Source of the DNA: a virus
Lineage: Duplodnaviria; Caudoviricetes
Length of the DNA: 64,000 bases
Virus record (IMG/VR): IMGVR_UViG_3300042366_000756
Coordinates: 1-64,000 of that record
Direction: 5' to 3' (one strand)
The stretch's first letter is position 1. Each line of letters opens with the position of its first letter. Both the position numbers and the translations under genes were made by a program. Shown piece by piece: positions 1 through 64,000 of this stretch. The notes beneath the pieces are model-generated. The model saw nothing but the letters and a program-made list of their open reading frames with translations, had not been told where the DNA came from and searched no databases.

Positions 1-625
1 TACGGTTTAAAGCATCTCCACGTACAGTTCCAGTGTCACCGTCTCCACCAACATGTAAAAATCTTTTGCCGTATGTGTTTCTCAAAAAGTCTATTAATTC
101 TGGACGGTATTTATGTTCACGATGATAACCTTTGCTGCCAACAAAAATAATATCGTTTTCAAAGTTGTGTGGATCATAATCTTCATGGACATAACATTCT
201 TTATCATACACGCCAGCAGGCAAAAAATGTCCTTTAACTTGTGTGTTTTCATTAAACCAGTCACACATTAATTTATCTGTAGCAAAGAAGTGACCTATGT
301 TTGTATAAAAATCATCATTCTTTAAATCTTTCTCACGTTCAATTCCAAACCACAAATCCAAATGATATGTCATAGTTGGTATGCCAGCAGATTTTAATTG
401 TTTTAATACATCAGTCATAGATCTAGATCCTGGGGTTTGCCATCTATGTGTGTGTACCCAGATAAATAGGTTAGACTTTAATGCTGCATTTAATATTTCA
501 GCACTCCCTGCTTTTTTTTCCTGCAATTTATGCACGGTATGTCCAAGAGACTCTAAAGACTTAGCATGATGATTCTCACTACTATAAGATACTTCAAAGT
601 TACCAAGAAAAACTATATTAGCCAT
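1..625 (-). CDS. Glycosyltransferase, CgeB/GT1-like (partial, runs off left edge; not in ORF track)
   Basis: Manual translation from ATG at 625: MANIVFLGNFEVSYSSENHHAKSLESLGHTV...YHLDLWFG...DIIFVGSKGYHREHKYRPELIDFL...; open to base 1; the start overlaps the stop of the upstream ORF. Confidence 0.7.
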   Translation of the reverse strand, partial: MANIVFLGNFEVSYSSENHHAKSLESLGHTVHKLQEKKAGSAEILNAALKSNLFIWVHTHRWQTPGSRSMTDVLKQLKSAGIPTMTYHLDLWFGIEREKDLKNDDFYTNIGHFFATDKLMCDWFNENTQVKGHFLPAGVYDKECYVHEDYDPHNFENDIIFVGSKGYHREHKYRPELIDFLRNTYGKRFLHVGGDGDTGTVRGDALNR

Positions 626-839
626 TTAAAGTCTCATTCTGTCCTCTAGCAATTGCAGCAGATGCTTCAAAAGCCTTTTTTGTTCTACGAGATTTTAACC
701 ATCCTTTTGTTTGCCACAGTGGAATTGTAGCCTCAATATCATTGGCTATCTGCTCTCTTATTTCTTTGACAGTAAAAACAACAAAATTCCATACATCTTC
801 TTTTTGTTTGTCATTAAGTTCTTCAGTCCAATTAGTCAT
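618..839 (-). CDS. Hypothetical protein
   Basis: ORF track 618..851; ATG at 839 (MTNWTEE) overlaps the upstream stop (ATGACTAA). Confidence 0.6.
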   Translation of the reverse strand: MTNWTEELNDKQKEDVWNFVVFTVKEIREQIANDIEATIPLWQTKGWLKSRRTKKAFEASAAIARGQNETLNG

Positions 840-933
840 CTTCTTCCTCAAAATCTCTTAGGGCACTAGAATTACTAAGGCAATTGTTGCAATCATTATT
901 GGCCAACTTCCCACCACAGTAGTCACAAAACAT
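832..933 (-). CDS. 33-aa CxxC...CxxC peptide
   Basis: Manual translation MFCDYCGGKLANNDCNNCLSNSSALRDFEEEDD*; stop coupled to the next start. Confidence 0.5.
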   Translation of the reverse strand: MFCDYCGGKLANNDCNNCLSNSSALRDFEEEDD

Positions 934-980
934 ATATATATCTTACCACATAAACTTAAATGCTGTGATATCATAATAAT

Positions 981-1532
981 ATGAGAAAAAATATCATGAT
1001 TCCTGAGATTAAAAAGAATGTTCTTTCTATGGAAGACTTTAATGCTTTAAGAAATAGCCTTAAAGAAAAAGTTATTACAGAGGGTGGTCAGTATGATGAT
1101 CATGGAAGAAAAATTTTCTCTCCACAGATAGTAAATGAATGTGCAGAAAAACTTGTACCTTTTGCTAGAGAGTTTTTTAAAAGTGATACTCTGTTACACT
1201 CATATTCCTTATTTGCTGAATATTCTGATAAAAACATTAATTTACCAAAACACAAAGATAGCAATGCCTGTACCTACACAATAGATATGGTTGTATATCA
1301 AGACAAGCCATGGGGAATTTGGATTGAAGGAAAAGAATATCTATTAAATGAAAACGAGGCTGTTTTGTTTTGGGGAACAGAACAAGAACATTGGAGAGAA
1401 ACAGTAGAAGACAACGATAACACTGTTGCCGTTATATTTTTCCATTATGTAGAACCAGATCACTGGTGGTTTACAAAAGGTCCAGATTATATAAAAGTTT
1501 TAAGAAATCAAAAAAAAGAAAGCAGCAACTAA
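981..1532 (+). CDS. 2OG-Fe(II) oxygenase-like protein
   Basis: HxD (KHKD) and distal His (EHWRE) in a DSBH-like pattern. Confidence 0.7.
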   Translation: MRKNIMIPEIKKNVLSMEDFNALRNSLKEKVITEGGQYDDHGRKIFSPQIVNECAEKLVPFAREFFKSDTLLHSYSLFAEYSDKNINLPKHKDSNACTYTIDMVVYQDKPWGIWIEGKEYLLNENEAVLFWGTEQEHWRETVEDNDNTVAVIFFHYVEPDHWWFTKGPDYIKVLRNQKKESSN

Positions 1533-1533
1533 C

Positions 1534-2124
1534 ATGTATGAAAAACGTATACTAGCACCTGGCATAATTCTTTATAGAACTGGTGAAGCATCTGTTGCAG
1601 GACTTAAAGATAAAATAAATTCATCAATTCCTTCAGAAGAATGGAGAGAAGCACGTGTAATAAACCCAGAAACATATGAATCACAGGCAGGTGATCAAAG
1701 AAAATGCCATGATTTTGTTTTGTATAATGATAACGAAACCCTAAAAGATTTATATAAAGAAATAGATGATTGGATATCTCCAGCATTCAAAGATTTTGAA
1801 AAAGAATATTTTGTAGAAAAAACAACTTCAGAGATGTATGTAATATTAAAATATGAAAACTTAGGTAAGTATGATCCACACGTAGATGATGGTGGCAGAT
1901 TCCCTAGAACAATTTCTCTTAGTGCATATATTAATGATGATTACGAAGGCGGAGAACTTGACTTTGTTAATTTTGGTGTTAGACATAAGCCAAAAACTGG
2001 AGATATTATACTTTTTTGTAGTGCTTTTCCATATATGCACATGGTTTCTCCAGTAAAGTCTGGAACCAGATATGCAATAGTAAATTGGTATAGATACTCA
2101 ACATATCCAAAAGAGATAATTTAA
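1534..2124 (+). CDS. Prolyl 4-hydroxylase-like 2OG-Fe(II) oxygenase
   Basis: PHVD...YINDDYEGGEL...HMVSPVKSGTRY motifs. Confidence 0.9.
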   Translation: MYEKRILAPGIILYRTGEASVAGLKDKINSSIPSEEWREARVINPETYESQAGDQRKCHDFVLYNDNETLKDLYKEIDDWISPAFKDFEKEYFVEKTTSEMYVILKYENLGKYDPHVDDGGRFPRTISLSAYINDDYEGGELDFVNFGVRHKPKTGDIILFCSAFPYMHMVSPVKSGTRYAIVNWYRYSTYPKEII

Positions 2125-3407
2125 TGAATGTTGGCTTTATTGGATTAGGAAAACTTGGACTACCGTGTGCAGCAGCAATGAGCGTAAAGTCTAACAAGAA
2201 AATTTTTGGATATGATCAAAATAAAAAAGTTAAAGAATACATTGAAACAAACACAGTCCCATATGTAGAAAAAGATATAGAGTATTTTTTATCTAAATCT
2301 AATTTAAAATTTCTTGAGTCAGCAGAAGAGGTAATAGAAAAATCTGACATTATTTTTATTGCAGTTCAAACTCCACACGATATTAAATTTGAAGGAATTA
2401 CACCGATTCCAGAAGAAAGATCTGACTTTGATTATTCATATTTAAAGAATGTAATTGTAGAGGTAAACGCTTACTTAGAAAAAAATAAAGATAAAAATAT
2501 AAATTTGGTAATAATTTCAACAGTCTTACCAGGAACAATAGGCAATGAGATTCTTCCTATTTTGAAAAATGTAAAACAAAGGGTAAAACTTACATACAAT
2601 CCTTATTTTATTGCCATGGGAACTACAATTGAAGACTTCTTAAATCCTGAATTTATTCTTTTAGGAAGTGAAAATAAAGAATCTGAAGAAGTGTTAAATT
2701 TTTATAAAACATTCTTATATGCTCCAATAGCAAACGTTTCTATTGAATCAGCAGAACTTGCAAAAGTTGCCTATAATACTTTTATTGGATTTAAAATTGT
2801 TTTTGCAAACGCACTTGCAGAAATTACAAAAGCAATTGGTGGAAATGTAGATGAAGTGACAAATGTTTTATCTCTTGCAAAAAGAAGGATTATTTCTTCA
2901 ACATATATGAGTGCAGGAATGGGTGACGGTGGTGGTTGTCATCCAAGAGATCAAATTGCAATGTCTTGGCTTGCTAAAGAAATAGATATGTCTTTTGATA
3001 TTTTTGAATTTATTGCAAAAGCAAGAGACAAACAAACAGAAAGGCATGCAAAATATTTGCAAAATGTTCAAAGCCTTTACTATCCAGATACAGAAATTAT
3101 AATTCTTGGAGAGTCGTATAAGAAAAATATTGGAATAACTACTGGAAGTCCTTCAAAACTTTTACAATTTTATTTAGATGAATTGGGAGTAAGATATAAA
3201 GTTGTAGATCCTTTTGTTAAACAAGAAGAAATAAATTTTGATAGTGGAAGGTTATTTTTTGTTGCTACTCCGCATGACACCTTTAAGACTTTATTAATGC
3301 CAATAGGATCTCAAGTTATAGACCCATGGAAAGATTCAACCACACCTCAACAAGGAGTTGTTGTTACAAATTTGGGCAGAGGGTCTCATTATGGCAACGG
3401 AAGGTAA
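2124..3407 (+). CDS. ugd: UDP-glucose/GDP-mannose 6-dehydrogenase
   Basis: GLGKLG Rossmann motif, STVLPGT, NPYF...PEFILLG, ELAKVAYN, catalytic GGGCHPRD. Confidence 0.9.
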   Translation: MNVGFIGLGKLGLPCAAAMSVKSNKKIFGYDQNKKVKEYIETNTVPYVEKDIEYFLSKSNLKFLESAEEVIEKSDIIFIAVQTPHDIKFEGITPIPEERSDFDYSYLKNVIVEVNAYLEKNKDKNINLVIISTVLPGTIGNEILPILKNVKQRVKLTYNPYFIAMGTTIEDFLNPEFILLGSENKESEEVLNFYKTFLYAPIANVSIESAELAKVAYNTFIGFKIVFANALAEITKAIGGNVDEVTNVLSLAKRRIISSTYMSAGMGDGGGCHPRDQIAMSWLAKEIDMSFDIFEFIAKARDKQTERHAKYLQNVQSLYYPDTEIIILGESYKKNIGITTGSPSKLLQFYLDELGVRYKVVDPFVKQEEINFDSGRLFFVATPHDTFKTLLMPIGSQVIDPWKDSTTPQQGVVVTNLGRGSHYGNGR

Positions 3408-4434
3408 TATTTTTTTTGAATTGTGGAATCCAACTGGTTTAATTAATCAGGTTATGAGTTTGGAAATTGCTGTAGGACTTTCTGCTACTACTAAAAAACA
3501 ATTAATAGTTCATCATATGTCTAACAATGACAATAGTTTATATAATTTTAAAAATGTTCCAATATATACTCCAAGCACATGGAATAATGATCAAAGAAAA
3601 GGGTTTACGAATCAGGATCAATTTCCTCATTTAGCAGAACTTTTAGATTGGAATGAAAACTTAATATTAATTGATGAAAAAATTGATTATTTTCCACAGC
3701 AAGAAAAAGAAATTAAAGATACATGTTTAAAATATTACTTTAGTAATGAAACAGAAATATCTAATGATGAAATTTCTTTTGCTGATGGAAGAAATAGAAT
3801 TGATTTATTAGAAACAGTTCATTTAAAAGGAACACTTGGCTGGTATGGAAGGTTTTTTTATAATAGATCAAATGAATTAGATGCTGCATTATCTTCTGTT
3901 AAATTTAAAAAAGAATACTATGATTTTGCAAAAATGGTATCAAACTCTATAGGTAGGTTTCAAGGAATGCATTTAAGGCTATCAGATAACATAAAATATA
4001 TTGATACGACACAAGAAATGTTTGAATCTTGGCTTAATAAATTTGAACAAAACAATATTCCGATACTGGTATCAACATGTGAGCCAGGACATAAAATGAT
4101 ATTAGATAATAAACACAGATTTATTCTTTTAGATGAGTATATTGTTAACAATTTTGCAAAAGAATTTCATAGTTTAAAGTATCAAGATGAGGTTGTTTTT
4201 GGTTTAATCTGCAACCTTGTTATGCACGATTCTGTAAATTTTGTCGGCACATCAGCAAGCACATACTCTGCCTATATATATAGGAATAGAAATCAAAAAG
4301 GTATTGAGACTTGGGATTTTTTTGATAATCCACCAAAAGCAAACGGAAGCCCCTATTCATGGAATAATCACTATCTTGATTCAGGTAGAAAAATGTGGTG
4401 GAGAGAGTGGAGTGAATCAAAGTTAAACTTGTAG
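3391..4434 (+). CDS. O-fucosyltransferase-like (GT-B) glycosyltransferase
   Basis: N-terminal GLINQ motif, MHLRLSD, C-terminal FVGTSASTYS typical of the POFUT/NodZ-like fold; ATG 3391 preferred. Confidence 0.6.
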   Translation: MATEGNIFFELWNPTGLINQVMSLEIAVGLSATTKKQLIVHHMSNNDNSLYNFKNVPIYTPSTWNNDQRKGFTNQDQFPHLAELLDWNENLILIDEKIDYFPQQEKEIKDTCLKYYFSNETEISNDEISFADGRNRIDLLETVHLKGTLGWYGRFFYNRSNELDAALSSVKFKKEYYDFAKMVSNSIGRFQGMHLRLSDNIKYIDTTQEMFESWLNKFEQNNIPILVSTCEPGHKMILDNKHRFILLDEYIVNNFAKEFHSLKYQDEVVFGLICNLVMHDSVNFVGTSASTYSAYIYRNRNQKGIETWDFFDNPPKANGSPYSWNNHYLDSGRKMWWREWSESKLNL

Positions 4435-4450
4435 ATGATATAATTATAAG

Positions 4451-5008
4451 ATGAGCGTATATACTTTTGATAATTTATTTTTAGAAGAAGAATTGACAAT
4501 ATTAAGAGATATTTTTAAAAATACTACAAATATAGAAGTAGATCCCGTGTTGGGGCGAAGACAAGTATATATAAAAGACATTCCAGAAGTATTACTATTA
4601 AAAGTGACTAATATTGCAAGCGATATATCTAATGAACCAGTGTCTCTTGCTAACTTCATGTCTGTAGAATATAGCAATCAATATGGTAAGCCTAACCTGC
4701 CAGTACATTTTGATGGAGATACGATAGATCTTATTGTAAATTTTCAATTATCGTCAAATACTTCTTGGGATCTTGGAGTAAATTGTGAAACATATTCGTT
4801 AAAAGATAATTCAGCAGTTGTATTTCATCCTAACTTTAACTCACATTGGAGGCCAAAAAAAGAGTTTAAAGATGGAGACTATGTTAGGATGATTTTCTTT
4901 AGATTTCAAAAAATAAATAATAAAACAGACTACTCACATCTTAGGCTTTCGTTAGATGACCCAATTTTTAAAGAAGCAAATAACTTTAGAGATAGCCTAA
5001 GCAGTTAA
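4451..5008 (+). CDS. 2OG-Fe(II) oxygenase-like protein
   Basis: PVHFD...HWRP; paralogous pattern to 981..1532; leaderless start after TGATATAAT. Confidence 0.7.
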   Translation: MSVYTFDNLFLEEELTILRDIFKNTTNIEVDPVLGRRQVYIKDIPEVLLLKVTNIASDISNEPVSLANFMSVEYSNQYGKPNLPVHFDGDTIDLIVNFQLSSNTSWDLGVNCETYSLKDNSAVVFHPNFNSHWRPKKEFKDGDYVRMIFFRFQKINNKTDYSHLRLSLDDPIFKEANNFRDSLSS

Positions 5009-5024
5009 TTATTATTTTATTTAC

Positions 5025-6701
5025 TTAATCTTTTTTTACAAGCACTTTGAGTTCTGGTAAATATAGATAGTCTATCTCTGAATTGTTAAAGGTTTTTAGT
5101 GCATCACTAAGTGTTTCAACTATAGCATTACCAGCAAGATTAAAAGATGTATTGAGTAAAATTGGAACATTAGTTATTTTATAAAATTCATTGATTAATT
5201 CATAATAATGTTTATTGTCTTTTTTTGAAACAGTTTGCATCCTACAAGTACCATCAACATGGGTTATTGCTGGAATAATTGTTTGTTTATCTTTTAATAC
5301 ATTAACTGCATACATCATAAATTTTGAATCTTTTAATCTTTCCATATCAAACCAATCCTGAGCATATTCTTCCATAACTGTTCCAGCAAATGGCCTAAAA
5401 AATTCTCTTTTCTTTACAATGTTTACATGATCTTTTCCATTTATATCTCTTGGATCATAAAGAATACTTCTATTTCCCAAAGCCCTGTGTCCAGCCTCTG
5501 ACTTTCCTTGATATAAAGCAACAATTTTTTTATTAGCAAGCAAACTTGCAACATATTCTTTACTTACATTTTTTATAATTTTTTGATTTTTTAAATCTTT
5601 TAGTTTATATTTATACTCTGGCCCATAATATACGTTTACTTGTTTAGATATTTCTTTAGACTGTGTTAAATTATGATACAAAAGTTTAGCGGCACCTAAT
5701 GAATTACCACTATCTGTTGACATAGGCTCAATATAAATATTAATATCTTTTGGTAGTTTCTTTAATAAATTATAATTAGATACACAGTTTAAGAAAAATC
5801 CTCCAGAAAGACAAACATTTTTTTCTCCCGTTTGTTTAATGAGTTCAACAATTTCTTCTGCAACTCGTTCTTGTATCTCTTTTTGTATTTTATAAGCAAG
5901 GTCTGCTTTTTCTTCAAAAGTTTCTAAGTTGGGAATTGATAATCTCATTTCTGAAAGAGTAGTTGTTCTTCCAAAAATTTTGTCATTGATTAATTTATCC
6001 TCATATAATTTAAAATTAAATTCTTTATCTTTTCCATAAGAGGATAACCCCATTGTTTTTCCAGAATCCCATACCGTAAGCCCTATCAACTCAGAAACTT
6101 TTTCAAAAACAGCACCCTCAGACATAGAGTTGGTAACATATATACGATCATCAATCCACAAAGGTATTTGGGGTAATTTAAAATCAACAGAGATATGCTT
6201 TTTAACTAAATAACTACGGTCAGGATATTCCTTTATAAAAGCAGATCCATTCTCATAACCATGAGAATTTTCTTTAAACATACTACCTGTAAGATTATAT
6301 GTAGATCCTTGTCCATCTTTTACTATACACAGTGCCCTGCTAAATCCAGAATTATAGAATGCTGTTGATGCATGAATTTCGTGATGGATATCCCAAAAAT
6401 CTACTTCCTTTACTCCATGTTCAAAAAAACTCTTTCCAAGTCCTTCAACATAACAGGTATATGGATCTAAATTATCTGCTGGATCTCCGTTGGCATATTT
6501 AGGATTTTTTTCTAATCCAGTTAAAACTATATAATCTACGTGATCAACATAATCTTTTATCTTTTGTATTACTTGAAAGGCGTATCTATCATGTCTACGA
6601 TTAGATAATCTTTCACTTTCTAGATGATAGACTACCTTGTTGTCAACTAATAATGTTGCAGATCCATCATGACGACCCCTACTTACCCCTAAAATTATCA
6701 T
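5025..6701 (-). CDS. Carbamoyltransferase, NodU/CmcH family
   Basis: HDGSA, ESERLS, HHEIH..AFY, GKTMGLSSYG, LSGGFFLNC, RALGNRSIL, KKREFFRPFA, HVDGTCRMQTV, LNTSFN. Confidence 0.95.
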   Translation of the reverse strand: MIILGVSRGRHDGSATLLVDNKVVYHLESERLSNRRHDRYAFQVIQKIKDYVDHVDYIVLTGLEKNPKYANGDPADNLDPYTCYVEGLGKSFFEHGVKEVDFWDIHHEIHASTAFYNSGFSRALCIVKDGQGSTYNLTGSMFKENSHGYENGSAFIKEYPDRSYLVKKHISVDFKLPQIPLWIDDRIYVTNSMSEGAVFEKVSELIGLTVWDSGKTMGLSSYGKDKEFNFKLYEDKLINDKIFGRTTTLSEMRLSIPNLETFEEKADLAYKIQKEIQERVAEEIVELIKQTGEKNVCLSGGFFLNCVSNYNLLKKLPKDINIYIEPMSTDSGNSLGAAKLLYHNLTQSKEISKQVNVYYGPEYKYKLKDLKNQKIIKNVSKEYVASLLANKKIVALYQGKSEAGHRALGNRSILYDPRDINGKDHVNIVKKREFFRPFAGTVMEEYAQDWFDMERLKDSKFMMYAVNVLKDKQTIIPAITHVDGTCRMQTVSKKDNKHYYELINEFYKITNVPILLNTSFNLAGNAIVETLSDALKTFNNSEIDYLYLPELKVLVKKD

Positions 6702-6928
6702 AATGGTATTTCATTTACAGGTTCTTTTGACCAATGAATATATGATCTAATATAAACTACTGCATAGGCAAGGGCAGAAAATATAAAGCCATATTGATCG
6801 GTTATTAGTGCATAGGTTATCCATAAACACTCATTAAATAATAAAACGAACCATCCCCATTTGTCTTTTCGGCCGACAAAATATATGCCTGCAACACCGA
6901 TAACTGCTAATACCCACGACCACCACAT
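6698..6928 (-). CDS. Small PnuC-like membrane protein (3 TM)
   Basis: Three hydrophobic segments, Trp-rich pattern, C-terminal Y.HW.K. Confidence 0.5.
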   Translation of the reverse strand: MWWSWVLAVIGVAGIYFVGRKDKWGWFVLLFNECLWITYALITDQYGFIFSALAYAVVYIRSYIHWSKEPVNEIPL

Positions 6929-6997
6929 ATAACTATCATACCAGATTTCGGCGGGTATAGAAGGAGTATCGTAATACCCTTAGTGTAATAACAAATC

Positions 6998-7672
6998 CTA
7001 TAAGGTGGACCTTAAGTTATTTTGGTTTATAAAATCTAGATAGTTAGTCATCTGTCCATAGTCATTTACTTTATGCTCAGATGGCTCAAACCTGGTTTTA
7101 TAGTCTTCCATATGCCTTGCTGCCTGATCCTCCCAAGAATTATCCTCAGTCTGAACAACAAATAGTTTTGAGACTTTGTCATAAGAGTATACATAATGTT
7201 CAAAAACAGTCCAAGCGTTTGATTTTATAAGGGTTTCTGGATAGTTAATCATATGATCAAAAACTTTGGTCATTGGTTTAGATTTTTGCTTGGTAATGTA
7301 ATTGTGGATATTGCCATGGTTTCCATTTATTGGAACAGTTACCATTTCAATAGATGGGTCTATGTCTTGTAAGAGATAGTCTAATGGCTTAACACAGACA
7401 GAATCCATATCAGCATAACATCCTCCGTGATTATATGTAACTACAAATCTCCAGATATCTGATTGATGCGTTGGTGTTTGATTTTTATATGTTTCATATA
7501 TTGCTGGATATGCCCTGATGGTTTCATCTCTTTGCTCATGATCTACATACCTATACTCCCATCCAGGATTAAGGTTTTTCCATGTTGCTGCTACCGCAGA
7601 TATATGTGTAGGGAGATTATTTTGTTTATAATTGTGTGTTTGCCAGATAATTTTAGGAAAGTGGTGTAACAT
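6998..7672 (-). CDS. Glycosyltransferase, GT32/OCH1-like (DxD)
   Basis: PKIIWQT, W..LNPGWEY, SDIWRF.V.YNHGGCYADMD. Confidence 0.85.
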   Translation of the reverse strand: MLHHFPKIIWQTHNYKQNNLPTHISAVAATWKNLNPGWEYRYVDHEQRDETIRAYPAIYETYKNQTPTHQSDIWRFVVTYNHGGCYADMDSVCVKPLDYLLQDIDPSIEMVTVPINGNHGNIHNYITKQKSKPMTKVFDHMINYPETLIKSNAWTVFEHYVYSYDKVSKLFVVQTEDNSWEDQAARHMEDYKTRFEPSEHKVNDYGQMTNYLDFINQNNLRSTL

Positions 7673-7782
7673 TGTTTTAGTGTATCATATTGGCAAATTA
7701 AATTTTATCGCTAAAAGTTCGGCGCAAAATAGAACTATCAAACCTTCCCCTGCCCAACACGGGCAATAGCGGTTAATATTTC

Positions 7783-7932
7783 TTACTCTGCCTGCCTCAA
7801 AAATGGCTGTGACCAAAGTTCTGTTAAAGACTCATCGCCTATGTCATCAAAGTAGTAACGATTGTTTTTAATGCTGTATGTCCAGCCTTTCCAAATATCC
7901 CCGTCATCCCAAGTAAGGTTTGTATATATCAT
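7783..7932 (-). CDS. 49-aa hypothetical protein
   Basis: Manual translation MIYTNLTWDDGDIWKGWTYSIKNNRYYFDD...QAE*. Confidence 0.5.
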   Translation of the reverse strand: MIYTNLTWDDGDIWKGWTYSIKNNRYYFDDIGDESLTELWSQPFLRQAE

Positions 7933-8093
7933 ATATTAATCATATCAAATTTTGGCGGGGAAGTCAAAAGTATCCCCATTACCCCTAGTATGATAACAAA
8001 CCCCTATAGGCAGATATCCTCTGATAGGAAGGTTTGACCATATGGAGCCAGGACGAAGGTTTGATACCCGTTTATGTAGGATATAATGATTTA

Positions 8094-8372
8094 ATGGATC
8101 GTAATAACTGCACAGGCACTGGAAATAGAGGACATAACCCTTTTGAATATAATGCATTAGGGTTTTCTCCATGTGGTAAATATGTGGCTCATGCAAGCAA
8201 TAAGACATGTGACATCTTTAATTGGGAGAGGATTATGGGACTAAAAGATAATCCAGATGGTTGTCAGAATTGTGGTGCAGTTATCAAAACTCCTTGCACA
8301 TGTAGGACAGGTTCATGCCCTTGTGGTGATTTTGTATCACATAAAATTAATGAGCCTTGCACCGCTAAGTGA
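8094..8372 (+). CDS. Cys-rich hypothetical protein
   Basis: ATG 6 nt after TATAAT; CxxC and CxC motifs. Confidence 0.45.
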   Translation: MDRNNCTGTGNRGHNPFEYNALGFSPCGKYVAHASNKTCDIFNWERIMGLKDNPDGCQNCGAVIKTPCTCRTGSCPCGDFVSHKINEPCTAK

Positions 8373-8751
8373 TATGTGGTTTGATAGCAATTTAGTGCTT
8401 AAAATATAAAAATAAATCTTACTGATATTTTTAATATATGGTCTTGGTGGAGGAAAGTGGAGGGTAGTGGATGATTGAGCGTTTTTATAGATGGCGTCGT
8501 AATGTCCTGGCGGCCAAACCTTCCTATCCCAAACCTCCCAAACCTTTCTATCCTGCATATGGGACATGCATTATACCCTCAAAACCATGGTTTGTCAAAC
8601 CTTCATAGCCCAAAATCCCCCATAAAAACATAACGAAAAAGTTATAAAATGTTTTAAAACACCAGGAAAAAATCTAGAAAGGTTTGATAACTATGGTAAT
8701 AATCTGTATAATTCTGGGATTTATTTTCCCGCCCCGTAATGTCTAATAGTT

Positions 8752-8949
8752 TTATTTTTGACGGGGACGGCGGGATTTAAAAAGAGATCGTAATACCCTT
8801 ATAGGTATAGTAACAAACCATTTTAACTTCTTCTCTATCTTCCTTTGTATAATCATTTCTGGAGATTCATTCTTATAATGCTCTGATTGAAAGTAAGGAC
8901 TGAACATTGTCTTAGAGAAATGTTTTGGAGTCATAAATCTATTATACAT
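8752..8949 (-). CDS. Basic hypothetical protein
   Basis: ORF track; plausible composition. Confidence 0.5.
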   Translation of the reverse strand: MYNRFMTPKHFSKTMFSPYFQSEHYKNESPEMIIQRKIEKKLKWFVTIPIRVLRSLFKSRRPRQK

Positions 8950-9109
8950 CCATATGTTAGATAGGAAGGTTTGAAGGTTTGATATGAATCTGGAAAATTC
9001 TACAGATTTCGTAATCTCCCACGATCTGGGATTTTTTTCAAAGGGTTCTTAATGTCTTTTCGTAAAATAAGGTTTGAAGGTTTGATAAAGGATGGCCCGA
9101 GTCGCAGGG

Positions 9110-9373
9110 CTAGTCCTGACCACCAAGCAACTCATCAAGGCTTGTCCACTCTTTATCCTCAACACCAAGAGAAGCAATGAACAGATTGTAGGTTTCATCT
9201 ATATAGACAGAGGATTGTAGGGTTGGCAAAACAATTTCATTCATTAAGAAATAAGCAAGTGGCAAACCTAAATCGTTATACTCTACAAAATCTTGCAACT
9301 CTTCATCATCACGATAGTTCATCCATAACTCAGCAAGGATAGTAATCTTGTTATCAAATGTATTACCTGCCAT
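9110..9373 (-). CDS. Hypothetical early protein
   Basis: ORF track; last gene of a coupled leftward operon. Confidence 0.7.
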   Translation of the reverse strand: MAGNTFDNKITILAELWMNYRDDEELQDFVEYNDLGLPLAYFLMNEIVLPTLQSSVYIDETYNLFIASLGVEDKEWTSLDELLGGQD

Positions 9374-9593
9374 GGTAAGTGCCCCTATCTAATTGATCAA
9401 CTTCTTTATTATACTGCATGGCTTCTAATACTTCATTAGCCCTGCTATAAATAATATGAGGAGAGATTTTTGCTAGGTAAAATCCTATGGCTTCTAAGTC
9501 AAGGCTTAGGTCAGAAAGCAAGGTAATAACCTTATTAGCAACCTTCTCTTCTTTACTTACTGCCAGCCTAATAGACCTACGCATAAATCCCAT
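9363..9593 (-). CDS. Hypothetical early protein
   Basis: ORF track; overlaps the next gene. Confidence 0.7.
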   Translation of the reverse strand: MGFMRRSIRLAVSKEEKVANKVITLLSDLSLDLEAIGFYLAKISPHIIYSRANEVLEAMQYNKEVDQLDRGTYHGR

Positions 9594-9694
9594 ACCCCAA
9601 TTCTATCAAAAAAGTGTGGGAAGAGCAAGCCCACCACAAACCTGCTCTCCCCCTATCTTTAGCGAAAGGTGACCCCTACCTTCGCTGATGCTGC

Positions 9695-10057
9695 CTATAC
9701 AACGGAAAGAACGTCGCTAGGCAAATTATAATTAATAAAACTGTCAATGTCTTTATGGTTGACAGAGTCATGACTTATAGTGCTATTAGTTAAATCAATT
9801 AATATTGGATGGTCCATAAAACCTAGGTCATTAGGATTGCATGCATAGATACCAAACCCTGTTTCGTCCATAATGGAATCCTTTAATAGATAACTAATGG
9901 CCATACGAGTGTAGTATTCTGTATCACCTTTACGTGGAGCAGCATGCTGTAGGGCCTTGGCAAGGTCTTCATACATACCGTCTTCACCCCAGTGACTGTA
10001 TAGCGCTACTGCTAGGTCCTCTGATTGTTTAAATATGAATGTGCAACGTGCTCCCAT
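9695..10057 (-). CDS. Hypothetical early protein (YxHWG motif)
   Basis: ORF track; MGAR...LYSHWGEDG. Confidence 0.75.
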   Translation of the reverse strand: MGARCTFIFKQSEDLAVALYSHWGEDGMYEDLAKALQHAAPRKGDTEYYTRMAISYLLKDSIMDETGFGIYACNPNDLGFMDHPILIDLTNSTISHDSVNHKDIDSFINYNLPSDVLSVV

Positions 10058-10239
10058 TATTCTTCCTCTTCTTCTTTAATGTCTGTTACTTCTAGTGGAT
10101 ACCAGTCATAGGCATAGTCCTCAGCATTTTCGCTAAGTTCAATGCGGTTCATTTCTTCAAGTGCTTCTTGTTCAGTATCAGCCTCAATGGTAAACTCATA
10201 GTAAGTTTCCCTTGAAGCGGTTATATTATATTTAGGCAT
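10057..10239 (-). CDS. Small acidic hypothetical protein
   Basis: ORF track; stop/start coupled. Confidence 0.7.
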   Translation of the reverse strand: MPKYNITASRETYYEFTIEADTEQEALEEMNRIELSENAEDYAYDWYPLEVTDIKEEEEE

Positions 10240-10672
10240 TTTGGGTCTCCAGTCCTGTTAGGTGTAGTTCTTCAATCGTAGCACATTGTGGGCATTTTTC
10301 CAAATCCTGCTCATCAAAGGCATCTCTAATAGTATTATCAGGGTCCTCAAACTCTGCCTGACAATTTTCACAGTAAAACCAGTTATGGCTAACTCTGATT
10401 TGGATATCTGTATCAGGTGGGCACGGAACCTCAGTGATAAAGTATCCTATTCTATTTACAAATCCCCAGCCAGACCAGATGAAAGAGCCACCGTCGTCTC
10501 CGTCACCATACATCCAGATACGGTTTTCATCTTGTGCCTTGACAAATTCAACTTCCTCATCATAGGTCTCAAACATCATACCGTTAAAGGAAGCATTTGT
10601 ATCTATATGATTAAGGATAGGCTTATAAGTGTCAACCCATGAATCATAGTCTAATTCAACAAAGTTATTCAC
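10232..10672 (-). CDS. Hypothetical protein with C-terminal Zn ribbon
   Basis: CENC...CPQC. Confidence 0.75.
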   Translation of the reverse strand: MNNFVELDYDSWVDTYKPILNHIDTNASFNGMMFETYDEEVEFVKAQDENRIWMYGDGDDGGSFIWSGWGFVNRIGYFITEVPCPPDTDIQIRVSHNWFYCENCQAEFEDPDNTIRDAFDEQDLEKCPQCATIEELHLTGLETQNA

Positions 10673-10820
10673 CTAAAACCTCCAAGTAGTGTTTAGATAC
10701 GTGAATGGCTCCTTCAAGGTAAGGAACAATGCTATCAGCACCGTCCTCATTTAGCAAATCCTGTTCAAGGGATATTGTGTGAATTCTTATATACTCTCGT
10801 AATGTGTTTAGGTCCATGTA

Positions 10821-11099
10821 TTAATTGTAAGGGTTGGAGTTGATTTTTACAACTTCAGTGGGTGTGATACTCGTCACATCAGTAATGATAGGGGCGTTGC
10901 CGTCTGATACCCCCAGGCCAATAACATTCTTGGATCCACAAGCACACTCAGGCTCAAAGCAATCAGGGATAGTTTGCAGGGTAGTTATCTCATAAAGAGC
11001 ATCACAATTAGTGCATAGATAATCATACTTAGTCCACATAGTTCTCCATAAGGTAGGCATCGGTTTTGCAGGGGGAGCATTCAATAATAGATTCATCAT
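10821..11099 (-). CDS. Zn-ribbon hypothetical protein (start uncertain)
   Basis: CTNC...CAC. Confidence 0.6.
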   Translation of the reverse strand: MMNLLLNAPPAKPMPTLWRTMWTKYDYLCTNCDALYEITTLQTIPDCFEPECACGSKNVIGLGVSDGNAPIITDVTSITPTEVVKINSNPYN

Positions 11100-11494
11100 A
11101 CTTAGTCATACACATATTACATCTAACCATTAGTCAAAGTCTCCATATCTTGTTCTTGATAACACTTCTTACAAACCAAGGTAGAGTCAAAGAAAGTCAC
11201 ATATACATTACAACAAATACTCATTAGTCAAAATACCCTTCTGCTAGTAGTCCCTCAAAGAAGTCCCATACTATTAGTAATTGTTTATAGTTTTGTTCAT
11301 CCCCCTGGTTTTTGGCGGTATCAATAGCCCAAGTTAAACTATTACCAAAGGCTTGTATATCCTTGTATGTATAGCCTAAAATATTACTACCCCCAAGTCA
11401 TTATCTTGTGGTTCTTTTGACATCTCTTGTTCTGCTCCACATTTGCAGGTATAGCGGTGCCAAAAGGCAGTCCATTCCCATTCGTGTTTATGTC

Positions 11495-11665
11495 TCATTT
11501 GCTATTAGCGCCAGCCTCATATGCAACCTTGTAAATTTCAGTAAGGCGCTCTAGCGTTGCTTTGTGGGCTTTGTCTTCATTTGACATTGCGGCTTCAAAG
11601 TAAATTAACTGCCATGCTTGGTCATCTAATTCTTCTTTGTGCTCTTTTGATATTTTGATTTTCAT
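11495..11665 (-). CDS. 56-aa hypothetical protein
   Basis: Manual translation MKIKISKEHKEELDDQAW...GANSK*; SD and promoter upstream. Confidence 0.6.
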   Translation of the reverse strand: MKIKISKEHKEELDDQAWQLIYFEAAMSNEDKAHKATLERLTEIYKVAYEAGANSK

Positions 11666-11695
11666 TTGGGTCCTTTGTTAGTGGTTTATATATTC

Positions 11696-11717
11696 ATTAT
11701 ATTGCAGGGCACTGACA
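11696..11717 (-). promoter_or_regulatory. RecA-NDp/PafBC-type promoter 1
   Basis: Minus strand TGTCAG-TGCCCTGCAA-TATAAT (10-nt spacing). Confidence 0.75.
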
Positions 11718-11956
11718 TTACCAATATTTTATAATAGTATTAAGGGTAGAATGGATTTGACAATCACAATCTCCCCCCATATTATCCATAAAGTCTAAGT
11801 GTGAGAAGTTATCCTCATAGATATCCTCTACGAGTCGTGCTATGGTTTTTTCATTTGTTTTGGTGGTCATACATTAATTTTACCTGAAACTGGGAAATAA
11901 GTCAACTATTCTTAATAGAATTTAGGGAAAAATGTTATGTGTTCTTAATCACAATA

Positions 11957-11980
11957 CCCGAGAAATATCACTCGGGCCCC
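11957..11980 (-). terminator. Hairpin immediately 3' of tRNA-Asp
   Basis: CCCGAG-8nt-CTCGGG inverted repeat. Confidence 0.5.
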
Positions 11981-11985
11981 ACTTG

Positions 11986-12059
11986 CGATTCCAACGGGAC
12001 TTGAACCCGCAACCTCTACCGTGACAGGGTAGCGATCTAACCAATTGATCTATGGAATC
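11986..12059 (-). tRNA. tRNA-Asp(GTC)
   Basis: Acceptor GATTCCA/TGGAATC, D arm GATC/GATC, anticodon arm CTACC-CTGTCAC-GGTAG, T arm GCGGG-TTCAAGT-CCCGT, discriminator G followed by CAA rather than CCA. Confidence 0.95.
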
Positions 12060-12063
12060 AAGA

Positions 12064-12088
12064 GAGCAGTTTTAAATCTTGCTCAGGA
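12064..12088 (-). repeat. Conserved early-region hairpin, copy 1
   Basis: Minus strand TCCT-GAGCA-AGATTTAAAAC-TGCTC; ends 4 nt before the tRNA 5' end. Confidence 0.85.
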
Positions 12089-12096
12089 TTTTATTG

Positions 12097-13113
12097 TTAT
12101 GCTACTTGTAAAACATTTTTTACAACAGTTAGCAAACGATTTTTTTCTGCGTTAATAGCAGGGTCAAAACCACTTGCAGCAGCAAACATGCTTTCAGTAT
12201 TAACACCACGAGCAGTGCGATACCAGTCAAGGCGTTCAGTTAGTGCATTGAAAGCGCCCCACGCATTACCAGCAATCATTCCGTTAAACTCACCAGTGTA
12301 AATATCGTTAATCATATCTACCTTGTTTGTCCACTTCTTAACAGAACCTTTAGCATCAGTTTCTGGCTTAGGATATGCAGCAAGAATAATGTTATTAAAA
12401 TCTTGTGCAGAGATTTCCTTAGCAATCATGGCATGTGCCATCTTGTCAAATTCGTCCATGTAAGAGTTAGCCATGCCTAGTGCTTGACGAGCAACGGCAA
12501 CCTTACCTTGAGCGGTTTGGGTATGACGGATTTTGAAAGATTGCTTAACGCCATCTTTTTTCTTAGTGCGGTTAAGTGCAACATTGAGAGTGTTAGCGCA
12601 CACAACACGAACAGGTGTGATGCTTGCTTGAATAGCGATTGAACCATCGTGTGATGTGTTAATAAGTAAATAAGTTTTGACCTTATCTGCAACACCGCTA
12701 GGGTCTAGAATTGTTTCACGCTCTAAAGCAAGAGAGCCAAACACTACACGCCCACCACTGATTGAACCAGCAGTTTCCCATCGTCCACCACCATCTAGAA
12801 TGTTATCACCAAAAGCAAATAACTCTTCATTTTGTAGTGGAACATAACGCTCACCAACAATTCCCAAAACATCAGTTTGAGATTTATCAGTAGGGTTTGT
12901 GCGAACGACATATTGATAGTTTTTATCTGATGTCATATTAGATGGAATTGTTAATTCATCTAATCTAACATTCCAGTTATTTAAGTTAGCAGCAATAAGC
13001 ATTTCGCTTGTATTTTTTTCAGTATCAAATACTGTGCCTAGATTATGCCATGCAGGTTCACGGAATGATGCAAAAGATGCAACGCCGTTTTGTGTTTCTA
13101 AGTCGTGAGCCAC
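12097..13113 (-). CDS. DUF932 / LGT_TIGR03299 phage-plasmid protein
   Basis: REPAWHNLG, VGERYVPLQNEELF, ETAGSI.GGR.VF, NTSHDGS, TPVRVVCANTL, IRHT. Confidence 0.9.
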   Translation of the reverse strand: MAHDLETQNGVASFASFREPAWHNLGTVFDTEKNTSEMLIAANLNNWNVRLDELTIPSNMTSDKNYQYVVRTNPTDKSQTDVLGIVGERYVPLQNEELFAFGDNILDGGGRWETAGSISGGRVVFGSLALERETILDPSGVADKVKTYLLINTSHDGSIAIQASITPVRVVCANTLNVALNRTKKKDGVKQSFKIRHTQTAQGKVAVARQALGMANSYMDEFDKMAHAMIAKEISAQDFNNIILAAYPKPETDAKGSVKKWTNKVDMINDIYTGEFNGMIAGNAWGAFNALTERLDWYRTARGVNTESMFAAASGFDPAINAEKNRLLTVVKNVLQVA

Positions 13114-13143
13114 GATTTCCTTCTTTCTTTTGTTGTTATTTTA

Positions 13144-13172
13144 AGTATAACAGGATGGGCTGACAAATGCAA
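13144..13172 (-). promoter_or_regulatory. RecA-NDp/PafBC-type promoter 2 (also has a -35)
   Basis: TTGCAT-17nt-TATACT with TGTCAG exactly 10 nt before the -10. Confidence 0.8.
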
Positions 13173-13249
13173 GCCAAGATTAGGGAAAATACTTTAATCC
13201 TCTTAAATCGGATAAATCGGACATTTGGGGCGCCCCGAGATTTTTTGTG

Positions 13250-13274
13250 GGCCAGTTTTAAATCATGGCCAGGA
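13250..13274 (-). repeat. Conserved early-region hairpin, copy 2
   Basis: TCCT-GGCCA-TGATTTAAAAC-TGGCC; compensatory stem changes relative to copy 1. Confidence 0.85.
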
Positions 13275-13297
13275 TCTTTGATAGCCCCCTACCAAAT

Positions 13298-13777
13298 TTA
13301 GTAGTGGTCCTCTAATTGGACTTCGTCTACAGTTAAATCTGCATCATAGTCATATGAATTAAGTTCTGCTTCAATTGAAACATTGCTTAAATCAAAGTCA
13401 GCAATTTCTGACATTGGGACGCTGATTGTTCCACTGAATGTAACAGTTCCCTGCACTTCAATTTCCTTGACTGGATTAATACCAAAGAGTTCGCATAGCG
13501 CTACAAGAACTTCTTCTTTAGAATAGTTAGGGTCATACCATTCTACAATGCTGTCTTCAAGTTGACTTATTGTTCCTTGAATGCTACGCAAAGATTCTTC
13601 ACGAGCACGTGCACTATGGAGTTCCCATTCAAGGTCTGTTACCTTGGATGTTAAATACGTTGGTTCTTCAGGAGCAGCATATGTTCCTGCAATTGCTTTA
13701 TATGTTACAAGAAGGTTGGGGTTGTAAGGAACTTCTAGTTTATCAATTGTTACTGCGTCACTGATATTGGTTGACAT
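13298..13777 (-). CDS. Hypothetical early protein
   Basis: ORF track; SD and promoter upstream. Confidence 0.8.
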   Translation of the reverse strand: MSTNISDAVTIDKLEVPYNPNLLVTYKAIAGTYAAPEEPTYLTSKVTDLEWELHSARAREESLRSIQGTISQLEDSIVEWYDPNYSKEEVLVALCELFGINPVKEIEVQGTVTFSGTISVPMSEIADFDLSNVSIEAELNSYDYDADLTVDEVQLEDHY

Positions 13778-13808
13778 TTGGGGCCTCTTTCTGTTTGATT
13801 ATAATATA

Positions 13809-13837
13809 ATTCTAACAGGGACTACTGACAAATGCAA
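13809..13837 (-). promoter_or_regulatory. RecA-NDp/PafBC-type promoter 3 (also has a -35)
   Basis: TTGCAT-17nt-TAGAAT containing TGTCAG-N10. Confidence 0.8.
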
Positions 13838-13867
13838 CTTAATCTTAAACTATCTTAAAGGATAAAA

Positions 13868-13883
13868 TGTGATTTAGATCACG
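13868..13883. promoter_or_regulatory. CRP/GlxR-type box
   Basis: TGTGA-TTTAGA-TCACG. Confidence 0.6.
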
Positions 13884-13919
13884 TTGCCTCGGGCCCGCTT
13901 TGCGGGGAAATTAAAAGGT

Positions 13920-13944
13920 GAGCAGTTTGAAATCATGCTCAGGA
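13920..13944 (-). repeat. Conserved early-region hairpin, copy 3
   Basis: TCCT-GAGCA-TGATTTCAAAC-TGCTC. Confidence 0.85.
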
Positions 13945-13951
13945 TTTTTTA

Positions 13952-14122
13952 TTATTTAGTCGTGCTTACCATAGCAAGACGACGAGAACCATTTGCTAAC
14001 TGTAAAGAGATACGAGTTAGTTTAGAGTTAATAGGTGAGAACTTTACAATTCTACCTGTTACGCCAGTTTTGCTTGTGGTGAATAAATCACCGATTTGGT
14101 ATGTGTATCCGCCTAGTGTCAT
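13952..14122 (-). CDS. 56-aa small beta-barrel (SH3/KOW-like) protein; not in ORF track
   Basis: Manual translation MTLGGYTYQIGDLFTTSKTGVTGRIVKFSPINSKLTRISLQLANGSRRLAMVSTTK*; GAAAGG SD. Confidence 0.7.
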   Translation of the reverse strand: MTLGGYTYQIGDLFTTSKTGVTGRIVKFSPINSKLTRISLQLANGSRRLAMVSTTK

Positions 14123-14153
14123 TTGTATTGCCTTTCGTTTATGGTGGTTTGGT

Positions 14154-14180
14154 GAGCAGTTTTAGTAGTCATGCTCAGGA
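14154..14180 (-). repeat. Conserved early-region hairpin, copy 4
   Basis: TCCT-GAGCA-TGACTACTAAAAC-TGCTC. Confidence 0.85.
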
Positions 14181-14197
14181 CTTTTTCCGTTTAGGAA

Positions 14198-14620
14198 TTA
14201 TAGATAACGAGCAACCGCATTGTAAGTTGAGGTATTAACTGTTTCCTCATCTGTCATTTTAAGAATACGAATTGCGTTAGAGATTTCCTCTTTTTGTTCG
14301 TTGTAAGTGTGAGTATGAATTACCTCAAAATCTTTCTGAGGTTCAGCAGGAAAGTTGCCCTCCTTAACTGTTAAGTCAAAATCAACATTAAGGTTGTTTG
14401 ACCATTGACGATAGTTAGTTCGCACATTTTCAGCCTTATCTATATTAGCGATAGCGAAAGTAAATAACTCTTTTTTCCAAGCCTCATAAGCCTTTAGGTG
14501 CTTTGCTTCGTTCTCGCCTTGTGTTGCGTAGTCCTTCTCTAGTTTTGCTAGAGAGGCTTCTAGTGCGGTGATAACTCTTTGTGTAGGTATCTTTACTGAT
14601 ATTGCTTTGCCTCTTGCCAT
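14198..14620 (-). CDS. Hypothetical early protein
   Basis: ORF track; promoter upstream. Confidence 0.8.
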   Translation of the reverse strand: MARGKAISVKIPTQRVITALEASLAKLEKDYATQGENEAKHLKAYEAWKKELFTFAIANIDKAENVRTNYRQWSNNLNVDFDLTVKEGNFPAEPQKDFEVIHTHTYNEQKEEISNAIRILKMTDEETVNTSTYNAVARYL

Positions 14621-14653
14621 TTATTTTTCTCTTTTCTTTGATGGGTTATTTAT

Positions 14654-14675
14654 AGTATAGGGGGTGGGTCTGACA
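14654..14675 (-). promoter_or_regulatory. RecA-NDp/PafBC-type promoter 4
   Basis: TGTCAG-ACCCACCCCC-TATACT; no recognisable -35. Confidence 0.75.
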
Positions 14676-14682
14676 TTAAGTT

Positions 14683-14709
14683 GAGCAGTTTTAGTTGTCA
14701 TGCTCAGGA
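14683..14709 (-). repeat. Conserved early-region hairpin, copy 5
   Basis: TCCT-GAGCA-TGACAACTAAAAC-TGCTC. Confidence 0.85.
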
Positions 14710-14730
14710 CATTTAGCCACTAGGCTAAGG

Positions 14731-14898
14731 TTATGACTTTGCTGTCCAAGTTGTCCAGCGAGTTGAGCCATTAACATCTAACTTAACACGAACATTACCA
14801 TTTGCCTGTGGCACGATTTCTGTAATTGTTCCTGTTGCCTTTGACTTTTGGCTTGTGTAGGTATCTCCTACTTTGTAGATTGCGTTTGATACTGACAT
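14731..14898 (-). CDS. 55-aa small beta-barrel (SH3/KOW-like) protein, paralog of 13952..14122; not in ORF track
   Basis: Manual translation MSVSNAIYKVGDTYTSQKSKATGTITEIVPQANGNVRVKLDVNGSTRWTTWTAKS*. Confidence 0.7.
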   Translation of the reverse strand: MSVSNAIYKVGDTYTSQKSKATGTITEIVPQANGNVRVKLDVNGSTRWTTWTAKS

Positions 14899-14928
14899 TG
14901 TGTTTCCTTTCGTTTGGTTGATATATTA

Positions 14929-14957
14929 ACTATAACATTTCCTACTGACATTATCAA
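14929..14957 (-). promoter_or_regulatory. RecA-NDp/PafBC-type promoter 5 (also has a -35)
   Basis: TTGATA-17nt-TATAGT containing TGTCAG-N10. Confidence 0.75.
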
Positions 14958-14997
14958 GTTATTTCTGACATTTCTCACATTTTGAGATGATTATTCT

Positions 14998-15013
14998 TGT
15001 GAGATACATCACA
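14998..15013. promoter_or_regulatory. CRP/GlxR-type box (perfect)
   Basis: TGTGA-GATACA-TCACA. Confidence 0.7.
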
Positions 15014-15104
15014 TTAGGACAAATCGGACATTACTTATGCCCAAGACCTGCGCTGAGTAGCATGATAAATAAGATAGTTAGAATTGCTATTTCCACAATT
15101 ACCC

Positions 15105-15833
15105 CTATTTTTTAGACGATGAGAATACTATGTCGCTCTTTGAGTATACACACAATCCGCAAGATACGCAAGCGGAGCCTGCATTTGATATTAGGGGAAT
15201 TGCCTTTAAGTTTTCAGGACACTTAGCCCCAGGCCTGTTGGTTAACTCTTTCATATCTGCTTGACCTATTGCAAAATTTTTGGCAAGGTATGCAAGGCGA
15301 ACACCATTATTAATTTTAAGATCAACACCTATAGCCTTATTCTCACTATCTGTTGAATAGTATAAAGATAGATTATCTATTCCGTTTAGTATGAGGGCGG
15401 CAGATCTAACACGAGTATATACCCAGAATTGAATTTCAGGATGATTAGTGATGACTGTTTTCCAAGCATTAGTATAAGTATCACTAAAGAAGTCGCCATC
15501 CCAGTGAATGCGGAATAGTTTAGGAGCGTTTTTCTTATTGCAATCATTTATGAAATCAACAATCATCTCATCCAATAGAACAAGCATTGTTTCCATATCT
15601 GCATTGCGAAGTAAATCCCAGTTATGGAGTAAATTCTTTTTTACTGTTGGGAATAGTCTTTCAAGTTTTCCTGCGTAGCAAACGCTTTCACAAACACTAG
15701 TGGCACCAGGGCACGAGAAATCTTTTCCAGCAGGTAAACCGAAAGTGTTGGCAAGGGCTGATTGTTTTCCATTTTTTGTGACAAGGTTAGTCACCTTTCT
15801 ATCGTTGGAGCGTTTTAGTTGTGGTGTAGTCAT
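15105..15833 (-). CDS. GP88-family protein (radical-SAM-like Cys motif)
   Basis: FGLPAG..FSCPGATSVCESVCYA, FRIHWDGDFFS, FWVYTR, CVSCGLC. Confidence 0.8.
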   Translation of the reverse strand: MTTPQLKRSNDRKVTNLVTKNGKQSALANTFGLPAGKDFSCPGATSVCESVCYAGKLERLFPTVKKNLLHNWDLLRNADMETMLVLLDEMIVDFINDCNKKNAPKLFRIHWDGDFFSDTYTNAWKTVITNHPEIQFWVYTRVRSAALILNGIDNLSLYYSTDSENKAIGVDLKINNGVRLAYLAKNFAIGQADMKELTNRPGAKCPENLKAIPLISNAGSACVSCGLCVYSKSDIVFSSSKK

Positions 15834-15839
15834 ATAAAA

Positions 15840-15868
15840 ATTGTAGCAGAATATGGGAAAAATATCAA
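15840..15868 (-). promoter_or_regulatory. Canonical sigmaA promoter (leaderless GP88)
   Basis: TTGATA-17nt-TACAAT; ATG 6 nt downstream. Confidence 0.7.
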
Positions 15869-15914
15869 GTTGTCTTAATTAGTATAAATCGGACAAATCG
15901 CCCTCGGGCGTTTC

Positions 15915-16139
15915 CTATTGCAACATCATTAAATAAAACTTTTGGTATTCACCAACTTGAATTGTTTCTCTTTCACCAAAATCATTTATAATTTCTAAAG
16001 TGTATCCATCAGGTAATGAAATAATTTCAACAATAGATACAATTTCATCGTCAACTAAAATTAAATCATCAACTTCTAATTGATTTGAAGTTAAAATATC
16101 TACCTTAACATACTCCATGTGCATTATTGTAGCAGCCAT
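15915..16139 (-). CDS. Small beta-barrel-like hypothetical protein
   Basis: ORF track; L..DDLI...EIVSIVEI beta pattern. Confidence 0.65.
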   Translation of the reverse strand: MAATIMHMEYVKVDILTSNQLEVDDLILVDDEIVSIVEIISLPDGYTLEIINDFGERETIQVGEYQKFYLMMLQ

Positions 16140-16224
16140 TTATTCAGCCTCAATTTCACTAAGCAGATCCCAAAGAATTGGCTCTAATGAAAGAGCCGTT
16201 GCATCTAGTTTTTCTTGTAAGGTT

Positions 16225-16521
16225 TTACTCATATAAATCCTCGCTTGCTGGGTTAATGAACCACTCTAGGTGGTGCTGACTTACAATTGCGCTTGCTGGT
16301 GCTTGCTTACTACCTTTGTAGGTAATCTGAAAATCACCAACCATTGGCATATCTATCATTCGTGAATAGTCCTCATCATAGTAAGCGTCAATTGCTTCAA
16401 TGCAAGGCTGAACCATTTCTGTTGGCACTGGTGGATAATGATTACCTTTTAGGTGATAAAGTAATTGTGTTTCTAAGTCTAGCGTTGTATCTGCTAATCC
16501 AATTGCTGTTACGCTTCCCAT
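16225..16521 (-). CDS. Hypothetical early protein
   Basis: ORF track; YHL.GNHYPP. Confidence 0.75.
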   Translation of the reverse strand: MGSVTAIGLADTTLDLETQLLYHLKGNHYPPVPTEMVQPCIEAIDAYYDEDYSRMIDMPMVGDFQITYKGSKQAPASAIVSQHHLEWFINPASEDLYE

Positions 16522-16522
16522 A

Positions 16523-16738
16523 TTATTTTCCCCCTACGTTTCCATTAGCATAAAATATCTTAGTATGCATCTTACCTGAAGGCTCTGACAAGTTAATTGT
16601 TGCATATTCACTAGCAAATCCATAGTCTGTAAATTTATTAAATTCACTAACTGCGTCAAGTGCATTATCATAGCGACCAATCCAATGAGGCGACCTATCT
16701 CCGTCATAGGTAGCCGTTACTGAGTATAAGTATTCCAT
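16523..16738 (-). CDS. Hypothetical early protein
   Basis: ORF track; coupled to neighbours. Confidence 0.7.
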   Translation of the reverse strand: MEYLYSVTATYDGDRSPHWIGRYDNALDAVSEFNKFTDYGFASEYATINLSEPSGKMHTKIFYANGNVGGK

Positions 16739-16909
16739 TATGCATTCTCCTTTATTTCGTTTTCATTATGCCAAATTTCAAATTCACTAAACAAGTGCTG
16801 ACCTTTTTCGCAATCACCACAAAATTCAGTTATCATATCGCTTTCTACAATTACTCCACTATCGTAGCAAGTGTAGCAATCTCCAATTTCATCAAATATA
16901 TTTCCCATA

Positions 16910-17119
16910 TTATTCACCTACCTTAACCGCAATAGTTGCGTATTGAGTTTTTATTGAGCCACGATAATCTATTCCAATTAAATAGGCTTCAGTTTTTTCG
17001 CCATAGTAAACTTCTGGGCGATGCTCAGCAGAAATAATTTCACCCTCAAAGTGGCGATTTCGTGAGCGGTATTCCTTACCAATTAGTAAGTCTTGTATTG
17101 TGTATAGTTTGGTAGCCAT
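16910..17119 (-). CDS. Small beta-barrel-like hypothetical protein
   Basis: ATG at 17119 (MATKLY) after GAAGG SD. Confidence 0.7.
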   Translation of the reverse strand: MATKLYTIQDLLIGKEYRSRNRHFEGEIISAEHRPEVYYGEKTEAYLIGIDYRGSIKTQYATIAVKVGE

Positions 17120-17154
17120 TGGCAGACCTTCTTTCTTTTTGTTTATATAAAATA

Positions 17155-17176
17155 ATCTTAGCAGATAAGGCTGACA
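17155..17176 (-). promoter_or_regulatory. RecA-NDp/PafBC-type promoter 6
   Basis: TGTCAG-CCTTATCTGC-TAAGAT, preceded by ACGGCGTGTCAG. Confidence 0.75.
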
Positions 17177-17300
17177 ATTCATAACTGACACGCCGTAATT
17201 CTTAAACTATTTAATTTTTCTTACTCTGTAAGTCTATTCTATTAGACATAAAATATCAAATTACTGGCGGGTAATTCCAAATAGTAAGACGCTCAATCTG

Positions 17301-17316
17301 GGTGATTTTAATCACA
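17301..17316. promoter_or_regulatory. CRP/GlxR-type box
   Basis: GGTGA-TTTTAA-TCACA. Confidence 0.6.
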
Positions 17317-17332
17317 TCTTAAAAGATCACCC

Positions 17333-17352
17333 TGTGGATAACCTGTGGATAA
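17333..17352. promoter_or_regulatory. Two tandem perfect DnaA boxes
   Basis: TGTGGATAA-CC-TGTGGATAA (reverse complement TTATCCACA x2). Confidence 0.75.
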
Positions 17353-17364
17353 CGCCTCGGGTTT

Positions 17365-17380
17365 TAGAACAGATGTTCGG
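17365..17380. promoter_or_regulatory. Gram-positive/actinobacterial LexA (SOS) box
   Basis: TAGAAC-AGAT-GTTCGG vs consensus TCGAAC-N4-GTTCGA. Confidence 0.55.
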
Positions 17381-17403
17381 ACAGTTTTAGATCGTGTCCA
17401 GGA
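17379..17403 (-). repeat. Conserved early-region hairpin, copy 6
   Basis: TCCT-GGACA-CGATCTAAAAC-TGTCC; third stem variant. Confidence 0.85.
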
Positions 17404-17410
17404 TTTCTAT

Positions 17411-17620
17411 TTATACTTTAAACATTTCAGAACCAACAGGAATTAAACCAATTTCATCAATACCGCAAGCCTTTTCAAATCTTGCGAAATCAAAGTTTTC
17501 GTTATCTGATTTAAACCAATCAGCAAAAGTATCTACTAAATCCTCATAAGTAGTTTGCGGAATTTCATCTACAAAACTTTTTAAAATATTTGCGGTTTGA
17601 ATATAGTCTTTTCTAGTCAT
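17411..17620 (-). CDS. Hypothetical early protein
   Basis: ORF track; MTRKDY...F..DN.NFD..RF..AC. Confidence 0.75.
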   Translation of the reverse strand: MTRKDYIQTANILKSFVDEIPQTTYEDLVDTFADWFKSDNENFDFARFEKACGIDEIGLIPVGSEMFKV

Positions 17621-17829
17621 TATTCAGCCAACTTTAAAGTAGCCCAAGAGTTGCCTGCGTTCATTCTATCCAAAACATCAAGGTCAATTAACGCTGCGGT
17701 AAGAGTGCTACGCAATAACAATTCCATTTCAAGTTCGCTAAGGTTTACAAAACGGCTTAACAACTCGTCAGGCATTTTGTTTTCATCAATTTCAGTTACG
17801 AATTTTATTGAGTGGTTTAGTTTTATCAT
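17620..17829 (-). CDS. Hypothetical early protein
   Basis: ORF track; coupled. Confidence 0.7.
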   Translation of the reverse strand: MIKLNHSIKFVTEIDENKMPDELLSRFVNLSELEMELLLRSTLTAALIDLDVLDRMNAGNSWATLKLAE

Positions 17830-17977
17830 TAGTTAGCCTCTCCGCTAGTAAATAGTGTGCCAAGTGTAAAATTTTCACACTCGCATTTTTCAACATCATA
17901 GTCAAGGTCATTACCCCAAAAGATGAGACCTGCTCCATTACACTCATCACAATCAAAAGACATTACGGAATTTATCA

Positions 17978-18163
17978 TTATGCTAACGCCTTTCCTCTAA
18001 GTGTTCCACGAACGCCAAGAGCGTCGCAAGACATTTTAACAGAGATACCAACAGGCAAAGCCTTTGGGTATTCGTTGATGAATTGAGATACAGCACCCTT
18101 TGAAGGAACGCTGATTTTTTTTACAGAACCATTAAAGGTTTCTAGTGTTATAGTGTAAGTCAT
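17978..18163 (-). CDS. Hypothetical early protein
   Basis: ATG at 18163 (MTYTITLE) after GAAAGGTGG SD. Confidence 0.7.
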   Translation of the reverse strand: MTYTITLETFNGSVKKISVPSKGAVSQFINEYPKALPVGISVKMSCDALGVRGTLRGKALA

Positions 18164-18197
18164 TTCTGACCACCTTTCTTTTTTTATTGATAAGACT

Positions 18198-18219
18198 ATC
18201 CTATCATTAAGCACTGACA
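18198..18219 (-). promoter_or_regulatory. RecA-NDp/PafBC-type promoter 7
   Basis: TGTCAGTG-CTTAATGA-TAGGAT. Confidence 0.75.
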
Positions 18220-18247
18220 TTTTGACCCATATCAGCAAGGGTTGAAG

Positions 18248-18263
18248 TGTGAGTTATCTCACA
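18248..18263. promoter_or_regulatory. CRP/GlxR-type box (perfect)
   Basis: TGTGA-GTTATC-TCACA. Confidence 0.7.
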
Positions 18264-18381
18264 AAGCGCCTTCTTGAAAGAGGGCTATTTCTAGATTAAG
18301 CAACTCGTCAGGAGTAGCATTAGATAAATCTACCCACCCAGCACCTTGCTCATCTAGTCTAAAAATTTCAACATATCCCAT
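18259..18381 (-). CDS. 40-aa hypothetical protein
   Basis: Manual translation MGYVEIFRLDEQGAGWVDLSNATPDELLNLEIALFQEGAL*; GAAAGGAAG SD. Confidence 0.6.
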   Translation of the reverse strand: MGYVEIFRLDEQGAGWVDLSNATPDELLNLEIALFQEGAL

Positions 18382-18487
18382 AGTTAGGACTTCCTTTCTT
18401 TATTTTCTTACTATGTAAGTTTATCCTATTATCCTTAAAATATCAACTTACTAGCCAGTAAGTCCAAATATTGAGACGCTCAAACTT

Positions 18488-18503
18488 TGTGATAAATCTC
18501 ACA
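18488..18503. promoter_or_regulatory. CRP/GlxR-type box (perfect)
   Basis: TGTGA-TAAATC-TCACA. Confidence 0.7.
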
Positions 18504-18552
18504 TCGTCCTTAAAGCGACACGCCGCCAGCGCCGAGTGATCCTCGGGTTTTT

Positions 18553-18678
18553 TTATTGCAATTTATTTTTATGTTTTATTTTTCTAGAATATTTTTTCTT
18601 ATTTGGGATTGCAGTCGCAGCATTACTACGACGCAATTCTTGAATACGAATTATTTTATTTTTTATTTCTTTTAACAT
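18553..18678 (-). CDS. 41-aa basic peptide with ArfA-like YxRKxKHK motif
   Basis: Manual translation MLKEIKNKIIRIQELRRSNAATAIPNKKKYSRKIKHKNKLQ*. Confidence 0.6.
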   Translation of the reverse strand: MLKEIKNKIIRIQELRRSNAATAIPNKKKYSRKIKHKNKLQ

Positions 18679-18680
18679 TT

Positions 18681-18785
18681 TTATTCCCAACAATCTGAAC
18701 AAGTATATTTGTTCTCATAGAATTCTGATTCTGAAATAGCGAACATTTCGCTATCGCAGATTAAACATTTAGCAAAATAGGTCAT
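18681..18785 (-). CDS. 34-aa Zn-finger peptide
   Basis: MTYFAKCLICDSEMFAISESEFYENKYTCSDCWE*. Confidence 0.55.
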   Translation of the reverse strand: MTYFAKCLICDSEMFAISESEFYENKYTCSDCWE

Positions 18786-18958
18786 TTTGTTAATGACCAA
18801 CTTGACCAACGACCTAAGCGGTCGCTTTCAGCGTCAATCCAAAAAGAGTCAATATTAGAGTCGCACTCTACGCATAGCGTATAGCGAACATCATTATAAA
18901 ATGAGATAGCACTCTCAAGAGGTGTGTGCTTTACGCACTTAGTAATTGTTGAATTCAT
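18782..18958 (-). CDS. 58-aa hypothetical protein (CxxH...CxxC)
   Basis: MNSTITKCVKH...CVECD...WSLTK*; GAAAGG SD. Confidence 0.6.
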   Translation of the reverse strand: MNSTITKCVKHTPLESAISFYNDVRYTLCVECDSNIDSFWIDAESDRLGRWSSWSLTK

Positions 18959-19008
18959 TTGAATTCCTTTCTAGTTTAAGGACTTTCCTTAACTTTCTTT
19001 ATACTATT

Positions 19009-19030
19009 ATTATAACAGGCACCACTGACA
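19009..19030 (-). promoter_or_regulatory. RecA-NDp/PafBC-type promoter 8
   Basis: TGTCAGTG-GTGCCTGT-TATAAT. Confidence 0.8.
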
Positions 19031-19077
19031 TTTTGACGGCGTGTCGTAGGTTTTGAAGATGAACAACAGATGAACAA

Positions 19078-19097
19078 CAATCCACAGGTTATCCACA
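19078..19097. promoter_or_regulatory. DnaA box pair (one perfect)
   Basis: CAATCCACA-GG-TTATCCACA. Confidence 0.65.
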
Positions 19098-19148
19098 GGC
19101 CCTCGGGGCCCCATGTGGTGTAAATCACTAATTACAATGGTGTTATTC

Positions 19149-19190
19149 ACGGCGTGTCGTCTTGACTTTTGGGCTTATACCTGCTATAAT
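19149..19190 (+). promoter_or_regulatory. Strong sigmaA promoter with upstream ACGGCGTGTCGTC element
   Basis: TTGACT-17nt-TATAAT with extended TG. Confidence 0.85.
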
Positions 19191-19217
19191 TCCATTATAC
19201 AAATTAAATAAAGAAGC

Positions 19218-19277
19218 AGGTCACGAGCCTAGCGAATAAACCTCAACAAGAGGGTGAGCCTAGCAAATAAGTGACCT
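19218..19277 (+). ncRNA. Candidate structured RNA (four-way junction with a duplicated GAGCCTAGCRAATAA unit)
   Basis: AGGTCAC/GTGACCT stem enclosing two units separated by a CCTC/GAGG hairpin; no ORF. Confidence 0.45.
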
Positions 19278-19293
19278 ATATCACATAGAAAAG

Positions 19294-19335
19294 ACGGCGT
19301 GTCGTCTTGACTTTTCAGGGTATATGTGTTAGACT
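19294..19335 (+). promoter_or_regulatory. Second tandem sigmaA promoter with ACGGCGTGTCGTC element
   Basis: TTGACT-17nt-TAGACT; CRP-like AGTGA-N6-TCACA at 19270-19285. Confidence 0.8.
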
Positions 19336-19368
19336 TACGGAGTAAGAAAAAACTAAATAAGGATAAAT

Positions 19369-19406
19369 CCTAGATGAGCCCTACTAAGTAGGCAAATAAT
19401 TCTAGG
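19369..19406 (+). ncRNA. Candidate structured leader RNA, third copy of the GA-[GC..GC]-AAATAA motif
   Basis: CCTAGA/TCTAGG stem enclosing TGA-GCCCTACTAAGTAGGC-AAATAA. Confidence 0.45.
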
Positions 19407-19457
19407 CAAGGAAAAGGTTAGAAATACTAACCGCATTAAAAGAAAGGTTCACTAAAT

Positions 19458-19616
19458 ATGAACACTATATATAACGAAATAGCAGAAGAGTTTGGTTCTT
19501 CCGCATTATCTATCAACAATCCTCAACCAGAGATTAGCATTACACGTGCTGCTCAGTTGTTAAACGAAATGGGTTTTGATAACGCTAAAGCCTATCTATT
19601 GGCAGGTGGTCGCTAA
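19458..19616 (+). CDS. 52-aa hypothetical protein, first of a rightward operon of about five tiny ORFs ending near 20130
   Basis: Manual translation MNTIYNEIAEEFGSS...LAGGR*; GAAAGG SD; downstream ORFs are stop/start coupled. Confidence 0.6.
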   Translation: MNTIYNEIAEEFGSSALSINNPQPEISITRAAQLLNEMGFDNAKAYLLAGGR

Positions 19617-20142
19617 TGTTGTTTTTTGATTGGGTAGAGGATTACCCTCACATAGTTTTGCCTATCGTGCTTGCTACGATAACTCTAATTGCTATCGCTG
19701 GCGCAGTATTTGGAGGTAGCAACTAATGACTACCGCTAACATGGATAAGATTAACGAAGCCATAGAGGCTTTACAAAATGCTAACAAGGCGTTAGTAGAA
19801 ATGTTTGGAATTGAAGAGGAGAATAACTAAATGAAAATCACTTACACAATTTGGCAGGGTAGTATTATGAAAGGTCGCCTAACCGCTAAGAGCATGAAAG
19901 AGATCATCGCTCTAATTGATGAACTAAATGAAGGTAAGCCACCTCTAAAGTTTGAGTATCTTGTTCATGAGATTGAGCAGGTCGCATAGTGGAGATGTAT
20001 TTAGATTATGAGTTCTTTGCGGTATATGTTGATAGCATAGAGTTATCTATTCAAATACCAACATGGTTATTGCTTGGCTCTATTGCATTATCCTATTCTA
20101 TTCATTTACTTAGAAAAGATAGATAAGTAGCATAGGCTGCTA

Positions 20143-20185
20143 GGGCACACTGTCCAGAGTAGTGTGCTCACTATTTTTTTTATTT
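20143..20185 (+). terminator. Intrinsic terminator
   Basis: GGGCACACT/AGTGTGCTC stem followed by a long T tract. Confidence 0.75.
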
Positions 20186-20404
20186 TTTATTTTTAAAATT
20201 ACATATCATACATCTAAGAAAAATATTCAGATTTTAGTAAAAATGAAATTTTTCAGATTTTCTAAAGTAGGTATGGTAAAATGAACATATGGATCCTAAA
20301 GTGAAAAAATGTTATTTTTGTGAAGAGGATAGCCTTTACCTGCAACCATATGAGCATAAGATCATTGATGTATGCAAAAAACATTTTACTATGGCGCTAT
20401 CCTC

Positions 20405-20566
20405 ATGACCCAATACAAGGTTTTTGATGAAGCAATAATTTTGACGGTAAAGACAAAGAGACCTGAAAAATGGTTATTGATAGATAGAGAAACTGGCCAA
20501 ACATATCAGGGTAATCCTAAAGGTCACTGGGATATATTAAAGCCATACATAAAGGAAAGCGAGTAA
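20405..20566 (+). CDS. Hypothetical protein
   Basis: ORF track; ATG 20405 preferred. Confidence 0.55.
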   Translation: MTQYKVFDEAIILTVKTKRPEKWLLIDRETGQTYQGNPKGHWDILKPYIKESE

Positions 20567-20619
20567 CTAATGACACAACGAATAGTCTTGTCTATAATCA
20601 TAATTGGTTTGGTAGCGCT

Positions 20620-20778
20620 ATGGGCTTTCTAGATAATCTTGAATCATCTATCTGGAACGAGAAGCCCGTAAACGATGGTTTGGCATTAAAGGTTTTTCAA
20701 GAATTTTGCTGCAATGGCTGTTCTTGTAAATCTGAAAGTAATCACAATAATAAAAAAGATGCTATAATATTAATATGA
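20620..20778 (+). CDS. 52-aa peptide with CCxGCxC motif
   Basis: Manual translation MGFLDNLE...FCCNGCSCKS... Confidence 0.5.
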   Translation: MGFLDNLESSIWNEKPVNDGLALKVFQEFCCNGCSCKSESNHNNKKDAIILI

Positions 20779-20960
20779 CTGAAGAACTTTTCCTATGCTG
20801 CAAAGGATGCACCTGTACAAATGGCCATTCGTCAATGCCAGGAGTAAATTCTTTTTTATTGGACGATACACCATCTGTAGATGACACACCATCTGTAGAT
20901 GACACACCATCTGTAGATGACACAACACCTGTAGACGATACACCATCTACTGAAGAGTAA
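20775..20960 (+). CDS. CCxGCxC peptide with five 6-aa DDTPSV-type tandem repeats
   Basis: ORF track; 18-bp repeat unit at about 20863-20950; leaderless start after TGCTATAAT. Confidence 0.6.
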   Translation: MTEELFLCCKGCTCTNGHSSMPGVNSFLLDDTPSVDDTPSVDDTPSVDDTTPVDDTPSTEE

Positions 20961-20971
20961 TTTACTTTAAT

Positions 20972-21157
20972 TTAAACAATTAAATTTTGTTGTTTCATTC
21001 TGTCATACAAGTTTGTCACTATAAGGTTCAACCCTTGTTGACTATCTGCCATAGACTTCTTAATCTGCTCTTCTGACATATTCAACTTTTCACACATTTC
21101 AAGATTATCCTTATTGATGCTATCTAGCATAAACTTTACAACTTCGTCTTTTGTCAT
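20972..21157 (-). CDS. Hypothetical protein
   Basis: ORF track; GGAG SD. Confidence 0.6.
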   Translation of the reverse strand: MTKDEVVKFMLDSINKDNLEMCEKLNMSEEQIKKSMADSQQGLNLIVTNLYDRMKQQNLIV

Positions 21158-21199
21158 TTCCCACTCCTTAGTTTCGTTTTATTAATTATAGCAAATAGA

Positions 21200-21796
21200 T
21201 TATTGTATGTCAAGTTTTGTCGGGGATCCAATAAGCGATTCATTTACGCTGGTCCACAACTGTGACGACATACTGGTATTAATTCTAGCAGACATACCTA
21301 TAGATTCCATAACGTAGTTATATCCTCCAGACTTGGTTTGAACTTTATTCCAAACCCCACTATCGTATATCAAGGTTTTAGCATCAAAAATAAATAGATA
21401 ATAAACCTTCTTTTCATTTTCGGCGGGGACAGGAGACCAATCCTGGTCGCTCTTAGCAAGACACACATAGTAATCAGCACTATTATCCACTACGCTAGAT
21501 ATCATGGCATCTAAGGTTTGATATTTTCCTAGTCTTGATCCAGAAAAAGTTAGTGTGTTATTTGCGTATACGCCAGATTTAACGGAGAAACTTTCGCCTG
21601 ATTCTAAAGACATGTCAACGCTGATGCTATGGCTTCTATTGGGCTGCCAGTCGTTTATTAGGCCATTCTCTGTAAAGGTGTTAGCAATAAGTTCTTCTAG
21701 AAACTCACTAGTGCAAGGAAGACGATAAACTGAATGATGTATTTTTAGTTTACTTGTCAAACCTTCAATTAGGATTTGCTTAATGTTATCTAGCAC
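21200..21796 (-). CDS. PD-(D/E)XK restriction-endonuclease-like protein
   Basis: E..IA...W.P..SH...VD......FSVKSG pattern. Confidence 0.5.
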   Translation of the reverse strand: MLDNIKQILIEGLTSKLKIHHSVYRLPCTSEFLEELIANTFTENGLINDWQPNRSHSISVDMSLESGESFSVKSGVYANNTLTFSGSRLGKYQTLDAMISSVVDNSADYYVCLAKSDQDWSPVPAENEKKVYYLFIFDAKTLIYDSGVWNKVQTKSGGYNYVMESIGMSARINTSMSSQLWTSVNESLIGSPTKLDIQ

Positions 21797-21965
21797 ATCT
21801 AAGTATAACTCATATCGGGATATAAAGCAAACATAGATATTACATCCAGTTAGACATTAGTGTGTGTGTCACACGTATCATGTCTTATAGTGGTTTGGTA
21901 TCTCTATTTTCGGCTTTGTTAATTCCCGCCGAAATTTAATCTCATATGATGATATAATTTATCTT

Positions 21966-22181
21966 ATGTCACCTCAAGATTGGGCAGCGCTAACTTTAAC
22001 TCTTCTTACTATTGTAACTATTGTTGCTGGTGGAATTCGTTGGCTCGTAAAACATTATTTAAACGAACTTAAGCCCAATTCAGGCTCCAGTTTAAAAGAT
22101 TCCGTTAATCGCCTAGAGGAAAAAACTGACAAATTATTTGACCTTTTGCTTGAACATTTTAAAGATCATTCTAAAAAATAA
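21966..22181 (+). CDS. Single-TM holin-like protein
   Basis: N-terminal TM then PNSGSSLKD coiled coil; leaderless start after TGATATAAT. Confidence 0.5.
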   Translation: MSPQDWAALTLTLLTIVTIVAGGIRWLVKHYLNELKPNSGSSLKDSVNRLEEKTDKLFDLLLEHFKDHSKK

Positions 22182-22392
22182 TTCTTTATATATAATATAT
22201 AAGATACTTTAAAACCTTACTTGCTAGTTATTCTTTTCTTTATATTTTTAAGTATACACGTTAATACTCTGGATTTTTACAGTTTATGCAAAAATGATTA
22301 TAACGATTGTATAACAATTTCTTTAATGTCTGGTTTATAACTTTTTGTTATAATATGTCCGTTTTATGATAATATAATGTTATAATTTTTGT

Positions 22393-22446
22393 GCTGGCAC
22401 CTAGATACTACCCCACCCCACTGCGTCTAGGTGTCCAGTTTTATTT
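22393..22446 (+). ncRNA. Candidate ~50-nt small RNA hairpin with a C-rich loop
   Basis: TGTTATAAT promoter, CTGG-CACCTAGA/TCTAGGTG-T-CCAG stem, loop containing CCCCACCCCAC, T tract. Confidence 0.45.
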
Positions 22447-22465
22447 AATGGTATAATCAATTATC

Positions 22466-22867
22466 ATGTGTGCTCCTACAATAGAAAAATATGGCGCTTC
22501 GCCAGCAAACATTCAGTGGACCGTAGTCCGTGGAAATGATGCGACCTTAAAGGTAGAATTTTTTGAAGATGACGAAATAACCGCTTACGACACTGATGGC
22601 TGGACATACCTATCTACAGCCTATGATCCTACAGGGGAAGTTCTTGATGAACTTACAGTAACAGAGGAAGATGGATATGCAATTATTTCTATACCTGCAA
22701 ATATCGCTACCAACTGGGGAACTCAATATAAATCCGTAGTATCAGAACTAAAGTTTGACCTTCAGGTTACAATTCCTGGCGGTAGTGGAGAAGTAGACAC
22801 AATCTGGACTCCAGTAATCGGAACAATTTGTGTGCTTGGAAATGTAACCCCTGGAGGAAGTTTATAA
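22466..22867 (+). CDS. Virion accessory protein (BppU-N/Ig-like), paralog 1
   Basis: W.VVRG.DA...V.F...D...Y..DLQV.....T...G.I.V. Confidence 0.6.
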   Translation: MCAPTIEKYGASPANIQWTVVRGNDATLKVEFFEDDEITAYDTDGWTYLSTAYDPTGEVLDELTVTEEDGYAIISIPANIATNWGTQYKSVVSELKFDLQVTIPGGSGEVDTIWTPVIGTICVLGNVTPGGSL

Positions 22868-22956
22868 TGCCAGTTGTAAAAATTTCTACTACAAACACAA
22901 AAATTCCACCAATTGTTAAAATTGGTAAAAAGGTCTTTAAGACAAAAATAAAGTAA
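22867..22956 (+). CDS. 29-aa basic peptide
   Basis: MPVVKISTTNTKIPPIVKIGKKVFKTKIK*; coupled start. Confidence 0.45.
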   Translation: MPVVKISTTNTKIPPIVKIGKKVFKTKIK

Positions 22957-22968
22957 GGCTTGGTCAAC

Positions 22969-23688
22969 ATGACAAAGAGCATGGAGTTTCCAAGTAAAAA
23001 GAAAAAATATAACGAAACCGTAGAGCAGACAAAATCTGTTGAGTATATTGCCGTTCCTGGAATTAAAGGAGAAAGAGGCGAAACGGGATTAACTGGTCCA
23101 CAAGGACCACAGGGGCCAAAAGGAGATAGGGGTGAAAAAGGTTCCCAAGGGATTCAAGGTCCAAAAGGAGAAAAGGGTGACCCAGGCAAGGGTGCAGAAG
23201 GATATGACAGCCCATCTGGGCAGTATCCTGGTTGGGCATATTATACTGGAAATGATACAGAAATATATAAAGTTGGTCCAGAAAGAGGAGAAGACGGATG
23301 GGTTTCTTTTTTCTTAAATGTAGATAAAGATCAAACTATTGAAACCTATCTTCCAAATAAATCGGTCTCTTTATTAAACGAAGTAGCAAAAAACATTAAT
23401 TTTAAAACACTTAAAGTAGGATCAAAAGTAGAAGTTAGATATGACTTTTCTTTAGAAACGTACACAAGCAATACAGAGGTTTGGATAAGAACTCTTTTAA
23501 GAGACGAAGAGTTATCTCCTATAGGATATGTCGGATTGCTAAAATATCAATATCAATACGATTTATCATATTCTCAAACCATTTTTATCAATAACGACAA
23601 AATTAAAAACTATGGAGGAACCCCTCAAATTAGAACTGACAATGAGGGTTCTTTTATTTTAAAAGGTATATATATATCAGTATCATAG
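22969..23688 (+). CDS. Collagen-repeat virion protein
   Basis: About 15 Gly-X-Y triplets (GIKGERGETGLTGPQGPQGPK...). Confidence 0.8.
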   Translation: MTKSMEFPSKKKKYNETVEQTKSVEYIAVPGIKGERGETGLTGPQGPQGPKGDRGEKGSQGIQGPKGEKGDPGKGAEGYDSPSGQYPGWAYYTGNDTEIYKVGPERGEDGWVSFFLNVDKDQTIETYLPNKSVSLLNEVAKNINFKTLKVGSKVEVRYDFSLETYTSNTEVWIRTLLRDEELSPIGYVGLLKYQYQYDLSYSQTIFINNDKIKNYGGTPQIRTDNEGSFILKGIYISVS

Positions 23689-23712
23689 TGGTATAATTAA
23701 ACAGGAGGAATA

Positions 23713-24063
23713 ATGGCATTTCCAGGCACATATAATTTTAATTACTACCGTGGTGATAGGTATGAATTTGTAATCCGTCCAAAAACTGCAAACGGTGGGG
23801 CTTTTGATTTAACAGGCTATAACGCAGATTTTTTTGTTGCTAATGCAAGAGGAGAAAACAAAACTCAATACGAAATGCAGGCTGTTGTTGATGGTTCTGC
23901 AGACACTGTGACTTGTACAATTTTGCCAGGTGCTGGAGAAAGCCTTGCTGGTGGAACATATGTTTATGATGTACAAATAGATTCTGGTGCAACACACGTT
24001 TTTACACTTTTAACTGGAACAATTACTGTAACAGAAGATGTAACTGGAGCAGATGATTCATAA
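23713..24063 (+). CDS. Virion accessory protein (BppU-N/Ig-like), paralog 2
   Basis: YRGD...F.I...DLTGY...YVYDVQI...L.GTITV.EDVT. Confidence 0.65.
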   Translation: MAFPGTYNFNYYRGDRYEFVIRPKTANGGAFDLTGYNADFFVANARGENKTQYEMQAVVDGSADTVTCTILPGAGESLAGGTYVYDVQIDSGATHVFTLLTGTITVTEDVTGADDS

Positions 24064-24638
24064 TGGTTGATGTATTACTTAATACCGACGATGTTGTAGT
24101 TATAGGACCTCCAGAGTCAATTGACTTATTGGTTGATATTGGTCCACAAGGAACTCGTGGTAGCAAATTTATTGTTGGTTCTGGAGAGCCTAACACACTA
24201 ACATCAAGTGGTATTTTATTTGGAAACACTTTAATTTTAAATGATATGTATATTAATACAGCACCAGGAGAAAACTATGGATATATGTATCAGTACATTT
24301 CTCAAGCAGGTGGAAATACTTGGGTTCAAGTTTTAAAAGTAAGTCCAGCAATTTACTCTTCTGTAGAAACAATTGCTTTTACATCTGGAGCAGGATCAAT
24401 TACTATTCCAATATCAAACATCGTAACAGTTAGTGGTTCACCACTTACCGCTTTAAATTTTAATGTTCAGTTTCGCATTGAAGGGGCAAATCCAATTGCT
24501 TCATCAATGGAAATTCCTGCTTTGGCAGGGGCTGGAACAAACCTAGTAATAAATTTTGACGCAGTTCAATATAGCGGTGGTAGTTGGTCAGCACTTGATG
24601 GAAATAAAACAGTTCATCTGTTTATTTCTATAGTTTAA
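24063..24638 (+). CDS. Virion structural protein
   Basis: ORF track; GPQGTRGS; in the structural operon. Confidence 0.6.
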   Translation: MVDVLLNTDDVVVIGPPESIDLLVDIGPQGTRGSKFIVGSGEPNTLTSSGILFGNTLILNDMYINTAPGENYGYMYQYISQAGGNTWVQVLKVSPAIYSSVETIAFTSGAGSITIPISNIVTVSGSPLTALNFNVQFRIEGANPIASSMEIPALAGAGTNLVINFDAVQYSGGSWSALDGNKTVHLFISIV

Positions 24639-24674
24639 TAAAAATGGTATAATCTTAAAAGAGGTGAGACCCAA

Positions 24675-25154
24675 ATGGCTGTAGAAAACATAGGAAACTT
24701 AGTTCCAACAAAGATTCCAGCATTAATTGATGATGCTAATATTCAGGATGCACTTAAAGCATATCACTATGGATCATACACTTTTGATACAGCAGAAAAC
24801 AATCCAGAAAATCTACTAAATCCATCTATTGCTTATACTGTTAATGATTTACAAAACCAGATAGATGATCAGGTTGCATTAGAATTAGCAGCAAGAGATA
24901 GTTCAAGAGTAACTACAACTGCTCCTACCTCCGCAGCATTTACAGCATTTTCTGACACAATTCCAGATGGATACATTTGGGTAGACAAAGATGCTCCTGC
25001 TCAGGTTGGTTATATTTCTGCAACATCTGTTTATACAACAACAGAACCAACAACTGGATTAGCAAATGGAGTTATCTGGATTAAAAAAGGTTCAAGCCCA
25101 CTTGAAATGTATGTTTATAATAGCGACACTAGCACTTTTGATCAGGTGATCTAA
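24675..25154 (+). CDS. Virion structural protein
   Basis: ORF track; AP...G.IW.D motifs of fibre-type proteins. Confidence 0.6.
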   Translation: MAVENIGNLVPTKIPALIDDANIQDALKAYHYGSYTFDTAENNPENLLNPSIAYTVNDLQNQIDDQVALELAARDSSRVTTTAPTSAAFTAFSDTIPDGYIWVDKDAPAQVGYISATSVYTTTEPTTGLANGVIWIKKGSSPLEMYVYNSDTSTFDQVI

Positions 25155-25522
25155 TGCCAACAACTTTTGATGAAGATGGAAAGCCAGGGTATATCTATAA
25201 CGTAGCAGATGATAAATGGTATGCCATTTCTGGTAAAACTGACACATCTGGAACTTTTGAATGGTCTGGAACACATAATCACCTTTCATCATTTACAACA
25301 TCAGACATTTTTATTGCAAAAAAAGGTATAAATAATTATCTCAACCCAGCAGCAAGAAATTCAGCAATTCCATCACCTACTTCAGGAACGCTTGCATTTG
25401 TCCGTCAAGATGCCAGTGGCAATACAATAAATCAACTTCAATATTACAGCGGATCTGCTTGGGTACAAGTAGCAGCCGACTCAGATCCAACCCCAAACAT
25501 ATTTATGCTTATGGGTTGTTAG
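25154..25522 (+). CDS. Virion structural protein
   Basis: ORF track; RNSAIPSPT.G.LAF...LQYYSGSAW. Confidence 0.6.
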   Translation: MPTTFDEDGKPGYIYNVADDKWYAISGKTDTSGTFEWSGTHNHLSSFTTSDIFIAKKGINNYLNPAARNSAIPSPTSGTLAFVRQDASGNTINQLQYYSGSAWVQVAADSDPTPNIFMLMGC

Positions 25523-25551
25523 TGTGATAGAATAAGTATTAAGGAGGAAAA

Positions 25552-25884
25552 ATGCCAACAACATATAAAGTACTAGGTCAGTCAGGACCTTCTGCAACAA
25601 CAGAGACAACTCTTTATACTGTTCCATCTTCTACGCAATCGGTAGTTTCAAGTATTGCAATTTGTAATCAGGCTGCAACATCTGCTACCTTTAGAATTGC
25701 AGTAAGGCCTTCTGCAGATGCTACAACTGCTGCCAAACATTATTTAGTTTACGGAACAACTATTGCTGCAAACGATACTATTGTTTTAACTATGGGAATA
25801 ACCCTTGCTGCTTCAGACAAAGTATTAGTTTATGCCTCAACTTCAAATATGTCTTTTGCGGCATATGGATCTGAACTTGTTTAA
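25552..25884 (+). CDS. Small beta-sandwich virion protein
   Basis: TTLYTVP....VVSSI.ICN pattern. Confidence 0.65.
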   Translation: MPTTYKVLGQSGPSATTETTLYTVPSSTQSVVSSIAICNQAATSATFRIAVRPSADATTAAKHYLVYGTTIAANDTIVLTMGITLAASDKVLVYASTSNMSFAAYGSELV

Positions 25885-25889
25885 GAATA

Positions 25890-26975
25890 ATGACAATTTC
25901 AAAGGCATCTCTACAATCATTAACATCAAAAAAGTTACAATATACCACACCAATTAATGATATTCCAGATGGTGCAATTCCAACTGCAACTGATGTCGGA
26001 ACATCTCGTCCTTTTAATAATGGATCTGCAACAATTACTTTGGCTGCACCCACAACAGGTGGACCAGCAACAAGTTATACTGTAACATCAAGTCCAGGAT
26101 CATTCACTGCTACTGGATCTTCTCCATTAACGGTTACAGGGCTACAATCTAATACATCTTATACTTTTACATCGGTAGGAAATAGTGCATTGGGAAGTTC
26201 TTATTTACCAAGCATAGCCTCAAACTCAATTACAGCAACTACTGTTCCAGATGCACCAGTTATTGGTGTAGCAACTAAGATTAGCAATACTGTAGCAAGT
26301 TTAACTTTTACACCGCCAGAAAGTGGTGGAAGTAATATTACAGGGTACACAATAACCTCTTCTCCATCTATTTCAATAACTACTAGTGCTGGAACAACTA
26401 GCCCATTAACAGCGACTGGATCATTTTTGGGTGGACAGTCTTATACTTTTACTATTGTTGCAACTAATGCTAATGGAAATAGTTTATCTAGTTCTGCAAG
26501 TCCTGGAGTAGTTGTTACAGAAACTTCCGTTCCAGCAAAACCAGCAGCACCAACCGTAACAACTGCAGCAGATGCTGATACCGTTACCTGGGTTGCTCCA
26601 GCAAATGGTGGAAGTACAATTACTGGATACACTTGGGCATCATCTGATGGCAAAACTGCAACAGTTAGTGGAACAACGCTATCAGTTGTAGTTGCTCAAG
26701 AAGGAAATACATCACAAACATATACTGTTTATGCTACAAATGCAATTGGAAACTCTTCAATATCAGATCCATCAAATAGTGTTACTACCCCGCCGTTTTT
26801 CCCATCATTTGGTCCATTCTTCCCACCGTTCTTCCCATTCTTTCCACCGTTCTTCCCGTTCTTCCCACCGTTCTTCCCATTCTTTCCACCGTTCTTCCCG
26901 TTCTTCCCACCGTTCTTCCCGTTCTTCCCATTCTTCCCAAGATTCGTTCCGCCAAGTTTTGGTCCTCTGGGCTAA
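25890..26975 (+). CDS. Fibronectin type III-like repeat protein with C-terminal Pro/Phe repeat tail, paralog 1
   Basis: Three FN3-like units (P.AP...FT.P..GGS.ITGY...YTFT.VA.NA.G), then about 50 aa almost solely P/F ending PRFVPPSF. Confidence 0.8.
   Translation: MTISKASLQSLTSKKLQYTTPINDIPDGAIPTATDVGTSRPFNNGSATITLAAPTTGGPATSYTVTSSPGSFTATGSSPLTVTGLQSNTSYTFTSVGNSALGSSYLPSIASNSITATTVPDAPVIGVATKISNTVASLTFTPPESGGSNITGYTITSSPSISITTSAGTTSPLTATGSFLGGQSYTFTIVATNANGNSLSSSASPGVVVTETSVPAKPAAPTVTTAADADTVTWVAPANGGSTITGYTWASSDGKTATVSGTTLSVVVAQEGNTSQTYTVYATNAIGNSSISDPSNSVTTPPFFPSFGPFFPPFFPFFPPFFPFFPPFFPFFPPFFPFFPPFFPFFPFFPRFVPPSFGPLG
26790..26972 (+). repeat. Coding Pro/Phe repeat (PPFFPFF)n
   Basis: 21-nt units with synonymous codon variation. 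Confidence 0.9.
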
Positions 26976-26985
26976 TAAATGATAT

Positions 26986-27024
26986 AAAAAAACCCCCAAG
27001 GAAAAAATCCAAGGGGGTAATTTT
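26986..27024. terminator. Bidirectional terminator between convergent genes
   Basis: A tract, ACCCCC...GGGGGT stem, T tract. Confidence 0.7.
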
Positions 27025-27032
27025 ATTAACTG

Positions 27033-27578
27033 CTACTTACATGGATACTTGTTATACCATTCCTGATACCGTGATCCATTTAGAGTAGTCCATGAGGACC
27101 AGTCTGTACCGCCTTTAGTCATATGATGTGTTATTTGTGCGTTTTTAACTGGATTAAATAGTTCAGAGTTTGACTCTAAATCAAACTTCTCTCTACGATC
27201 TGGACCTAAGTTCCCTATCATGTTTATTTGAAACATGCCATAAGAACTATCTCCAGTATTAGAATTACCGTTAAAGGCATGTGGTCTAGCATTAGTCTCA
27301 GCCATAGCAATTGCACAAGCAGATCTTAAAGCCTTTCCTTCAAACCCTACAGCCTTTAATAATTCAATTAACTGCCCATCACTTAAATTATGAGCATTTT
27401 TATACTTTTCTAATATTTTTTCTTTAGAAACCAAAAAAGCCACCTTGGGGGTGGCAGAGGAATCTATAGAACTTTTAATTAGTAAGTTGTTTTCATTTGT
27501 TGCATTTGCGGTAGCCGAAAAAACGGTACTGCAAATAACCAACGTTAATACCCCTAGCCAAACATTTGCTTCTCTCAT
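27033..27578 (-). CDS. Secreted lysozyme-like/lytic transglycosylase
   Basis: Signal peptide (..ATANA), AIAMAE catalytic Glu, SYGMFQIN, W.SW; AGGAGG SD before ATG 27578. Confidence 0.8.
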   Translation of the reverse strand: MREANVWLGVLTLVICSTVFSATANATNENNLLIKSSIDSSATPKVAFLVSKEKILEKYKNAHNLSDGQLIELLKAVGFEGKALRSACAIAMAETNARPHAFNGNSNTGDSSYGMFQINMIGNLGPDRREKFDLESNSELFNPVKNAQITHHMTKGGTDWSSWTTLNGSRYQEWYNKYPCK

Positions 27579-27722
27579 TGTAGAATACCTCCTAGAGAAC
27601 AAATGCTACCTACTGGTAGCATGTATTAATTATAACATCAATTTGCCCTTTTGGTCAAGTTAAACAATAAAATATAAAAATATTTAAAATATTACTTTAG
27701 TTAGTGGTATAATAATAAGATT

Positions 27723-28136
27723 ATGGCTACTTTTAGAGATCAAGGTTTAGGCTCTTATTCAATTGGTTCTGCACCTCCTACGGTCAACTGGACGATTGTA
27801 AAGGGCGACACATCAGCATTTCGGGTATATGTAACAGATGATAATAAAGATCCCCTAGTGATTGAAGACTGGACAATTGAAATGGAAATTAAAAGACCAG
27901 CAATTGCGGGTAATTTAAATGATGCTGATCCAGCAGGAGTTTTGATTCTTACTCCTATTGCCACAGCAGAAGATGGCGATGGAGAATTTACAGTTTCTCT
28001 AACATCTGCTCAATCAAAAAGTTTAAACACTGGAGATATTTTTGATATTGAATTAAGGGATGCCAGCAGGGTATGGACAGTTGCTCGTGGTATATTAACA
28101 GTTATTGAAGATGTTACAAACAGCGATGAGTCATAA
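27723..28136 (+). CDS. Virion accessory protein (BppU-N/Ig-like), paralog 3
   Basis: WTIVKGD..F.V...D......W...FDIEL...WTV..G.LTVIEDVT. Confidence 0.65.
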   Translation: MATFRDQGLGSYSIGSAPPTVNWTIVKGDTSAFRVYVTDDNKDPLVIEDWTIEMEIKRPAIAGNLNDADPAGVLILTPIATAEDGDGEFTVSLTSAQSKSLNTGDIFDIELRDASRVWTVARGILTVIEDVTNSDES

Positions 28137-28357
28137 TGGCTTCCGTAGCAATAATAGATTTATCTGAAAAAAGATCAGAAACAATTTCTAGGATAGGTTA
28201 TCCTAAAAGTAATATAAGTGGTTTTGTAAGGCTTACAAAGATACAAGAAGTTTTGCCTTTTAGAGTTATGTTTACAAATATTGGAATACCAGCAGCATAC
28301 TCAGGTGTACCTGGAATTGGACTTCAAATAATTGGAATTAATAACTATATTCTTTAA
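28136..28357 (+). CDS. Hypothetical virion-region protein
   Basis: ORF track; coupled. Confidence 0.6.
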   Translation: MASVAIIDLSEKRSETISRIGYPKSNISGFVRLTKIQEVLPFRVMFTNIGIPAAYSGVPGIGLQIIGINNYIL

Positions 28358-28377
28358 CATAATGATATAATAACCTT

Positions 28378-28824
28378 ATGGCAAAGATATCAACCACCAA
28401 CGTAAAGGCCCTGTTTCAGACAGGCGATAGACCAACAGAAGAAAACTATATAGATTTAATTGATAGTACTTCTGCTAGGTCTACCGATCTTGGATCAGAC
28501 GGCAATAATGAGTTAACAATTAATGGAATTGAAAACTCAACAGTATTTGATAGTTTTGCATCAAGCGAGTTTAGATCAATGAAATATATGATCTCACTCA
28601 AGCATGTAGCAGGCGGTGCAAATAAGTACGCTGTTACAGAATTAACAATATTGAATGATGGATCAGATGTATCTGTTAGTCAATATGGCACTATTGAAAA
28701 TGATGGGAATATTGGCACCATCTCTGTTTCAAAGGCTGGGGACACAGTTTCACTAACTGTGGTTCCTGTGGGGGGAAATACACCTATAACTCTGCGCTAC
28801 ATGCGTATGGGATTAAAGGCCTAA
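28378..28824 (+). CDS. Tail-fibre-associated protein
   Basis: LFQTGDRPTEENY.DLIDS; C-terminus resembles the C-terminus of 28840..30963. Confidence 0.65.
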   Translation: MAKISTTNVKALFQTGDRPTEENYIDLIDSTSARSTDLGSDGNNELTINGIENSTVFDSFASSEFRSMKYMISLKHVAGGANKYAVTELTILNDGSDVSVSQYGTIENDGNIGTISVSKAGDTVSLTVVPVGGNTPITLRYMRMGLKA

Positions 28825-28839
28825 CTAAGGAGATAAAAG

Positions 28840-30963
28840 ATGGCAACAGTAACAAAAGACTTTAGAGTAAAATCGGGACTGATAGTTGAGGGATCAACTG
28901 CGACCGTTAATGGAAAGAACATAATCACAGCAGGCACAATTGATGCTAAAGGTGATTTATTAGTAGGTAGTGCAGACGATGCAGTAGCACGTCTTGGCAT
29001 TGGAACAGATGGGCAAGTCCTTACAGCAGCGTCAGGAGCAACATATGGCGTTCAATGGTCAAACCCTGCAGCAGTTGGTGTATTTGATACATCAATTACC
29101 TTTGAAGGCGCAACAGCAGATGACTACGAGACAACTCTTACAGTTGCAGACCCAACAGCAGATCGTACAATTACACTCCCTAACGTATCAGGTACCGTAG
29201 TTACATCTGGTGATACTGGTACAGTTACAGCAACAATGCTTGCTTCAGATTCAGTAACTACCGTAAAAATTACAGACGCAAACGTAACTGCAGCAAAACT
29301 TGCTACAGACTCTGTAGAGACAGCAAAGATTAAAGATGCAAATGTAACTGCTGCTAAACTTGCTGCAGATTCTGTAGAAACAGCAAAGATTGTTGACTCT
29401 AACGTAACAGCAGCAAAATTGGCTGCAGATTCAGTTACAACTGCAAAGATTCTTGATGCAAACGTAACAGATGCAAAACTTGCTTCAAACTCAGTTACAA
29501 ACGCTAAAATTGCAGATTCAGCAGTTGATACAGCAGAGATTGCTAATAGCGCAGTAACTGCAGCAAAACTTGCTACAGATTCTGTAGAGACAGCAAAGAT
29601 TAAAGATTCAAATGTAACTGCTGTTAAACTTGCTACAGACTCTGTAGAGACAGCAAAAATTAAAGATCTTAACGTAACAGAAGCAAAAATTGCAGAAGGT
29701 GCAGTAACTTCAGCAAAGATTGCTAACGATACAATTGTAGATGCAGACATTAATTCTGCTGCTGCAATCGCTCAGTCTAAGATTGCAAATCTTACAACAG
29801 ATCTTGCTGCTAAGTTAGCACTTGCTGGTGGCACAATGACTGGTGCAATTGCAATGGGTACAAACAAGATCACAGGTCTTGGTACACCAACTGATGGAAC
29901 AGATGCAGCAACAAAGAATTATGTAGACTCAGCAGCACAGGGTATTGATTGGAAAGCATCAGTACGTGCAGCAACAACTGCAGCAGTAACACTCGCATCT
30001 GATCTAGAAAATGGAGATACTCTTGACGGAGTAACCCTTGCTACAGGTGACCGTGTTCTTGTTAAGAATCAGTCAACTGGTTCAGAAAATGGTATCTATG
30101 TAGTTAAGGCATCTGGTGCTCCAGATCGTTCAACTGATGCAGATGCAGGCTCTGAACTTACTTCAAATTTTGCGGTATTCGTAGAAGAAGGAACTGTAAA
30201 CGCTGATCAAGGTTATACATTAACTAACAATGGCTCAATTACAATTGGTACCACAGCACTTACTTTTACTCAGTTTACTGGTTTGGGACAAATTATTGCG
30301 GGTACAGGATTAGACAAGACTGGAAACACTCTTGACATTGATTCAACTGTAACAACAAACGATGGAACTCAGACACTTACAAACAAGTCAATTAGTGGTT
30401 CAGCAAACACTATTACAAATGTTTCCCTAACTTCTAGCGTTACAGGAACACTTCCTGTTGCTAACGGTGGTACTGGAATCACATCACTTGGAGCAGGAAT
30501 TGCAACATTCCTTGAAACTCCATCTTCTGCAAACCTTGCATCAGCATTAACCGATGAAGCAGGCTCTGGAACAGTAGCATTTACTAATAGTCCAACCTTT
30601 ACTACACCAACCCTTGGTGCAGCAGCAGCGACAAGTATTGCTCTTCCAGATGCTCTTATGGGTTCTGCTCTTGCTACCGCTTCAGACTCAGCAACAACAA
30701 TTGATACATGGTCAGCAACAACATACTCAAGTGCTAAATATATCGTACAAATGAAAAAAGGTAATGATATTGAAGTGATTGAAGTTTTGGTTACTGTAGA
30801 TGGATTAAACAACGTTTACCTAACAGAGTATGCAGATGTAATCAGTAATGCAGTATTAGGAACAACTGACGCTGTGTACAGCGGTGGAAACGTTCTTCTT
30901 CAGGTAACTGGTGCATCAGCAGATACCGCTGTTAAAGTACACAAAATTTATATTGAAGCATAA
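28840..30963 (+). CDS. Tail fibre protein with 10-aa VT.AK(I/L)A..S repeats
   Basis: About 17 decapeptide repeats at ~29250-29760; TDAATKNYVD and VLVKNQS..ENGIYVV fibre modules. Confidence 0.8.
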   Translation: MATVTKDFRVKSGLIVEGSTATVNGKNIITAGTIDAKGDLLVGSADDAVARLGIGTDGQVLTAASGATYGVQWSNPAAVGVFDTSITFEGATADDYETTLTVADPTADRTITLPNVSGTVVTSGDTGTVTATMLASDSVTTVKITDANVTAAKLATDSVETAKIKDANVTAAKLAADSVETAKIVDSNVTAAKLAADSVTTAKILDANVTDAKLASNSVTNAKIADSAVDTAEIANSAVTAAKLATDSVETAKIKDSNVTAVKLATDSVETAKIKDLNVTEAKIAEGAVTSAKIANDTIVDADINSAAAIAQSKIANLTTDLAAKLALAGGTMTGAIAMGTNKITGLGTPTDGTDAATKNYVDSAAQGIDWKASVRAATTAAVTLASDLENGDTLDGVTLATGDRVLVKNQSTGSENGIYVVKASGAPDRSTDADAGSELTSNFAVFVEEGTVNADQGYTLTNNGSITIGTTALTFTQFTGLGQIIAGTGLDKTGNTLDIDSTVTTNDGTQTLTNKSISGSANTITNVSLTSSVTGTLPVANGGTGITSLGAGIATFLETPSSANLASALTDEAGSGTVAFTNSPTFTTPTLGAAAATSIALPDALMGSALATASDSATTIDTWSATTYSSAKYIVQMKKGNDIEVIEVLVTVDGLNNVYLTEYADVISNAVLGTTDAVYSGGNVLLQVTGASADTAVKVHKIYIEA

Positions 30964-30981
30964 CTAGAATAGAGGTTAGAA

Positions 30982-31431
30982 GTGGCAACAATAAACAAAG
31001 ACTTTAGAGTAAAGCATGGCATTAACGTTGCCGAAGGCGGTACTTTTGGAGGAACTGTTACAGTTGCCACTCCTACTGAAAACACACATGCAACAACAAA
31101 GTCCTATGTAGATTCAATAGCAGGAATGGTTGTTGGTGCTACAGCACCTACTTCTCCAACTAATGGAAGACTATGGTTTGATACATTAACAGAACGTGTG
31201 CATGTTTATTATGATTCTGAGTGGCTTGCAATTGCAACACTTGAAGATGCAGAAATATTACAAGACCATATTCACGATACCGCTATTGATGGCACTGGTT
31301 TAATCGTCAGTACTTTTGTTAGTGGTGGGGCATATAATGAACCAGGAGTTCTTGTAAGTGCAGGATTGTACAACACGTCAGAGTTTGAAGAAACTTTTGA
31401 TGGTGGGACAGCAATAGATAATTTTAACTAA
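30982..31431 (+). CDS. Tail-fibre-associated protein
   Basis: GTG start; MAT.NKDFRVK N-terminus shared with 28840; GATAPTSP.NG.LWFD. Confidence 0.65.
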   Translation: MATINKDFRVKHGINVAEGGTFGGTVTVATPTENTHATTKSYVDSIAGMVVGATAPTSPTNGRLWFDTLTERVHVYYDSEWLAIATLEDAEILQDHIHDTAIDGTGLIVSTFVSGGAYNEPGVLVSAGLYNTSEFEETFDGGTAIDNFN

Positions 31432-31469
31432 TTATCTGTTATAATATAACTAAGTATAAGGAGTCGTAA

Positions 31470-33905
31470 ATGGCAACTAGAATGCAACAGCGCAGAGGAA
31501 CTGCTTCACAGTGGACTTCTGCAAATCCAGTATTAAATGCGGGTGAAATGGGATGGGAATCAGATACAAATAAATTTAAGATGGGTGATGGAACAAATCA
31601 CTGGGCAGATCTTGATTATTTTATTGATGCCAACTCAACAGTAAACCCTTCTTTTGGTACTAGCATTGTTTTTGAGGGTGCAACAGCAGACTCCTATGAA
31701 ACTACACTACAAGTAACAGACCCAACCGCAGACCGAACAATTACTCTTCCAAACGTTACAGGTACAGTTATTACAACTGGCAACCTTTCAGACATTACTA
31801 ACATTGGAGTATTTACTTCAACAATTACAATGGAAGGCGCTACTGCAAATGATCACGAACTTACAATTTCTGCAGGTGATCCAACCGCAGATCGTACAGC
31901 AACTTTTCCAGATGCCACAGGCACTATTGTTCTTCATGATGCAAGTCAAACATTAACTAATAAAACTATTTCTTTTTCAAATAACGCAGTTTCAGGAACG
32001 CTTGCTGAGTTTAATACTGCTGTAGCAGATGCAGATCTTGTTTCTATTTCTGGTGCAGAAACACTTACAAACAAAACTCTTACAAGTCCAGTAGTTTCAC
32101 AACTTATACTTTCAGATTCTTCAATTGTTTTTGAAGGTTCTACTGCTAATGACTATGAAACTACACTTACAGTAGTAGATCCAACTGAAGACAGGACAAT
32201 TACTCTCCCAAATGAAACAGGAACTGTAATTACAACTGGTAACTTTGCAGCAATTACATCCTTAACTAACCCATCAATTTCAAATCCAACGATTTCAGGT
32301 CTTATTATTTCCGACTCTTCAATAGTTCTTGAAGGCGCAACGGCAAATGATTTTGAAACAACTTTGAATATAACAGATCCAACTGCCGACAGGACAATTA
32401 CTTTTCCTGACATAAGTGGTAATGTTATTACAAGTGGAAACTTATCAGATATTACTAGCCTTGGAGTTTTAAGTTCAATTGTTTTTGAAGGTTCTACTGC
32501 TGATGATTTTGAACTTACTCTTGCAGGTGGCGAACCAACTGCTGACCGCACAGTTTCCTTCCCTGATGCAGGAGGAGTAGTTGTTGTTGACACTGCTACA
32601 CAAACCCTTACAAATAAAACTTTAACAAGTCCACAAGTAAGTGGTTTAACTATTACAGATGGAAGCATTGTTCTTGAAGGTTCTACACCAAATGATTTTG
32701 AAACCACATTAACTGTTACAGATCCAACTGCTGACAGAACGATTTCATTCCCTGACGTAACTGGTACAGTTGTAACAACTGGTGATACTGGTAGCGTAAC
32801 TAGCACAATGATTTTAGACGGAACTATTGTTGATGGAGATATTAATGCATCAGCAGCGATTGCACAATCTAAAATTTCTGGCCTAACAACTGATCTTGGA
32901 AATAAACAAGATAAGATTTCTGGTGTATCAGATACAGAAATTGGATACTTAAGTGCTGTAACTTCAGACATTCAGGCACAACTAGATGCTAAGTTAGCCC
33001 TTGCTGGTGGAACCATGACTGGCGCTATTGCAATGGGCACAAGCAAAATTACTGGCCTTGGAACACCAACTGATGCAGCAGATGCAGCAACAAAGGCTTA
33101 TGTAGATGCTCTTGGAGAAGGACTTCATATCCATGCTTCAGTAGTGGCTGCAACAACTGCAAACATTACTCTTGCTACAGATGTTGAAAACGGAGACACT
33201 CTTGACGGAGTAACTCTTGCAACTGGTAACAGAATTCTTGTTAAGAATCAATCAACTGCATCTCAAAACGGTATTTACGTAGTAGCAGCATCAGGAGCAC
33301 CATCTAGAGCAGCAGACTTTGACTCCCCTGCTGAAATTGATGGAGGAGACTTTGTATTCGTAACTGGAGGAACAGTAAATGATAACAAAGGCTATGTACA
33401 GATAAACACTGTTGGAACAATAGGCACAGATGCAATTGAATTTAGCCAATTCTCAGGTGCAGGAACTTTTACTGCTGGTAACGGATTAACATTAACTGGC
33501 CCAGAGTTTACTATTAATACTAGCATTACAGCAGATCTTTCAACAGCCCAAACCCTCACAAATAAAACATTAACATCACCTAAAATTAATTTAGGAATTA
33601 ATGCTCAAACTGGCACAAATTATACATTTGTTTTAGCCGATGATGGTAAGTTTGTAACCGCATCTAATTCTTCAGCAATTACAGTTACTATCCCGCCAAT
33701 AAGTTCAGTTGCATATCCAATTGGAGCGCAACTTAATATTATTCAAAAGGGTGCAGGACAAGTTACATTTGCTCAAGGTGCTGGAGTAACAATTAACTCT
33801 ACTGGAGCAACTGCCACTGCGCCAAAACTTCGTGTAAGGTACTCATCAGCAACAGCCGTACATGAAGGCTCGGATATTTGGTACGTAGTAGGAGATATTG
33901 CGTAA
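31470..33905 (+). CDS. Tail fibre protein (Mtd-N-like N-terminus, repeated EGATAD..ETTL..TDPTADRTI.P modules)
   Basis: QRRGTA.QW..ANPVL..GE.G.E.DT.K.K.GDG..W; about 6 internal repeats. Confidence 0.8.
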   Translation: MATRMQQRRGTASQWTSANPVLNAGEMGWESDTNKFKMGDGTNHWADLDYFIDANSTVNPSFGTSIVFEGATADSYETTLQVTDPTADRTITLPNVTGTVITTGNLSDITNIGVFTSTITMEGATANDHELTISAGDPTADRTATFPDATGTIVLHDASQTLTNKTISFSNNAVSGTLAEFNTAVADADLVSISGAETLTNKTLTSPVVSQLILSDSSIVFEGSTANDYETTLTVVDPTEDRTITLPNETGTVITTGNFAAITSLTNPSISNPTISGLIISDSSIVLEGATANDFETTLNITDPTADRTITFPDISGNVITSGNLSDITSLGVLSSIVFEGSTADDFELTLAGGEPTADRTVSFPDAGGVVVVDTATQTLTNKTLTSPQVSGLTITDGSIVLEGSTPNDFETTLTVTDPTADRTISFPDVTGTVVTTGDTGSVTSTMILDGTIVDGDINASAAIAQSKISGLTTDLGNKQDKISGVSDTEIGYLSAVTSDIQAQLDAKLALAGGTMTGAIAMGTSKITGLGTPTDAADAATKAYVDALGEGLHIHASVVAATTANITLATDVENGDTLDGVTLATGNRILVKNQSTASQNGIYVVAASGAPSRAADFDSPAEIDGGDFVFVTGGTVNDNKGYVQINTVGTIGTDAIEFSQFSGAGTFTAGNGLTLTGPEFTINTSITADLSTAQTLTNKTLTSPKINLGINAQTGTNYTFVLADDGKFVTASNSSAITVTIPPISSVAYPIGAQLNIIQKGAGQVTFAQGAGVTINSTGATATAPKLRVRYSSATAVHEGSDIWYVVGDIA

Positions 33906-34717
33906 TGGAAATCCTGGGGACAATTGCTTCTTCTGCTAAAGGGGCTCCAAGTAAGCCAACAAGCGTTTCTGCAACTGATGCAGGATCAGGTCGTGCATTT
34001 AATAATGGATCTGCTACTGTAACCTTTACTGCAGGAGCAGGAGCAACAGCAACATCATTTACTGCTACATCTTCCCCAGGATCATATACAGCAACTGGTT
34101 CTTCATCTCCACTAACTGTTACAGGTTTACAATCTAACACCGCATATACATTTACCGTTACAGCAACAAATGCATCTGGAACTTCCGATGCTTCAGATGC
34201 TTCTGCTTCTATTACGGCAACAACAGTACCAGCAACTATGAGTGCACCAACCGTAACAACTTCAGCACTTTCAGATGCTGTTTCTTGGACAGCCCCCGCA
34301 GATGGAGGTTCTGCAATTACTGGCTATACCTGGGCATCTTCTGACGGAAAAGGCGCTACAGTAGGATCAGGAACAACAAGTGTTGCCGTTACTCAAGAAG
34401 CAAATACTTCACAAACTTATACAGTTTATGCAACTAACGCAAATGGTAACTCAGTAACTTCAAGTGCATCAGGCAGTGTGACTACACCACCGTTCTTCCC
34501 TCCATTTTTTCCATTTTTCCCATTCTTCCCTCCATTCTTTCCACCGTTCTTCCCGTTCTTTCCTCCGTTCTTTCCTCCATTTTTTCCATTCTTCCCATTC
34601 TTCCCGTTCTTCCCACCGTTCTTCCCACCGTTCTTCCCACCGTTCTTCCCATTCTTCCCGTTCTTCCCAAGATTCGTTCCACCTTCTTTTAGATTTACTC
34701 CTGATAATTTATTTTAA
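33905..34717 (+). CDS. Fibronectin type III-like repeat protein with C-terminal Pro/Phe repeat tail, paralog 2
   Basis: ATG 33905 overlaps the upstream TAA; two FN3-like units; about 60 aa of only P/F, then PRFVPPSF. Confidence 0.8.
   Translation: MEILGTIASSAKGAPSKPTSVSATDAGSGRAFNNGSATVTFTAGAGATATSFTATSSPGSYTATGSSSPLTVTGLQSNTAYTFTVTATNASGTSDASDASASITATTVPATMSAPTVTTSALSDAVSWTAPADGGSAITGYTWASSDGKGATVGSGTTSVAVTQEANTSQTYTVYATNANGNSVTSSASGSVTTPPFFPPFFPFFPFFPPFFPPFFPFFPPFFPPFFPFFPFFPFFPPFFPPFFPPFFPFFPFFPRFVPPSFRFTPDNLF
34487..34700 (+). repeat. Coding Pro/Phe repeat (PPFF/PFF)n
   Basis: Mixed CCG/CCT/CCA/CCC and TTC/TTT codons. Confidence 0.9.
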
Positions 34718-34805
34718 ACAAAAAATAAACCAAGATAGGTCTATGATATAATTAATTAGGGTTTAAGGGAATATTAGATATTTTAATATAATAAGGGGGA
34801 AATAA

Positions 34806-35534
34806 ATGGATTATAACAATCAGGCACATCATGACGAAAATGCAAACGTTTGGTTTACAAAGGATAGATCAGAGACATCAAGCAACAGGGTTGGCACAAA
34901 ATCATTAAAAAATGGCATAGTTGTTGAAAACCTGGCTTTAGGGGTTAATGTTTACAAAAATACATTTTCATTAGAAGATTCTAAAAGATATATAAATACA
35001 CTTGAGTCAAATTTAAATAACAATGCAAAGCATAGTTGGTCACAAGCACAAGTAACAAACTCTACCACTCCAATTAAAAAAGCAAGAGACTGTGTAGATT
35101 TTAAATACAAGCAAGAAAATCTTGGACCAAGAGATCAAGATAACGCAGAACTACTAGATCTTCATCAAGAAATATATGAAAAACTAAAATACTGTGTAGA
35201 TGATTATGCTTCATATTGGGGAATAAATATTGTATATTATGAGGCATTCAATTTTGTTAAATATGAAGGAGAAGGATCTCACTTTAATATTCATGCAGAT
35301 CACGGTCCTTTCTATAACTGCACTGTTTCTGCTGTAGTATATATAAACGATGACTATGAGGGTGGAGACTTAAAATTCCCAAGAATGGATAATCTTGTCT
35401 ATAAGCCTAAAGTTGGCGATATAGTTCTTTGTCCGTCAAACTATATCTATGAGCATGCATCACTACCAATACAATCAGGAACAAAATACTGTGTTGTTGT
35501 TATGACAGACATTAATGAGTTAGGACACAAGTAA
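34806..35534 (+). CDS. Prolyl 4-hydroxylase-like 2OG-Fe(II) oxygenase
   Basis: IHAD...YINDDYEGGDL...YEHASLPIQSGTKY. Confidence 0.9.
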   Translation: MDYNNQAHHDENANVWFTKDRSETSSNRVGTKSLKNGIVVENLALGVNVYKNTFSLEDSKRYINTLESNLNNNAKHSWSQAQVTNSTTPIKKARDCVDFKYKQENLGPRDQDNAELLDLHQEIYEKLKYCVDDYASYWGINIVYYEAFNFVKYEGEGSHFNIHADHGPFYNCTVSAVVYINDDYEGGDLKFPRMDNLVYKPKVGDIVLCPSNYIYEHASLPIQSGTKYCVVVMTDINELGHK

Positions 35535-35535
35535 C

Positions 35536-36324
35536 GTGTCCAAAGAATCTAATTCTTTTAAAAATGTAATTAAATTTAAACCATACAGGCCATGGCTAAA
35601 TGATCAAAGTTTTTCTGCACCGTCTCCAACACAAAAAACAATTCCCGAATGGTATAAAAGTGCAGATAGATTTGCCAAAATGTCAAATGGAGAATATTAT
35701 CAAGCACCAAAAGAGGTCTGTCCTTTTCCAAAAGAAGGAACTGTAGATGACTATGGAAAGATTCCAACATGGAAGGCATGCCCAGCAATTTTAGATGCTT
35801 TTTCTACAGGCTATGTTTTAAAAACTCCATGCGACCTTACATTTTTTAAAAATGAAAAAGGAATAATTGATGTTAGAGTGTCTGATCCAAAATACAAAGA
35901 TTTTTGTGGACAAAGACCTGCAATGCCACAATTTGAACATCCTAAAGGATTTTACAAAGATCATTTTGCTTGGTATTCAGATTGGGGATTAGAACTTCCA
36001 GAAGGATATAGTGCATTGTTTATGACGCCAATGAATAGATTTGATTTACCATTTTTAAATACAACTGGAATAGTTGATTCTGATAAAGTTCATATTCTTG
36101 GAACTTTTCCGTTTTTTATTGCAGAGGGTTGGGAAGGAACTTTACCAGCAGGAACTCCTTACTTACAAGTACTTCCTTTTAAAAGAGAAAATTGGGAACA
36201 AAAAATAGAAAATTTAGATCAAAATCAGATGTATGATAAACTAATGGATAATGCAAAAATTTATCGCCAACCAGATGGCGGTGTTTATAAAAATAAAGTA
36301 TGGTCTAAAAGAGAATACATATAA
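35536..36324 (+). CDS. DUF6065-like protein
   Basis: IPEWYK...TWKACPAILDAFSTGY.L.TPCD...TGIVDSD...GTPYLQVLPFKRE. Confidence 0.55.
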   Translation: MSKESNSFKNVIKFKPYRPWLNDQSFSAPSPTQKTIPEWYKSADRFAKMSNGEYYQAPKEVCPFPKEGTVDDYGKIPTWKACPAILDAFSTGYVLKTPCDLTFFKNEKGIIDVRVSDPKYKDFCGQRPAMPQFEHPKGFYKDHFAWYSDWGLELPEGYSALFMTPMNRFDLPFLNTTGIVDSDKVHILGTFPFFIAEGWEGTLPAGTPYLQVLPFKRENWEQKIENLDQNQMYDKLMDNAKIYRQPDGGVYKNKVWSKREYI

Positions 36325-36335
36325 GGAGCAATAAA

Positions 36336-37019
36336 ATGCAAACATGGACAGAAAAAGTTGACCTTGGAAATGGCATCATATGTTATAAAGGGGTTATTAA
36401 AAAAGAATTTGATGTAATAAATAGACTTGAAAGTATTTTGGGCTCTGTTGCGGGGTATGGAGAGTTATCTCCAGAAGGAAATCCATACCACTGGGTACCA
36501 GCATATGTAGGGTATCAACAGTTGATGCCAGACTACAGAGATTGTGTAGATTTTAAATTTAAAAAAACAGATATAGAACATGATACAAGTGAAGATTCAT
36601 TAAAATTACAGGCACTTTGGCAAGATGTTTATGATGCTCAAGCAGTAGCCGTTGAAGATTATTGTAGACAGTTTAGGATTCATAACTTAAAGTATTGGGA
36701 AGCATTTAATTTTATTAAGTATGGGCCAGGACAACATTTCCAAGAGCACCACGATCATGGATTTTCATATAATTGCACTGTCTCATTAGTGGCTTATATA
36801 AATGATGATTATGAGGGTGGAGAGTTAGCATTTAGATTACAAGGTTTGAACGTTAAGCCAGACGCTGGAGATTTATTTGTATTCCCTTCAAACTTTATGT
36901 ATCCTCATAGAGCAATGCCAGTTCATTCGGGAACAAAGTATTCTATTGTTACTATGCTAGATTATAGTAAAAAGTTTCATACTCCAGAAATGTACGATCC
37001 AAAATGGAATAATGAATAA
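36336..37019 (+). CDS. Prolyl 4-hydroxylase-like 2OG-Fe(II) oxygenase
   Basis: EHHD...YINDDYEGGEL...PHRAMPV.SGTKY; close paralog of 34806. Confidence 0.9.
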   Translation: MQTWTEKVDLGNGIICYKGVIKKEFDVINRLESILGSVAGYGELSPEGNPYHWVPAYVGYQQLMPDYRDCVDFKFKKTDIEHDTSEDSLKLQALWQDVYDAQAVAVEDYCRQFRIHNLKYWEAFNFIKYGPGQHFQEHHDHGFSYNCTVSLVAYINDDYEGGELAFRLQGLNVKPDAGDLFVFPSNFMYPHRAMPVHSGTKYSIVTMLDYSKKFHTPEMYDPKWNNE

Positions 37020-37741
37020 TGTTTAATATTTTAGTTGAACAAACTCCTTATTCCAATATGAAGGTTTCTCCAATGTCTATAAAAAGAGATTGGATGGACG
37101 CAACTTCAGAAAAACATGCATATCGTTGTTTTCCAGTAACTCAAGCAAATGTAATTGGATGGAGCATATCTTGTTTAAATGACATATCTTTTATTTGGAA
37201 TGGAATCAATGATCAAACTGGAGACAATGTTAAAATTTTGCAAGGAGAAGAAACTTGTTACACTGGAAGAGGACAGTCAAGTTTAAGTTTTAATACAGGA
37301 TTACATTTTAAAACAACCGAAAATATTAGTTTATTTACAATTAATCCAGTTAATTATTTTAGTGATGATTTTGAAACAATGTCTTCTTTAATAAGTATAT
37401 CTTTTTTTGATAATCCACTTCCTTTAGCAATTAAAGCACGATCTGCAAACAAAGAAATTTTAATAAAAGCGGGAACTCCACTAGCAACAATTATTCCAAT
37501 ATCTTTGGGTGCCTTAAATAATTCAAGTATTGAAATTAATGAATATCAAGATCTAGACAATAAAAAACAAGAAGCAAATAAATCTTATGGGGATGCAGCA
37601 CAAAAAATAAATCAATCTGGAAAATTTACAGATTGGTATAGAAATGCTGTAAATGAAAAAGGAGAATCCATAGGAAATCATGAGGTTAAAACATTAAAAT
37701 TGAAAGTAATTAATAATATAAGGGAACAAATAGATGACTAA
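37019..37741 (+). CDS. DUF6065-like protein
   Basis: RDWMDAT..KHAYRCFPV..AN..GW. Confidence 0.65.
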   Translation: MFNILVEQTPYSNMKVSPMSIKRDWMDATSEKHAYRCFPVTQANVIGWSISCLNDISFIWNGINDQTGDNVKILQGEETCYTGRGQSSLSFNTGLHFKTTENISLFTINPVNYFSDDFETMSSLISISFFDNPLPLAIKARSANKEILIKAGTPLATIIPISLGALNNSSIEINEYQDLDNKKQEANKSYGDAAQKINQSGKFTDWYRNAVNEKGESIGNHEVKTLKLKVINNIREQIDD

Positions 37742-37794
37742 TCCTTTTACAGCCGTTAACCCTTTATTTATAGAATTTCTGGTATAATCTTATT

Positions 37795-38382
37795 ATGCTT
37801 AATCAAATAGAAGATGCTAAAAAAAATAATCAAGCGTTAGTATTTGAAAAATATCAGATGCCAGAAATTACTTGGGAAGATGTTTTGTTATTTTTGTATA
37901 AAGAGTCTTTAGTACCTAATCATGATTTAATTAAAAAAGTAAAAGAAATAAACAATTATGAGGATTTTAATTCAATAGGAAATATTCAGATACAAAGCAA
38001 ATTTTGGCTTTCTCCACAGTCACATAATATATTTAAAGATTTTAATGGGGTATCTGAGTTACTATATAAATTAAATAAATCAAAAGATAACAGTCATTGT
38101 AGATATTATTCAGGAAGGGACCAGTGCTCCTGTGATTCCTGTTGGCATTTTCAAGGGATAAGAATATCTTTATCAAATAGAGTTGTGTCAGACCATCATG
38201 ATCCACACGATATTTTTTATTGGCAAATACTTGGAACTTCTTTTTGGAAAGTAAATAATGACATTACCTATATCTTAAATCCAGGAGATATGTTATATTT
38301 ACCAAAAGAAAGTTCGCATGAAGTTTGGTGTGATGGACCTAGAGCAGGACTACTTATAGATAACCTAAAGGAGATAAAATAA
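37795..38382 (+). CDS. JmjC/Cupin_4-type 2OG oxygenase
   Basis: HHDPHD.F.WQ..G...WKV...L.PGD.LYLP....HEV. Confidence 0.8.
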   Translation: MLNQIEDAKKNNQALVFEKYQMPEITWEDVLLFLYKESLVPNHDLIKKVKEINNYEDFNSIGNIQIQSKFWLSPQSHNIFKDFNGVSELLYKLNKSKDNSHCRYYSGRDQCSCDSCWHFQGIRISLSNRVVSDHHDPHDIFYWQILGTSFWKVNNDITYILNPGDMLYLPKESSHEVWCDGPRAGLLIDNLKEIK

Positions 38383-38386
38383 TACC

Positions 38387-39073
38387 ATGACAGAAGAATA
38401 TGCAAATTCTAATATTGACAGTAATCTAAAATCTATAACTCCGCCAGGATTTTTTGGAGAATCAGCAAACAATATTCAATCAAGAGAAAATTTTATAACT
38501 GAAGAAGAAAGATTATTTTTGTTAAATGCTGCAAAATCAATTACGGAATGGGATAGAACTGAAACACACTATAATGATGACGGAGTGGTGATATATGATG
38601 CATCTTATTGGGACAATAGAGTTGCTTCAAGGCCAATCTTAGAAAAAATAGATCCAGAAATTTCTATTGTAATAGAAAGACTTGTGGCAAGATTAAAAAT
38701 AGAAGTAGATAATTTTTTTAATGTAGATGCAAAACCTACGAGTCCAGCAATAGTTAGGTGGATGCCAGGATATAGGCAAGAACCCCATGCAGACAAACAA
38801 TTACAAAATGGAGAGCCAAATGATTTCCCATGGTATGATTTAGCAGGATTATTTTACTTAAACGATGATTATGACGGTGGAGAACTATATTTTTTAAATC
38901 ATAATGTTGAGTTTAAGCCAAAACCAGGTGCTGCATATTTTTTTCCAGGAGATATTAATTATAGCCATGGCGTAAGAGAAATAACAAAAGGAATTAGATA
39001 TGTTATTCCATTTTTTTGGACAATCTTAGAGCATAAAGGTAAAAAAACTATGACAGATAAGGAAATAGAATGA
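38387..39073 (+). CDS. Prolyl hydroxylase-like 2OG-Fe(II) oxygenase
   Basis: PHAD...YLNDDYDGGEL...HGVREITKGIRY. Confidence 0.9.
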   Translation: MTEEYANSNIDSNLKSITPPGFFGESANNIQSRENFITEEERLFLLNAAKSITEWDRTETHYNDDGVVIYDASYWDNRVASRPILEKIDPEISIVIERLVARLKIEVDNFFNVDAKPTSPAIVRWMPGYRQEPHADKQLQNGEPNDFPWYDLAGLFYLNDDYDGGELYFLNHNVEFKPKPGAAYFFPGDINYSHGVREITKGIRYVIPFFWTILEHKGKKTMTDKEIE

Positions 39074-39828
39074 ACCTAGAAAATAAAAAAAGACTTACAA
39101 AAGACATAGTTATATATGAAAACTTTATTGATAAAGAAACTTGTCAAAAAATGATACAGGCGCTTGACGCACAAGCAGATTCTGGTAAACTATCTTGGAT
39201 GCCTATATCGTTCTATGAATCATATTCATCTGTTCTTCCGCAAGATAATGACCAAGAAGTTTTGGATGCTGGATTAGAGCCAAATATTTTTTCAGATATT
39301 GAAAAGAAAATGCCAGAAGCAATTGCATCTGTTCATGATTTAGATCCAAAGAAAATTTCTAAAATTGGATACCATACACAAAAATGGGAGCCTGGAGCAT
39401 ATGCAAGAATCCACTCTGATAACACAGATGAAAAGGGTAATTCTGGAGCATTTACAAGAAGTAGGTATGCTGGCTTTTTATACTTGAACGATAATTTTAA
39501 AGGTGGACTTTTAAGATTTCCAGATCAAAGCATAGAGATACAGCCAAAGGTTGGAATGCTTGCTGTATTTGACGGGGGATTTAACAATATGCATGAGGTA
39601 TCCCTTATTACAAGTGGAGTAAGATACACAATTGGTTCTTTCTGGGATGACAGAGAAGAATCAGATTATCCACAAGAACTTAGAGACGCCTGGGCAGCAG
39701 AAATGAAAGAAACTAGAGCAAAACAGGAAATTGAAAGAGCCGAATGGCAAGATCTTATTAAAAAGGGATATAAAATTGACATAGATGGTAATAAATATAA
39801 AGTAGAGGAGTTAAATAAAGATGCCTAG
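39070..39828 (+). CDS. Prolyl hydroxylase-like 2OG-Fe(II) oxygenase
   Basis: IHSD...YLNDNFKGG.L...HEVSLITSGVRY. Confidence 0.9.
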   Translation: MNLENKKRLTKDIVIYENFIDKETCQKMIQALDAQADSGKLSWMPISFYESYSSVLPQDNDQEVLDAGLEPNIFSDIEKKMPEAIASVHDLDPKKISKIGYHTQKWEPGAYARIHSDNTDEKGNSGAFTRSRYAGFLYLNDNFKGGLLRFPDQSIEIQPKVGMLAVFDGGFNNMHEVSLITSGVRYTIGSFWDDREESDYPQELRDAWAAEMKETRAKQEIERAEWQDLIKKGYKIDIDGNKYKVEELNKDA

Positions 39829-40480
39829 TTTTTTAAAAAAAGAATTTATAGACAATAACTTTAGCGTTGTTGATATAACAGATGATATTTTATTAGTAGA
39901 AAACTTTATTTCTCAAGAAGAGTTAAAAGAAATTTTAAATATTATTAACACAACAGATGAGGAAGAGTGGCTTGTTGCATATAAAGAAAGTTTGGCTGAA
40001 TTTTGTTTATTAAAGTTTGGCTCATCAGATGTTGAAAAAATGGTTGCTGAAGGAAAATATGAAGTAACTAAGGGCTGGGATGATAAAATTCTTAATATAA
40101 ATCAATATCCTATAACTAAACTATTGCAACAAAGAATACAACAACTTGTAGACAAGGCAGATAGCACATTGCAGTTAGGTGGAATGAGTACTCTTCAAAG
40201 AATGCAAGAAGGGGTTGAATTAAAATCTCACGTAGATCAAGACACAGACCCATCTGTTAGATATGCCACAATATTATATATAAATGATGACTATACCAAT
40301 GGAGAACTTTTTTTTGATAACTTTGATATTAAATTAAAACCAAAGCCAGGGTCTTTGCTTGTTTTTCCAGGAGATCCAAAACATAAACATGGAGTAAAGC
40401 ATGTTGGCCCAGGACCAATAAGACAGGTTATTGTTGGTTTTGTGACAGTAAAAGATTTTTATGAAAACAACAAGTACTAA
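39821..40480 (+). CDS. Prolyl hydroxylase-like 2OG-Fe(II) oxygenase
   Basis: SHVD...YINDDYTNGEL...HGVKHV.PG.IR. Confidence 0.9.
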   Translation: MPSFLKKEFIDNNFSVVDITDDILLVENFISQEELKEILNIINTTDEEEWLVAYKESLAEFCLLKFGSSDVEKMVAEGKYEVTKGWDDKILNINQYPITKLLQQRIQQLVDKADSTLQLGGMSTLQRMQEGVELKSHVDQDTDPSVRYATILYINDDYTNGELFFDNFDIKLKPKPGSLLVFPGDPKHKHGVKHVGPGPIRQVIVGFVTVKDFYENNKY

Positions 40481-40491
40481 GGAGATATAAA

Positions 40492-41121
40492 GTGAACAAA
40501 GAAATACTTGAAGAAAAAGTCTATTATTACACAGATGTAATTGAAGACCCAAAAAAACTTGTTGAGGCAATTGAAAGCGACAATAAAGATCCTTGGGGCG
40601 AATGGATGGCATGCAGCGGACAGGCTTATGTTTATGGCACAGACAAGACTATTGCCTTATCAGCAGATGCAGATGAAAAAAATAAATATATCTACAACAC
40701 TTTACAAAAAGCGTTTGATGATGTTGCAAGAGATTATGCAAAGGCACAAGGAATTACAGAAGAGCCAAAACTATTTCCACAATACCCAATAAAAAAATAC
40801 CAATCAGGAACATACATGGGGGCACACTTTGATCAACAAGAAGGAGATGGCCGTCTTAAAGTTTCTTTTGTTATGTATTTAAACGATGACTACGAAGGTG
40901 GAGAACTATCTTTTACTATAGCGTCACCAGATGGAGTATTACAAAACGCTAGTCCAGAGCCAGATTTTGCAGAAGCAGAAAAAAACGGAAACTACACTTT
41001 TGCTATTAAACCAAAAGCAGGAAGCATTATTGTGTTTCCTCCTTCTCCACCATATCATCACACTGCACACTTAGTTAAAAGCGGTGAAAAGATTATGGTT
41101 CCTCAACACTGGATTCATTAA
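40492..41121 (+). CDS. Prolyl hydroxylase-like 2OG-Fe(II) oxygenase
   Basis: GTG start; AHFD...YLNDDYEGGEL...HTAHLVKSGEK. Confidence 0.9.
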   Translation: MNKEILEEKVYYYTDVIEDPKKLVEAIESDNKDPWGEWMACSGQAYVYGTDKTIALSADADEKNKYIYNTLQKAFDDVARDYAKAQGITEEPKLFPQYPIKKYQSGTYMGAHFDQQEGDGRLKVSFVMYLNDDYEGGELSFTIASPDGVLQNASPEPDFAEAEKNGNYTFAIKPKAGSIIVFPPSPPYHHTAHLVKSGEKIMVPQHWIH

Positions 41122-41788
41122 CATTAAAACAGCAATAGTAACAGGAGCCAGCAAAGGAGTTGGCTATGCAACAGTAAAAATTTTATCTGAGAATGGATAT
41201 AAGGTAATTGCTGTTTCAAGAGATTTATCCAAAGTGTCTAATTTAGTTTCTGACAATGTTGAAGTTTATTCTTTAGATATAACAAACTCTAATGAAATTA
41301 AAAATTTTTATGAAAAATATAAAGACATAACTCTTGACCTACTTGTTAATAATGCAGGTGGAGGATCTGGACCTACACATATTATTAATGAAACAATGGA
41401 TAATTTTAGACGGGCTTATGATATAAATGTATCTGGGCCAATGTATCTCTCACAACTCTTTGTTCCATCTATGAAAAAATCCCAATCCCCAACTATTGTG
41501 TTTATTACATCTTTTGGAGGAAAAATCCCTTACCGTGGCGGAGGTAATTATACTAATGCTAAGCGTGGGGAAAGAGGTCTTATAGATACTATGAGACTAG
41601 AATTTCCAGAGTATGGAATTAAGATAACTGAAATTTGTCCTGCTACAATTGATACTCAAAAACAAAAAAGAGAACATGCTCTATCTGCAGAAGATTTGGC
41701 TAATGCGATTTATTGGGTTGGATCTTTGCCCAAACATTTGAATATAAATCAAATAGAGATGTGCCATATCAATAGTAGTAAGTTCTAA
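41084..41788 (+). CDS. Short-chain dehydrogenase/reductase (YdfG-like); start uncertain
   Basis: TGASKGVG, NNAGG, YTNAK (YxxxK). Confidence 0.85.
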   Translation: MKRLWFLNTGFINIKTAIVTGASKGVGYATVKILSENGYKVIAVSRDLSKVSNLVSDNVEVYSLDITNSNEIKNFYEKYKDITLDLLVNNAGGGSGPTHIINETMDNFRRAYDINVSGPMYLSQLFVPSMKKSQSPTIVFITSFGGKIPYRGGGNYTNAKRGERGLIDTMRLEFPEYGIKITEICPATIDTQKQKREHALSAEDLANAIYWVGSLPKHLNINQIEMCHINSSKF

Positions 41789-41950
41789 TTCAGCATATAA
41801 CTTTTGTTTTATATAAGTGCCTAACTCTAAAGTAAACATTTACTTTATTGTTTGAGTGTAAATCTTTGTTTTAATGTTGTGATATACTAAGACTACTTTA
41901 CAATTAGTAAAGCACTAATAATATTTTTTAATAGAAAGTTGGAAAAATTA

Positions 41951-43981
41951 ATGTCGGATACCTTTTCTTTTCGTTTGTCAGATGAGTTTGTAAACAAATA
42001 CTCCACAATCCCAGCACCATTTGGCTTTACAGACGCAGGCTCTAACTCATTGGGAGAAATTACGTTTATAAGAACATATTCCCGAATGAAAGAAGATGGA
42101 ACAAAAGAAAGATGGCATGAAGTTTGTAAGCGGGTAATTGAAGGAATGTATTCAGTACAAAAAAACCATGCTAAAGATAATCGTTTACCTTGGAATGACA
42201 ATAAAGCACAAAAATCTGCTCAAGAAGCCTTTCAAAGAATGTTTGAGTTAAAATGGACACCACCAGGACGTGGTCTTTGGGCATTTGGTACACCCATGAC
42301 TATGGACAAGCGTAACTCAGCATCTCTTCAAAACTGTGCAATGGTATCTACTCGTGATATTGATCGTAATGATCCAGGGGCACTGTTTTCATGGGTAATG
42401 GATGCATTAATGCTTGGTATTGGTGTTGGCTTTGATACAGTAGGTCAAGACAAAGAAATTATTATTCATGCCCCAACAGAGCCAGAAAATGTATGGGAAA
42501 TTCCAGATACCCGTGAAGGCTGGGTAGACTCTGTAAGAATGCTATTAAACTCATATTTGCGATCTAATCAGGCTATACAAAAGTTTAACTATGACCTTAT
42601 CCGTCCTCTAGGTGCCCCGATAAAGGGCTTTGGAGGGGTTGCTAGCGGTCCAGCACCACTCATTGCACTACACGACAAGATCAACACAGTAATTGGCGGT
42701 AGGGCAGGAGAAAAACTTGACTCTCGTGCAATTGTGGATATTGTTAATCTTATTGGTACATGTGTTGTTTCTGGAAATGTTCGTCGTTCTGCTACCTTGG
42801 CTTTAGGACTACCAGAAGATAAAGATTTTATTAATTTAAAAAATGCAGAAGTTTTTCCAGATAGAAATTCATTTAATTCAGAAAATCCAGGATGGGCTTG
42901 GATGTCTAATAATTCTATTTCTGCAGAAGTTGGAACAAAGTATGAAGACTATGTTGATTTAATTGCAGACAATGGTGAGCCAGGATTTATTTGGCTAAGT
43001 GTTGCTAGAGATTATGGAAGACTAGCCGATGCACCAGATTATAAAGATTCTCGTGTTATGGGTTTTAATCCTTGTGCTGAACAGCCATTAGAAAGTTATG
43101 AATTATGTACACTTGTAGAGGTTCATTTAAATCGTCATGAAGATAAAGAAGACTTTCTTCGTACATTAAAGTTTGCATATTTGTATGGAAAAACTGTAAC
43201 ATTAATGCCAACACATTGGCAAACCACAAATGGAATTATGCAACGTAATCGTCGTATTGGAACATCACTAACTGGCATTGCGTCATTTGCAGATACAAAA
43301 GGCATGCCAATAATTCGTGAGTGGATGGACGAAGGGTATAAAAAAATTCGTTCATATGATCACTCATACTCAGAATGGTTATGTGTACGTGAATCAATTC
43401 GTGTAACTACCGTCAAACCTTCTGGCTCTGTATCATTGCTTTCTGGTGCAACTCCTGGAGTTCACTGGGGTCCTGGAGGAGCATTCTATCTTCGTGCTAT
43501 TAGGTTTGGCAATACAGATCCAATGCTTCATTTATTTAAAGCAGCGGGGTATAAAATTGAAGCAGATCTAGTATCTGCAAACACTTCAGTAGTATATTTC
43601 CCAGTAGCATCTGGACATCCAAGATCTGAAAAAGATGTAAGTCTTTTTGAAAAAATTGGTTTGGCAGCAACTGCCCAAAAGTATTGGTCTGACAACGGAG
43701 TATCTGTAACTTTGTCATTTGATAAGGAATCTGAAACTAAACACATTGCTCCAGCATTACATATGTATGAGGGTCAATTAAAAGCAGTTTCATTTTTACC
43801 TATGGGCAATAAAACATATCCTCAACAGCCATACACTCAAATAACAAAAGAAGAGTATAACGCTTACGTTGGAACAATTGGTAAGATTGATTGGTCTGCT
43901 ATCTATGATGGAGTAGAAAATCTAGAAGCACAAGGTGAAGCCTATTGCAGTACAGACGCTTGTGAGATAAAATTATACTAA
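41951..43981 (+). CDS. nrdJ: Class II (adenosylcobalamin-dependent) ribonucleotide reductase
   Basis: RTYSR, PPGRGLW, LQNC, GNVRRSA, NPCAEQPLE..ELC, TTVKPSGSVS, C-terminal CSTDAC; no intein-sized insertion. Confidence 0.95.
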   Translation: MSDTFSFRLSDEFVNKYSTIPAPFGFTDAGSNSLGEITFIRTYSRMKEDGTKERWHEVCKRVIEGMYSVQKNHAKDNRLPWNDNKAQKSAQEAFQRMFELKWTPPGRGLWAFGTPMTMDKRNSASLQNCAMVSTRDIDRNDPGALFSWVMDALMLGIGVGFDTVGQDKEIIIHAPTEPENVWEIPDTREGWVDSVRMLLNSYLRSNQAIQKFNYDLIRPLGAPIKGFGGVASGPAPLIALHDKINTVIGGRAGEKLDSRAIVDIVNLIGTCVVSGNVRRSATLALGLPEDKDFINLKNAEVFPDRNSFNSENPGWAWMSNNSISAEVGTKYEDYVDLIADNGEPGFIWLSVARDYGRLADAPDYKDSRVMGFNPCAEQPLESYELCTLVEVHLNRHEDKEDFLRTLKFAYLYGKTVTLMPTHWQTTNGIMQRNRRIGTSLTGIASFADTKGMPIIREWMDEGYKKIRSYDHSYSEWLCVRESIRVTTVKPSGSVSLLSGATPGVHWGPGGAFYLRAIRFGNTDPMLHLFKAAGYKIEADLVSANTSVVYFPVASGHPRSEKDVSLFEKIGLAATAQKYWSDNGVSVTLSFDKESETKHIAPALHMYEGQLKAVSFLPMGNKTYPQQPYTQITKEEYNAYVGTIGKIDWSAIYDGVENLEAQGEAYCSTDACEIKLY

Positions 43982-43990
43982 GGAGATAAA

Positions 43991-44443
43991 ATGAAAAAAA
44001 TACTAGCATCATTAGCAATTTTTATAGCAGTTGGAGCAGTGCTGTTTTCTATAGATAAACCAAAAGATAACTGCATAAACCTTTATGTTGATTATGGAGT
44101 TTTAGATAATCAAACAAAGTTAGAAAAATGTGTACAATCATCTAGCAGCATTCTTGCTTTAGATGTTTTAAAACAAGCCAATCTTAAAATAGAAGGTACC
44201 AAGAAATATGGACTAGGAGTAGTTTGTAGAGTTAATGGGTTGCCAGATGAAAAGGTAGAGTCTTGTGAAGTTATGCCACCAGAGGATGCATACTGGGCAA
44301 TTATTATTAAAGAAAAGAAATTAATTCCTTTCCCTAAAAGCGAGTGGGGTTGGGGACAACTTGCAATAGATCAACAACTTTTGAGTCCAGGGGATTCAAT
44401 AGGTTTGGTTTGGGCTAATAATAGAAAAGTGGTATTCCCATAA
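43991..44443 (+). CDS. Secreted/membrane-anchored DUF4430 (transcobalamin-C-like) protein
   Basis: N-terminal hydrophobic leader; LDVLKQA...G...YG..VCRVNG.P....YW....W.W...I....L.PGD.IG pattern. Confidence 0.6.
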   Translation: MKKILASLAIFIAVGAVLFSIDKPKDNCINLYVDYGVLDNQTKLEKCVQSSSSILALDVLKQANLKIEGTKKYGLGVVCRVNGLPDEKVESCEVMPPEDAYWAIIIKEKKLIPFPKSEWGWGQLAIDQQLLSPGDSIGLVWANNRKVVFP

Positions 44444-44573
44444 AACTATTAGATAAACATGTAGATCAAAAATCTTATTATAAAGTAATTGTTCAGTTTG
44501 CACTGACCTTGCTTTGTTTACACATAGCCAATATTAAAACAATAGACATTTGGCGTTCTTTAACAGGGCACTA

Positions 44574-45068
44574 ATGGTACATCTAACTCGCATTTATACG
44601 AAGACTGGTGATGATGGTCAGACATCAACTGCTACTAATGAAAGAATACATAAAGGCAGTGATCTGATTGAGGCAATTGGGGCGGTAGATGAAGCAAACT
44701 CTGCTATAGGTATGGCAACTGATTTTCATAATGACATTATAAATAGAATACAGAGCGATCTATTTGACCTAGGTGCAGAATTATCTGGTGCCCCAACAAT
44801 TGTAATATCAAAAGAAAGAATCACATACTTGGAAAATGTAATTGATGACTATAATGAATACCTAGAGCCATTGCATTCTTTTGTTCTGCCTACTGGCGCT
44901 ATGCACAATGCTAGAACTATTGTGAGAAGGGCAGAACGTCAGGTTTGGAAAATAGATGGTCTAAATCCAAATATTGCAAAATACCTAAACAGGCTTTCAG
45001 ATCTGCTCTTTGTAATGGCACGATATCATAATAAAGGTAACGAAAAGTTGTGGGTTCCCAAAAATTAA
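44574..45068 (+). CDS. pduO: ATP:cob(I)alamin adenosyltransferase, PduO type
   Basis: IYTKTGD.G.TS, GAVDEANSAIG, Q.DLFDLGAEL, F.LP.G, RTIVRRAER, YLNRLSD.LFV.AR. Confidence 0.92.
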   Translation: MVHLTRIYTKTGDDGQTSTATNERIHKGSDLIEAIGAVDEANSAIGMATDFHNDIINRIQSDLFDLGAELSGAPTIVISKERITYLENVIDDYNEYLEPLHSFVLPTGAMHNARTIVRRAERQVWKIDGLNPNIAKYLNRLSDLLFVMARYHNKGNEKLWVPKN

Positions 45069-45102
45069 TTTGATACTGCTATAATAAGAGGATAGGAGAA
45101 AT

Positions 45103-48100
45103 ATGGCCAACCCGTCTAATTTATATGCAGAAAAGATTTATTCTGAGCATCCGCTAGTTTTGTGGGCATTAGATGACAAACTTGATTATATAAGTTTGAT
45201 TTCTGAAGCACAACGCAATATTGCAACATTGTGGTCAAACTTTGCAGATGCAACACTTGCAGAATCCTTTGAAGATTTAAATCAGCCATTTCCCGATAGT
45301 CATTTAAGCAGAGTTAGGGTTAACGTTCCAGTATCAGAAGCACTTGAAGCATCAATTGTTAGTCCTAACATACTTAATTTTAATACTCTTGCAGATCTTG
45401 GAACATTTACTATTGGATCATATTTTTATTCAAATAGTATATTTTCACAAAATATATCAATAGGTTATGAATACACAGATCCAGCCACATCAACTATAGT
45501 TCAAAATTTAAAAACTTTTGCTAACGTGCCTTATCAAAAATGGGGTTTTATTTCTGAAACTTTTGAAATTCCAAATGTTTCTGCACAACTAAGACTTGTA
45601 CTTAAAGTTAAAATTTTTGAAGGATCAACAACATCAACAGAAAACGAATTTTATTTTAATGGTATTACTTTAGGACAGTGGAACGAAGAATTTAATACAT
45701 ATTCTTTAGATGGAACAACCCAAACAACCGTTCCATCAACAGTTAGCATTTATGGTGGATATGATGCAGTAGAGGCACAGGCATATGGAGTTGCAGAGGA
45801 TTCTGGATATTATATTACAGAGGGTGGACTAAAATGTAAAAATTCTGGCATTCCTTTGGTTTTTGGAGCAAGTGGGGTAACAAGGTTAGAGCCAAGTATA
45901 GATGCTTCTTTAATTATTCCAGGTAAAGGATTTTTAAATAAAAAAGGGCAATACAACGATTACACTGTTGAGTTTTGGGCAAGACTAGCAGTAAACACAT
46001 CCACACCATTTAAAATTTTTGGACCTATTTCATCTGATGATGGGTTATATGTTGAAGATGGATTTTTAACATTAGTAATCGGAGATCAATTTGCATCTCA
46101 TTTTGTTGGTGAATGGTTTAGGCCAATGCTGATTCACATTCGTTTAATTAAAGATTCTGCCTCATTATTAATAAATGGAGAAGAAGTTCTTTCCCTGTCT
46201 TTAAATACAGAAAATCTTGTTTTACCAGATGAATTTGATAATTCAGGAGACAGTCAAGACTGGTTAGGGTTTTTTGCAAATCAGAACGTTTATCCATTTG
46301 AAATTGATTGTGTTGCTGTATATTCTTATCAGGTTCCAGTTACAGTTGCAAAGCGTAGATGGGTATATGGTCAGGGAGTTGCTTCTTCAGAAGGAATTAG
46401 TGCTTCTTATGGTGGAACTACCGCATTTATAGATTATCCATTTGCAAATTATACTGCAAACTATCATTATCCAGATTTTGCAAATTGGAATCAAGGAAGT
46501 TTTGATAATTTACTAACTACTCAGACAACATTAAGAACACCAGAATATTCTTTACCAGAAATATTTTTAGGCACAAAAACATTACAAGAACTATATGATG
46601 ATAACAAAGATGTTCAAGATAACGAATCTGGACCAGTCGTTGCCGATAAATTTTTGTCTTTTAGGCCTAACAATACTTGGAACTCTGTTGAGTCATATAT
46701 TAATTTTTCAAGATTTAATTTATTACCAAGTGAGGTTGAAAGTTGCTATGGAGTATTTAGTACTCACAATTTAGCGTCAGACGAGATATTGTTTAAAATA
46801 TATAACCCTTTAAACAATAACTATTTTACAATTCTTAAAGACGGAAATTTAATTAAATACTCTTTAACCTATAATGGAACTACAGAATTATTATTTACTT
46901 CTAGTGCAGTAACTGCTAATAGTCTTTTTGCAGTTGGATTTAATATAAAACTATTATCAGAAAAATTTGGAAATAGCGTAAGTTCATTTTTTGGAAATCA
47001 AAGTTCATTAAAAATGTATGTGGCTGGAGATAACTCTGGAGATTATACTTTTACAGGAAGACTTTATTCTATTGGGTTAAACACAACATTAAATTCTGGA
47101 AAAATAGCAGATTATATTGATACAAATGGTTTTATTGAATTAGACAAAGGCCAACAATTAGTAGATCACACAGCCAGTTATACATTGCTTCCATCGCAAG
47201 CATATGAAAAATATTTCCTAGATATCGGTGTTTCAGGTTATTGGGAAGACTATTTACCGCTTTCTTATTTTGCTAAATTTGTAAAGAATAGCAATAATGA
47301 AGATTTTTACGAAATAGATTTTTTACAGTTTAACTTAGGATATCCAACAACGACTACTTTACAACAAGAGTCTGGGGCGCTTTCTTATTACTACAATACA
47401 GAAGGAGCACAAATAAAAAGTTATGTTACATTTCAATATCTTGCAGAAGGTGCAAACATTCCCACATCTTTTGCTAACGAAGAACCACCAGGAGAGTATA
47501 ATGTCCTTGACTTAAACAATTACGAAAACTGGAAAACAACAAGATTTGAAATTTTAAATAACACGTTAATTTACCCAGTTAAAAATATAGATTTTAATGA
47601 AGTTGCAATTGTTTATAGTCTTGAGTTTAATAGTCGTGGCATTTTAACTAAACCAGTATTATTAAATAAATTACAGTTGGCATCTCAGGCATTTAATGAC
47701 AACTCTTTTAATCCAGTAGGCACAAGGTCTGGAGTAGATCTATTTCCATATAAAAAGAATGGTATTTATTTTGATTACAAATCTAAAAATCCTTTTAGCA
47801 TATATAAAGAAAGCACTCCCTATTTATACTTAACAAAAAACTCTGGAATAGAGATTCGTGGCGAACTAAATATATTAGAAAATCGTGGACTTTCTTTACC
47901 AATCAATAAAGAATTAGCAACATTTTATAAAGTTAATGCAATCCAACTATGGCTTAGATATGATAAAGAAAATTTTCCAGCAACAGCAACAGAACTTTTT
48001 GAGGTTAATCATAAAGATGGAAGTCTTAAGTTTTACATACAAGGAAATAGTCAAGATTTAAATAGGGGTAAGATTTTTGTTTTAAATGAAAGCGGTATCC

Positions 48101-48570
48101 CATACGATGGTGTTGCATTTTATTTAAATGGTATCTTAGTAAGAGAGCCAGTCTTATCACTAAAAGAATGGTCTTCCGTAGGCGTTTCATTTTTAACAGC
48201 CTTGAACTTTAATTCATATCTAGGAAACATTAATATTACTGGCCCAGCAATATTTAATAATATTTCATATTATCAGGCAACTGGCTTACAAGAAATAGAA
48301 AGCAGAACGGAGAGGCCATGGTTTAAGGTTTTGAGCGATGGAACGAGCACTCTAGACTGGCAGTTTTGGTTTAATAACTCTACCTGGGGTGGTATGTTAA
48401 TCTTAAACTCTTCATATTTTTATGGAACTAATCCAGCAAATATATATAAAACATACACAGGAACTAATAAAATAATAGTTGATGACCAAGAAGGTTTAAT
48501 CTATCAAGCAGAAAAAATAAAGTTATATACCAATGCAGAGTGGTCAACTACGGTCTCTATACCTTTATAG
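45103..48570 (+). CDS. Large virion structural protein with LamG/ConA-like domains
   Basis: YTVEFW, W...HI...LLINGE and W..VG...Y.NG jelly-roll patterns; position upstream of the portal. Confidence 0.55.
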   Translation: MANPSNLYAEKIYSEHPLVLWALDDKLDYISLISEAQRNIATLWSNFADATLAESFEDLNQPFPDSHLSRVRVNVPVSEALEASIVSPNILNFNTLADLGTFTIGSYFYSNSIFSQNISIGYEYTDPATSTIVQNLKTFANVPYQKWGFISETFEIPNVSAQLRLVLKVKIFEGSTTSTENEFYFNGITLGQWNEEFNTYSLDGTTQTTVPSTVSIYGGYDAVEAQAYGVAEDSGYYITEGGLKCKNSGIPLVFGASGVTRLEPSIDASLIIPGKGFLNKKGQYNDYTVEFWARLAVNTSTPFKIFGPISSDDGLYVEDGFLTLVIGDQFASHFVGEWFRPMLIHIRLIKDSASLLINGEEVLSLSLNTENLVLPDEFDNSGDSQDWLGFFANQNVYPFEIDCVAVYSYQVPVTVAKRRWVYGQGVASSEGISASYGGTTAFIDYPFANYTANYHYPDFANWNQGSFDNLLTTQTTLRTPEYSLPEIFLGTKTLQELYDDNKDVQDNESGPVVADKFLSFRPNNTWNSVESYINFSRFNLLPSEVESCYGVFSTHNLASDEILFKIYNPLNNNYFTILKDGNLIKYSLTYNGTTELLFTSSAVTANSLFAVGFNIKLLSEKFGNSVSSFFGNQSSLKMYVAGDNSGDYTFTGRLYSIGLNTTLNSGKIADYIDTNGFIELDKGQQLVDHTASYTLLPSQAYEKYFLDIGVSGYWEDYLPLSYFAKFVKNSNNEDFYEIDFLQFNLGYPTTTTLQQESGALSYYYNTEGAQIKSYVTFQYLAEGANIPTSFANEEPPGEYNVLDLNNYENWKTTRFEILNNTLIYPVKNIDFNEVAIVYSLEFNSRGILTKPVLLNKLQLASQAFNDNSFNPVGTRSGVDLFPYKKNGIYFDYKSKNPFSIYKESTPYLYLTKNSGIEIRGELNILENRGLSLPINKELATFYKVNAIQLWLRYDKENFPATATELFEVNHKDGSLKFYIQGNSQDLNRGKIFVLNESGIPYDGVAFYLNGILVREPVLSLKEWSSVGVSFLTALNFNSYLGNINITGPAIFNNISYYQATGLQEIESRTERPWFKVLSDGTSTLDWQFWFNNSTWGGMLILNSSYFYGTNPANIYKTYTGTNKIIVDDQEGLIYQAEKIKLYTNAEWSTTVSIPL

Positions 48571-48582
48571 TCTGATATACTT

Positions 48583-48984
48583 ATGGTTATGGAATCATTA
48601 ATTAACCCAAAAACTGGTAAACCTTATGTTAAAAATGTACGTCGTCAGGTAATAGACAAGCACTATGACTGGGGTCTTTACGTATATAAGACATCTGCTG
48701 GTAAATGGTTTACAGACGATGAAGGCTCAGTTTTAAATATACCGTCTGATCGTGGAGATCTTACAAAAATTGCAGAGTTAAAAAAGGCTGCAATTCACTA
48801 CGGAGATGATGGACTTGGCAAGGCTGTGTTTGTTCCAGGGTTAACTCAAGTTAGTGAAGAAGAGTATTCAGAACAAAAAGCAAGATTAAAAGAAGGTTTA
48901 ATTCCTTCAATGAATGATTTAGGTGCTTGGCATGCAGCACAACAAACATTAGAAAAGCATGGAAGAGGGGCTATGGATGAGTGA
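48583..48984 (+). CDS. Hypothetical protein upstream of the portal
   Basis: ORF track. Confidence 0.7.
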   Translation: MVMESLINPKTGKPYVKNVRRQVIDKHYDWGLYVYKTSAGKWFTDDEGSVLNIPSDRGDLTKIAELKKAAIHYGDDGLGKAVFVPGLTQVSEEEYSEQKARLKEGLIPSMNDLGAWHAAQQTLEKHGRGAMDE

Positions 48985-50581
48985 CGAAGAATATATCCGT
49001 GCAAGTATTAATACACAGGAAAGAGAAGATAATGCTTTTAAATCACACGATCCATTTAATAAAAGTTGGGACGTTTTAAAAGATTACGTTGGACTTGATC
49101 AAAACTTTCGTCGCAGAACAACTCGCAACTTAACAAAATATGCTGCTCCTGAATTTAATGAAAGATATTTAGATGCAGCAAACGCAACCCCATCTGGAAC
49201 AAATGCGGGATCAAAACAAATCAATCCTGGCACGGTATATAGAAATGGCTATGGACTATTTGACGTAATTACCCCTCCATATAACATGTATGAATTAGCC
49301 AACTTTTATGACACATCATTTGCCAATCATGCTGCTATTGATGCTAAAGTAGAAAACATTGTCGGTCTTGGATATCGTTTTGATGTTTCAGATAGAACAT
49401 TGTTAAAGTTTCAAATGAACGAAGATGCAGATGCAGTAGACCGTGCTCGTAATCGTATTGAAAGAGCAAAAATTCAATTACGTGATTGGTTAGAAAACTT
49501 AAATGATGACGATAGTTTTACAAAAACAATGGAAAAAGTTTACACAGACCTTCAAGCAACAGGTAATGGATTTATTGAAGTAGGAAGAACAACTGCTGGA
49601 GAAATTGGATATGTTGGACATATTCCAGCAACTACTGTTCGTATACGAAGACTACGTGATGGATTTGTTCAAATTATTGGTCAAAAAGTGGTTTATTTTA
49701 GAAACTTTGGAGCAAAAAATGCAAACCCTTTGGGCACAGACCCAAGACCTAATGAAATTATTCATTTAAAAGAATATTCACCCCTAAACACATTCTATGG
49801 TATTCCAGATATTATTGCAGCAATGCCATCTCTTATTGGAGATCAACTTGCGTCTCAATACAACATTGACTACTTTGAAAATAAGGCTGTTCCAAGATAT
49901 GTTGTAACATTAAAGGGCGCAAAACTATCAGGTGACGCTGAAGATAAAATGTTTAGATTTTTACAAACTGGACTTAAGGCTCAGTCACACAGAACTCTTT
50001 ATATCCCACTTCCTGGAGACACAGAAGGCAATAAGGTTGAGTTTAAAATGGAGCCAATTGAAAACGGCATTCAAGACGGTTCATTTAAAGAATATCGTAA
50101 ACAAAATCGTGATGACATTCTAATTGCTCATCAAGTGCCTATCTCAAAACTAGGTGGCGCAGATTCTGCAGGCATTGCAGCAGCACTTTCTCAAGATCGT
50201 ACATTTAAAGAGCAGGTATCTCGTCCAGCACAAAGACATTTAGAAAAAGTTGTAAACAAGATTATTAGAGAAAAGACAGATATTCTTGAACTTAGGTTTA
50301 ATGAACTAACCTTAACTGATGAAATCGCACAGTCTCAAATTCTTGAAAGATATGTAAAGACTCAGGTTATGACTCCAAATGAGGCTCGTGAAAAGTTAGA
50401 CTTGCCACAAAGAGCAGATGGGGACGAACCTTTTGTTATGTCTCCAAGACAAGCAACTGATGCTAGAGCAAATTTATCGGGGGATCGTCAGAGAGATTCA
50501 GAAAGAACAAATAATAATTCTGATTCATCAACCACAATATCTGGACGTAATGCACAAGGTGAAGGTAGATCATCTCAATAG
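48977..50581 (+). CDS. Portal protein
   Basis: HIPA.T.R, NEIIH.K.YSP.NT.YG.PD, YFEN.AVP, H.VP..K.G, MTPNEARE.L.LP. Confidence 0.9.
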   Translation: MSDEEYIRASINTQEREDNAFKSHDPFNKSWDVLKDYVGLDQNFRRRTTRNLTKYAAPEFNERYLDAANATPSGTNAGSKQINPGTVYRNGYGLFDVITPPYNMYELANFYDTSFANHAAIDAKVENIVGLGYRFDVSDRTLLKFQMNEDADAVDRARNRIERAKIQLRDWLENLNDDDSFTKTMEKVYTDLQATGNGFIEVGRTTAGEIGYVGHIPATTVRIRRLRDGFVQIIGQKVVYFRNFGAKNANPLGTDPRPNEIIHLKEYSPLNTFYGIPDIIAAMPSLIGDQLASQYNIDYFENKAVPRYVVTLKGAKLSGDAEDKMFRFLQTGLKAQSHRTLYIPLPGDTEGNKVEFKMEPIENGIQDGSFKEYRKQNRDDILIAHQVPISKLGGADSAGIAAALSQDRTFKEQVSRPAQRHLEKVVNKIIREKTDILELRFNELTLTDEIAQSQILERYVKTQVMTPNEAREKLDLPQRADGDEPFVMSPRQATDARANLSGDRQRDSERTNNNSDSSTTISGRNAQGEGRSSQ

Positions 50582-50621
50582 TTGAGAAATTCCTTTAAAG
50601 CGGTGCTATAATTATAACGTT

Positions 50622-51953
50622 ATGTTAATAAATAAGGCTCATTGGGAAACTACAGGTGACAGTGTTCGCCTTTCAATGCCCATTGGAAAAGTAGATGTTG
50701 AGCGCCGTATGGTCTCTGGTTTTGCAACCCTGGACAACGTTGATCGTCAAAACGACATTGTAACAACAGAATCTAGTATAAATGCTTTTAAGAATTTTCG
50801 TGGTAACCTTCGTGAAATGCATCAACCAAGTGCTGTTGGCAAAATTGTTTCTTTTAAAGAAGATAAGTATTTTGATCCAAGTACTAAAAAATTTTACAGC
50901 GGAGTTTATGTATCTGCATATGTTTCAAAAGGTGCACAAAATGCATGGGAAAAAGTTTTAGATGGAACCTATACTGGTTTTTCAATAGGTGGAAACATTA
51001 AAGAATGGGATGACGCTTACGACGAGAAAATAGATAAAACAATTCGTGTAATTAAAACTTACGAGTTGTCAGAACTTTCTCTTGTAGATAATCCAGCAAA
51101 TCAATTTGCAAACATAGTTTCTATTGAAAAAATTAATGGTCAAAACGTAGTTGATGGCTATCTATCAAAAACAGAAATTGAAAATGTATTTTGGGATTCA
51201 GAAAATGGTATTGTAATGGTATCTGATTCCGACTCTGCAACAAGTCCATTAAATGGTAATGCAATGCAGAACATTGGCTTTATAGAAAAAAATGATAAAG
51301 ATACTGAAAAACTAATAAAATTCTTAGTTGATAGTGCTAAAGGCATTAATACAATTAAGATTACTAAGGAGGTAGAACTAATGACAGAATCAACAAACGC
51401 AGTTTCAGAAACTGTAGTTGAAAATGCAGAGGTTGCTCCAGAGGCACAAGCAGCAGAGGTAGTAGCAGAAGCAACAGCAATTGTTGCAGAAGCAGTAGAA
51501 GCCCCTGCAATCGTTGAAGAAGCAGTAGCAGTTGAAGAACTTGCTCTTGCTAAATCAGATGATGTTAGTGCAGAATCTTCTGTTGCAAAAGCAGCAGTTG
51601 AAGTAGAGACTGCGTTGGAAAAATCCGTTGCAGATGTTAAAGAAGAAGTTGCTCAAGCAATTTCAGAAATTAATAAATCTCTTACTAATGCCTTTGGCGA
51701 TCTTGCTGCAACTATCAAATCTCTTAATGAGAAGGTAACAGCAGTAACAAAATCTCTTGAATCAGTAACATCTGATGTTAATGGAATCAAGAACAACTTT
51801 AACGAGTTTGGCAAGCGAGTAGATCTTGTAGAACAAGATACCGCTTTCCGTAAGTCTGGCGATCTAGGCGAGATCGTACAGGAATCACCACAAGTGATTC
51901 ATAAAACCCTATGGGGCGGTCGTTTCCTCACAAATGCCGACCTATTTAACTAA
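50622..51953 (+). CDS. Prohead protease fused to scaffold
   Basis: V.GFAT.DN.DRQ.DIV, NLREMHQ..AVG, GFSIGG, ELSLVD.PANQ; Ala/Glu-rich coiled-coil C-terminal half. Confidence 0.9.
   Translation: MLINKAHWETTGDSVRLSMPIGKVDVERRMVSGFATLDNVDRQNDIVTTESSINAFKNFRGNLREMHQPSAVGKIVSFKEDKYFDPSTKKFYSGVYVSAYVSKGAQNAWEKVLDGTYTGFSIGGNIKEWDDAYDEKIDKTIRVIKTYELSELSLVDNPANQFANIVSIEKINGQNVVDGYLSKTEIENVFWDSENGIVMVSDSDSATSPLNGNAMQNIGFIEKNDKDTEKLIKFLVDSAKGINTIKITKEVELMTESTNAVSETVVENAEVAPEAQAAEVVAEATAIVAEAVEAPAIVEEAVAVEELALAKSDDVSAESSVAKAAVEVETALEKSVADVKEEVAQAISEINKSLTNAFGDLAATIKSLNEKVTAVTKSLESVTSDVNGIKNNFNEFGKRVDLVEQDTAFRKSGDLGEIVQESPQVIHKTLWGGRFLTNADLFN
51381..51953 (+). CDS. Nested in-frame scaffold protein
   Basis: Internal AAGGAGGT SD 6 nt before ATG ACA GAA, at the protease/coiled-coil boundary. 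Confidence 0.65.
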   Translation: MTESTNAVSETVVENAEVAPEAQAAEVVAEATAIVAEAVEAPAIVEEAVAVEELALAKSDDVSAESSVAKAAVEVETALEKSVADVKEEVAQAISEINKSLTNAFGDLAATIKSLNEKVTAVTKSLESVTSDVNGIKNNFNEFGKRVDLVEQDTAFRKSGDLGEIVQESPQVIHKTLWGGRFLTNADLFN

Positions 51954-51982
51954 GGTAAAAAATCACTAGGAGGTGAAAAATA

Positions 51983-53128
51983 ATGTCGGAACAAAACACA
52001 AACATAGAAAAAAACTATCCAGGTTCAGGAGATGGCGCAGAGATTAACTCAGCGGGATCTTTAGTATCGGGTGGTGTTGGTAGTGCTACTGGTCTGAATG
52101 CTGCAGGAGGATCTGTAGGTTCACAACTTGGTAACACTGCTACTGCAGGATTCGGATCAACATCTGGAGCAAATGCAGTAAACCCAACAGGTACTGCAGG
52201 AGGTATTCTTGCACCTGAACAAGCACAACGCTTTATTGATTACGTATGGGATGCAACTGTCCTTGCTAAAGATGGCCGTCGTGTCACCATGAGAGCAAAC
52301 ACCATGGAAATTGAAAAAGTCAACGTCGGAGAGCGTGTAATTCGTGCAGCAGCACAAGGCTCACCAAACTACACAAACACTGGCGCTAGATTTACAAAGG
52401 TTGAACTAACAACAAAAAAGATTCGTCTTGATTGGGAAGTAGCAACTGAAGCACTTGAAGACAATATTGAAGGCGCTGCATTGGAAGATCGTCTAGTACG
52501 ATTAATGACCAACGCATTCGGTAACGATATTGAAGATCTTGCTATCAACGGTGATGGAGCAACAGGAGATTTCTTGTCCATCATGCCTGGTTTCGTAAAG
52601 CAAACTCGTGGAACAGTAGGAAATGCTGCTCACGAATATGCTGCAACAGTATCAGACAACAACTTTACCACATCAGTAATGCAAGGCTTGCTATTAGCAA
52701 TGCCTCGTAAGTACCGTGCACTTAAGAGCAATCTTAAGTTCTACGCAGGTACTGATGCTTTTGCTGGTATCGTTCGTAACAACGGTACACTAGCAGATGC
52801 TATCTCAGCAGCGTTCTCTGATCGCACTGGTAGCACACAAGGAAATCGTCAAGATTACTTGGATGGTGCTGCACAGACATTTGGTAATGCACGTGTAACT
52901 CGTGTACTAGGTGTAGATGTACTAGAAGTTCCTTACTACCCAGCAGGTTATGTTGATTTAACATTCCCTTCTAACCGTGTATGGGGCTTCCAGAGAGACA
53001 TCACTGTAAACCGTGAATACAAACCAAAGAAAGACACAATTGAATACACAGTATTCGTACGATTTGGTCTTGCTTGGGAAGAACTAGATGCAGTCGCTTA
53101 TGTTGACTCAGATAGTGCTGATTCCTAA
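51983..53128 (+). CDS. Major capsid protein (HK97 fold)
   Basis: GGILAPEQA..FID, ..ELTTKK.RL..E...EALEDNIEG, F..DIEDLAINGD; strong SD; position. Confidence 0.9.
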   Translation: MSEQNTNIEKNYPGSGDGAEINSAGSLVSGGVGSATGLNAAGGSVGSQLGNTATAGFGSTSGANAVNPTGTAGGILAPEQAQRFIDYVWDATVLAKDGRRVTMRANTMEIEKVNVGERVIRAAAQGSPNYTNTGARFTKVELTTKKIRLDWEVATEALEDNIEGAALEDRLVRLMTNAFGNDIEDLAINGDGATGDFLSIMPGFVKQTRGTVGNAAHEYAATVSDNNFTTSVMQGLLLAMPRKYRALKSNLKFYAGTDAFAGIVRNNGTLADAISAAFSDRTGSTQGNRQDYLDGAAQTFGNARVTRVLGVDVLEVPYYPAGYVDLTFPSNRVWGFQRDITVNREYKPKKDTIEYTVFVRFGLAWEELDAVAYVDSDSADS

Positions 53129-53147
53129 AATATAGTCATAACGTATT

Positions 53148-53180
53148 AGGGAGGGCGGCATAAAAACCGTCCTCCTTATT
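53148..53180 (+). terminator. Terminator after capsid gene
   Basis: GGAGGGCGG/CCGTCCTCC stem. Confidence 0.7.
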
Positions 53181-53204
53181 GTTATTCTAGTGGTATAATT
53201 ACAA

Positions 53205-53579
53205 ATGAACATGGGAGAAAAAATGAATTTAACAATGGATCAATTGAAAGATAAAACAGTTATGGCATTAAAAGCATATGCAAAGAAAAATAACATAGAA
53301 TTATTTGAATCAAATACAAAACTTGAAATTTTAGAAATTTTGGCTAGTTGGATTCCGCCAGAAATAACAGAAGAAACTGCAGAAAAAGCAGGTAAAGATA
53401 AAAATTTAACAAACAAAGTAGCCCTATATTCAGAGAGAAATATTCATATGGATGCTTTGGGAGCATTGAGCGTGGGGTATAACATAGTCTCAAAGGAGGC
53501 ATCGGAAAAGTGGCTTACTCACAGGTTAGTACGAATAGCACAACCTGAAGAAGTAGCATCTTATTACGCTAAAGTATAA
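53205..53579 (+). CDS. Rho-N/HeH-like head-associated protein
   Basis: L.DKTV..LKAYAKK.NI.....K.EIL.I helix-extension-helix pattern. Confidence 0.5.
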   Translation: MNMGEKMNLTMDQLKDKTVMALKAYAKKNNIELFESNTKLEILEILASWIPPEITEETAEKAGKDKNLTNKVALYSERNIHMDALGALSVGYNIVSKEASEKWLTHRLVRIAQPEEVASYYAKV

Positions 53580-54580
53580 TGTCAACAATTCTTCGTCTAC
53601 CACCATATCCTTTAACTGTTAAGTATACAGTTCCAGATGCCAATGCCAAGTATGTCATAGTCATTGAAGATGTCGCAGAGCAGTCAGAAATTGCTTCTTA
53701 TAGAACATCCAATGCCAGCAAGCAAGTTAGTTATACCTTAGATGATGATTTTATTAAATATGATAAATCGTATGCCCTGACAATTTATGAAGATTTGGAA
53801 GAAAGTGGCATGGTTGTAGCAGATCGTGGAGATATAGTTGTTGAAGACAATCTAGAAGTAAAGCGTCCATACGTAGACCCTACACTTTTAGCAGCAGCAA
53901 ACAATCAAACATCTGCAACAGAGATTGCTAAATATGTAGAGTATGAAAACTTAGCAAGAACAATTATTGACTCAATAACTGGCGGGTTTTACTATGAACG
54001 TGAATTCTTAGAAATTGTTGGGCAAGAAGTAGATTATATTCCACTTTGGAAAAAAGTTCATAAAATATTAAGAGTATACGAAAATACAGAACTAGTTTAT
54101 GACATATACAATCCAGACGGCCCAACAGTGGGAGATTACACATACGTAATTACTAAAGATAAAACCGCACTTACAAAAGACCCAACAGCATCAGAGGGTG
54201 CAATAAATAGAGCAGAACGACGACCATCAAGAATTCCAATCGGAACATCAGATTCTTTTTCACTTTTTGATACAGAAGACAGCGGAAATACTATGACCGT
54301 AACTCCTGGAGTAGCATTCCCAACTGGAATAGATCTTATACTATTGCTAGAAACTGGATATAAGGTAGTTCCCATTGATATTCAAGATGCTACAAAATTG
54401 TTAGTTGAAGATATTAGATGTGGAAAATTAGATTATTATAAGAGATATATTAAGAACTACAGCACTGATCAATTTAAAATTGAATACGATAAAAGAATGA
54501 TTGAGGGTACTGGAAATATTATTGTAGACAAAATTTTGTCTAAATATATTAATAATATTGTTCGTCCTGGAGTATTGTAA
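53579..54580 (+). CDS. Head-to-tail adaptor
   Basis: Position; E..ARTIIDS.TG, GY..VP.DI..AT..L. Confidence 0.7.
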   Translation: MSTILRLPPYPLTVKYTVPDANAKYVIVIEDVAEQSEIASYRTSNASKQVSYTLDDDFIKYDKSYALTIYEDLEESGMVVADRGDIVVEDNLEVKRPYVDPTLLAAANNQTSATEIAKYVEYENLARTIIDSITGGFYYEREFLEIVGQEVDYIPLWKKVHKILRVYENTELVYDIYNPDGPTVGDYTYVITKDKTALTKDPTASEGAINRAERRPSRIPIGTSDSFSLFDTEDSGNTMTVTPGVAFPTGIDLILLLETGYKVVPIDIQDATKLLVEDIRCGKLDYYKRYIKNYSTDQFKIEYDKRMIEGTGNIIVDKILSKYINNIVRPGVL

Positions 54581-55029
54581 TGGATGCATGCGAAGTTACA
54601 GACTTTATGTTTCCAATGAAGGCTGACATATATTTTCCAATTCTTGCACAAGGTGGATATGGCCAACCCACAAAAAATTGGGTATACGATAGAACAATTA
54701 CCTGTAATGCTACATCTGTAGGTGGGCTAGGATCAGAAGATGTTAAGCCAGACAGTTTTTTAAAATATGAAAATAAACTTATTGCAAGAACAAAAGACGA
54801 CCCAAGACTTTCTTCAAACAATGCAAATAACGCAACAACAAACATACTTATAACAAATATTAGAGATGCATCAGATACCACTATTTACAAAGAAACAGCG
54901 GGGGCAAGATCAGGCAAAGGAACAATTTATGAAGTAGCAACAGTTGAACCTTTTACTGGACCATTTGGATACACAGAATATTATAAGATGCTATGGCGTA
55001 GGGCTGAGAATCAGACTGTCGGTGATTAG
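54580..55029 (+). CDS. Head closure/stopper protein
   Basis: Position and size in the neck operon. Confidence 0.6.
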   Translation: MDACEVTDFMFPMKADIYFPILAQGGYGQPTKNWVYDRTITCNATSVGGLGSEDVKPDSFLKYENKLIARTKDDPRLSSNNANNATTNILITNIRDASDTTIYKETAGARSGKGTIYEVATVEPFTGPFGYTEYYKMLWRRAENQTVGD

Positions 55030-55706
55030 TGATAGCGAGAACAAGCACGGCGTCTTTTACTAAACAAATGAATAATATTGTTAACTATTCCCTTGGATTT
55101 TTAGAAGGCGTTGACCGTGGTAAAAAAATATTTTTTGATAAGTTGGGAGCAGGCGCCATTCAAGCGTTAGCACAATACATTGATGTACAGGCTAGGGCTA
55201 ATCCAAAAACACTACATCATGTCTATGAGTGGAATCAAGTTAGTAGTCCAAGTGCAAGACTATTTAACTTAGGTTACACAGTTAGTAACTTAGGGCTTTC
55301 TGTTAATTCTACATTTAAACAATCAAGAAGTGTTTCTGAAAATATGACCACTCCATTTTATAGTAAAGCAAGAATTATGGAAGAAGGAATTCCAGTAATT
55401 ATTACGCCAACAAAATCTAAGGTTTTAAAATTTAATGGACCCAACGGAGAAGTATTTACAAGTAAACCAATTAAGATTGAAAACCCAGGAGGAGACTTTG
55501 TTGTTGGTGGTTTTGAATCTGCCTTTGATGAGTTTATGACTAGATACTTTAAACAATCTTTTTTAAAAGCATCTGGAGTTTATGACTATATTAAAAAGCC
55601 AACACTATACAAGAAAAACTTTAAGGCTGGCTCAGTGGCGGGTAGAAGTAAGGGAATTAACACAGGGTTTAAATGGATAACTAATGCAACAATTGGAGTA
55701 GAATAA
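55029..55706 (+). CDS. Neck/tail completion protein
   Basis: GTG start; position; ARIME.G. Confidence 0.55.
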   Translation: MIARTSTASFTKQMNNIVNYSLGFLEGVDRGKKIFFDKLGAGAIQALAQYIDVQARANPKTLHHVYEWNQVSSPSARLFNLGYTVSNLGLSVNSTFKQSRSVSENMTTPFYSKARIMEEGIPVIITPTKSKVLKFNGPNGEVFTSKPIKIENPGGDFVVGGFESAFDEFMTRYFKQSFLKASGVYDYIKKPTLYKKNFKAGSVAGRSKGINTGFKWITNATIGVE

Positions 55707-55710
55707 GACT

Positions 55711-56277
55711 ATGGCTATATTAACTGATACTGGATTTCCACCAACTTTCTTAAACAGATATATTTTATCTGAGTTGCAACACTATGAACTTATAGCAGAG
55801 TCAGAAGGCCTAAGTCCAATGATTCCAGCACAGTTTCCAACAAACATTGAAGACTTGTATAACGATAGTATTCAAATTAGACAAACAGAAAGTCCTATCT
55901 TAATTGTTTACGATAGATTGATGAGATTTAGGCCTACTCCATTTTATTTACAAAAAAGAGAGCAATTGATATATTTTATTTATTCTACAGATGTTGGTAA
56001 GTTAATAGACACTGTTCGTGTTATATCCAGTGCCCTTGATCGTGAAGACTCATCTGCAGAGGATGTAAATAAATATAATATTAATAACCCTATACTAGAT
56101 GATAATGCAGATATTTCTACCCCTTTTAATATTATGTTTCATAGCACAAGGGTATACCAGGCAGACGAAAGCAGGGACGTAGCAGAACTAGCCTCAGCAA
56201 GAACCCTCTTTGTAAACAAGTTAATTGTTGAATATGACTATCATGTTGCGGTTGACTCAGATTCTAGGTATACATAA
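55711..56277 (+). CDS. Tail terminator-like protein
   Basis: Position directly before the tail tube gene. Confidence 0.5.
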   Translation: MAILTDTGFPPTFLNRYILSELQHYELIAESEGLSPMIPAQFPTNIEDLYNDSIQIRQTESPILIVYDRLMRFRPTPFYLQKREQLIYFIYSTDVGKLIDTVRVISSALDREDSSAEDVNKYNINNPILDDNADISTPFNIMFHSTRVYQADESRDVAELASARTLFVNKLIVEYDYHVAVDSDSRYT

Positions 56278-56351
56278 AAAGCGGTATAATTGGTTTTAGA
56301 GGAAACACGCCAAACAACTTAATAAATACTTTATGAAAGAGGTGAAATAAT

Positions 56352-56993
56352 ATGCCATATAGCCGTGGTACGTCAAATAACATTATCGTAGGTGCAGCAG
56401 CATTCTTCATTAATGATAATACTTTGACTCCAACAACTTTAGGATCACTAGCAGTAATTGATTCAAGTGAGTCTTATAAAGACACACTTACATCCGCTGC
56501 TTCCTATACAAACGTTGGTTACACAATGAACGGTCTTGAATTACAGTTCCAACCAGACTTCGGTGAAGTTCAGGTAGATCAAATTCTTGACGTTGCAAGA
56601 CTATACAAGCAAGGTATGCAGGTAAATCTTGCTACCGCTTTTGCTGAAGCAACCCTAGAAAACTTGCTCGTAGCATTAGCATACTCTGATGACAAAGTTA
56701 CAGGAAACAAAAATGCATCTACAGGTCAAACACTTAACCTGAGTGCAGGAGACATTGGAGATGTTCCAGTAGAACGAGGAATCGTTGCTGTTGGTCCAGG
56801 ATCTGGTGACCCAGCAACATTTGCGGATAAAGAACGTATCTACGCAGCATACCGTGCTCTTTCAATTGAGAACGTAACTGTGTCAGCAAAGCGTGACGAA
56901 CCGTCAATGTTTGAAGTTTCATTCCGTCTTCTTCCTGAAGATACATCAGGTTCCTATGGTAAGATCATTGATCGTACCTATGGACAATCATAA
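56352..56993 (+). CDS. Major tail tube protein
   Basis: VGYT.NGLEL.FQPDF.EV.VDQ, ATLENL; followed by terminator and chaperones. Confidence 0.8.
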   Translation: MPYSRGTSNNIIVGAAAFFINDNTLTPTTLGSLAVIDSSESYKDTLTSAASYTNVGYTMNGLELQFQPDFGEVQVDQILDVARLYKQGMQVNLATAFAEATLENLLVALAYSDDKVTGNKNASTGQTLNLSAGDIGDVPVERGIVAVGPGSGDPATFADKERIYAAYRALSIENVTVSAKRDEPSMFEVSFRLLPEDTSGSYGKIIDRTYGQS

Positions 56994-57013
56994 TCTAAAC
57001 TTAGATTAACTCA

Positions 57014-57047
57014 AGACCCACCTTTAATTAGGTGGGTTTTTTGTTTT
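57014..57047 (+). terminator. Intrinsic terminator after tail tube gene
   Basis: ACCCACCT/AGGTGGGT stem plus T tract. Confidence 0.85.
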
Positions 57048-57070
57048 GCCTGTGATAGAATAGAAAGATT

Positions 57071-57766
57071 ATGGCAACAACCGTTTATAAAAATAAAATA
57101 ATTAAACTCATTGATGGTACAGAACTGGAGATTGTTCCATTAAAAATAAAATATTTACGTGAGTTTATGGATGCATTTGAGGATGTTAAAACTGCCAAAA
57201 ATGATGATGAAGCAATAGATTTTTTAGTTGAGTGTGTAAGAATTACAATGAAACAATATTATCCAGGAATAAATTTAACAAAATCTGATGTAGAGGATAG
57301 TCTTGATTTGCCAACTATATACACAGTATTAGATGTTTCTGCGGGTATAAAAATTAATCAAAAATCTGAAGAAACAGTAAAAGATCAAGCAACAGAAAGT
57401 GGTTCAACCTGGTCAGAATTGGATCTAGCCAAGATTGAGTCTGAAGTATTTTTATTGGGTATATGGAAAGATTACAGAGAATTAGAAGAGTCTTTATCTA
57501 TGCCAGAATTAATTGCAACCCTTTCAAGTCGTAGAGAACTTGACTATCAAGAAAAGAAATTTTTGGCTGCAATTCAGGGGGTAGATTTAGATGCTCAGTC
57601 TGGAGAATCAAAGGGGCAAAAAGAATGGGAAGATATGAAGGCTAGAGTTTTTAGTAAGGGCAAGACTGGTGATGGGAAAGACATATTAGCACTTCAAGGA
57701 CAAAATGCTGTAAAAGCAGGGTTTGGCATTGGTTACGGCCTTGATTACGAAGATTTAACAAAATAA
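57071..57766 (+). CDS. Tail assembly chaperone, long in-frame G-T-like form
   Basis: N-terminal 105 aa align with 57824..58153; C-terminal W.DY.ELE.SLS.PEL domain. Confidence 0.7.
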   Translation: MATTVYKNKIIKLIDGTELEIVPLKIKYLREFMDAFEDVKTAKNDDEAIDFLVECVRITMKQYYPGINLTKSDVEDSLDLPTIYTVLDVSAGIKINQKSEETVKDQATESGSTWSELDLAKIESEVFLLGIWKDYRELEESLSMPELIATLSSRRELDYQEKKFLAAIQGVDLDAQSGESKGQKEWEDMKARVFSKGKTGDGKDILALQGQNAVKAGFGIGYGLDYEDLTK

Positions 57767-57823
57767 AATAATAAAAAATAAGTTTCAACATGCTATAATT
57801 AACATAACCTATAGGAGGAAATA

Positions 57824-58153
57824 ATGGCAACAACTACGTATGAGGAAACTACTCTTACATTAATTGATGGCACAAAGGTTACAGTACGTCCTCTAAAAAT
57901 TTCTCTACTTCGTCCGTTTATGAAGAAGTTTGAGGGTGTGGGAGCAGTGGCGGAAGATAATGGCAAGTCTATGGACATTCTTATGGAGTGTGTGCAGATT
58001 GCAATGAAACAATACAAGCCAGAACTCTCTGAAGACGTAAAAAAACTAGAGGAGAATATTGATCTCCCAACAGTTTACAAGATCGTAGAAGCAGCATCAG
58101 GTATTAAACTTGCTGAAGTTTCAGACGTTCTTGGCGTAACTATGGCTGAATAA
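57824..58153 (+). CDS. Tail assembly chaperone, short G-like form
   Basis: MATT.Y....L.LIDGT...V.PLKI..LR.FM..F...DLPTVY.I...ASGIK shared with 57071; own promoter and AGGAGG SD. Confidence 0.7.
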   Translation: MATTTYEETTLTLIDGTKVTVRPLKISLLRPFMKKFEGVGAVAEDNGKSMDILMECVQIAMKQYKPELSEDVKKLEENIDLPTVYKIVEAASGIKLAEVSDVLGVTMAE

Positions 58154-58175
58154 TTTAAAAGAGGTGTGAGACTAA

Positions 58176-61100
58176 ATGGCTGATGTTAATGCTAATATTG
58201 GTATTAATATTGATTCCTCTAATGCATTAACACAGTTAAAAGCATTACAGCGTCAAATATCTCAGTTTCACACCTCAATATCTAGATCAAGTGAAGCAGC
58301 AGCCCTTGCACAACGGGGATTACAAAAGAATCTTTTAAATAGCATAAATTCTATTGGCGCATTCTCTGCTGAAATGCGTACAGTCAAAACATCTGCAGAA
58401 TCATTTACCAATTCATTAGAAAAAAATAAATTTTCAATGCGGGAATACTTCCGCTATGCGGGAGCATCTACAAAAACATTTGGCAGACTATTTAAATCAG
58501 AGTTTGACACAATTGGTAAGGTATCAGAAGAACGTGTAAAAACATTACAAACCCAATACATTAAAATGGGTCGCAATGTTAACGGGGTAATGGAAGCAAT
58601 TGCTATTAGACCTACTAGCCTTAACATGCAAGACTATGGCACAAAAACAGCAATAGCAGCACAAAAACAAGCATTATTTAATCAGTTAATGAAACAAGGA
58701 TCTACCAATCTATTAAACTTTGGTAAGAATACACAATGGGCTGGACGTCAATTAATGGTTGGTTTTACGCTTCCACTTATGGCTGTAGGAACAGCAGCAG
58801 CAAAAGCATTTATGGATATGGAAGCGCAAGCAATTAGATTTAAAAAAGTTTATGGAGATTTATTTACTCCACAAGAAGAAACACAGGCAGCGCTAGATAA
58901 CATTACAGAACTTGGAAAACAGTTTACAAAGTATGGAGTAGCAGTATCTACTACCGTTGGTTTAGCAGCAGAAGCAGCAGCAGCAGGTTTTCAAGGTTTA
59001 GATTTACAACGTCAAACAACAGAAGCAACACGTCTTTCTATTCTTGGTCAAGTTGATAGTCAAAAGGCTCTTGAAACAACCATTTCATTGCAAAATGCTT
59101 TTGGTATGTCATCCGAAAAACTTGCAGAATCAATTGATTTTCTTAACGCAGTAGAAAACCAAACAGTTGTATCTCTTGATGATATTACTACTGCAATTCC
59201 AAAGGTAGCGCCAGTTATTCAGCAACTAGGCGGAGATGTAAAAGATTTAACATTCTTTATGGCTGCTATGAAAGAGGGTGGCATCAATGCATCCGAAGGT
59301 GCAAACGCACTTAAGTCTGGCCTTGCAGCATTAATTAATCCAACAACAAAAGCAAGTGCAATGCTTGCTAGTTTTGGAATTAATGCAGATGCTATTGTTG
59401 AAAAAAATAAGGGAAATCTTAAAGCAACAGTATTAGAGTTTGCAACAGCACTCAACCAACTAGATCCACTTAATCGTGCTAGAGCAATTGAACAAATGTT
59501 TGGTAAGTTTCAGTTTGCTCGTTTGTCAACATTATTTGCTAACGTAGCCAAAGATGGAAATCAGGCTGCTCGTGTTCTTGATTTAGCAAATTCTTCTGTT
59601 GAAGATCTTGCATCTTTGTCTGAAAAAGAATTAGGTATGACTGCAGAATCTTCAATGAATAAATTTAAAAAGTCAGTTGAAGATCTTAAGGTTGCCCTTG
59701 TTCCAGTCGGTCAAGCATTTTTAGAAGCAGCAACACCAATTGTAGAATTTGTTGGAAATATATTAGAAAAATTTGCTAACCTTTCATCTGGAACCAAAAG
59801 ACTTATTACTTTACTAACAATCGGCATTGGAGCCATTGGTCCAGTATTGCTTATGACGTTTGGTTTGCTTGCAAATGGTGTAGCAAACATTATTAAATTG
59901 TTCTTAACACTTCGTGGCGGGTATCAAAGATTAACTGGTCAATCACAAATGCTAGCAGAGCAAACACAGTATATGACCATGGAGCAACTAGATGCTGCAG
60001 CAGCAGCCCACTCTCTTAATCAAACACATGCAAATTTAACACAAACATTTACTGCTGAAGTAACTCAAATAAATAAACTTATAGCAGCATATAACTCAGC
60101 AGCAGGAGCAGCAAGAAACTTCTCAATGAATAATCCTGGAATGATGATGCCAGGAAGAATTGCTAAAAAGTTTGCACAAGGAGGAATGATCTCAGGTCCT
60201 GGAGGACCAACCTCTGACTCAATTCCAGTAATGGCATCTAATGGAGAAGCAATCATTTCTGCAAAAACAGTCAAAAAGTATCCTGGAATAATTGATGGAT
60301 TAATTTCTGGAAATATACCTGGATTTAAACGAACTGGAATTGTTGGAAGAACAATAGGAACAGCAGTGGATGTACCTGGAGGTTTTGCTGCTGCACACTT
60401 TGGTGGAAGCAATGAAGCAACAGGAGCACAACTTATTGAAATAAGTAAAGAAGCAACTCAATCTGTTCAGAATGCAATTTTACAGATGGTTAATTCTTTT
60501 GACGATGGAATGCAAAAAAGATTTACGGCATTTACTAATGAAGTTATTGGAACATCAACTGAATTAAACAGAGCAGTTGGAAAACAAGGAAGTGGTAAGA
60601 AAGCGTTAACCAGTTTAGCAAAAAGAGATCTTGTTGAAAGAGGTGAGTTTAGAGATATTGAACTTCAAAGACAATTAACAAATGCAGGAACCTCTGTTGA
60701 AGAGTTTAAGGTAATTAATAAAAAAATAACAGAAGAAATTAAAATTGGTTTTGACAAACTTGGAGACATTACAGAAGTTACTGCTGAAGATTTAGATAAA
60801 TTAGTTAGTGATGCTTATAATAAAGTTGCTGAAACTGATAAAAGAGTAAAAGATGCTCAAACCAAAATGCGTAAAGTTTCTGTGGTAACAGATCCAAGAA
60901 ATGACTCACGAATTGCTGTTGGAAAAGATCCATACATAAAATCTAGAAAAAGTGGAAAATATTTTGGTGGTATGCAACAAATGGCTGGCAGTTCTAGCCT
61001 TCCTTATGAAAAAAATGCAAGATTTACAATTACAAAAGATATGGCACAAGGTCTTGGAAAAACAACACAAGAAGCAGCAATTATTTATAATAAGTTTTCT

Positions 61101-64000
61101 GATGAAACAAAAAGAAGGTTAGCGGGATTAAGAACAGATTTAAATGCATTTACAAAAGAATTTACTATAGAGGCAGCAAAGGTTGGGTCTAAGGTAGGAG
61201 CAGCAGCGGTTAATGCAACTGCAACAGCAGCAGGAACAGCATCCCCATCTAGAAAAACTAGAAAGACTGGTGAAGATATTGGTCGTGGTCTTGAAGAGGG
61301 AATGAAGAGTAGACAGGACGATGTTGCTTTAATAGGATCTCAGTTAGGCAAGGCTGCAACAGGTGGAGTTAAAGGTGGAGTTGGACCTATTCCGTTTAGA
61401 GGGCCAGGGCAACCAGGATTAGTTGCTGCAAATGCGCCAAGCCCAGGTGTTTCTTTAGCAGATGTTACTGCAAAAGCAAGAATGAACAGAGAAACACTCC
61501 TATCAATACAACAACAAAAACGTATGTCAGTAATGAATCAGAGAATGGATAGACTAAATAAAGGCTTTATGTCTGGTACTTTTGCACTATCTGCCCTATC
61601 AGGTGTGGCTTCAATGGCTGGCGGAAATCTAGGAAAATTCTCTGAAATACTGTTTCAAATAACTGGACCACTTTTTGCTTTATCTTCTATCATTCAACTA
61701 TTAACTGGAAACAAAATAGTTTCAATTATTTCTAAATTTAAAGGTGCTTTTGGACTTGCGTCTATCGCTTTAACTGCTGGAATAATAGCAATAAAACTTT
61801 CTAATAGCGCAAGAGAAAAAGAACGAATGGCTATTGAAGGTTTAGCCAATGCAATAACAACTACAAAAACAAAACTTGAAACACTTGGAGAATTTTTTGG
61901 AGTTACTCCTACAGCAAGGGCTGGAACTGATGCCGTTCTTTCTAGTATACAAGCAAAACCAAATGAACGATCACAAATTCAAGCATTAAAGAAAACAGAA
62001 AGTTTTCAAAAAGACTTTGAAAAAGATATTAGTGCTTTATCTAAGGCAACAAATGAAGAAGCCTTATTAGCACTGCAAACATTAGCATTAGATTTGCGTG
62101 GACAGGGTTTTGCAAAAGCACAAGTAGATATAATTATAAAAGCGTTATTAGAAGAGGCTGACAAATCTAAACTTATTCTAAAATTTGGACAGTTGGATTT
62201 ATCAAAAGAAGAAGGAAGAGTAGGAGCAATAGCCTTAGCACAAGATATTACAAAAAACTTTAATGCAGAATTTGAAAAAGGAATTGAAAAAACAAGAGAA
62301 ATACTTTCTGTTAGAGGCGGAGTAACAAGTTATGGTCCAGAAATAATTAAGTTGACCAATGAACAACAAAAACAATTAAAGTTAGGATCTCAAGAGTTAA
62401 GCAATGTCCTTGCTGGAGTTAGTGGACAATTTAAAGCAGGAGCGATGAGCGGTTCTGAATACACAGACACAATTTTAAAAATTCTTAAGCCAACAGAAGA
62501 TACTGCATACGCAAATTTATTATTAAAAGAAACTTTAATTTCTATAAATCCAGAATATGCCAAAGCAACTGCTGGAGTAAAAGATTATGAAACAAGGTTG
62601 CTGCTAGTTCGGGCTGCACTTCTTGGAGTTGCAGTTGCAGAAGAACTAGTGTTAACTACAATAAATGGTAGCGTCTATGAGCAAGAATCAGCAAGAGCCA
62701 AAATAAGAAAAATGCTTGAACAAACAGAAAAAGATATAAATAATCAAAATAAAATCACTGCCGCTGCAACTCAAACTGGCAAAGCAGAACTAAAAGGATT
62801 AGCAGCAAAAATTAAAGCACTTAAAGATCAAACCAAAGCCTTCACAACTTTGATTGGAAAACAGATTGATTTTAAAACTGCTATAGAGTTAACAAACGAT
62901 GCTGAAATAGTTAAAGAAATTCTTGATATTAATGCAATAAAAAATACAACAAAAAGAAATAAAGCATTAAAAGAATTTATCAATCTTACACAAAAATATA
63001 TAAAAGTAAATCAAGAAAATCAAGATACTGTTGCTGACCCAAGAGATAAAGAAATTGCACGTTTAGACAATTTACAAAAAATTATAGCACTTAATGAATA
63101 CCTTATTGATTTACGCACTGCTCCTGAAATTAAAGCATTTAATGATGAAATAGAAAATCAAGAAGGACTTTTACAAAATGTTAACGATGAAATTGATAAA
63201 ATTAATAATAATAGAATTAAACCAATTCAAAAAATAATTGATGCAAATAACTTTGTCCTTGAACAAATATCTTTACAAGAAGATGCAATTAATGAAAAAT
63301 ATGAAAAACAAATATCAGCATTAGAAAAAATTGAAACAATTAATCAAGATATTGCTAACACTCAAAAACAAAGACTTTCTATTGCAGATGCTTTAACTCG
63401 TGGAGATATTTCTGCTGCTGCACAACTTGTACAAGAAGCAAAAGCACAGCAAGCACAAAACGCATTTTCTAGACAAAAGGATGCTTTAACTTCTAATCGT
63501 GATAATCAAATAGCAGCATTAGGAAGAAATGCTATTGAAAAACAAAACAAACAACTTCAACTAGACATTAGCACAATTGAAAGAGAAAAACTATTAACTC
63601 TCCAAGAACAAAAACAAACAATTGAAAACAAAATTGAAGCAACAAATCGTGAACTTAAAGTTCTTAACACTAAAGTTGAAAAAGAAAAAGATTCTGCAAC
63701 TTATGCTGGTACAACTAGATCAGAGATTGATAAAACAAAAACACTTCTTGAACTAAGCAAAGGACCATTAGATGCTAACGCTGCAGCAATTGCAGCATCG
63801 GCTACAAGTGCTAAAAACTTAGCAAACGAACTTGAAAGAGCCCTTAAGGCTACGCTTGCTATGCAAAATAAAACAAATATTCCTGGGTCAACAGGTAATA
63901 ATGAAGCAAATACAAAGCCTACGGGGTTTTTTACAACTACAGGCGCTGGCGGAGTAAAGATAACTACTCCTTGGGATACAGGAGCAGGTAAATCAATTAA
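58176..64000 (+). CDS. Tape measure protein (partial, >1,940 aa; not in ORF track)
   Basis: ATG 58176 (MADVNANIGINID); reading frame checked at both ends and still open at the window edge; TP901-like core, GG.ISGPGGPTSDSIP motif, Ala-rich helices. Confidence 0.9.
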   Translation, partial: MADVNANIGINIDSSNALTQLKALQRQISQFHTSISRSSEAAALAQRGLQKNLLNSINSIGAFSAEMRTVKTSAESFTNSLEKNKFSMREYFRYAGASTKTFGRLFKSEFDTIGKVSEERVKTLQTQYIKMGRNVNGVMEAIAIRPTSLNMQDYGTKTAIAAQKQALFNQLMKQGSTNLLNFGKNTQWAGRQLMVGFTLPLMAVGTAAAKAFMDMEAQAIRFKKVYGDLFTPQEETQAALDNITELGKQFTKYGVAVSTTVGLAAEAAAAGFQGLDLQRQTTEATRLSILGQVDSQKALETTISLQNAFGMSSEKLAESIDFLNAVENQTVVSLDDITTAIPKVAPVIQQLGGDVKDLTFFMAAMKEGGINASEGANALKSGLAALINPTTKASAMLASFGINADAIVEKNKGNLKATVLEFATALNQLDPLNRARAIEQMFGKFQFARLSTLFANVAKDGNQAARVLDLANSSVEDLASLSEKELGMTAESSMNKFKKSVEDLKVALVPVGQAFLEAATPIVEFVGNILEKFANLSSGTKRLITLLTIGIGAIGPVLLMTFGLLANGVANIIKLFLTLRGGYQRLTGQSQMLAEQTQYMTMEQLDAAAAAHSLNQTHANLTQTFTAEVTQINKLIAAYNSAAGAARNFSMNNPGMMMPGRIAKKFAQGGMISGPGGPTSDSIPVMASNGEAIISAKTVKKYPGIIDGLISGNIPGFKRTGIVGRTIGTAVDVPGGFAAAHFGGSNEATGAQLIEISKEATQSVQNAILQMVNSFDDGMQKRFTAFTNEVIGTSTELNRAVGKQGSGKKALTSLAKRDLVERGEFRDIELQRQLTNAGTSVEEFKVINKKITEEIKIGFDKLGDITEVTAEDLDKLVSDAYNKVAETDKRVKDAQTKMRKVSVVTDPRNDSRIAVGKDPYIKSRKSGKYFGGMQQMAGSSSLPYEKNARFTITKDMAQGLGKTTQEAAIIYNKFSDETKRRLAGLRTDLNAFTKEFTIEAAKVGSKVGAAAVNATATAAGTASPSRKTRKTGEDIGRGLEEGMKSRQDDVALIGSQLGKAATGGVKGGVGPIPFRGPGQPGLVAANAPSPGVSLADVTAKARMNRETLLSIQQQKRMSVMNQRMDRLNKGFMSGTFALSALSGVASMAGGNLGKFSEILFQITGPLFALSSIIQLLTGNKIVSIISKFKGAFGLASIALTAGIIAIKLSNSAREKERMAIEGLANAITTTKTKLETLGEFFGVTPTARAGTDAVLSSIQAKPNERSQIQALKKTESFQKDFEKDISALSKATNEEALLALQTLALDLRGQGFAKAQVDIIIKALLEEADKSKLILKFGQLDLSKEEGRVGAIALAQDITKNFNAEFEKGIEKTREILSVRGGVTSYGPEIIKLTNEQQKQLKLGSQELSNVLAGVSGQFKAGAMSGSEYTDTILKILKPTEDTAYANLLLKETLISINPEYAKATAGVKDYETRLLLVRAALLGVAVAEELVLTTINGSVYEQESARAKIRKMLEQTEKDINNQNKITAAATQTGKAELKGLAAKIKALKDQTKAFTTLIGKQIDFKTAIELTNDAEIVKEILDINAIKNTTKRNKALKEFINLTQKYIKVNQENQDTVADPRDKEIARLDNLQKIIALNEYLIDLRTAPEIKAFNDEIENQEGLLQNVNDEIDKINNNRIKPIQKIIDANNFVLEQISLQEDAINEKYEKQISALEKIETINQDIANTQKQRLSIADALTRGDISAAAQLVQEAKAQQAQNAFSRQKDALTSNRDNQIAALGRNAIEKQNKQLQLDISTIEREKLLTLQEQKQTIENKIEATNRELKVLNTKVEKEKDSATYAGTTRSEIDKTKTLLELSKGPLDANAAAIAASATSAKNLANELERALKATLAMQNKTNIPGSTGNNEANTKPTGFFTTTGAGGVKITTPWDTGAGKSI

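Follow-up and report, generated by a model that had tools for sequence, protein, structure and literature searches.

Most leftward early genes of this phage are headed by a distinct class of predicted promoters, in which the hexamer TGTCAG is placed exactly 10 nt upstream of a TAnnnT −10 element, the same arrangement as in the PafBC-dependent promoters of Actinobacteria. Judging from the sequence, the phage probably times most of its leftward early genes by the DNA-damage sensor of its host. If true, early genes of its lytic phase would be wired to PafBC, the ssDNA alarm protein of the host. No paper describing PafBC-box promoters as an early-gene strategy of phages was found in the literature.

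A Promoter Class Defined by a Fixed Spacing

In the window, i.e., the whole stretch of 64,000 nt analyzed here, TGTCAG-N10-TAnnnT occurs nine times as an exact match, compared with 0.70 expected (standard deviation 0.87, largest value 4) from 100 dinucleotide shuffles of the window. All nine matches are on the minus strand within 11696–19030, starting at 11696, 13144, 13809, 14654, 14929, 16569, 17155, 18198 and 19009, and the remainder of the 90,367-bp genome has none. TGTCAG by itself shows no enrichment in the window (33 occurrences vs. 29.6 expected); therefore, the signal resides in the fixed spacing. Throughout the genome, a spacing of 10 nt yields nine sites, and every other spacing between 6 and 15 nt yields zero to two. 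A preliminary description of this DNA had listed eight such leftward promoters and suggested a motif scan against shuffled controls. The scan bore out the motif and recovered all eight on the minus strand, but it also returned the match at 16569, which had been missed.

The −10 hexamers of the boxed sites end 30–50 nt upstream of start codons with GAAAGGA-type ribosome sites, and an extended −10 (TGn) is present at six of the nine. Taken together, these features predict that all nine sites are real promoters of a distinct class, clearly so for eight. This class, termed class II, consists of W-TGTCAG at approximately −29 to −23, usually TGn, and a TAnAAT-like −10, usually without a −35 element.

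A gene-heading position is clear for eight of the nine sites. The class II promoter at 19009–19030 (TGTCAGTG..TGt TATAAT; this and all following features are on the minus strand) heads a 58-aa ORF at 18782–18958, whose ATG lies 50 nt away, and the one at 18198–18219 (TGTCAGTG..TGa TAGGAT) heads a 61-aa ORF at 17978–18163 together with three more small ORFs. The promoter at 17155–17176 (TGTCAGCC..TGc TAAGAT) heads the ORF at 16910–17119. Further leftward, the promoters at 14929–14950 (TGt TATAGT), 14654–14675 (TGTCAGACCC..TATACT, with neither a −35 nor TGn) and 13809–13830 (TGt TAGAAT) head ORFs of 55 aa (14731–14898), 140 aa (14198–14620) and 159 aa (13298–13777), respectively. The promoter at 13144–13165 (TGt TATACT), an orthologue of which is conserved in relatives, heads a DUF932-family gene (12097–13113; 338 aa, 52–53% identical to proteins of Streptomyces BE-cluster phages) and the tRNA-Asp (GTC) just downstream of it (11985–12059). 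Finally, the promoter at 11696–11717 (TGTCAGTG..TATAAT) heads a 56-aa ORF at 11495–11665 and the genes beyond. The ninth match, at 16569–16590, is located inside the ORF at 16523–16738, 47 nt before the ATG of the ORF at 16225–16521, and lacks TGn; it could be either a promoter within the gene or a fortuitous match.

At four of these promoters, a TTGnnn hexamer is placed 17 nt from the −10, namely TTGATA at 14929, TTGCAT at 13809 and 13144, and TTGGTA at 11696; the preliminary description had counted three of them and overlooked the last. Its observations that the sites at 11696, 18198 and 19009 share TGTCAGTG before TAnnnT, and that the boxed promoters head leftward genes including DUF932 followed by the tRNA, agree with ours. 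It did not mention the extended −10.

A second class, class I, comprises four canonical sigma A promoters which share the region with the boxed sites. A TTGACA-like hexamer 16–18 nt upstream of the −10 is present at all four, while it is missing at most boxed sites. The promoter at 15840–15868 (TTGATA-17-TACAAT with TG) serves a GP88-family gene (15105–15833; PF17338, E = 6e-54) that has no TGTCAG promoter, and the one at 11877–11905 (TTGACT-17-TAAAAT) serves the ORF at 11718–11870. Since in both cases the ATG follows 6 nt after the −10, the mRNAs from these two promoters are probably leaderless. The other two are located at 18418–18446 (TTGATA-17-TAAACT), before the ORF at 18259–18381, and at 17231–17259 (TTGATA-17-TAGACT), about 60 nt upstream of the class II promoter at 17155, with which it forms a tandem. 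The intergenic stretches are also filled with regulator-like repeats, i.e., GTGA..TCAC palindromes and TGTCCGATTT.

Comparison with PafBC-Dependent Promoters

The in vivo consensus of PafBC was reported as tGTCgg(N10)tA(N3)T, with a −26 element spanning −23 to −28 and no −35 (PMC8635444). The GTC of this box is read by residues R46 and R50 of PafB, and mycobacterial PafBC promoters, according to the same paper, cannot be read by the holoenzyme on its own (PMC8635444). PafBC itself is activated by ssDNA (PMC11804915).

The phage motif equals this published consensus in its architecture, including the GTC core, R at position 5 and the exact 10-nt spacing, which confirms the match claimed in the preliminary description. 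The PafBC-dependent promoters (RecA-NDp or recA P1-type) of Mycobacterium and other Actinobacteria have the same 22-nt bipartite form, tGTCgg-N10-tAnnnT, and both groups possess a canonical −10 and, at −28 to −23, a box with an invariant GTC; the PafBC-dependent promoters lack a −35, as most of the phage sites seem to do. There are also clear differences. The phage box prefers A at position 5, and the phage sites form arrays of 5–17 unidirectional copies that head small orphan genes instead of repair genes. Moreover, an extended −10 is found at 72% of the boxed sites and a good −35 at about a fifth. The setting differs as well, since the sites are carried by a virulent-looking phage, for which dependence on PafBC and ssDNA is putative.

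Conservation of the Box and Its Relation to the −35 Element

The relatives of this phage constitute a large family of lake phages of 105–118 kb which conserve the TGTCAG box. On the gene strand of 80 related loci, 355 sites have the 10-nt spacing, compared with at most 72 at every other spacing, and TAnnnT follows at exactly 10 nt in 281 of the 572 unique TGTCAG occurrences. When TGnTAnnnT sites were taken as the starting point, TGTCAG was the top hexamer at the box offset (201 vs. at most 20 for any other). TGTC is the dominant 4-mer at the box position (210 of 708 vs. at most 15 for any other). Among 471 TGTC-N12-TAnnnT sites, positions 5–6 are AG in 277 and GG in 16. A is as frequent as T at position 0, G at position 6 is nearly invariant, and bases 7–9 read T-S-S, compared with the TGG usual in the candidate host order. 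Both TGTCAG and TGTCGG are in use among the relatives, and TGTCAG and TGTCGGTGG occur together within one genome. Even distant contigs, with proteins only 37–60% identical, carry 8–17 sites, all pointing the same way, in stretches of no more than 14 kb.

The −35 score of the TGTCRG promoters averages 3.04, compared with 2.56 at random positions; approximately 65% of the boxed sites score 3 or lower and approximately 19% reach 5/6 or better. At sites whose decayed box keeps GTC, the score is 4.49, and among the DUF932 promoters of relatives, box decay is confined to those with TTGACA or TTGACT as the −35. Box and −35 thus look interchangeable, and the loss of the box next to strong −35 elements suggests that it has a recruiting role. 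Because the extended −10 is common and about a fifth of the sites have a good −35, these are not clean "−35-less, PafBC-only" promoters; they may fire with sigma A alone, and some basal sigma A activity is likely.

The Phage and Its Candidate Host

The source phage is abundant, uncultured and derived from a lake. By its gene content it appears to be an actinophage, as indicated by WhiB in its relatives and by its portal and DUF932 proteins, which are 46–53% identical to their counterparts in Streptomyces BE-cluster phages. WhiB, an actinophage marker, was matched above the profile cut-off in all five complete relatives, which argues for an actinobacterial host. GP88 and DUF932 in the source phage are likewise families of the actinophage type, and the two class I promoters with apparently leaderless mRNAs point the same way. 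No integrase gene was found in the phage or in its complete relatives, so nothing hints at a temperate lifestyle in which a master repressor would be required. The phage is virulent-looking. Streptomyces cluster BE phages (Stanwilliamsviridae, e.g., Jay2Jay) follow the same plan, with a leftward small-gene block including DUF932 and, after it, rightward genes for RNR, portal, protease and capsid. However, the GC content of Jay2Jay is approximately 50%, compared with 35% in the source phage, and TGTCRG-N10-TAnnnT is absent from the leftward early region of Jay2Jay, the nearest cultured relative examined, so the trait is not ancestral to the wider family.

A portal 87% identical to that of the source phage is present in a phage fragment binned within a 1.3-Mb Actinomycetota MAG, the order of which was taken as the candidate host order; fragments of relatives were assigned to MAGs from several phyla. 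The candidate order has small actinobacterial genomes that look like acI/Nanopelagicales. In 41 of its genomes, TGTCRGTG-N8-TAnnnT was found about 200 times, compared with about 30 for the reversed control, and about two thirds of the matches listed are TGTCAG. One box is located approximately 150 nt upstream of recA with a LexA box adjoining, and others precede carD, a DUF6504 gene, and a LysM gene flanked by two LexA boxes. The preliminary description had advised searching the host for pafBC. A tandem WYL pair was indeed found in all five candidate-order genomes checked, and the box before recA is mostly TGTCAG. In the one pair examined (genome G007), the two proteins are homologous over their full length to PafB and PafC of M. 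smegmatis (7P5X; E = 4e-39 and 9e-22, respectively), and both GTC-reading arginines are kept in the PafB. The phage tRNA-Asp is only 85% identical to the tRNA-Asp of the candidate order.

Candidate Readers of the Box

The likeliest reader of the box is host PafBC with RNAP-sigma A, a reading to which we give slightly better than even probability because the motif equals the consensus, the box precedes recA in the candidate order, PafB and PafC are encoded there, and the arginines are kept. In this mechanism, the host PafB-PafC heterodimer, activated by ssDNA, would insert itself between the DNA and domain 4 of sigma A (sigma adaptation), the HTH of PafB would read GTC, and the housekeeping RNA polymerase would then fire the boxed promoters. 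Any ssDNA in the cell, whether from UV damage or from resection or replication of the phage DNA, would thereby lead to expression of small takeover-type genes, DUF932 and the tRNA, and PafBC-independent expression would come from the four canonical sigma A promoters, of which two are leaderless. We infer here PafBC binding and dependence, the ssDNA trigger, the early timing and the host. The wiring to host PafBC advanced in the preliminary description thus holds in part: it is favored by the consensus identity, the actinophage nature of the virus and a candidate order with pafB-pafC and the box, but the sites are not of a clean PafBC-only type.

It is possible, though rather unlikely, that the phage encodes the activator itself, as a protein of an unrecognized family that reads TGTCAG and recruits sigma A RNAP in the manner of T4 MotA. 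Its source would be a small orphan protein expressed from the class I promoters, and the likeness to PafBC would be coincidence or mimicry. Four canonical and nine boxed promoters would fit such a cascade from immediate-early to delayed-early genes, the majority of the early ORFs match nothing in Pfam or PHROG, and zinc-ribbon-like CxxC pairs occur in several. Bases 7–9 of the phage box are also somewhat unlike the host preference, and the lack of the box in Jay2Jay implies that the system arose within the source-phage lineage. The WYL regulator that the preliminary description offered as the alternative was not borne out, however, as a profile search for WYL, PafB-HTH, HTH_PafC and sigma region 2 (Sigma70_r2) found none in the phage's own genome and five 100%-complete relatives. 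These six genomes gave only sub-threshold sigma region 4 or HTH-like matches (12–14 bits), in ORFs of 57–66 aa far from the early region. Ten early ORFs compared with Pfam and PHROG contained no recognizable DNA-binding activator; dozens of small phage ORFs have no detectable family, and one of these orphans could be the box reader. Against a phage activator, six features of the box (core, R5, W0, 10-nt spacing, orientation and frequent TGn) match the host element, which is much for chance. In addition, the box stays constant while the phage proteins diverge, which a slowly evolving host reader explains better.

That the sites are ordinary sigma A promoters needing no activator, with the extended −10 sufficing and TGTCAG being a weak −35 (TTGTCA) or a spacer preference copied with a promoter cassette, appears improbable. 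TGn, able to replace a −35, is indeed frequent, a −35 of 5/6 or better occurs at a minority of sites, and a simple promoter scan picks out TTGTCA-17/18-TAnnnT at some of them. Nevertheless, TTGTCA as the −35 fits few sites, since it calls for T at position 0 together with a second −10 at offset 16, a combination present at only 26 of the 281 sites. A −35 hexamer also leaves the equal frequency of A and T at position 0 and the near-invariant G6 unexplained, and the spacer between box and −10 varies freely while the box is fixed, which argues against simple cassette copying. The recruiting role suggested by box loss at strong −35 elements speaks against this reading as well. Least probable is that the box is an operator at a fixed spacer position where a phage or host repressor shuts the promoters off, as in the stoperator/operator systems of other actinophages. 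A conserved short element that overlaps the spacer could obstruct the polymerase, and the regulator-like GTGA..TCAC palindromes and TGTCCGATTT lie in the same intergenic regions. The box, however, is asymmetric, only 6–7 bp long, strictly oriented and restricted to a distance of 10 nt from a −10, whereas operators are usually longer, often palindromic and positionally looser; the missing integrase and the trade-off with the −35, which points to activation, also speak against repression.

Comparison with Other Regulatory Systems

In the middle promoters of T4, a MotA box at −30 acts together with AsiA ("sigma appropriation"), a comparison already drawn for PafBC (PMC8635444). As is proposed for the phage sites, an activator box takes the place of the −35 just upstream of an intact −10, and the housekeeping sigma is kept but redirected to a second wave of early genes. 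T4, however, supplies two proteins of its own and alters domain 4 of sigma, whereas the source phage has no detectable factor and its presumed adaptor is an ssDNA-sensing host protein.

Temperate phages place LexA sites before their own genes, for example in LexA-controlled antirepressors. Such phages resemble the source phage in carrying regulatory sites of the host DNA-damage response before phage genes. They use repressor sites for induction, whereas the source phage, which has no integrase, would use an activator box in lytic development.

The TGTCAG box in the putative early promoters

In the window, TGTCAG followed after 10 nt by a TAnnnT -10 hexamer occurs nine times against 0.70 expected (shuffle maximum 4); the TGTCAG hexamer by itself shows no enrichment (33 versus 29.6 expected). 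All nine matches lie on the minus strand, from 11696 to 19030. Over the whole 90,367-bp genome, the spacing of 10 accounts for nine sites, compared with 0–2 at each of the other spacings between 6 and 15. The preliminary description had listed eight boxed promoters, all of which were recovered, but the correct count is nine, as the site at 16569 had been overlooked. This site lies within an ORF, with the next ATG 47 nt downstream. At eight boxed sites, 30–50 nt separate the site end from the start codon, and a GAAAGGA-type ribosome site is present. An extended -10 (TGn) was found at six of the nine window sites. Other details given earlier were confirmed, namely TGTCAGTG at three sites, a TTGnnn hexamer 17 nt away at three sites, and one boxed site heading DUF932 plus tRNA-Asp.

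The phage and its relatives

The phage genome has 35% GC, is 82% complete (CheckV) and carries one tRNA. Its portal and DUF932 proteins share 46–53% identity with their counterparts in Streptomyces cluster BE phages, and its gene order is similar to that of the cluster BE phage Jay2Jay. Uncultured relatives in IMG/VR number at least 598 by portal and at least 420 by DUF932. The isolated Planktophila phages, with 39-kb genomes encoding their own sigma factor, form a separate group (PMC10202952). Genes in the window at 41939–43981, 5025–6701 and 2124–3407, encode a class II (B12) ribonucleotide reductase, a carbamoyltransferase and a UDP-glucose/GDP-mannose dehydrogenase. Searches of six genomes, this one and five complete relatives, turned up neither a tyrosine nor a serine integrase; a temperate, damage-induced lifestyle was therefore dropped.

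WhiB, regarded as a marker for actinobacteria and actinophages (PMC10202952), scored above the Pfam cut-off in all five complete relatives (110–118 kb), and the phage itself carries a GP88-family gene. The canonical minus-strand promoters at 15840–15868 and 11877–11905 (TTGAyn-17-TAnAAT) have the ATG of the following gene exactly 6 nt past the -10, so that their mRNAs are probably leaderless. Leaderless mRNAs are a typical actinobacterial habit. The GP88-family gene and the leaderless-type promoters both agree with an actinobacterial host. A non-actinobacterial host, suggested by the 35% GC and fatal to a role of the host PafB–PafC heterodimer (PafBC), was rejected in view of WhiB in the complete relatives, the kinship to cluster BE and the occurrence of this box in actinobacterial genomes that are themselves low in GC.

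Conservation of the box

Among gene-strand sites in 80 related loci, 355 have the spacing of 10, against at most 72 for any single other spacing. The logo of 292 unique sites reads gAAAW-TGTCAG-tSS-nnn-cTGn-TAnAAT. With the box left unforced, TGTCAG was the top hexamer 10 nt before TGnTAnnnT (201 versus at most 20 for any other); with positions 5–6 unforced, AG occupied them in 277 of 471 cases; and with the -10 unforced, TAnnnT followed at exactly 10 nt for 281 of 572 TGTCAG occurrences. The 5–15 sites of each complete relative are grouped within a single stretch of about 10 kb, at the edge of which stands a divergent copy, and one of these relatives uses both TGTCAG and TGTCGGTGG within its genome. 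A stringent pattern scan of IMG/VR yielded many more low-GC contigs, from records up to 116 kb, which hold 8–17 same-direction sites within at most 14 kb and encode proteins 37–60% identical to those of this phage. As the box is retained while the proteins have heavily diverged, it represents a family-wide trait. The box is absent from the leftward region of Jay2Jay.

The border of the early block differs in its promoters. Most of the relatives (loci L085–L162) have one divergent TGTCAG promoter there, about 360–460 bp to the left of the first site on the gene strand, whereas the same position in this window holds canonical rightward promoters at 19162–19190 and 19307–19335 instead.

Comparison with the -35 element and the PafBC promoter class

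The box could be read as a TTGTCA -35 element, which requires T at position 0 plus a second -10 at offset 16. Both were found together in only 26 of 281 sites; A and T are equally frequent at position 0, and the G at position 6 is almost fixed. Boxed promoters score close to random for the -35, with a mean of 3.04 versus 2.56 at random positions, although 19% reach at least 5, while sites with a decayed box but an intact GTC have a strong mean -35 score of 4.49. Among orthologous DUF932 promoters, loss or alteration of the box is confined to those with a TTGACA or TTGACT -35, and all with a weaker TTGCAT -35 retain it; with few independent events, this trade-off is suggestive only. The overall -35 pattern fits a box that acts as a -35 substitute. 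Because an extended -10 is frequent and a -35 occasional, some basal sigma A activity is likely.

The ChIP-seq consensus of PafBC is tGTCgg(N10)tA(N3)T, with the -26 element spanning -23 to -28, and the PafB HTH uses R46 and R50 to read both guanines in GTC (PMC8635444). PafBC promoters are without a -35, and the holoenzyme alone cannot read them (PMC8635444). Core, spacing and position of the phage motif all equal those of this class. Judged by sequence, the boxed sites are genuine PafBC-type promoters, even though bases 7–9 of the phage box depart from the preference of the boxes in the candidate host order.

The candidate host order

Fragments of related phages occur in lake MAGs from many phyla, and the portal relatives carry the MAG labels Polynucleobacter, Luteolibacter, Flavobacterium, Bacteroidia, Acidimicrobiaceae and Actinomycetota. 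As these labels conflict across phyla, host assignment by MAG binning was rejected and kept as a lead only; the lead comes from a 1.3-Mb Actinomycetota MAG, in which lies a phage fragment whose portal shows 87% identity. The order of this MAG is taken here as the candidate. Two short related-phage fragments, G001:C195 (L203, in an Actinomycetota MAG) and G002:C102 (L204, in an Acidimicrobiaceae MAG), bear a GP88 homologue along with 4–6 promoters of the TGTCGGTGG or TGTCAG type; being phage fragments, they indicate that the MAGs contain mis-binned phage DNA. The tRNA-Asp was uninformative about the host, as it matches the candidate order at 85% identity over 54 nt only, and its 97% match lies on a separate contig of a Bacteroidia MAG (C215), suspected to be binned phage DNA.

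Genomes of the candidate order measure 1.2–2.2 Mb, mainly as single contigs of 1.3–1.5 Mb, with about 39–46% GC in the loci read; from these sizes and GC values, which fit, we infer that the order is acI/Nanopelagicales. A scan of 41 such genomes gave about 200 matches to TGTCRGTG-N8-TAnnnT, compared with about 30 for the reversed control, and about two thirds of the boxes are TGTCAG among the matches listed. The box stands about 150 nt upstream of recA, adjoining a LexA box, and also upstream of carD, a DUF6504 gene and a LysM gene flanked by two LexA boxes. A tandem WYL pair was present in all five genomes checked; in the pair of one of them, G007, the two proteins are homologous over their full length to PafB and PafC of M. 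smegmatis, and this PafB retains both GTC-reading arginines.

Many PafBC-type boxes of the order are concentrated in one variable region, found at about 443–490 kb of G007:C1 and about 925–990 kb of G028:C1, contigs of two such genomes (L236–L247). The genes behind these boxes encode TPR proteins, a C5 cytosine methylase and proteases, namely a subtilase and a trypsin-like enzyme. The region may represent a defence or mobile island under PafBC control.

Candidate reader of the box

An orphan activator encoded by the phage is a possible reader. Searches of this genome and five complete relatives for WYL, PafB-HTH, HTH_PafC and sigma region 2 returned none, and the sigma region-4-like matches in the same six genomes were sub-threshold only and in tiny ORFs elsewhere; none of ten early ORFs examined matched a DNA-binding family. 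The most economical reader would be PafBC of the predicted host together with RNAP-sigma A, which we favour with moderate confidence. PafBC is activated when its WYL domains bind ssDNA (PMC11804915). It seems unlikely, but conceivable, that this whole family of abundant, virulent lake actinophages, lacking its own factor for a second early wave, borrows PafBC and that its arrays of 9–17 high-affinity boxes in each genome, amplified as the DNA replicates, also titrate PafBC and blunt host PafBC responses. If so, the blunted responses would include the C5 methylase, TPR protein and protease genes of the variable island in the candidate order.

No published description of PafBC-type promoters on phage genomes was found; work by Rafique et al. 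in 2025, cited in PMC12848934, reportedly concerns pafBC and mycobacteriophage resistance. To our knowledge, PafBC with its sigma adaptation has so far been known solely as a bacterial repair switch. Should a widespread phage family run its early programme on this switch, it would be the first case found in which a lytic phage redirects the polymerase of its host by a host-encoded ssDNA-sensing adaptor instead of by its own sigma factor or MotA/AsiA-type proteins. For the freshwater bacteria that are most abundant, the success of infection would then be tied to DNA damage, for instance by sunlight, and WTGTCRG-N10-TAnnnT arrays would serve as a signature of actinobacterial hosts for uncultured phages.

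Other elements near the promoters

Short repeated hairpins (tcctgagca-loop-tgctca) without a T tract directly follow early-gene stop codons between about 12064 and 17403 of the window, and may be actinobacterial T-tract-less terminators or processing sites. The motif TGTCCGATTT, sometimes doubled, stands near 13215, 15040 and 15900, about 45 nt 5′ of several promoters; alignment of the relatives shows it kept ahead of the DUF932 promoter, and it is probably the site of a further regulator. Palindromes of the form GTGA-N-TCAC, resembling CRP/GlxR sites, were observed near 13870, 15010, 17300 and 18490, upstream of the promoters.

What the first reader, a model, noticed from the sequence alone, without database searches (positions are those of the whole stretch)
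25890..41788. FN3 proteins with pure Pro/Phe tails next to a seven-oxygenase cluster: a candidate virion-tailoring (RiPP-like or HRGP-like) system
Seen: two paralogous FN3-like proteins (25890, 33905) end in about 50-60 residues almost exclusively of P and F (PPFF/PFF units), both capped by PRFVPPSF. Synonymous codons vary within the repeats, which points to selection on the protein. The second gene is followed 88 bp later by six P4H-like oxygenases, a JmjC-type oxygenase, two DUF6065-like proteins and an SDR. Known: P4H-family enzymes hydroxylate proline in polyproline-II-type peptides, the chlorovirus PBCV-1 P4H acts on Pro-rich repeats, and JmjC/Cupin_4 enzymes are protein hydroxylases. Inference: the tail is a repeated substrate cassette with a conserved recognition cap. 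Distinct oxygenases could hydroxylate Pro or Phe, and the glycosyltransferases at 1-7.7 kb could decorate the products, giving a modified virion surface or a released peptide.
Basis: partly seen in the sequence, partly recalled or inferred. Interest (0 to 1): 0.88.

Follow-up and report, generated by a model that had tools for sequence, protein, structure and literature searches.

The report
Phage Pro-Phe fibre tails with hydroxylases
An uncultured lake phage ends two fibre-region proteins in long tracts made only of proline and phenylalanine and encodes a battery of collagen-type hydroxylases beside one of them; tract and enzymes travel together across many phages, so the tract is a testable candidate substrate, though no chemistry has been shown.

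Summary
Two paralogous FN3 proteins (25890-26975 and 33905-34717) end in 42 and 61 residues of pure Pro/Phe built on a PPFFPFF heptad. The second is followed 88 nt later by six P4H-type 2OG oxygenases, a JmjC-type cupin, two homologous dUTPase-fold proteins (one is DUF6065) and an SDR.

- In related phage contigs, Pro-rich tails go with 4-10 oxygenases (34 of 35 loci). Sister phages with equally aromatic but Pro-poor FG/YSF tails have 0-3 (30 of 30).
- The battery therefore tracks proline, not phenylalanine.
- On the NrdJ tree, tail type and battery swap together at least twice.
- They are adjacent, so linkage is not excluded.
- The RiPP reading is disfavoured. In relatives, self-cleaving modules (S74 chaperone, Hint) sit after the tract, so the tract stays on the protein.
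- The 'recognition cap' aligns with a degenerate S74 cleavage motif.

The enzyme array itself is of a known kind, the cyanophage Syn9 array of Iyer et al. 2010, whose substrate is unknown.

This scan found the same module before on other DNA (e1-5899417, e1-5863764, e1-5788760 and others). No hydroxylation has been demonstrated.

The parts
25890..26975 (+). FN3a: fibre-region protein with three FN3 repeats and a Pro/Phe tail; last gene of the block that starts with the collagen-like fibre gene
   Evidence: Translation, Pfam fn3, paralog of FN3b, same position in relatives
26790..26939 (+). Pro/Phe tract of FN3a: PPFFPSFG, then 42 residues of pure P/F in a PPFFPFF heptad
26940..26972 (+). Cap RFVPPSFGPLG
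   Evidence: aligns with the S74-type motif of relatives
31470..33905 (+). Tail fibre with Mtd_N N-terminal domain. Its stop overlaps the start of FN3b. It precedes the tail-bearing gene in nearly all related loci.
   Evidence: Pfam, PHROGs, gene maps
33905..34717 (+). FN3b: 270-aa protein with two FN3 repeats and a Pro/Phe tail
34487..34669 (+). Pro/Phe tract of FN3b: 61 residues of pure P/F
34670..34714 (+). Cap RFVPPSFRFTPDNLF, a degenerate counterpart of RFVYSSKRFKYDIL
34806..35534 (+). OX1, P4H-type 2OG-Fe(II) oxygenase
   Evidence: PF13640; HxD..H and K; PDB profile hits to B. anthracis P4H and LH3
35536..36324 (+). X2: dUTPase-fold protein with a conserved Cys; homolog of Syn9 gp43 and of the DUF6065 gene
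36336..37019 (+). OX3, P4H-type 2OG-Fe(II) oxygenase
37019..37741 (+). DUF6065 protein with dUTPase fold. In the sampled relatives it occurs only in phages with Pro-rich tails.
37795..38382 (+). JmjC_2/cupin oxygenase; rare among relatives
38387..39073 (+). OX6, P4H-type oxygenase
39070..39828 (+). OX7, P4H-type oxygenase
39821..40480 (+). OX8, P4H-type oxygenase
40492..41121 (+). OX9, P4H-type oxygenase
41084..41788 (+). Short-chain dehydrogenase/reductase at the end of the battery
1534..2124 (+). OX0, a seventh PF13640 oxygenase, in a sugar-enzyme island; link to the module untested

Best explanation
The window comes from a roughly 110-kb-class lake siphophage. Two FN3 proteins encoded beside its tail-fibre genes carry a C-terminal tract of pure Pro/Phe (PPFFPFF heptads). 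I propose that at least some of the P4H-type 2OG/Fe(II) oxygenases encoded directly downstream hydroxylate prolines of this tract in the infected cell. This would resemble what collagen and plant/algal prolyl hydroxylases do to Pro-rich repeats. The result would be a soluble, stiff, possibly trimeric polyproline-II-like stalk or linker on the virion. The other enzymes (JmjC, SDR, and in relatives a sulfotransferase and an Asp/Asn beta-hydroxylase) may tailor it further.

Shown: the tracts; the enzyme families and their intact iron and 2OG-binding residues; the co-occurrence and cassette-like co-inheritance; codon-level selection on the tract.

Inferred: that the tract is the substrate, which residue is modified, and what the modification does.
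For: 1. Enzymes. Seven PF13640 paralogs share 18-45% identity and all keep HxD...H plus a Lys/Arg. Their joint profile finds prolyl 3-hydroxylase 1, B. anthracis P4H, PBCV-1 P4H (5c5t), PHD2 and lysyl hydroxylases as the best solved relatives.
2. Co-occurrence within the phage group. Among 65 informative loci, Pro-rich tails (at least 11 P in the best 30 residues) have 4-10 oxygenases in 34 of 35. Pro-poor FG/YSF tails have 0-3 in 30 of 30, although aromatic content is similar (12 versus 13-17 of 30).
3. Scan by DNA pattern. 66 of 73 loci with a PF-heptad gene and at least 3 kb downstream have an oxygenase within 5 kb.
4. Reverse direction. 43 of 43 DUF6065 loci with at least 5 kb upstream have a PF tract upstream.
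5. Phylogeny. On the NrdJ tree the PF+battery state needs at least 2 changes, and the single split is rejected (AU p = 7e-9). L051/L052 (PF, 7-8 oxygenases) sit inside a clade with L061 (YSF tail, none).
6. Adjacency broken but pair kept. In L017 the battery lies about 8 kb upstream. G053 and G051 carry internal PF linkers and 13 and 6 oxygenases elsewhere on the contig.
7. Other lineages. Complete genomes of 154, 160, 206 and 268 kb with PPYF-type tracts lack a clear homolog of this phage's portal, yet carry 6-15 PF13640 genes, with a tract-OX6-OX3-DUF6065 core.
8. The collagen-like fibre, the conventional substrate, does not track the battery. It is present in G041, whose locus shows no battery (one PF13640 match in the record).
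9. The tract is under protein-level and frame-keeping selection. TTC is 91% of Phe codons in 176 distinct PF runs versus 18% elsewhere, and CCG is 28% versus 4%.
10. Precedent. PBCV-1 P4H hydroxylates Pro-rich peptides in vitro (PMC7019647). Iyer et al. predicted hydroxylation of co-encoded collagen-like or tail-collar proteins in bacterial operons (PMC2938197).
Against: - No chemical evidence exists.
- Tract and battery are adjacent, so joint inheritance is expected from linkage alone.
- On the FN3 tree a single origin of the split is not rejected (AU p = 0.49).
- Independent events are few, about 2-3 within the group.
- The base rate of PF13640 genes in large lake phages without such tracts was not measured.
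- The homologous Syn9 array has no Pro-rich tract nearby.
- Hydroxyproline was not detected in PBCV-1 virions despite its P4H (PMC7019647).
- Why a two-letter substrate would need six or seven divergent enzymes is unexplained.
- L055/L056 (AFG tails, no Pro) still have three oxygenases.
- No structure of the tract could be modelled.
Confidence: 0.5

Rival explanations
1. The oxygenases hydroxylate other proteins, such as the large fibres, the collagen-like fibre or host proteins. On this reading the Pro/Phe tract is only a stiff linker or anchor that is inherited with the battery because it lies next to it.
For: PF tracts also occur as internal linkers beside or in place of Pro-Thr linkers. 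Tract and battery are adjacent, and cassette swapping would move both. The FN3-tree AU test allows a single origin. The Syn9 array has no such tract.
Against: The collagen-like fibre is present in G041, whose locus shows no battery. The pair is kept when adjacency is broken (L017, G051, G053). The battery tracks Pro content of the tail among close relatives that share the same fibres. The same pairing is seen in lineages with unrelated portals.
Confidence: 0.25
2. The array builds or tailors a small molecule, a secondary metabolite or a sugar/nucleotide derivative. Iyer et al. proposed this for the homologous cyanophage Syn9 array.
For: The array composition matches Syn9: several classical 2OG dioxygenases, a JmjC-type enzyme and the gp43-like dUTPase-fold protein (PMC2938197). 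An SDR closes the array, and nucleotide-metabolism genes (NrdJ) follow.
Against: The cluster has no halogenase, NRPS, ATP-grasp or other scaffold-forming enzyme. The best solved relatives of the paralogs are protein prolyl/lysyl hydroxylases. The small-molecule reading does not explain the strict pairing with Pro-rich tails.
Confidence: 0.2
3. The tail is a RiPP-like core that is modified and then released as a free peptide.
Against: There is no leader, protease or exporter. In relatives the autocleaving S74 and Hint modules lie after the tract and would leave it attached to the FN3 domains. The tract also occurs inside large multidomain proteins.
Confidence: 0.03

Closest known systems
Tandem dioxygenase array of Synechococcus phage Syn9 (gp41-gp54), described by Iyer, Abhiman, de Souza and Aravind 2010 (PMC2938197)
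   Same: It is a tandem array of divergent classical 2OG-Fe(II) dioxygenases with a JmjC-type member and a dUTPase-fold protein with a conserved Cys. X2 is homologous to gp43 (hhalign 96.9%, E 2e-10). The array lies directly after tail-fibre genes. Its substrate is unknown.
   Different: The window's cluster has no tryptophan halogenases. An SDR and a second dUTPase-fold paralog (DUF6065) are present. The array is preceded by a protein with a pure Pro/Phe tract, whereas Syn9 gp32-gp40 have none. Iyer et al. proposed secondary-metabolite synthesis, not modification of a virion protein.
Chlorovirus PBCV-1 prolyl 4-hydroxylase (PDB 5c5t) and the virus's Pro-rich repeat peptides (Eriksson et al. 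1999, cited in PMC7019647)
   Same: It is a virus-encoded P4H-family enzyme. The profile of the window's paralogs matches it (E 1.1e-8). It hydroxylates Pro-rich repeat peptides in vitro.
   Different: PBCV-1 has a single enzyme in a eukaryotic virus. Its repeats are of the PAPK type, not Pro/Phe. It shows no gene adjacency of enzyme and substrate. Its in vivo role is unknown, and no Hyp was found in virions (PMC7019647).
Bacterial collagen-type P4H (Bacillus anthracis, PDB 3itq/5hv0) and the bacterial operons of Iyer et al. predicted to hydroxylate co-encoded collagen-like or tail-collar proteins
   Same: These are the best solved sequence relatives of OX1 and OX3. The logic is the same: hydroxylases are encoded next to a repetitive structural protein. 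Relatives of this locus add a sulfotransferase and an Asp/Asn beta-hydroxylase (L012).
   Different: The tract has no Gly-X-Y periodicity and cannot be a collagen triple helix. The phage's true collagen-like fibre does not track the battery.
Peptidase_S74 intramolecular chaperone and Hint (intein-like) autoprocessing modules at the C-termini of phage fibres
   Same: In relatives the tract is followed by the S-x-x-R-x-K motif plus a Peptidase_S74 ORF, or by a Hint domain. This points to a fibre-like, probably trimeric protein whose mature C-terminus is the tract.
   Different: The window's two proteins have neither module, only a degenerate motif. In relatives the S74 domain is split into a separate 93-aa ORF.

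Membership tests
P4H-type 2OG-Fe(II) oxygenases (Pfam PF13640) | Match to the family model above its curated cut-off | tested here: met
   Six genes in the cluster and one at 1534-2124 score 35.8-55.7 bits against a cut-off of 27.
P4H-type 2OG-Fe(II) oxygenases (Pfam PF13640) | HxD...H iron triad and a basic residue for the 2OG C5 carboxylate | tested here: met
   H163, D165 and H217 (OX1 numbering) are invariant in all seven paralogs. K or R lies at the expected position after the SG motif.
P4H-type 2OG-Fe(II) oxygenases (Pfam PF13640) | Hydroxylation of peptidyl proline | not testable with these tools
   This needs an enzyme assay or mass spectrometry.
Syn9-type phage dioxygenase array (Iyer et al. 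2010) | Tandem array of several divergent classical 2OG dioxygenases next to fibre genes | tested here: met
Syn9-type phage dioxygenase array (Iyer et al. 2010) | dUTPase-fold protein with a conserved cysteine | tested here: met
   X2 model versus dUTPases; the DUF6065 model gives Z 9.0 over 108-116 residues; X2 versus Syn9 gp43 gives hhalign 96.9% with the Cys aligned.
Syn9-type phage dioxygenase array (Iyer et al. 2010) | JmjC (MINA/NO66-type) member | tested here: inconclusive
   JmjC_2 scores 33.1 bits against a cut-off of 22, but over 23 residues only. Similarity to gp49 is local (E 3e-5). There is no PDB sequence match.
Syn9-type phage dioxygenase array (Iyer et al. 2010) | Tryptophan halogenases | tested here: not met
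   No halogenase family appears among the ten cluster proteins.
Collagen-like triple helix | Gly at every third residue (G-X-Y) | tested here: not met
   The pure P/F tracts contain no Gly. A true collagen-like gene lies at 22960-23688.
RiPP precursor with tailoring cluster | Leader/core organisation with a dedicated protease or exporter | tested here: not met
   No such families occur in the cluster. The tract follows folded FN3 domains. In relatives the cleavage modules lie after the tract.
Peptidase_S74 intramolecular chaperone | Ser/Lys cleavage motif followed by the chaperone domain | tested here: not met
   This is met in relatives (YSSKRFKHSI plus a 93-94-aa ORF with PF13884 at 27.1 bits). 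In the window the motif is degenerate (PPSFRFT) and no S74 ORF follows.

The most novel reading that the evidence does not exclude
The Pro/Phe tract is a previously unknown kind of hydroxylated structural polymer on phage virions, a bacterial-virus counterpart of collagen or plant extensins. A dedicated multi-enzyme battery would convert an otherwise insoluble two-letter tract into a hydroxyproline-rich, possibly further decorated, trimeric stalk. This would also reveal the long-sought substrate class of phage dioxygenase arrays.
Probability: 0.35. Interest if true: 0.85.

Novelty: new variant of a known kind. Interest (0 to 1): 0.7.

Why it matters
Tandem arrays of 2OG dioxygenases have been known in aquatic phages since 2010 without a known substrate, and they are usually filed as auxiliary metabolic genes. 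A genetically paired candidate substrate makes the question directly testable: a short, synthesisable Pro/Phe repeat encoded beside the enzymes. If confirmed, it would show that phages post-translationally hydroxylate their own virion proteins. It would also add a new class of Pro-aromatic structural repeat and supply a set of divergent peptide hydroxylases with a defined substrate.

Tried and rejected
- Megablast of 25-45 kb and tblastn of FN3b against isolated phages found nothing.
- tblastn of the DUF6065 gene against isolated phages gave only weak haloarchaeal virus hits.
- PDB sequence searches with the X2 and DUF6065 profiles and with the JmjC protein gave nothing usable. Fold search was needed instead.
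- The idea that the collagen-like fibre at 22960 is the real substrate was rejected as the driver. It is present in G041, whose locus shows no battery.
- The idea that Syn9 hides a similar tract next to its array was rejected. gp32-gp40 have no Pro-aromatic repeat.
- The 258-aa ORF between tail gene and battery in some relatives looked like a DXD glycosyltransferase by eye. It has no Pfam hit and no similarity to the window's GT, so I make no claim about it.
- The FN3-domain tree could not establish more than one origin of the PF/non-PF split (AU p = 0.49).
- Promoter and terminator scans gave no more sites than shuffles and show no boundary between FN3b and the battery.
- Literature searches found no description of Pro/Phe tracts paired with phage hydroxylases.
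- Both structure-prediction jobs went to X2 and DUF6065, so the tract and the oxygenases were not modelled.
Full report
**What the window is.** The window is the first 64 kb of a 90,367-bp IMG/VR virus record judged 82% complete. It encodes a portal, prohead protease, major head protein and a tape-measure protein of more than 1,900 aa, so it is a long-tailed phage. No isolated phage resembles it at the DNA level. Related contigs come from lake metagenomes. The only five matches to the tract's DNA pattern in 185,579 prokaryote genomes are short contigs in MAGs, at least two from one lake (sample codes ME2012, ME2014), binned to five unrelated taxa. These are probably phage contigs.

**Check of the observation.**
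- The gene at 25890-26975 gives a 361-aa protein with three FN3 repeats. It ends in PPFFPSFG, then 42 residues of only Pro and Phe, then RFVPPSFGPLG.
- The second gene starts at the ATG at 33905, which overlaps the stop of the preceding fibre gene. Relatives begin MEILG/MDILG. It has two FN3 repeats, 61 residues of only Pro and Phe, then RFVPPSFRFTPDNLF.
- The two proteins are paralogs, with 59% identity over 174 aa and E 7e-43.
- Tandem Repeats Finder reports 21-nt arrays, which correspond to a PPFFPFF heptad.
- All nucleotide variation inside the runs is synonymous in this frame.
- Codon choice is strongly atypical. In 176 distinct P/F runs from related loci, TTC makes up 91% of Phe codons against 18% elsewhere, and CCG 28% of Pro codons against 4%. 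My reading is that this choice avoids long T or C runs and so keeps the frame. That is an inference.
- The second gene is followed after 88 nt by nine tightly packed genes and an SDR. Six of them pass the PF13640 cut-off, one matches JmjC_2, one is DUF6065 and one has no Pfam match.

**The enzymes.**
- The seven PF13640 proteins of the window share only 18-45% identity. All keep the HxD...H iron triad and a Lys or Arg at the 2OG-binding position.
- A profile of the seven finds, as best solved relatives, prolyl 3-hydroxylase 1 (E 5.6e-11), Bacillus anthracis P4H (2e-10) and PBCV-1 P4H 5c5t (1.1e-8). PKHD-type hydroxylases, a procollagen lysyl hydroxylase/glycosyltransferase (6ax6), PHD2 and LH3 follow.
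- This places them among protein prolyl/lysyl hydroxylases at superfamily level. It does not show their substrate.
- The ORF at 35536 (X2) and the DUF6065 gene are homologous to each other (hhalign 92.5%; both match phrog_7084).
- Their models have a dUTPase-like fold. For X2 (pLDDT 75.5), Foldseek gives E about 3e-4. For DUF6065 (pLDDT 63.4), VIA-align gives Z 9.0 over 108-116 residues. They are therefore not oxygenases.

**Relation to what is known.** Iyer et al. (PMC2938197) described an array in cyanophage Syn9. [quoted passage not shown] They proposed that it makes halogenated metabolites. X2 is homologous to Syn9 gp43, with hhalign 96.9%, E 2e-10 and the cysteine aligned. The Syn9 array also follows the fibre genes. 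The window's array is therefore a relative of a known kind of phage gene array whose substrate has never been established. It differs in lacking halogenases and in being preceded by a Pro/Phe tract. Syn9 gp32-gp40 have no such tract.

**Co-occurrence within the phage group.** An alignment of FN3b relatives recovered 530 related stretches in IMG/VR, and 80 loci were kept. In all of them a fibre gene with an Mtd_N domain is followed by a small FN3 protein with an aromatic low-complexity tail. The tails fall into two classes.
- Pro-rich tails (PPFF/PFF, some PPYF or PFFPxFC) have 11-15 Pro in the richest 30 residues. They go with 4-10 oxygenase genes in the locus in 34 of 35 informative loci.
- Pro-poor tails (FSPFG, FTPFG, AFG, YSFTP) have 0-7 Pro and go with 0-3 oxygenases in 30 of 30.
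- Aromatic content is about the same in both classes. The battery therefore tracks proline, not phenylalanine.
- A scan of IMG/VR for the heptad at the DNA level gave 115 further loci. Of 73 with at least 3 kb downstream of a tract gene, 66 have an oxygenase within 5 kb on the same strand.
- Some of the exceptions resemble FN3a in the window, with the battery lying further away. Others are large proteins with internal tracts. The two such contigs that are at least half complete carry 6 and 13 PF13640 genes elsewhere.
- In the reverse direction, all 43 DUF6065 loci with at least 5 kb upstream have a tract upstream, at a median distance of 2.9 kb. These loci are close relatives of one another.

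**How many independent events.** This is the weak point.
- On a tree of the FN3 domains the class changes three times, always together with the battery. A single split is not rejected (AU p = 0.49).
- On a tree of NrdJ, the conserved gene just downstream, at least two changes are needed and a single split is rejected (AU p = 7e-9). L051/L052 (PF tail, 7-8 oxygenases) nest with 98% support among phages with Pro-poor tails and no battery, such as L061.
- L051-53 and L061 are also neighbours on the FN3 tree. The segment from the start of the tail to the end of the battery therefore behaves as one exchangeable cassette.
- This fits functional coupling, but it is also what physical linkage would give.
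- Three observations go beyond linkage. First, in L017 the battery has moved about 8 kb upstream and is retained. Second, the second tail-bearing protein, several conserved genes away, has the same tail type as the first in each phage. Examples are the window, L024, L025, L038 and L061, although gene conversion could do this. Third, PPYF-type tracts beside an OX6-OX3-DUF6065 core occur in complete genomes of 154, 160, 206 and 268 kb. These have no clear homolog of this phage's portal and carry 6-15 PF13640 genes.
- I did not measure how common such genes are in large lake phages without tracts.

**What the tract is likely to be.**
- In relatives the tract is followed by one of four endings: nothing; a Cys-rich knot; a Hint (intein-like) domain beginning with Cys and ending in HN (Pfam Intein_splicing, below its cut-off); or the motif YSSKRFKHSI..INIKLK.
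- After that motif and a 19-27-nt gap comes a 93-95-aa ORF that matches Peptidase_S74, the intramolecular chaperone of endosialidase-type fibres.
- From established knowledge of S74 domains, the S-x-x-R-x-K motif is their Ser/Lys autocleavage site, and they help the upstream fibre to trimerise.
- Both kinds of module would leave the tract as the mature C-terminus of the FN3 protein. This argues against a released RiPP-like peptide and for a fibre-like, probably trimeric protein.
- The window's 'cap' RFVPPSFRFTPDNLF aligns with RFVYSSKRFKYDIL. I read it as a degenerate remnant of that site rather than a recognition element.
- The tract also serves as an interdomain linker in large proteins, beside or in place of Pro-Thr linkers.
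- A tract of Pro and Phe alone would be very hydrophobic. Hydroxylation would make it more soluble and, as in collagen, could stiffen a polyproline-II conformation. This last step is inference.

**Alternative substrates.** The phage has a true collagen-like fibre gene (22960-23688; Pfam Collagen). A 42%-identical full-length homolog is present in G041, whose record has a single PF13640 match and no battery in its locus. No homolog was found in G004, which has nine PF13640 matches but is only 83% complete. The collagen-like gene therefore does not explain the distribution of the battery.

At 1-7.7 kb there is one PF04488 glycosyltransferase, a UDP-glucose-type dehydrogenase, a carbamoyltransferase and another PF13640 oxygenase. 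A role in decorating the hydroxylated tract is possible but untested. In one relative (L012) a sulfotransferase and an Asp/Asn beta-hydroxylase sit between tail gene and battery. This recalls the hydroxylation-then-sulfation operons that Iyer et al. predicted for collagen-like and tail-collar proteins.

**Cautions from the literature.** PBCV-1's P4H hydroxylates Pro-rich peptides in vitro. Its role in vivo is unknown, and no hydroxyproline was detected in purified virions (PMC7019647). I found no paper that describes Pro/Phe tracts or their pairing with phage hydroxylases.

**Earlier notes of this scan.** The same module was reported on other genomes, with the same reading. I used those notes as leads, notably to the Iyer paper, and re-tested the claims on this window's relatives.

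**Verdict.** The enzyme array is a variant of a known kind. The pairing with Pro-rich aromatic tracts is strong, specific for proline and seen in several phage lineages. Whether the tract is the substrate remains a well-founded but untested hypothesis; I put it at about 0.5.

Noticed in passing
L037:10010-11368, L055:8761-10002, L065:2505-3752 and other loci: Sister phages replace the Pro/Phe tract with nucleoporin-like FG repeats (FSPFG, FTPFG, AFG) or YSFTP repeats, usually followed by a Hint domain. Two different virion proteins of one phage always carry the same repeat type. This suggests homotypic association or gene conversion.
   Followed up: partly
L002:10001-11129; also L003, L015, L019, L020, L011, L016, L036: The Peptidase_S74 chaperone is split. 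The Ser/Lys cleavage motif ends the FN3-tract gene. The rest of the domain is a separate 93-95-aa ORF 19-27 nt downstream. Whether this reflects read-through, recoding or a true trans-acting chaperone is open.
   Followed up: partly
window 26814-26939 and 34487-34669; 176 runs in related loci: Codon bias inside Pro/Phe runs is extreme: TTC 91% versus 18% elsewhere, CCG 28% versus 4%, and CCT/CCC avoided. This is consistent with avoidance of homopolymer runs that would cause slippage.
   Followed up: yes
L139:1013-5698 (minus strand), L083:891-3770, L192:3-3284, L136:3566-6481: Pro/Phe tracts occur as internal linkers between domains of very large proteins (571-1561 aa). In L177 and L013 they run directly into Pro-Thr linkers.
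   Followed up: partly
window 35536-36324: The X2/gp43-like dUTPase-fold family is also present in haloarchaeal tailed viruses (HF1, HF2, HRTV, HCTV; 25-28% identity over more than 80% of the protein). It is kept in Pro-poor sister phages without the battery, so its role may be separate from the oxygenases.
   Followed up: partly
window 41939-45068: A class II (B12-dependent) ribonucleotide reductase follows the battery directly.
   Followed up: no
window 1534-7672: A sugar-enzyme island holds a PF13640 oxygenase, a UDP-glucose/GDP-mannose dehydrogenase, a NodU/CmcH-type carbamoyltransferase and a DXD glycosyltransferase.
   Followed up: no
L275-L279 (GTDB genome contigs): The only five prokaryote-genome matches to the tract's DNA pattern are short contigs in MAGs binned to Luteolibacter, Bacteroidetes, Beijerinckiaceae, Acidimicrobiaceae and Chitinophagaceae. 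They are probably phage contigs mis-binned into MAGs.
   Followed up: no
window 26985-27020: A hairpin (CCCCCAAGG...CCAAGGGGG) lies between the convergent FN3a and lysozyme-like genes. It is a likely bidirectional terminator, and the consensus scan did not list it.
   Followed up: no
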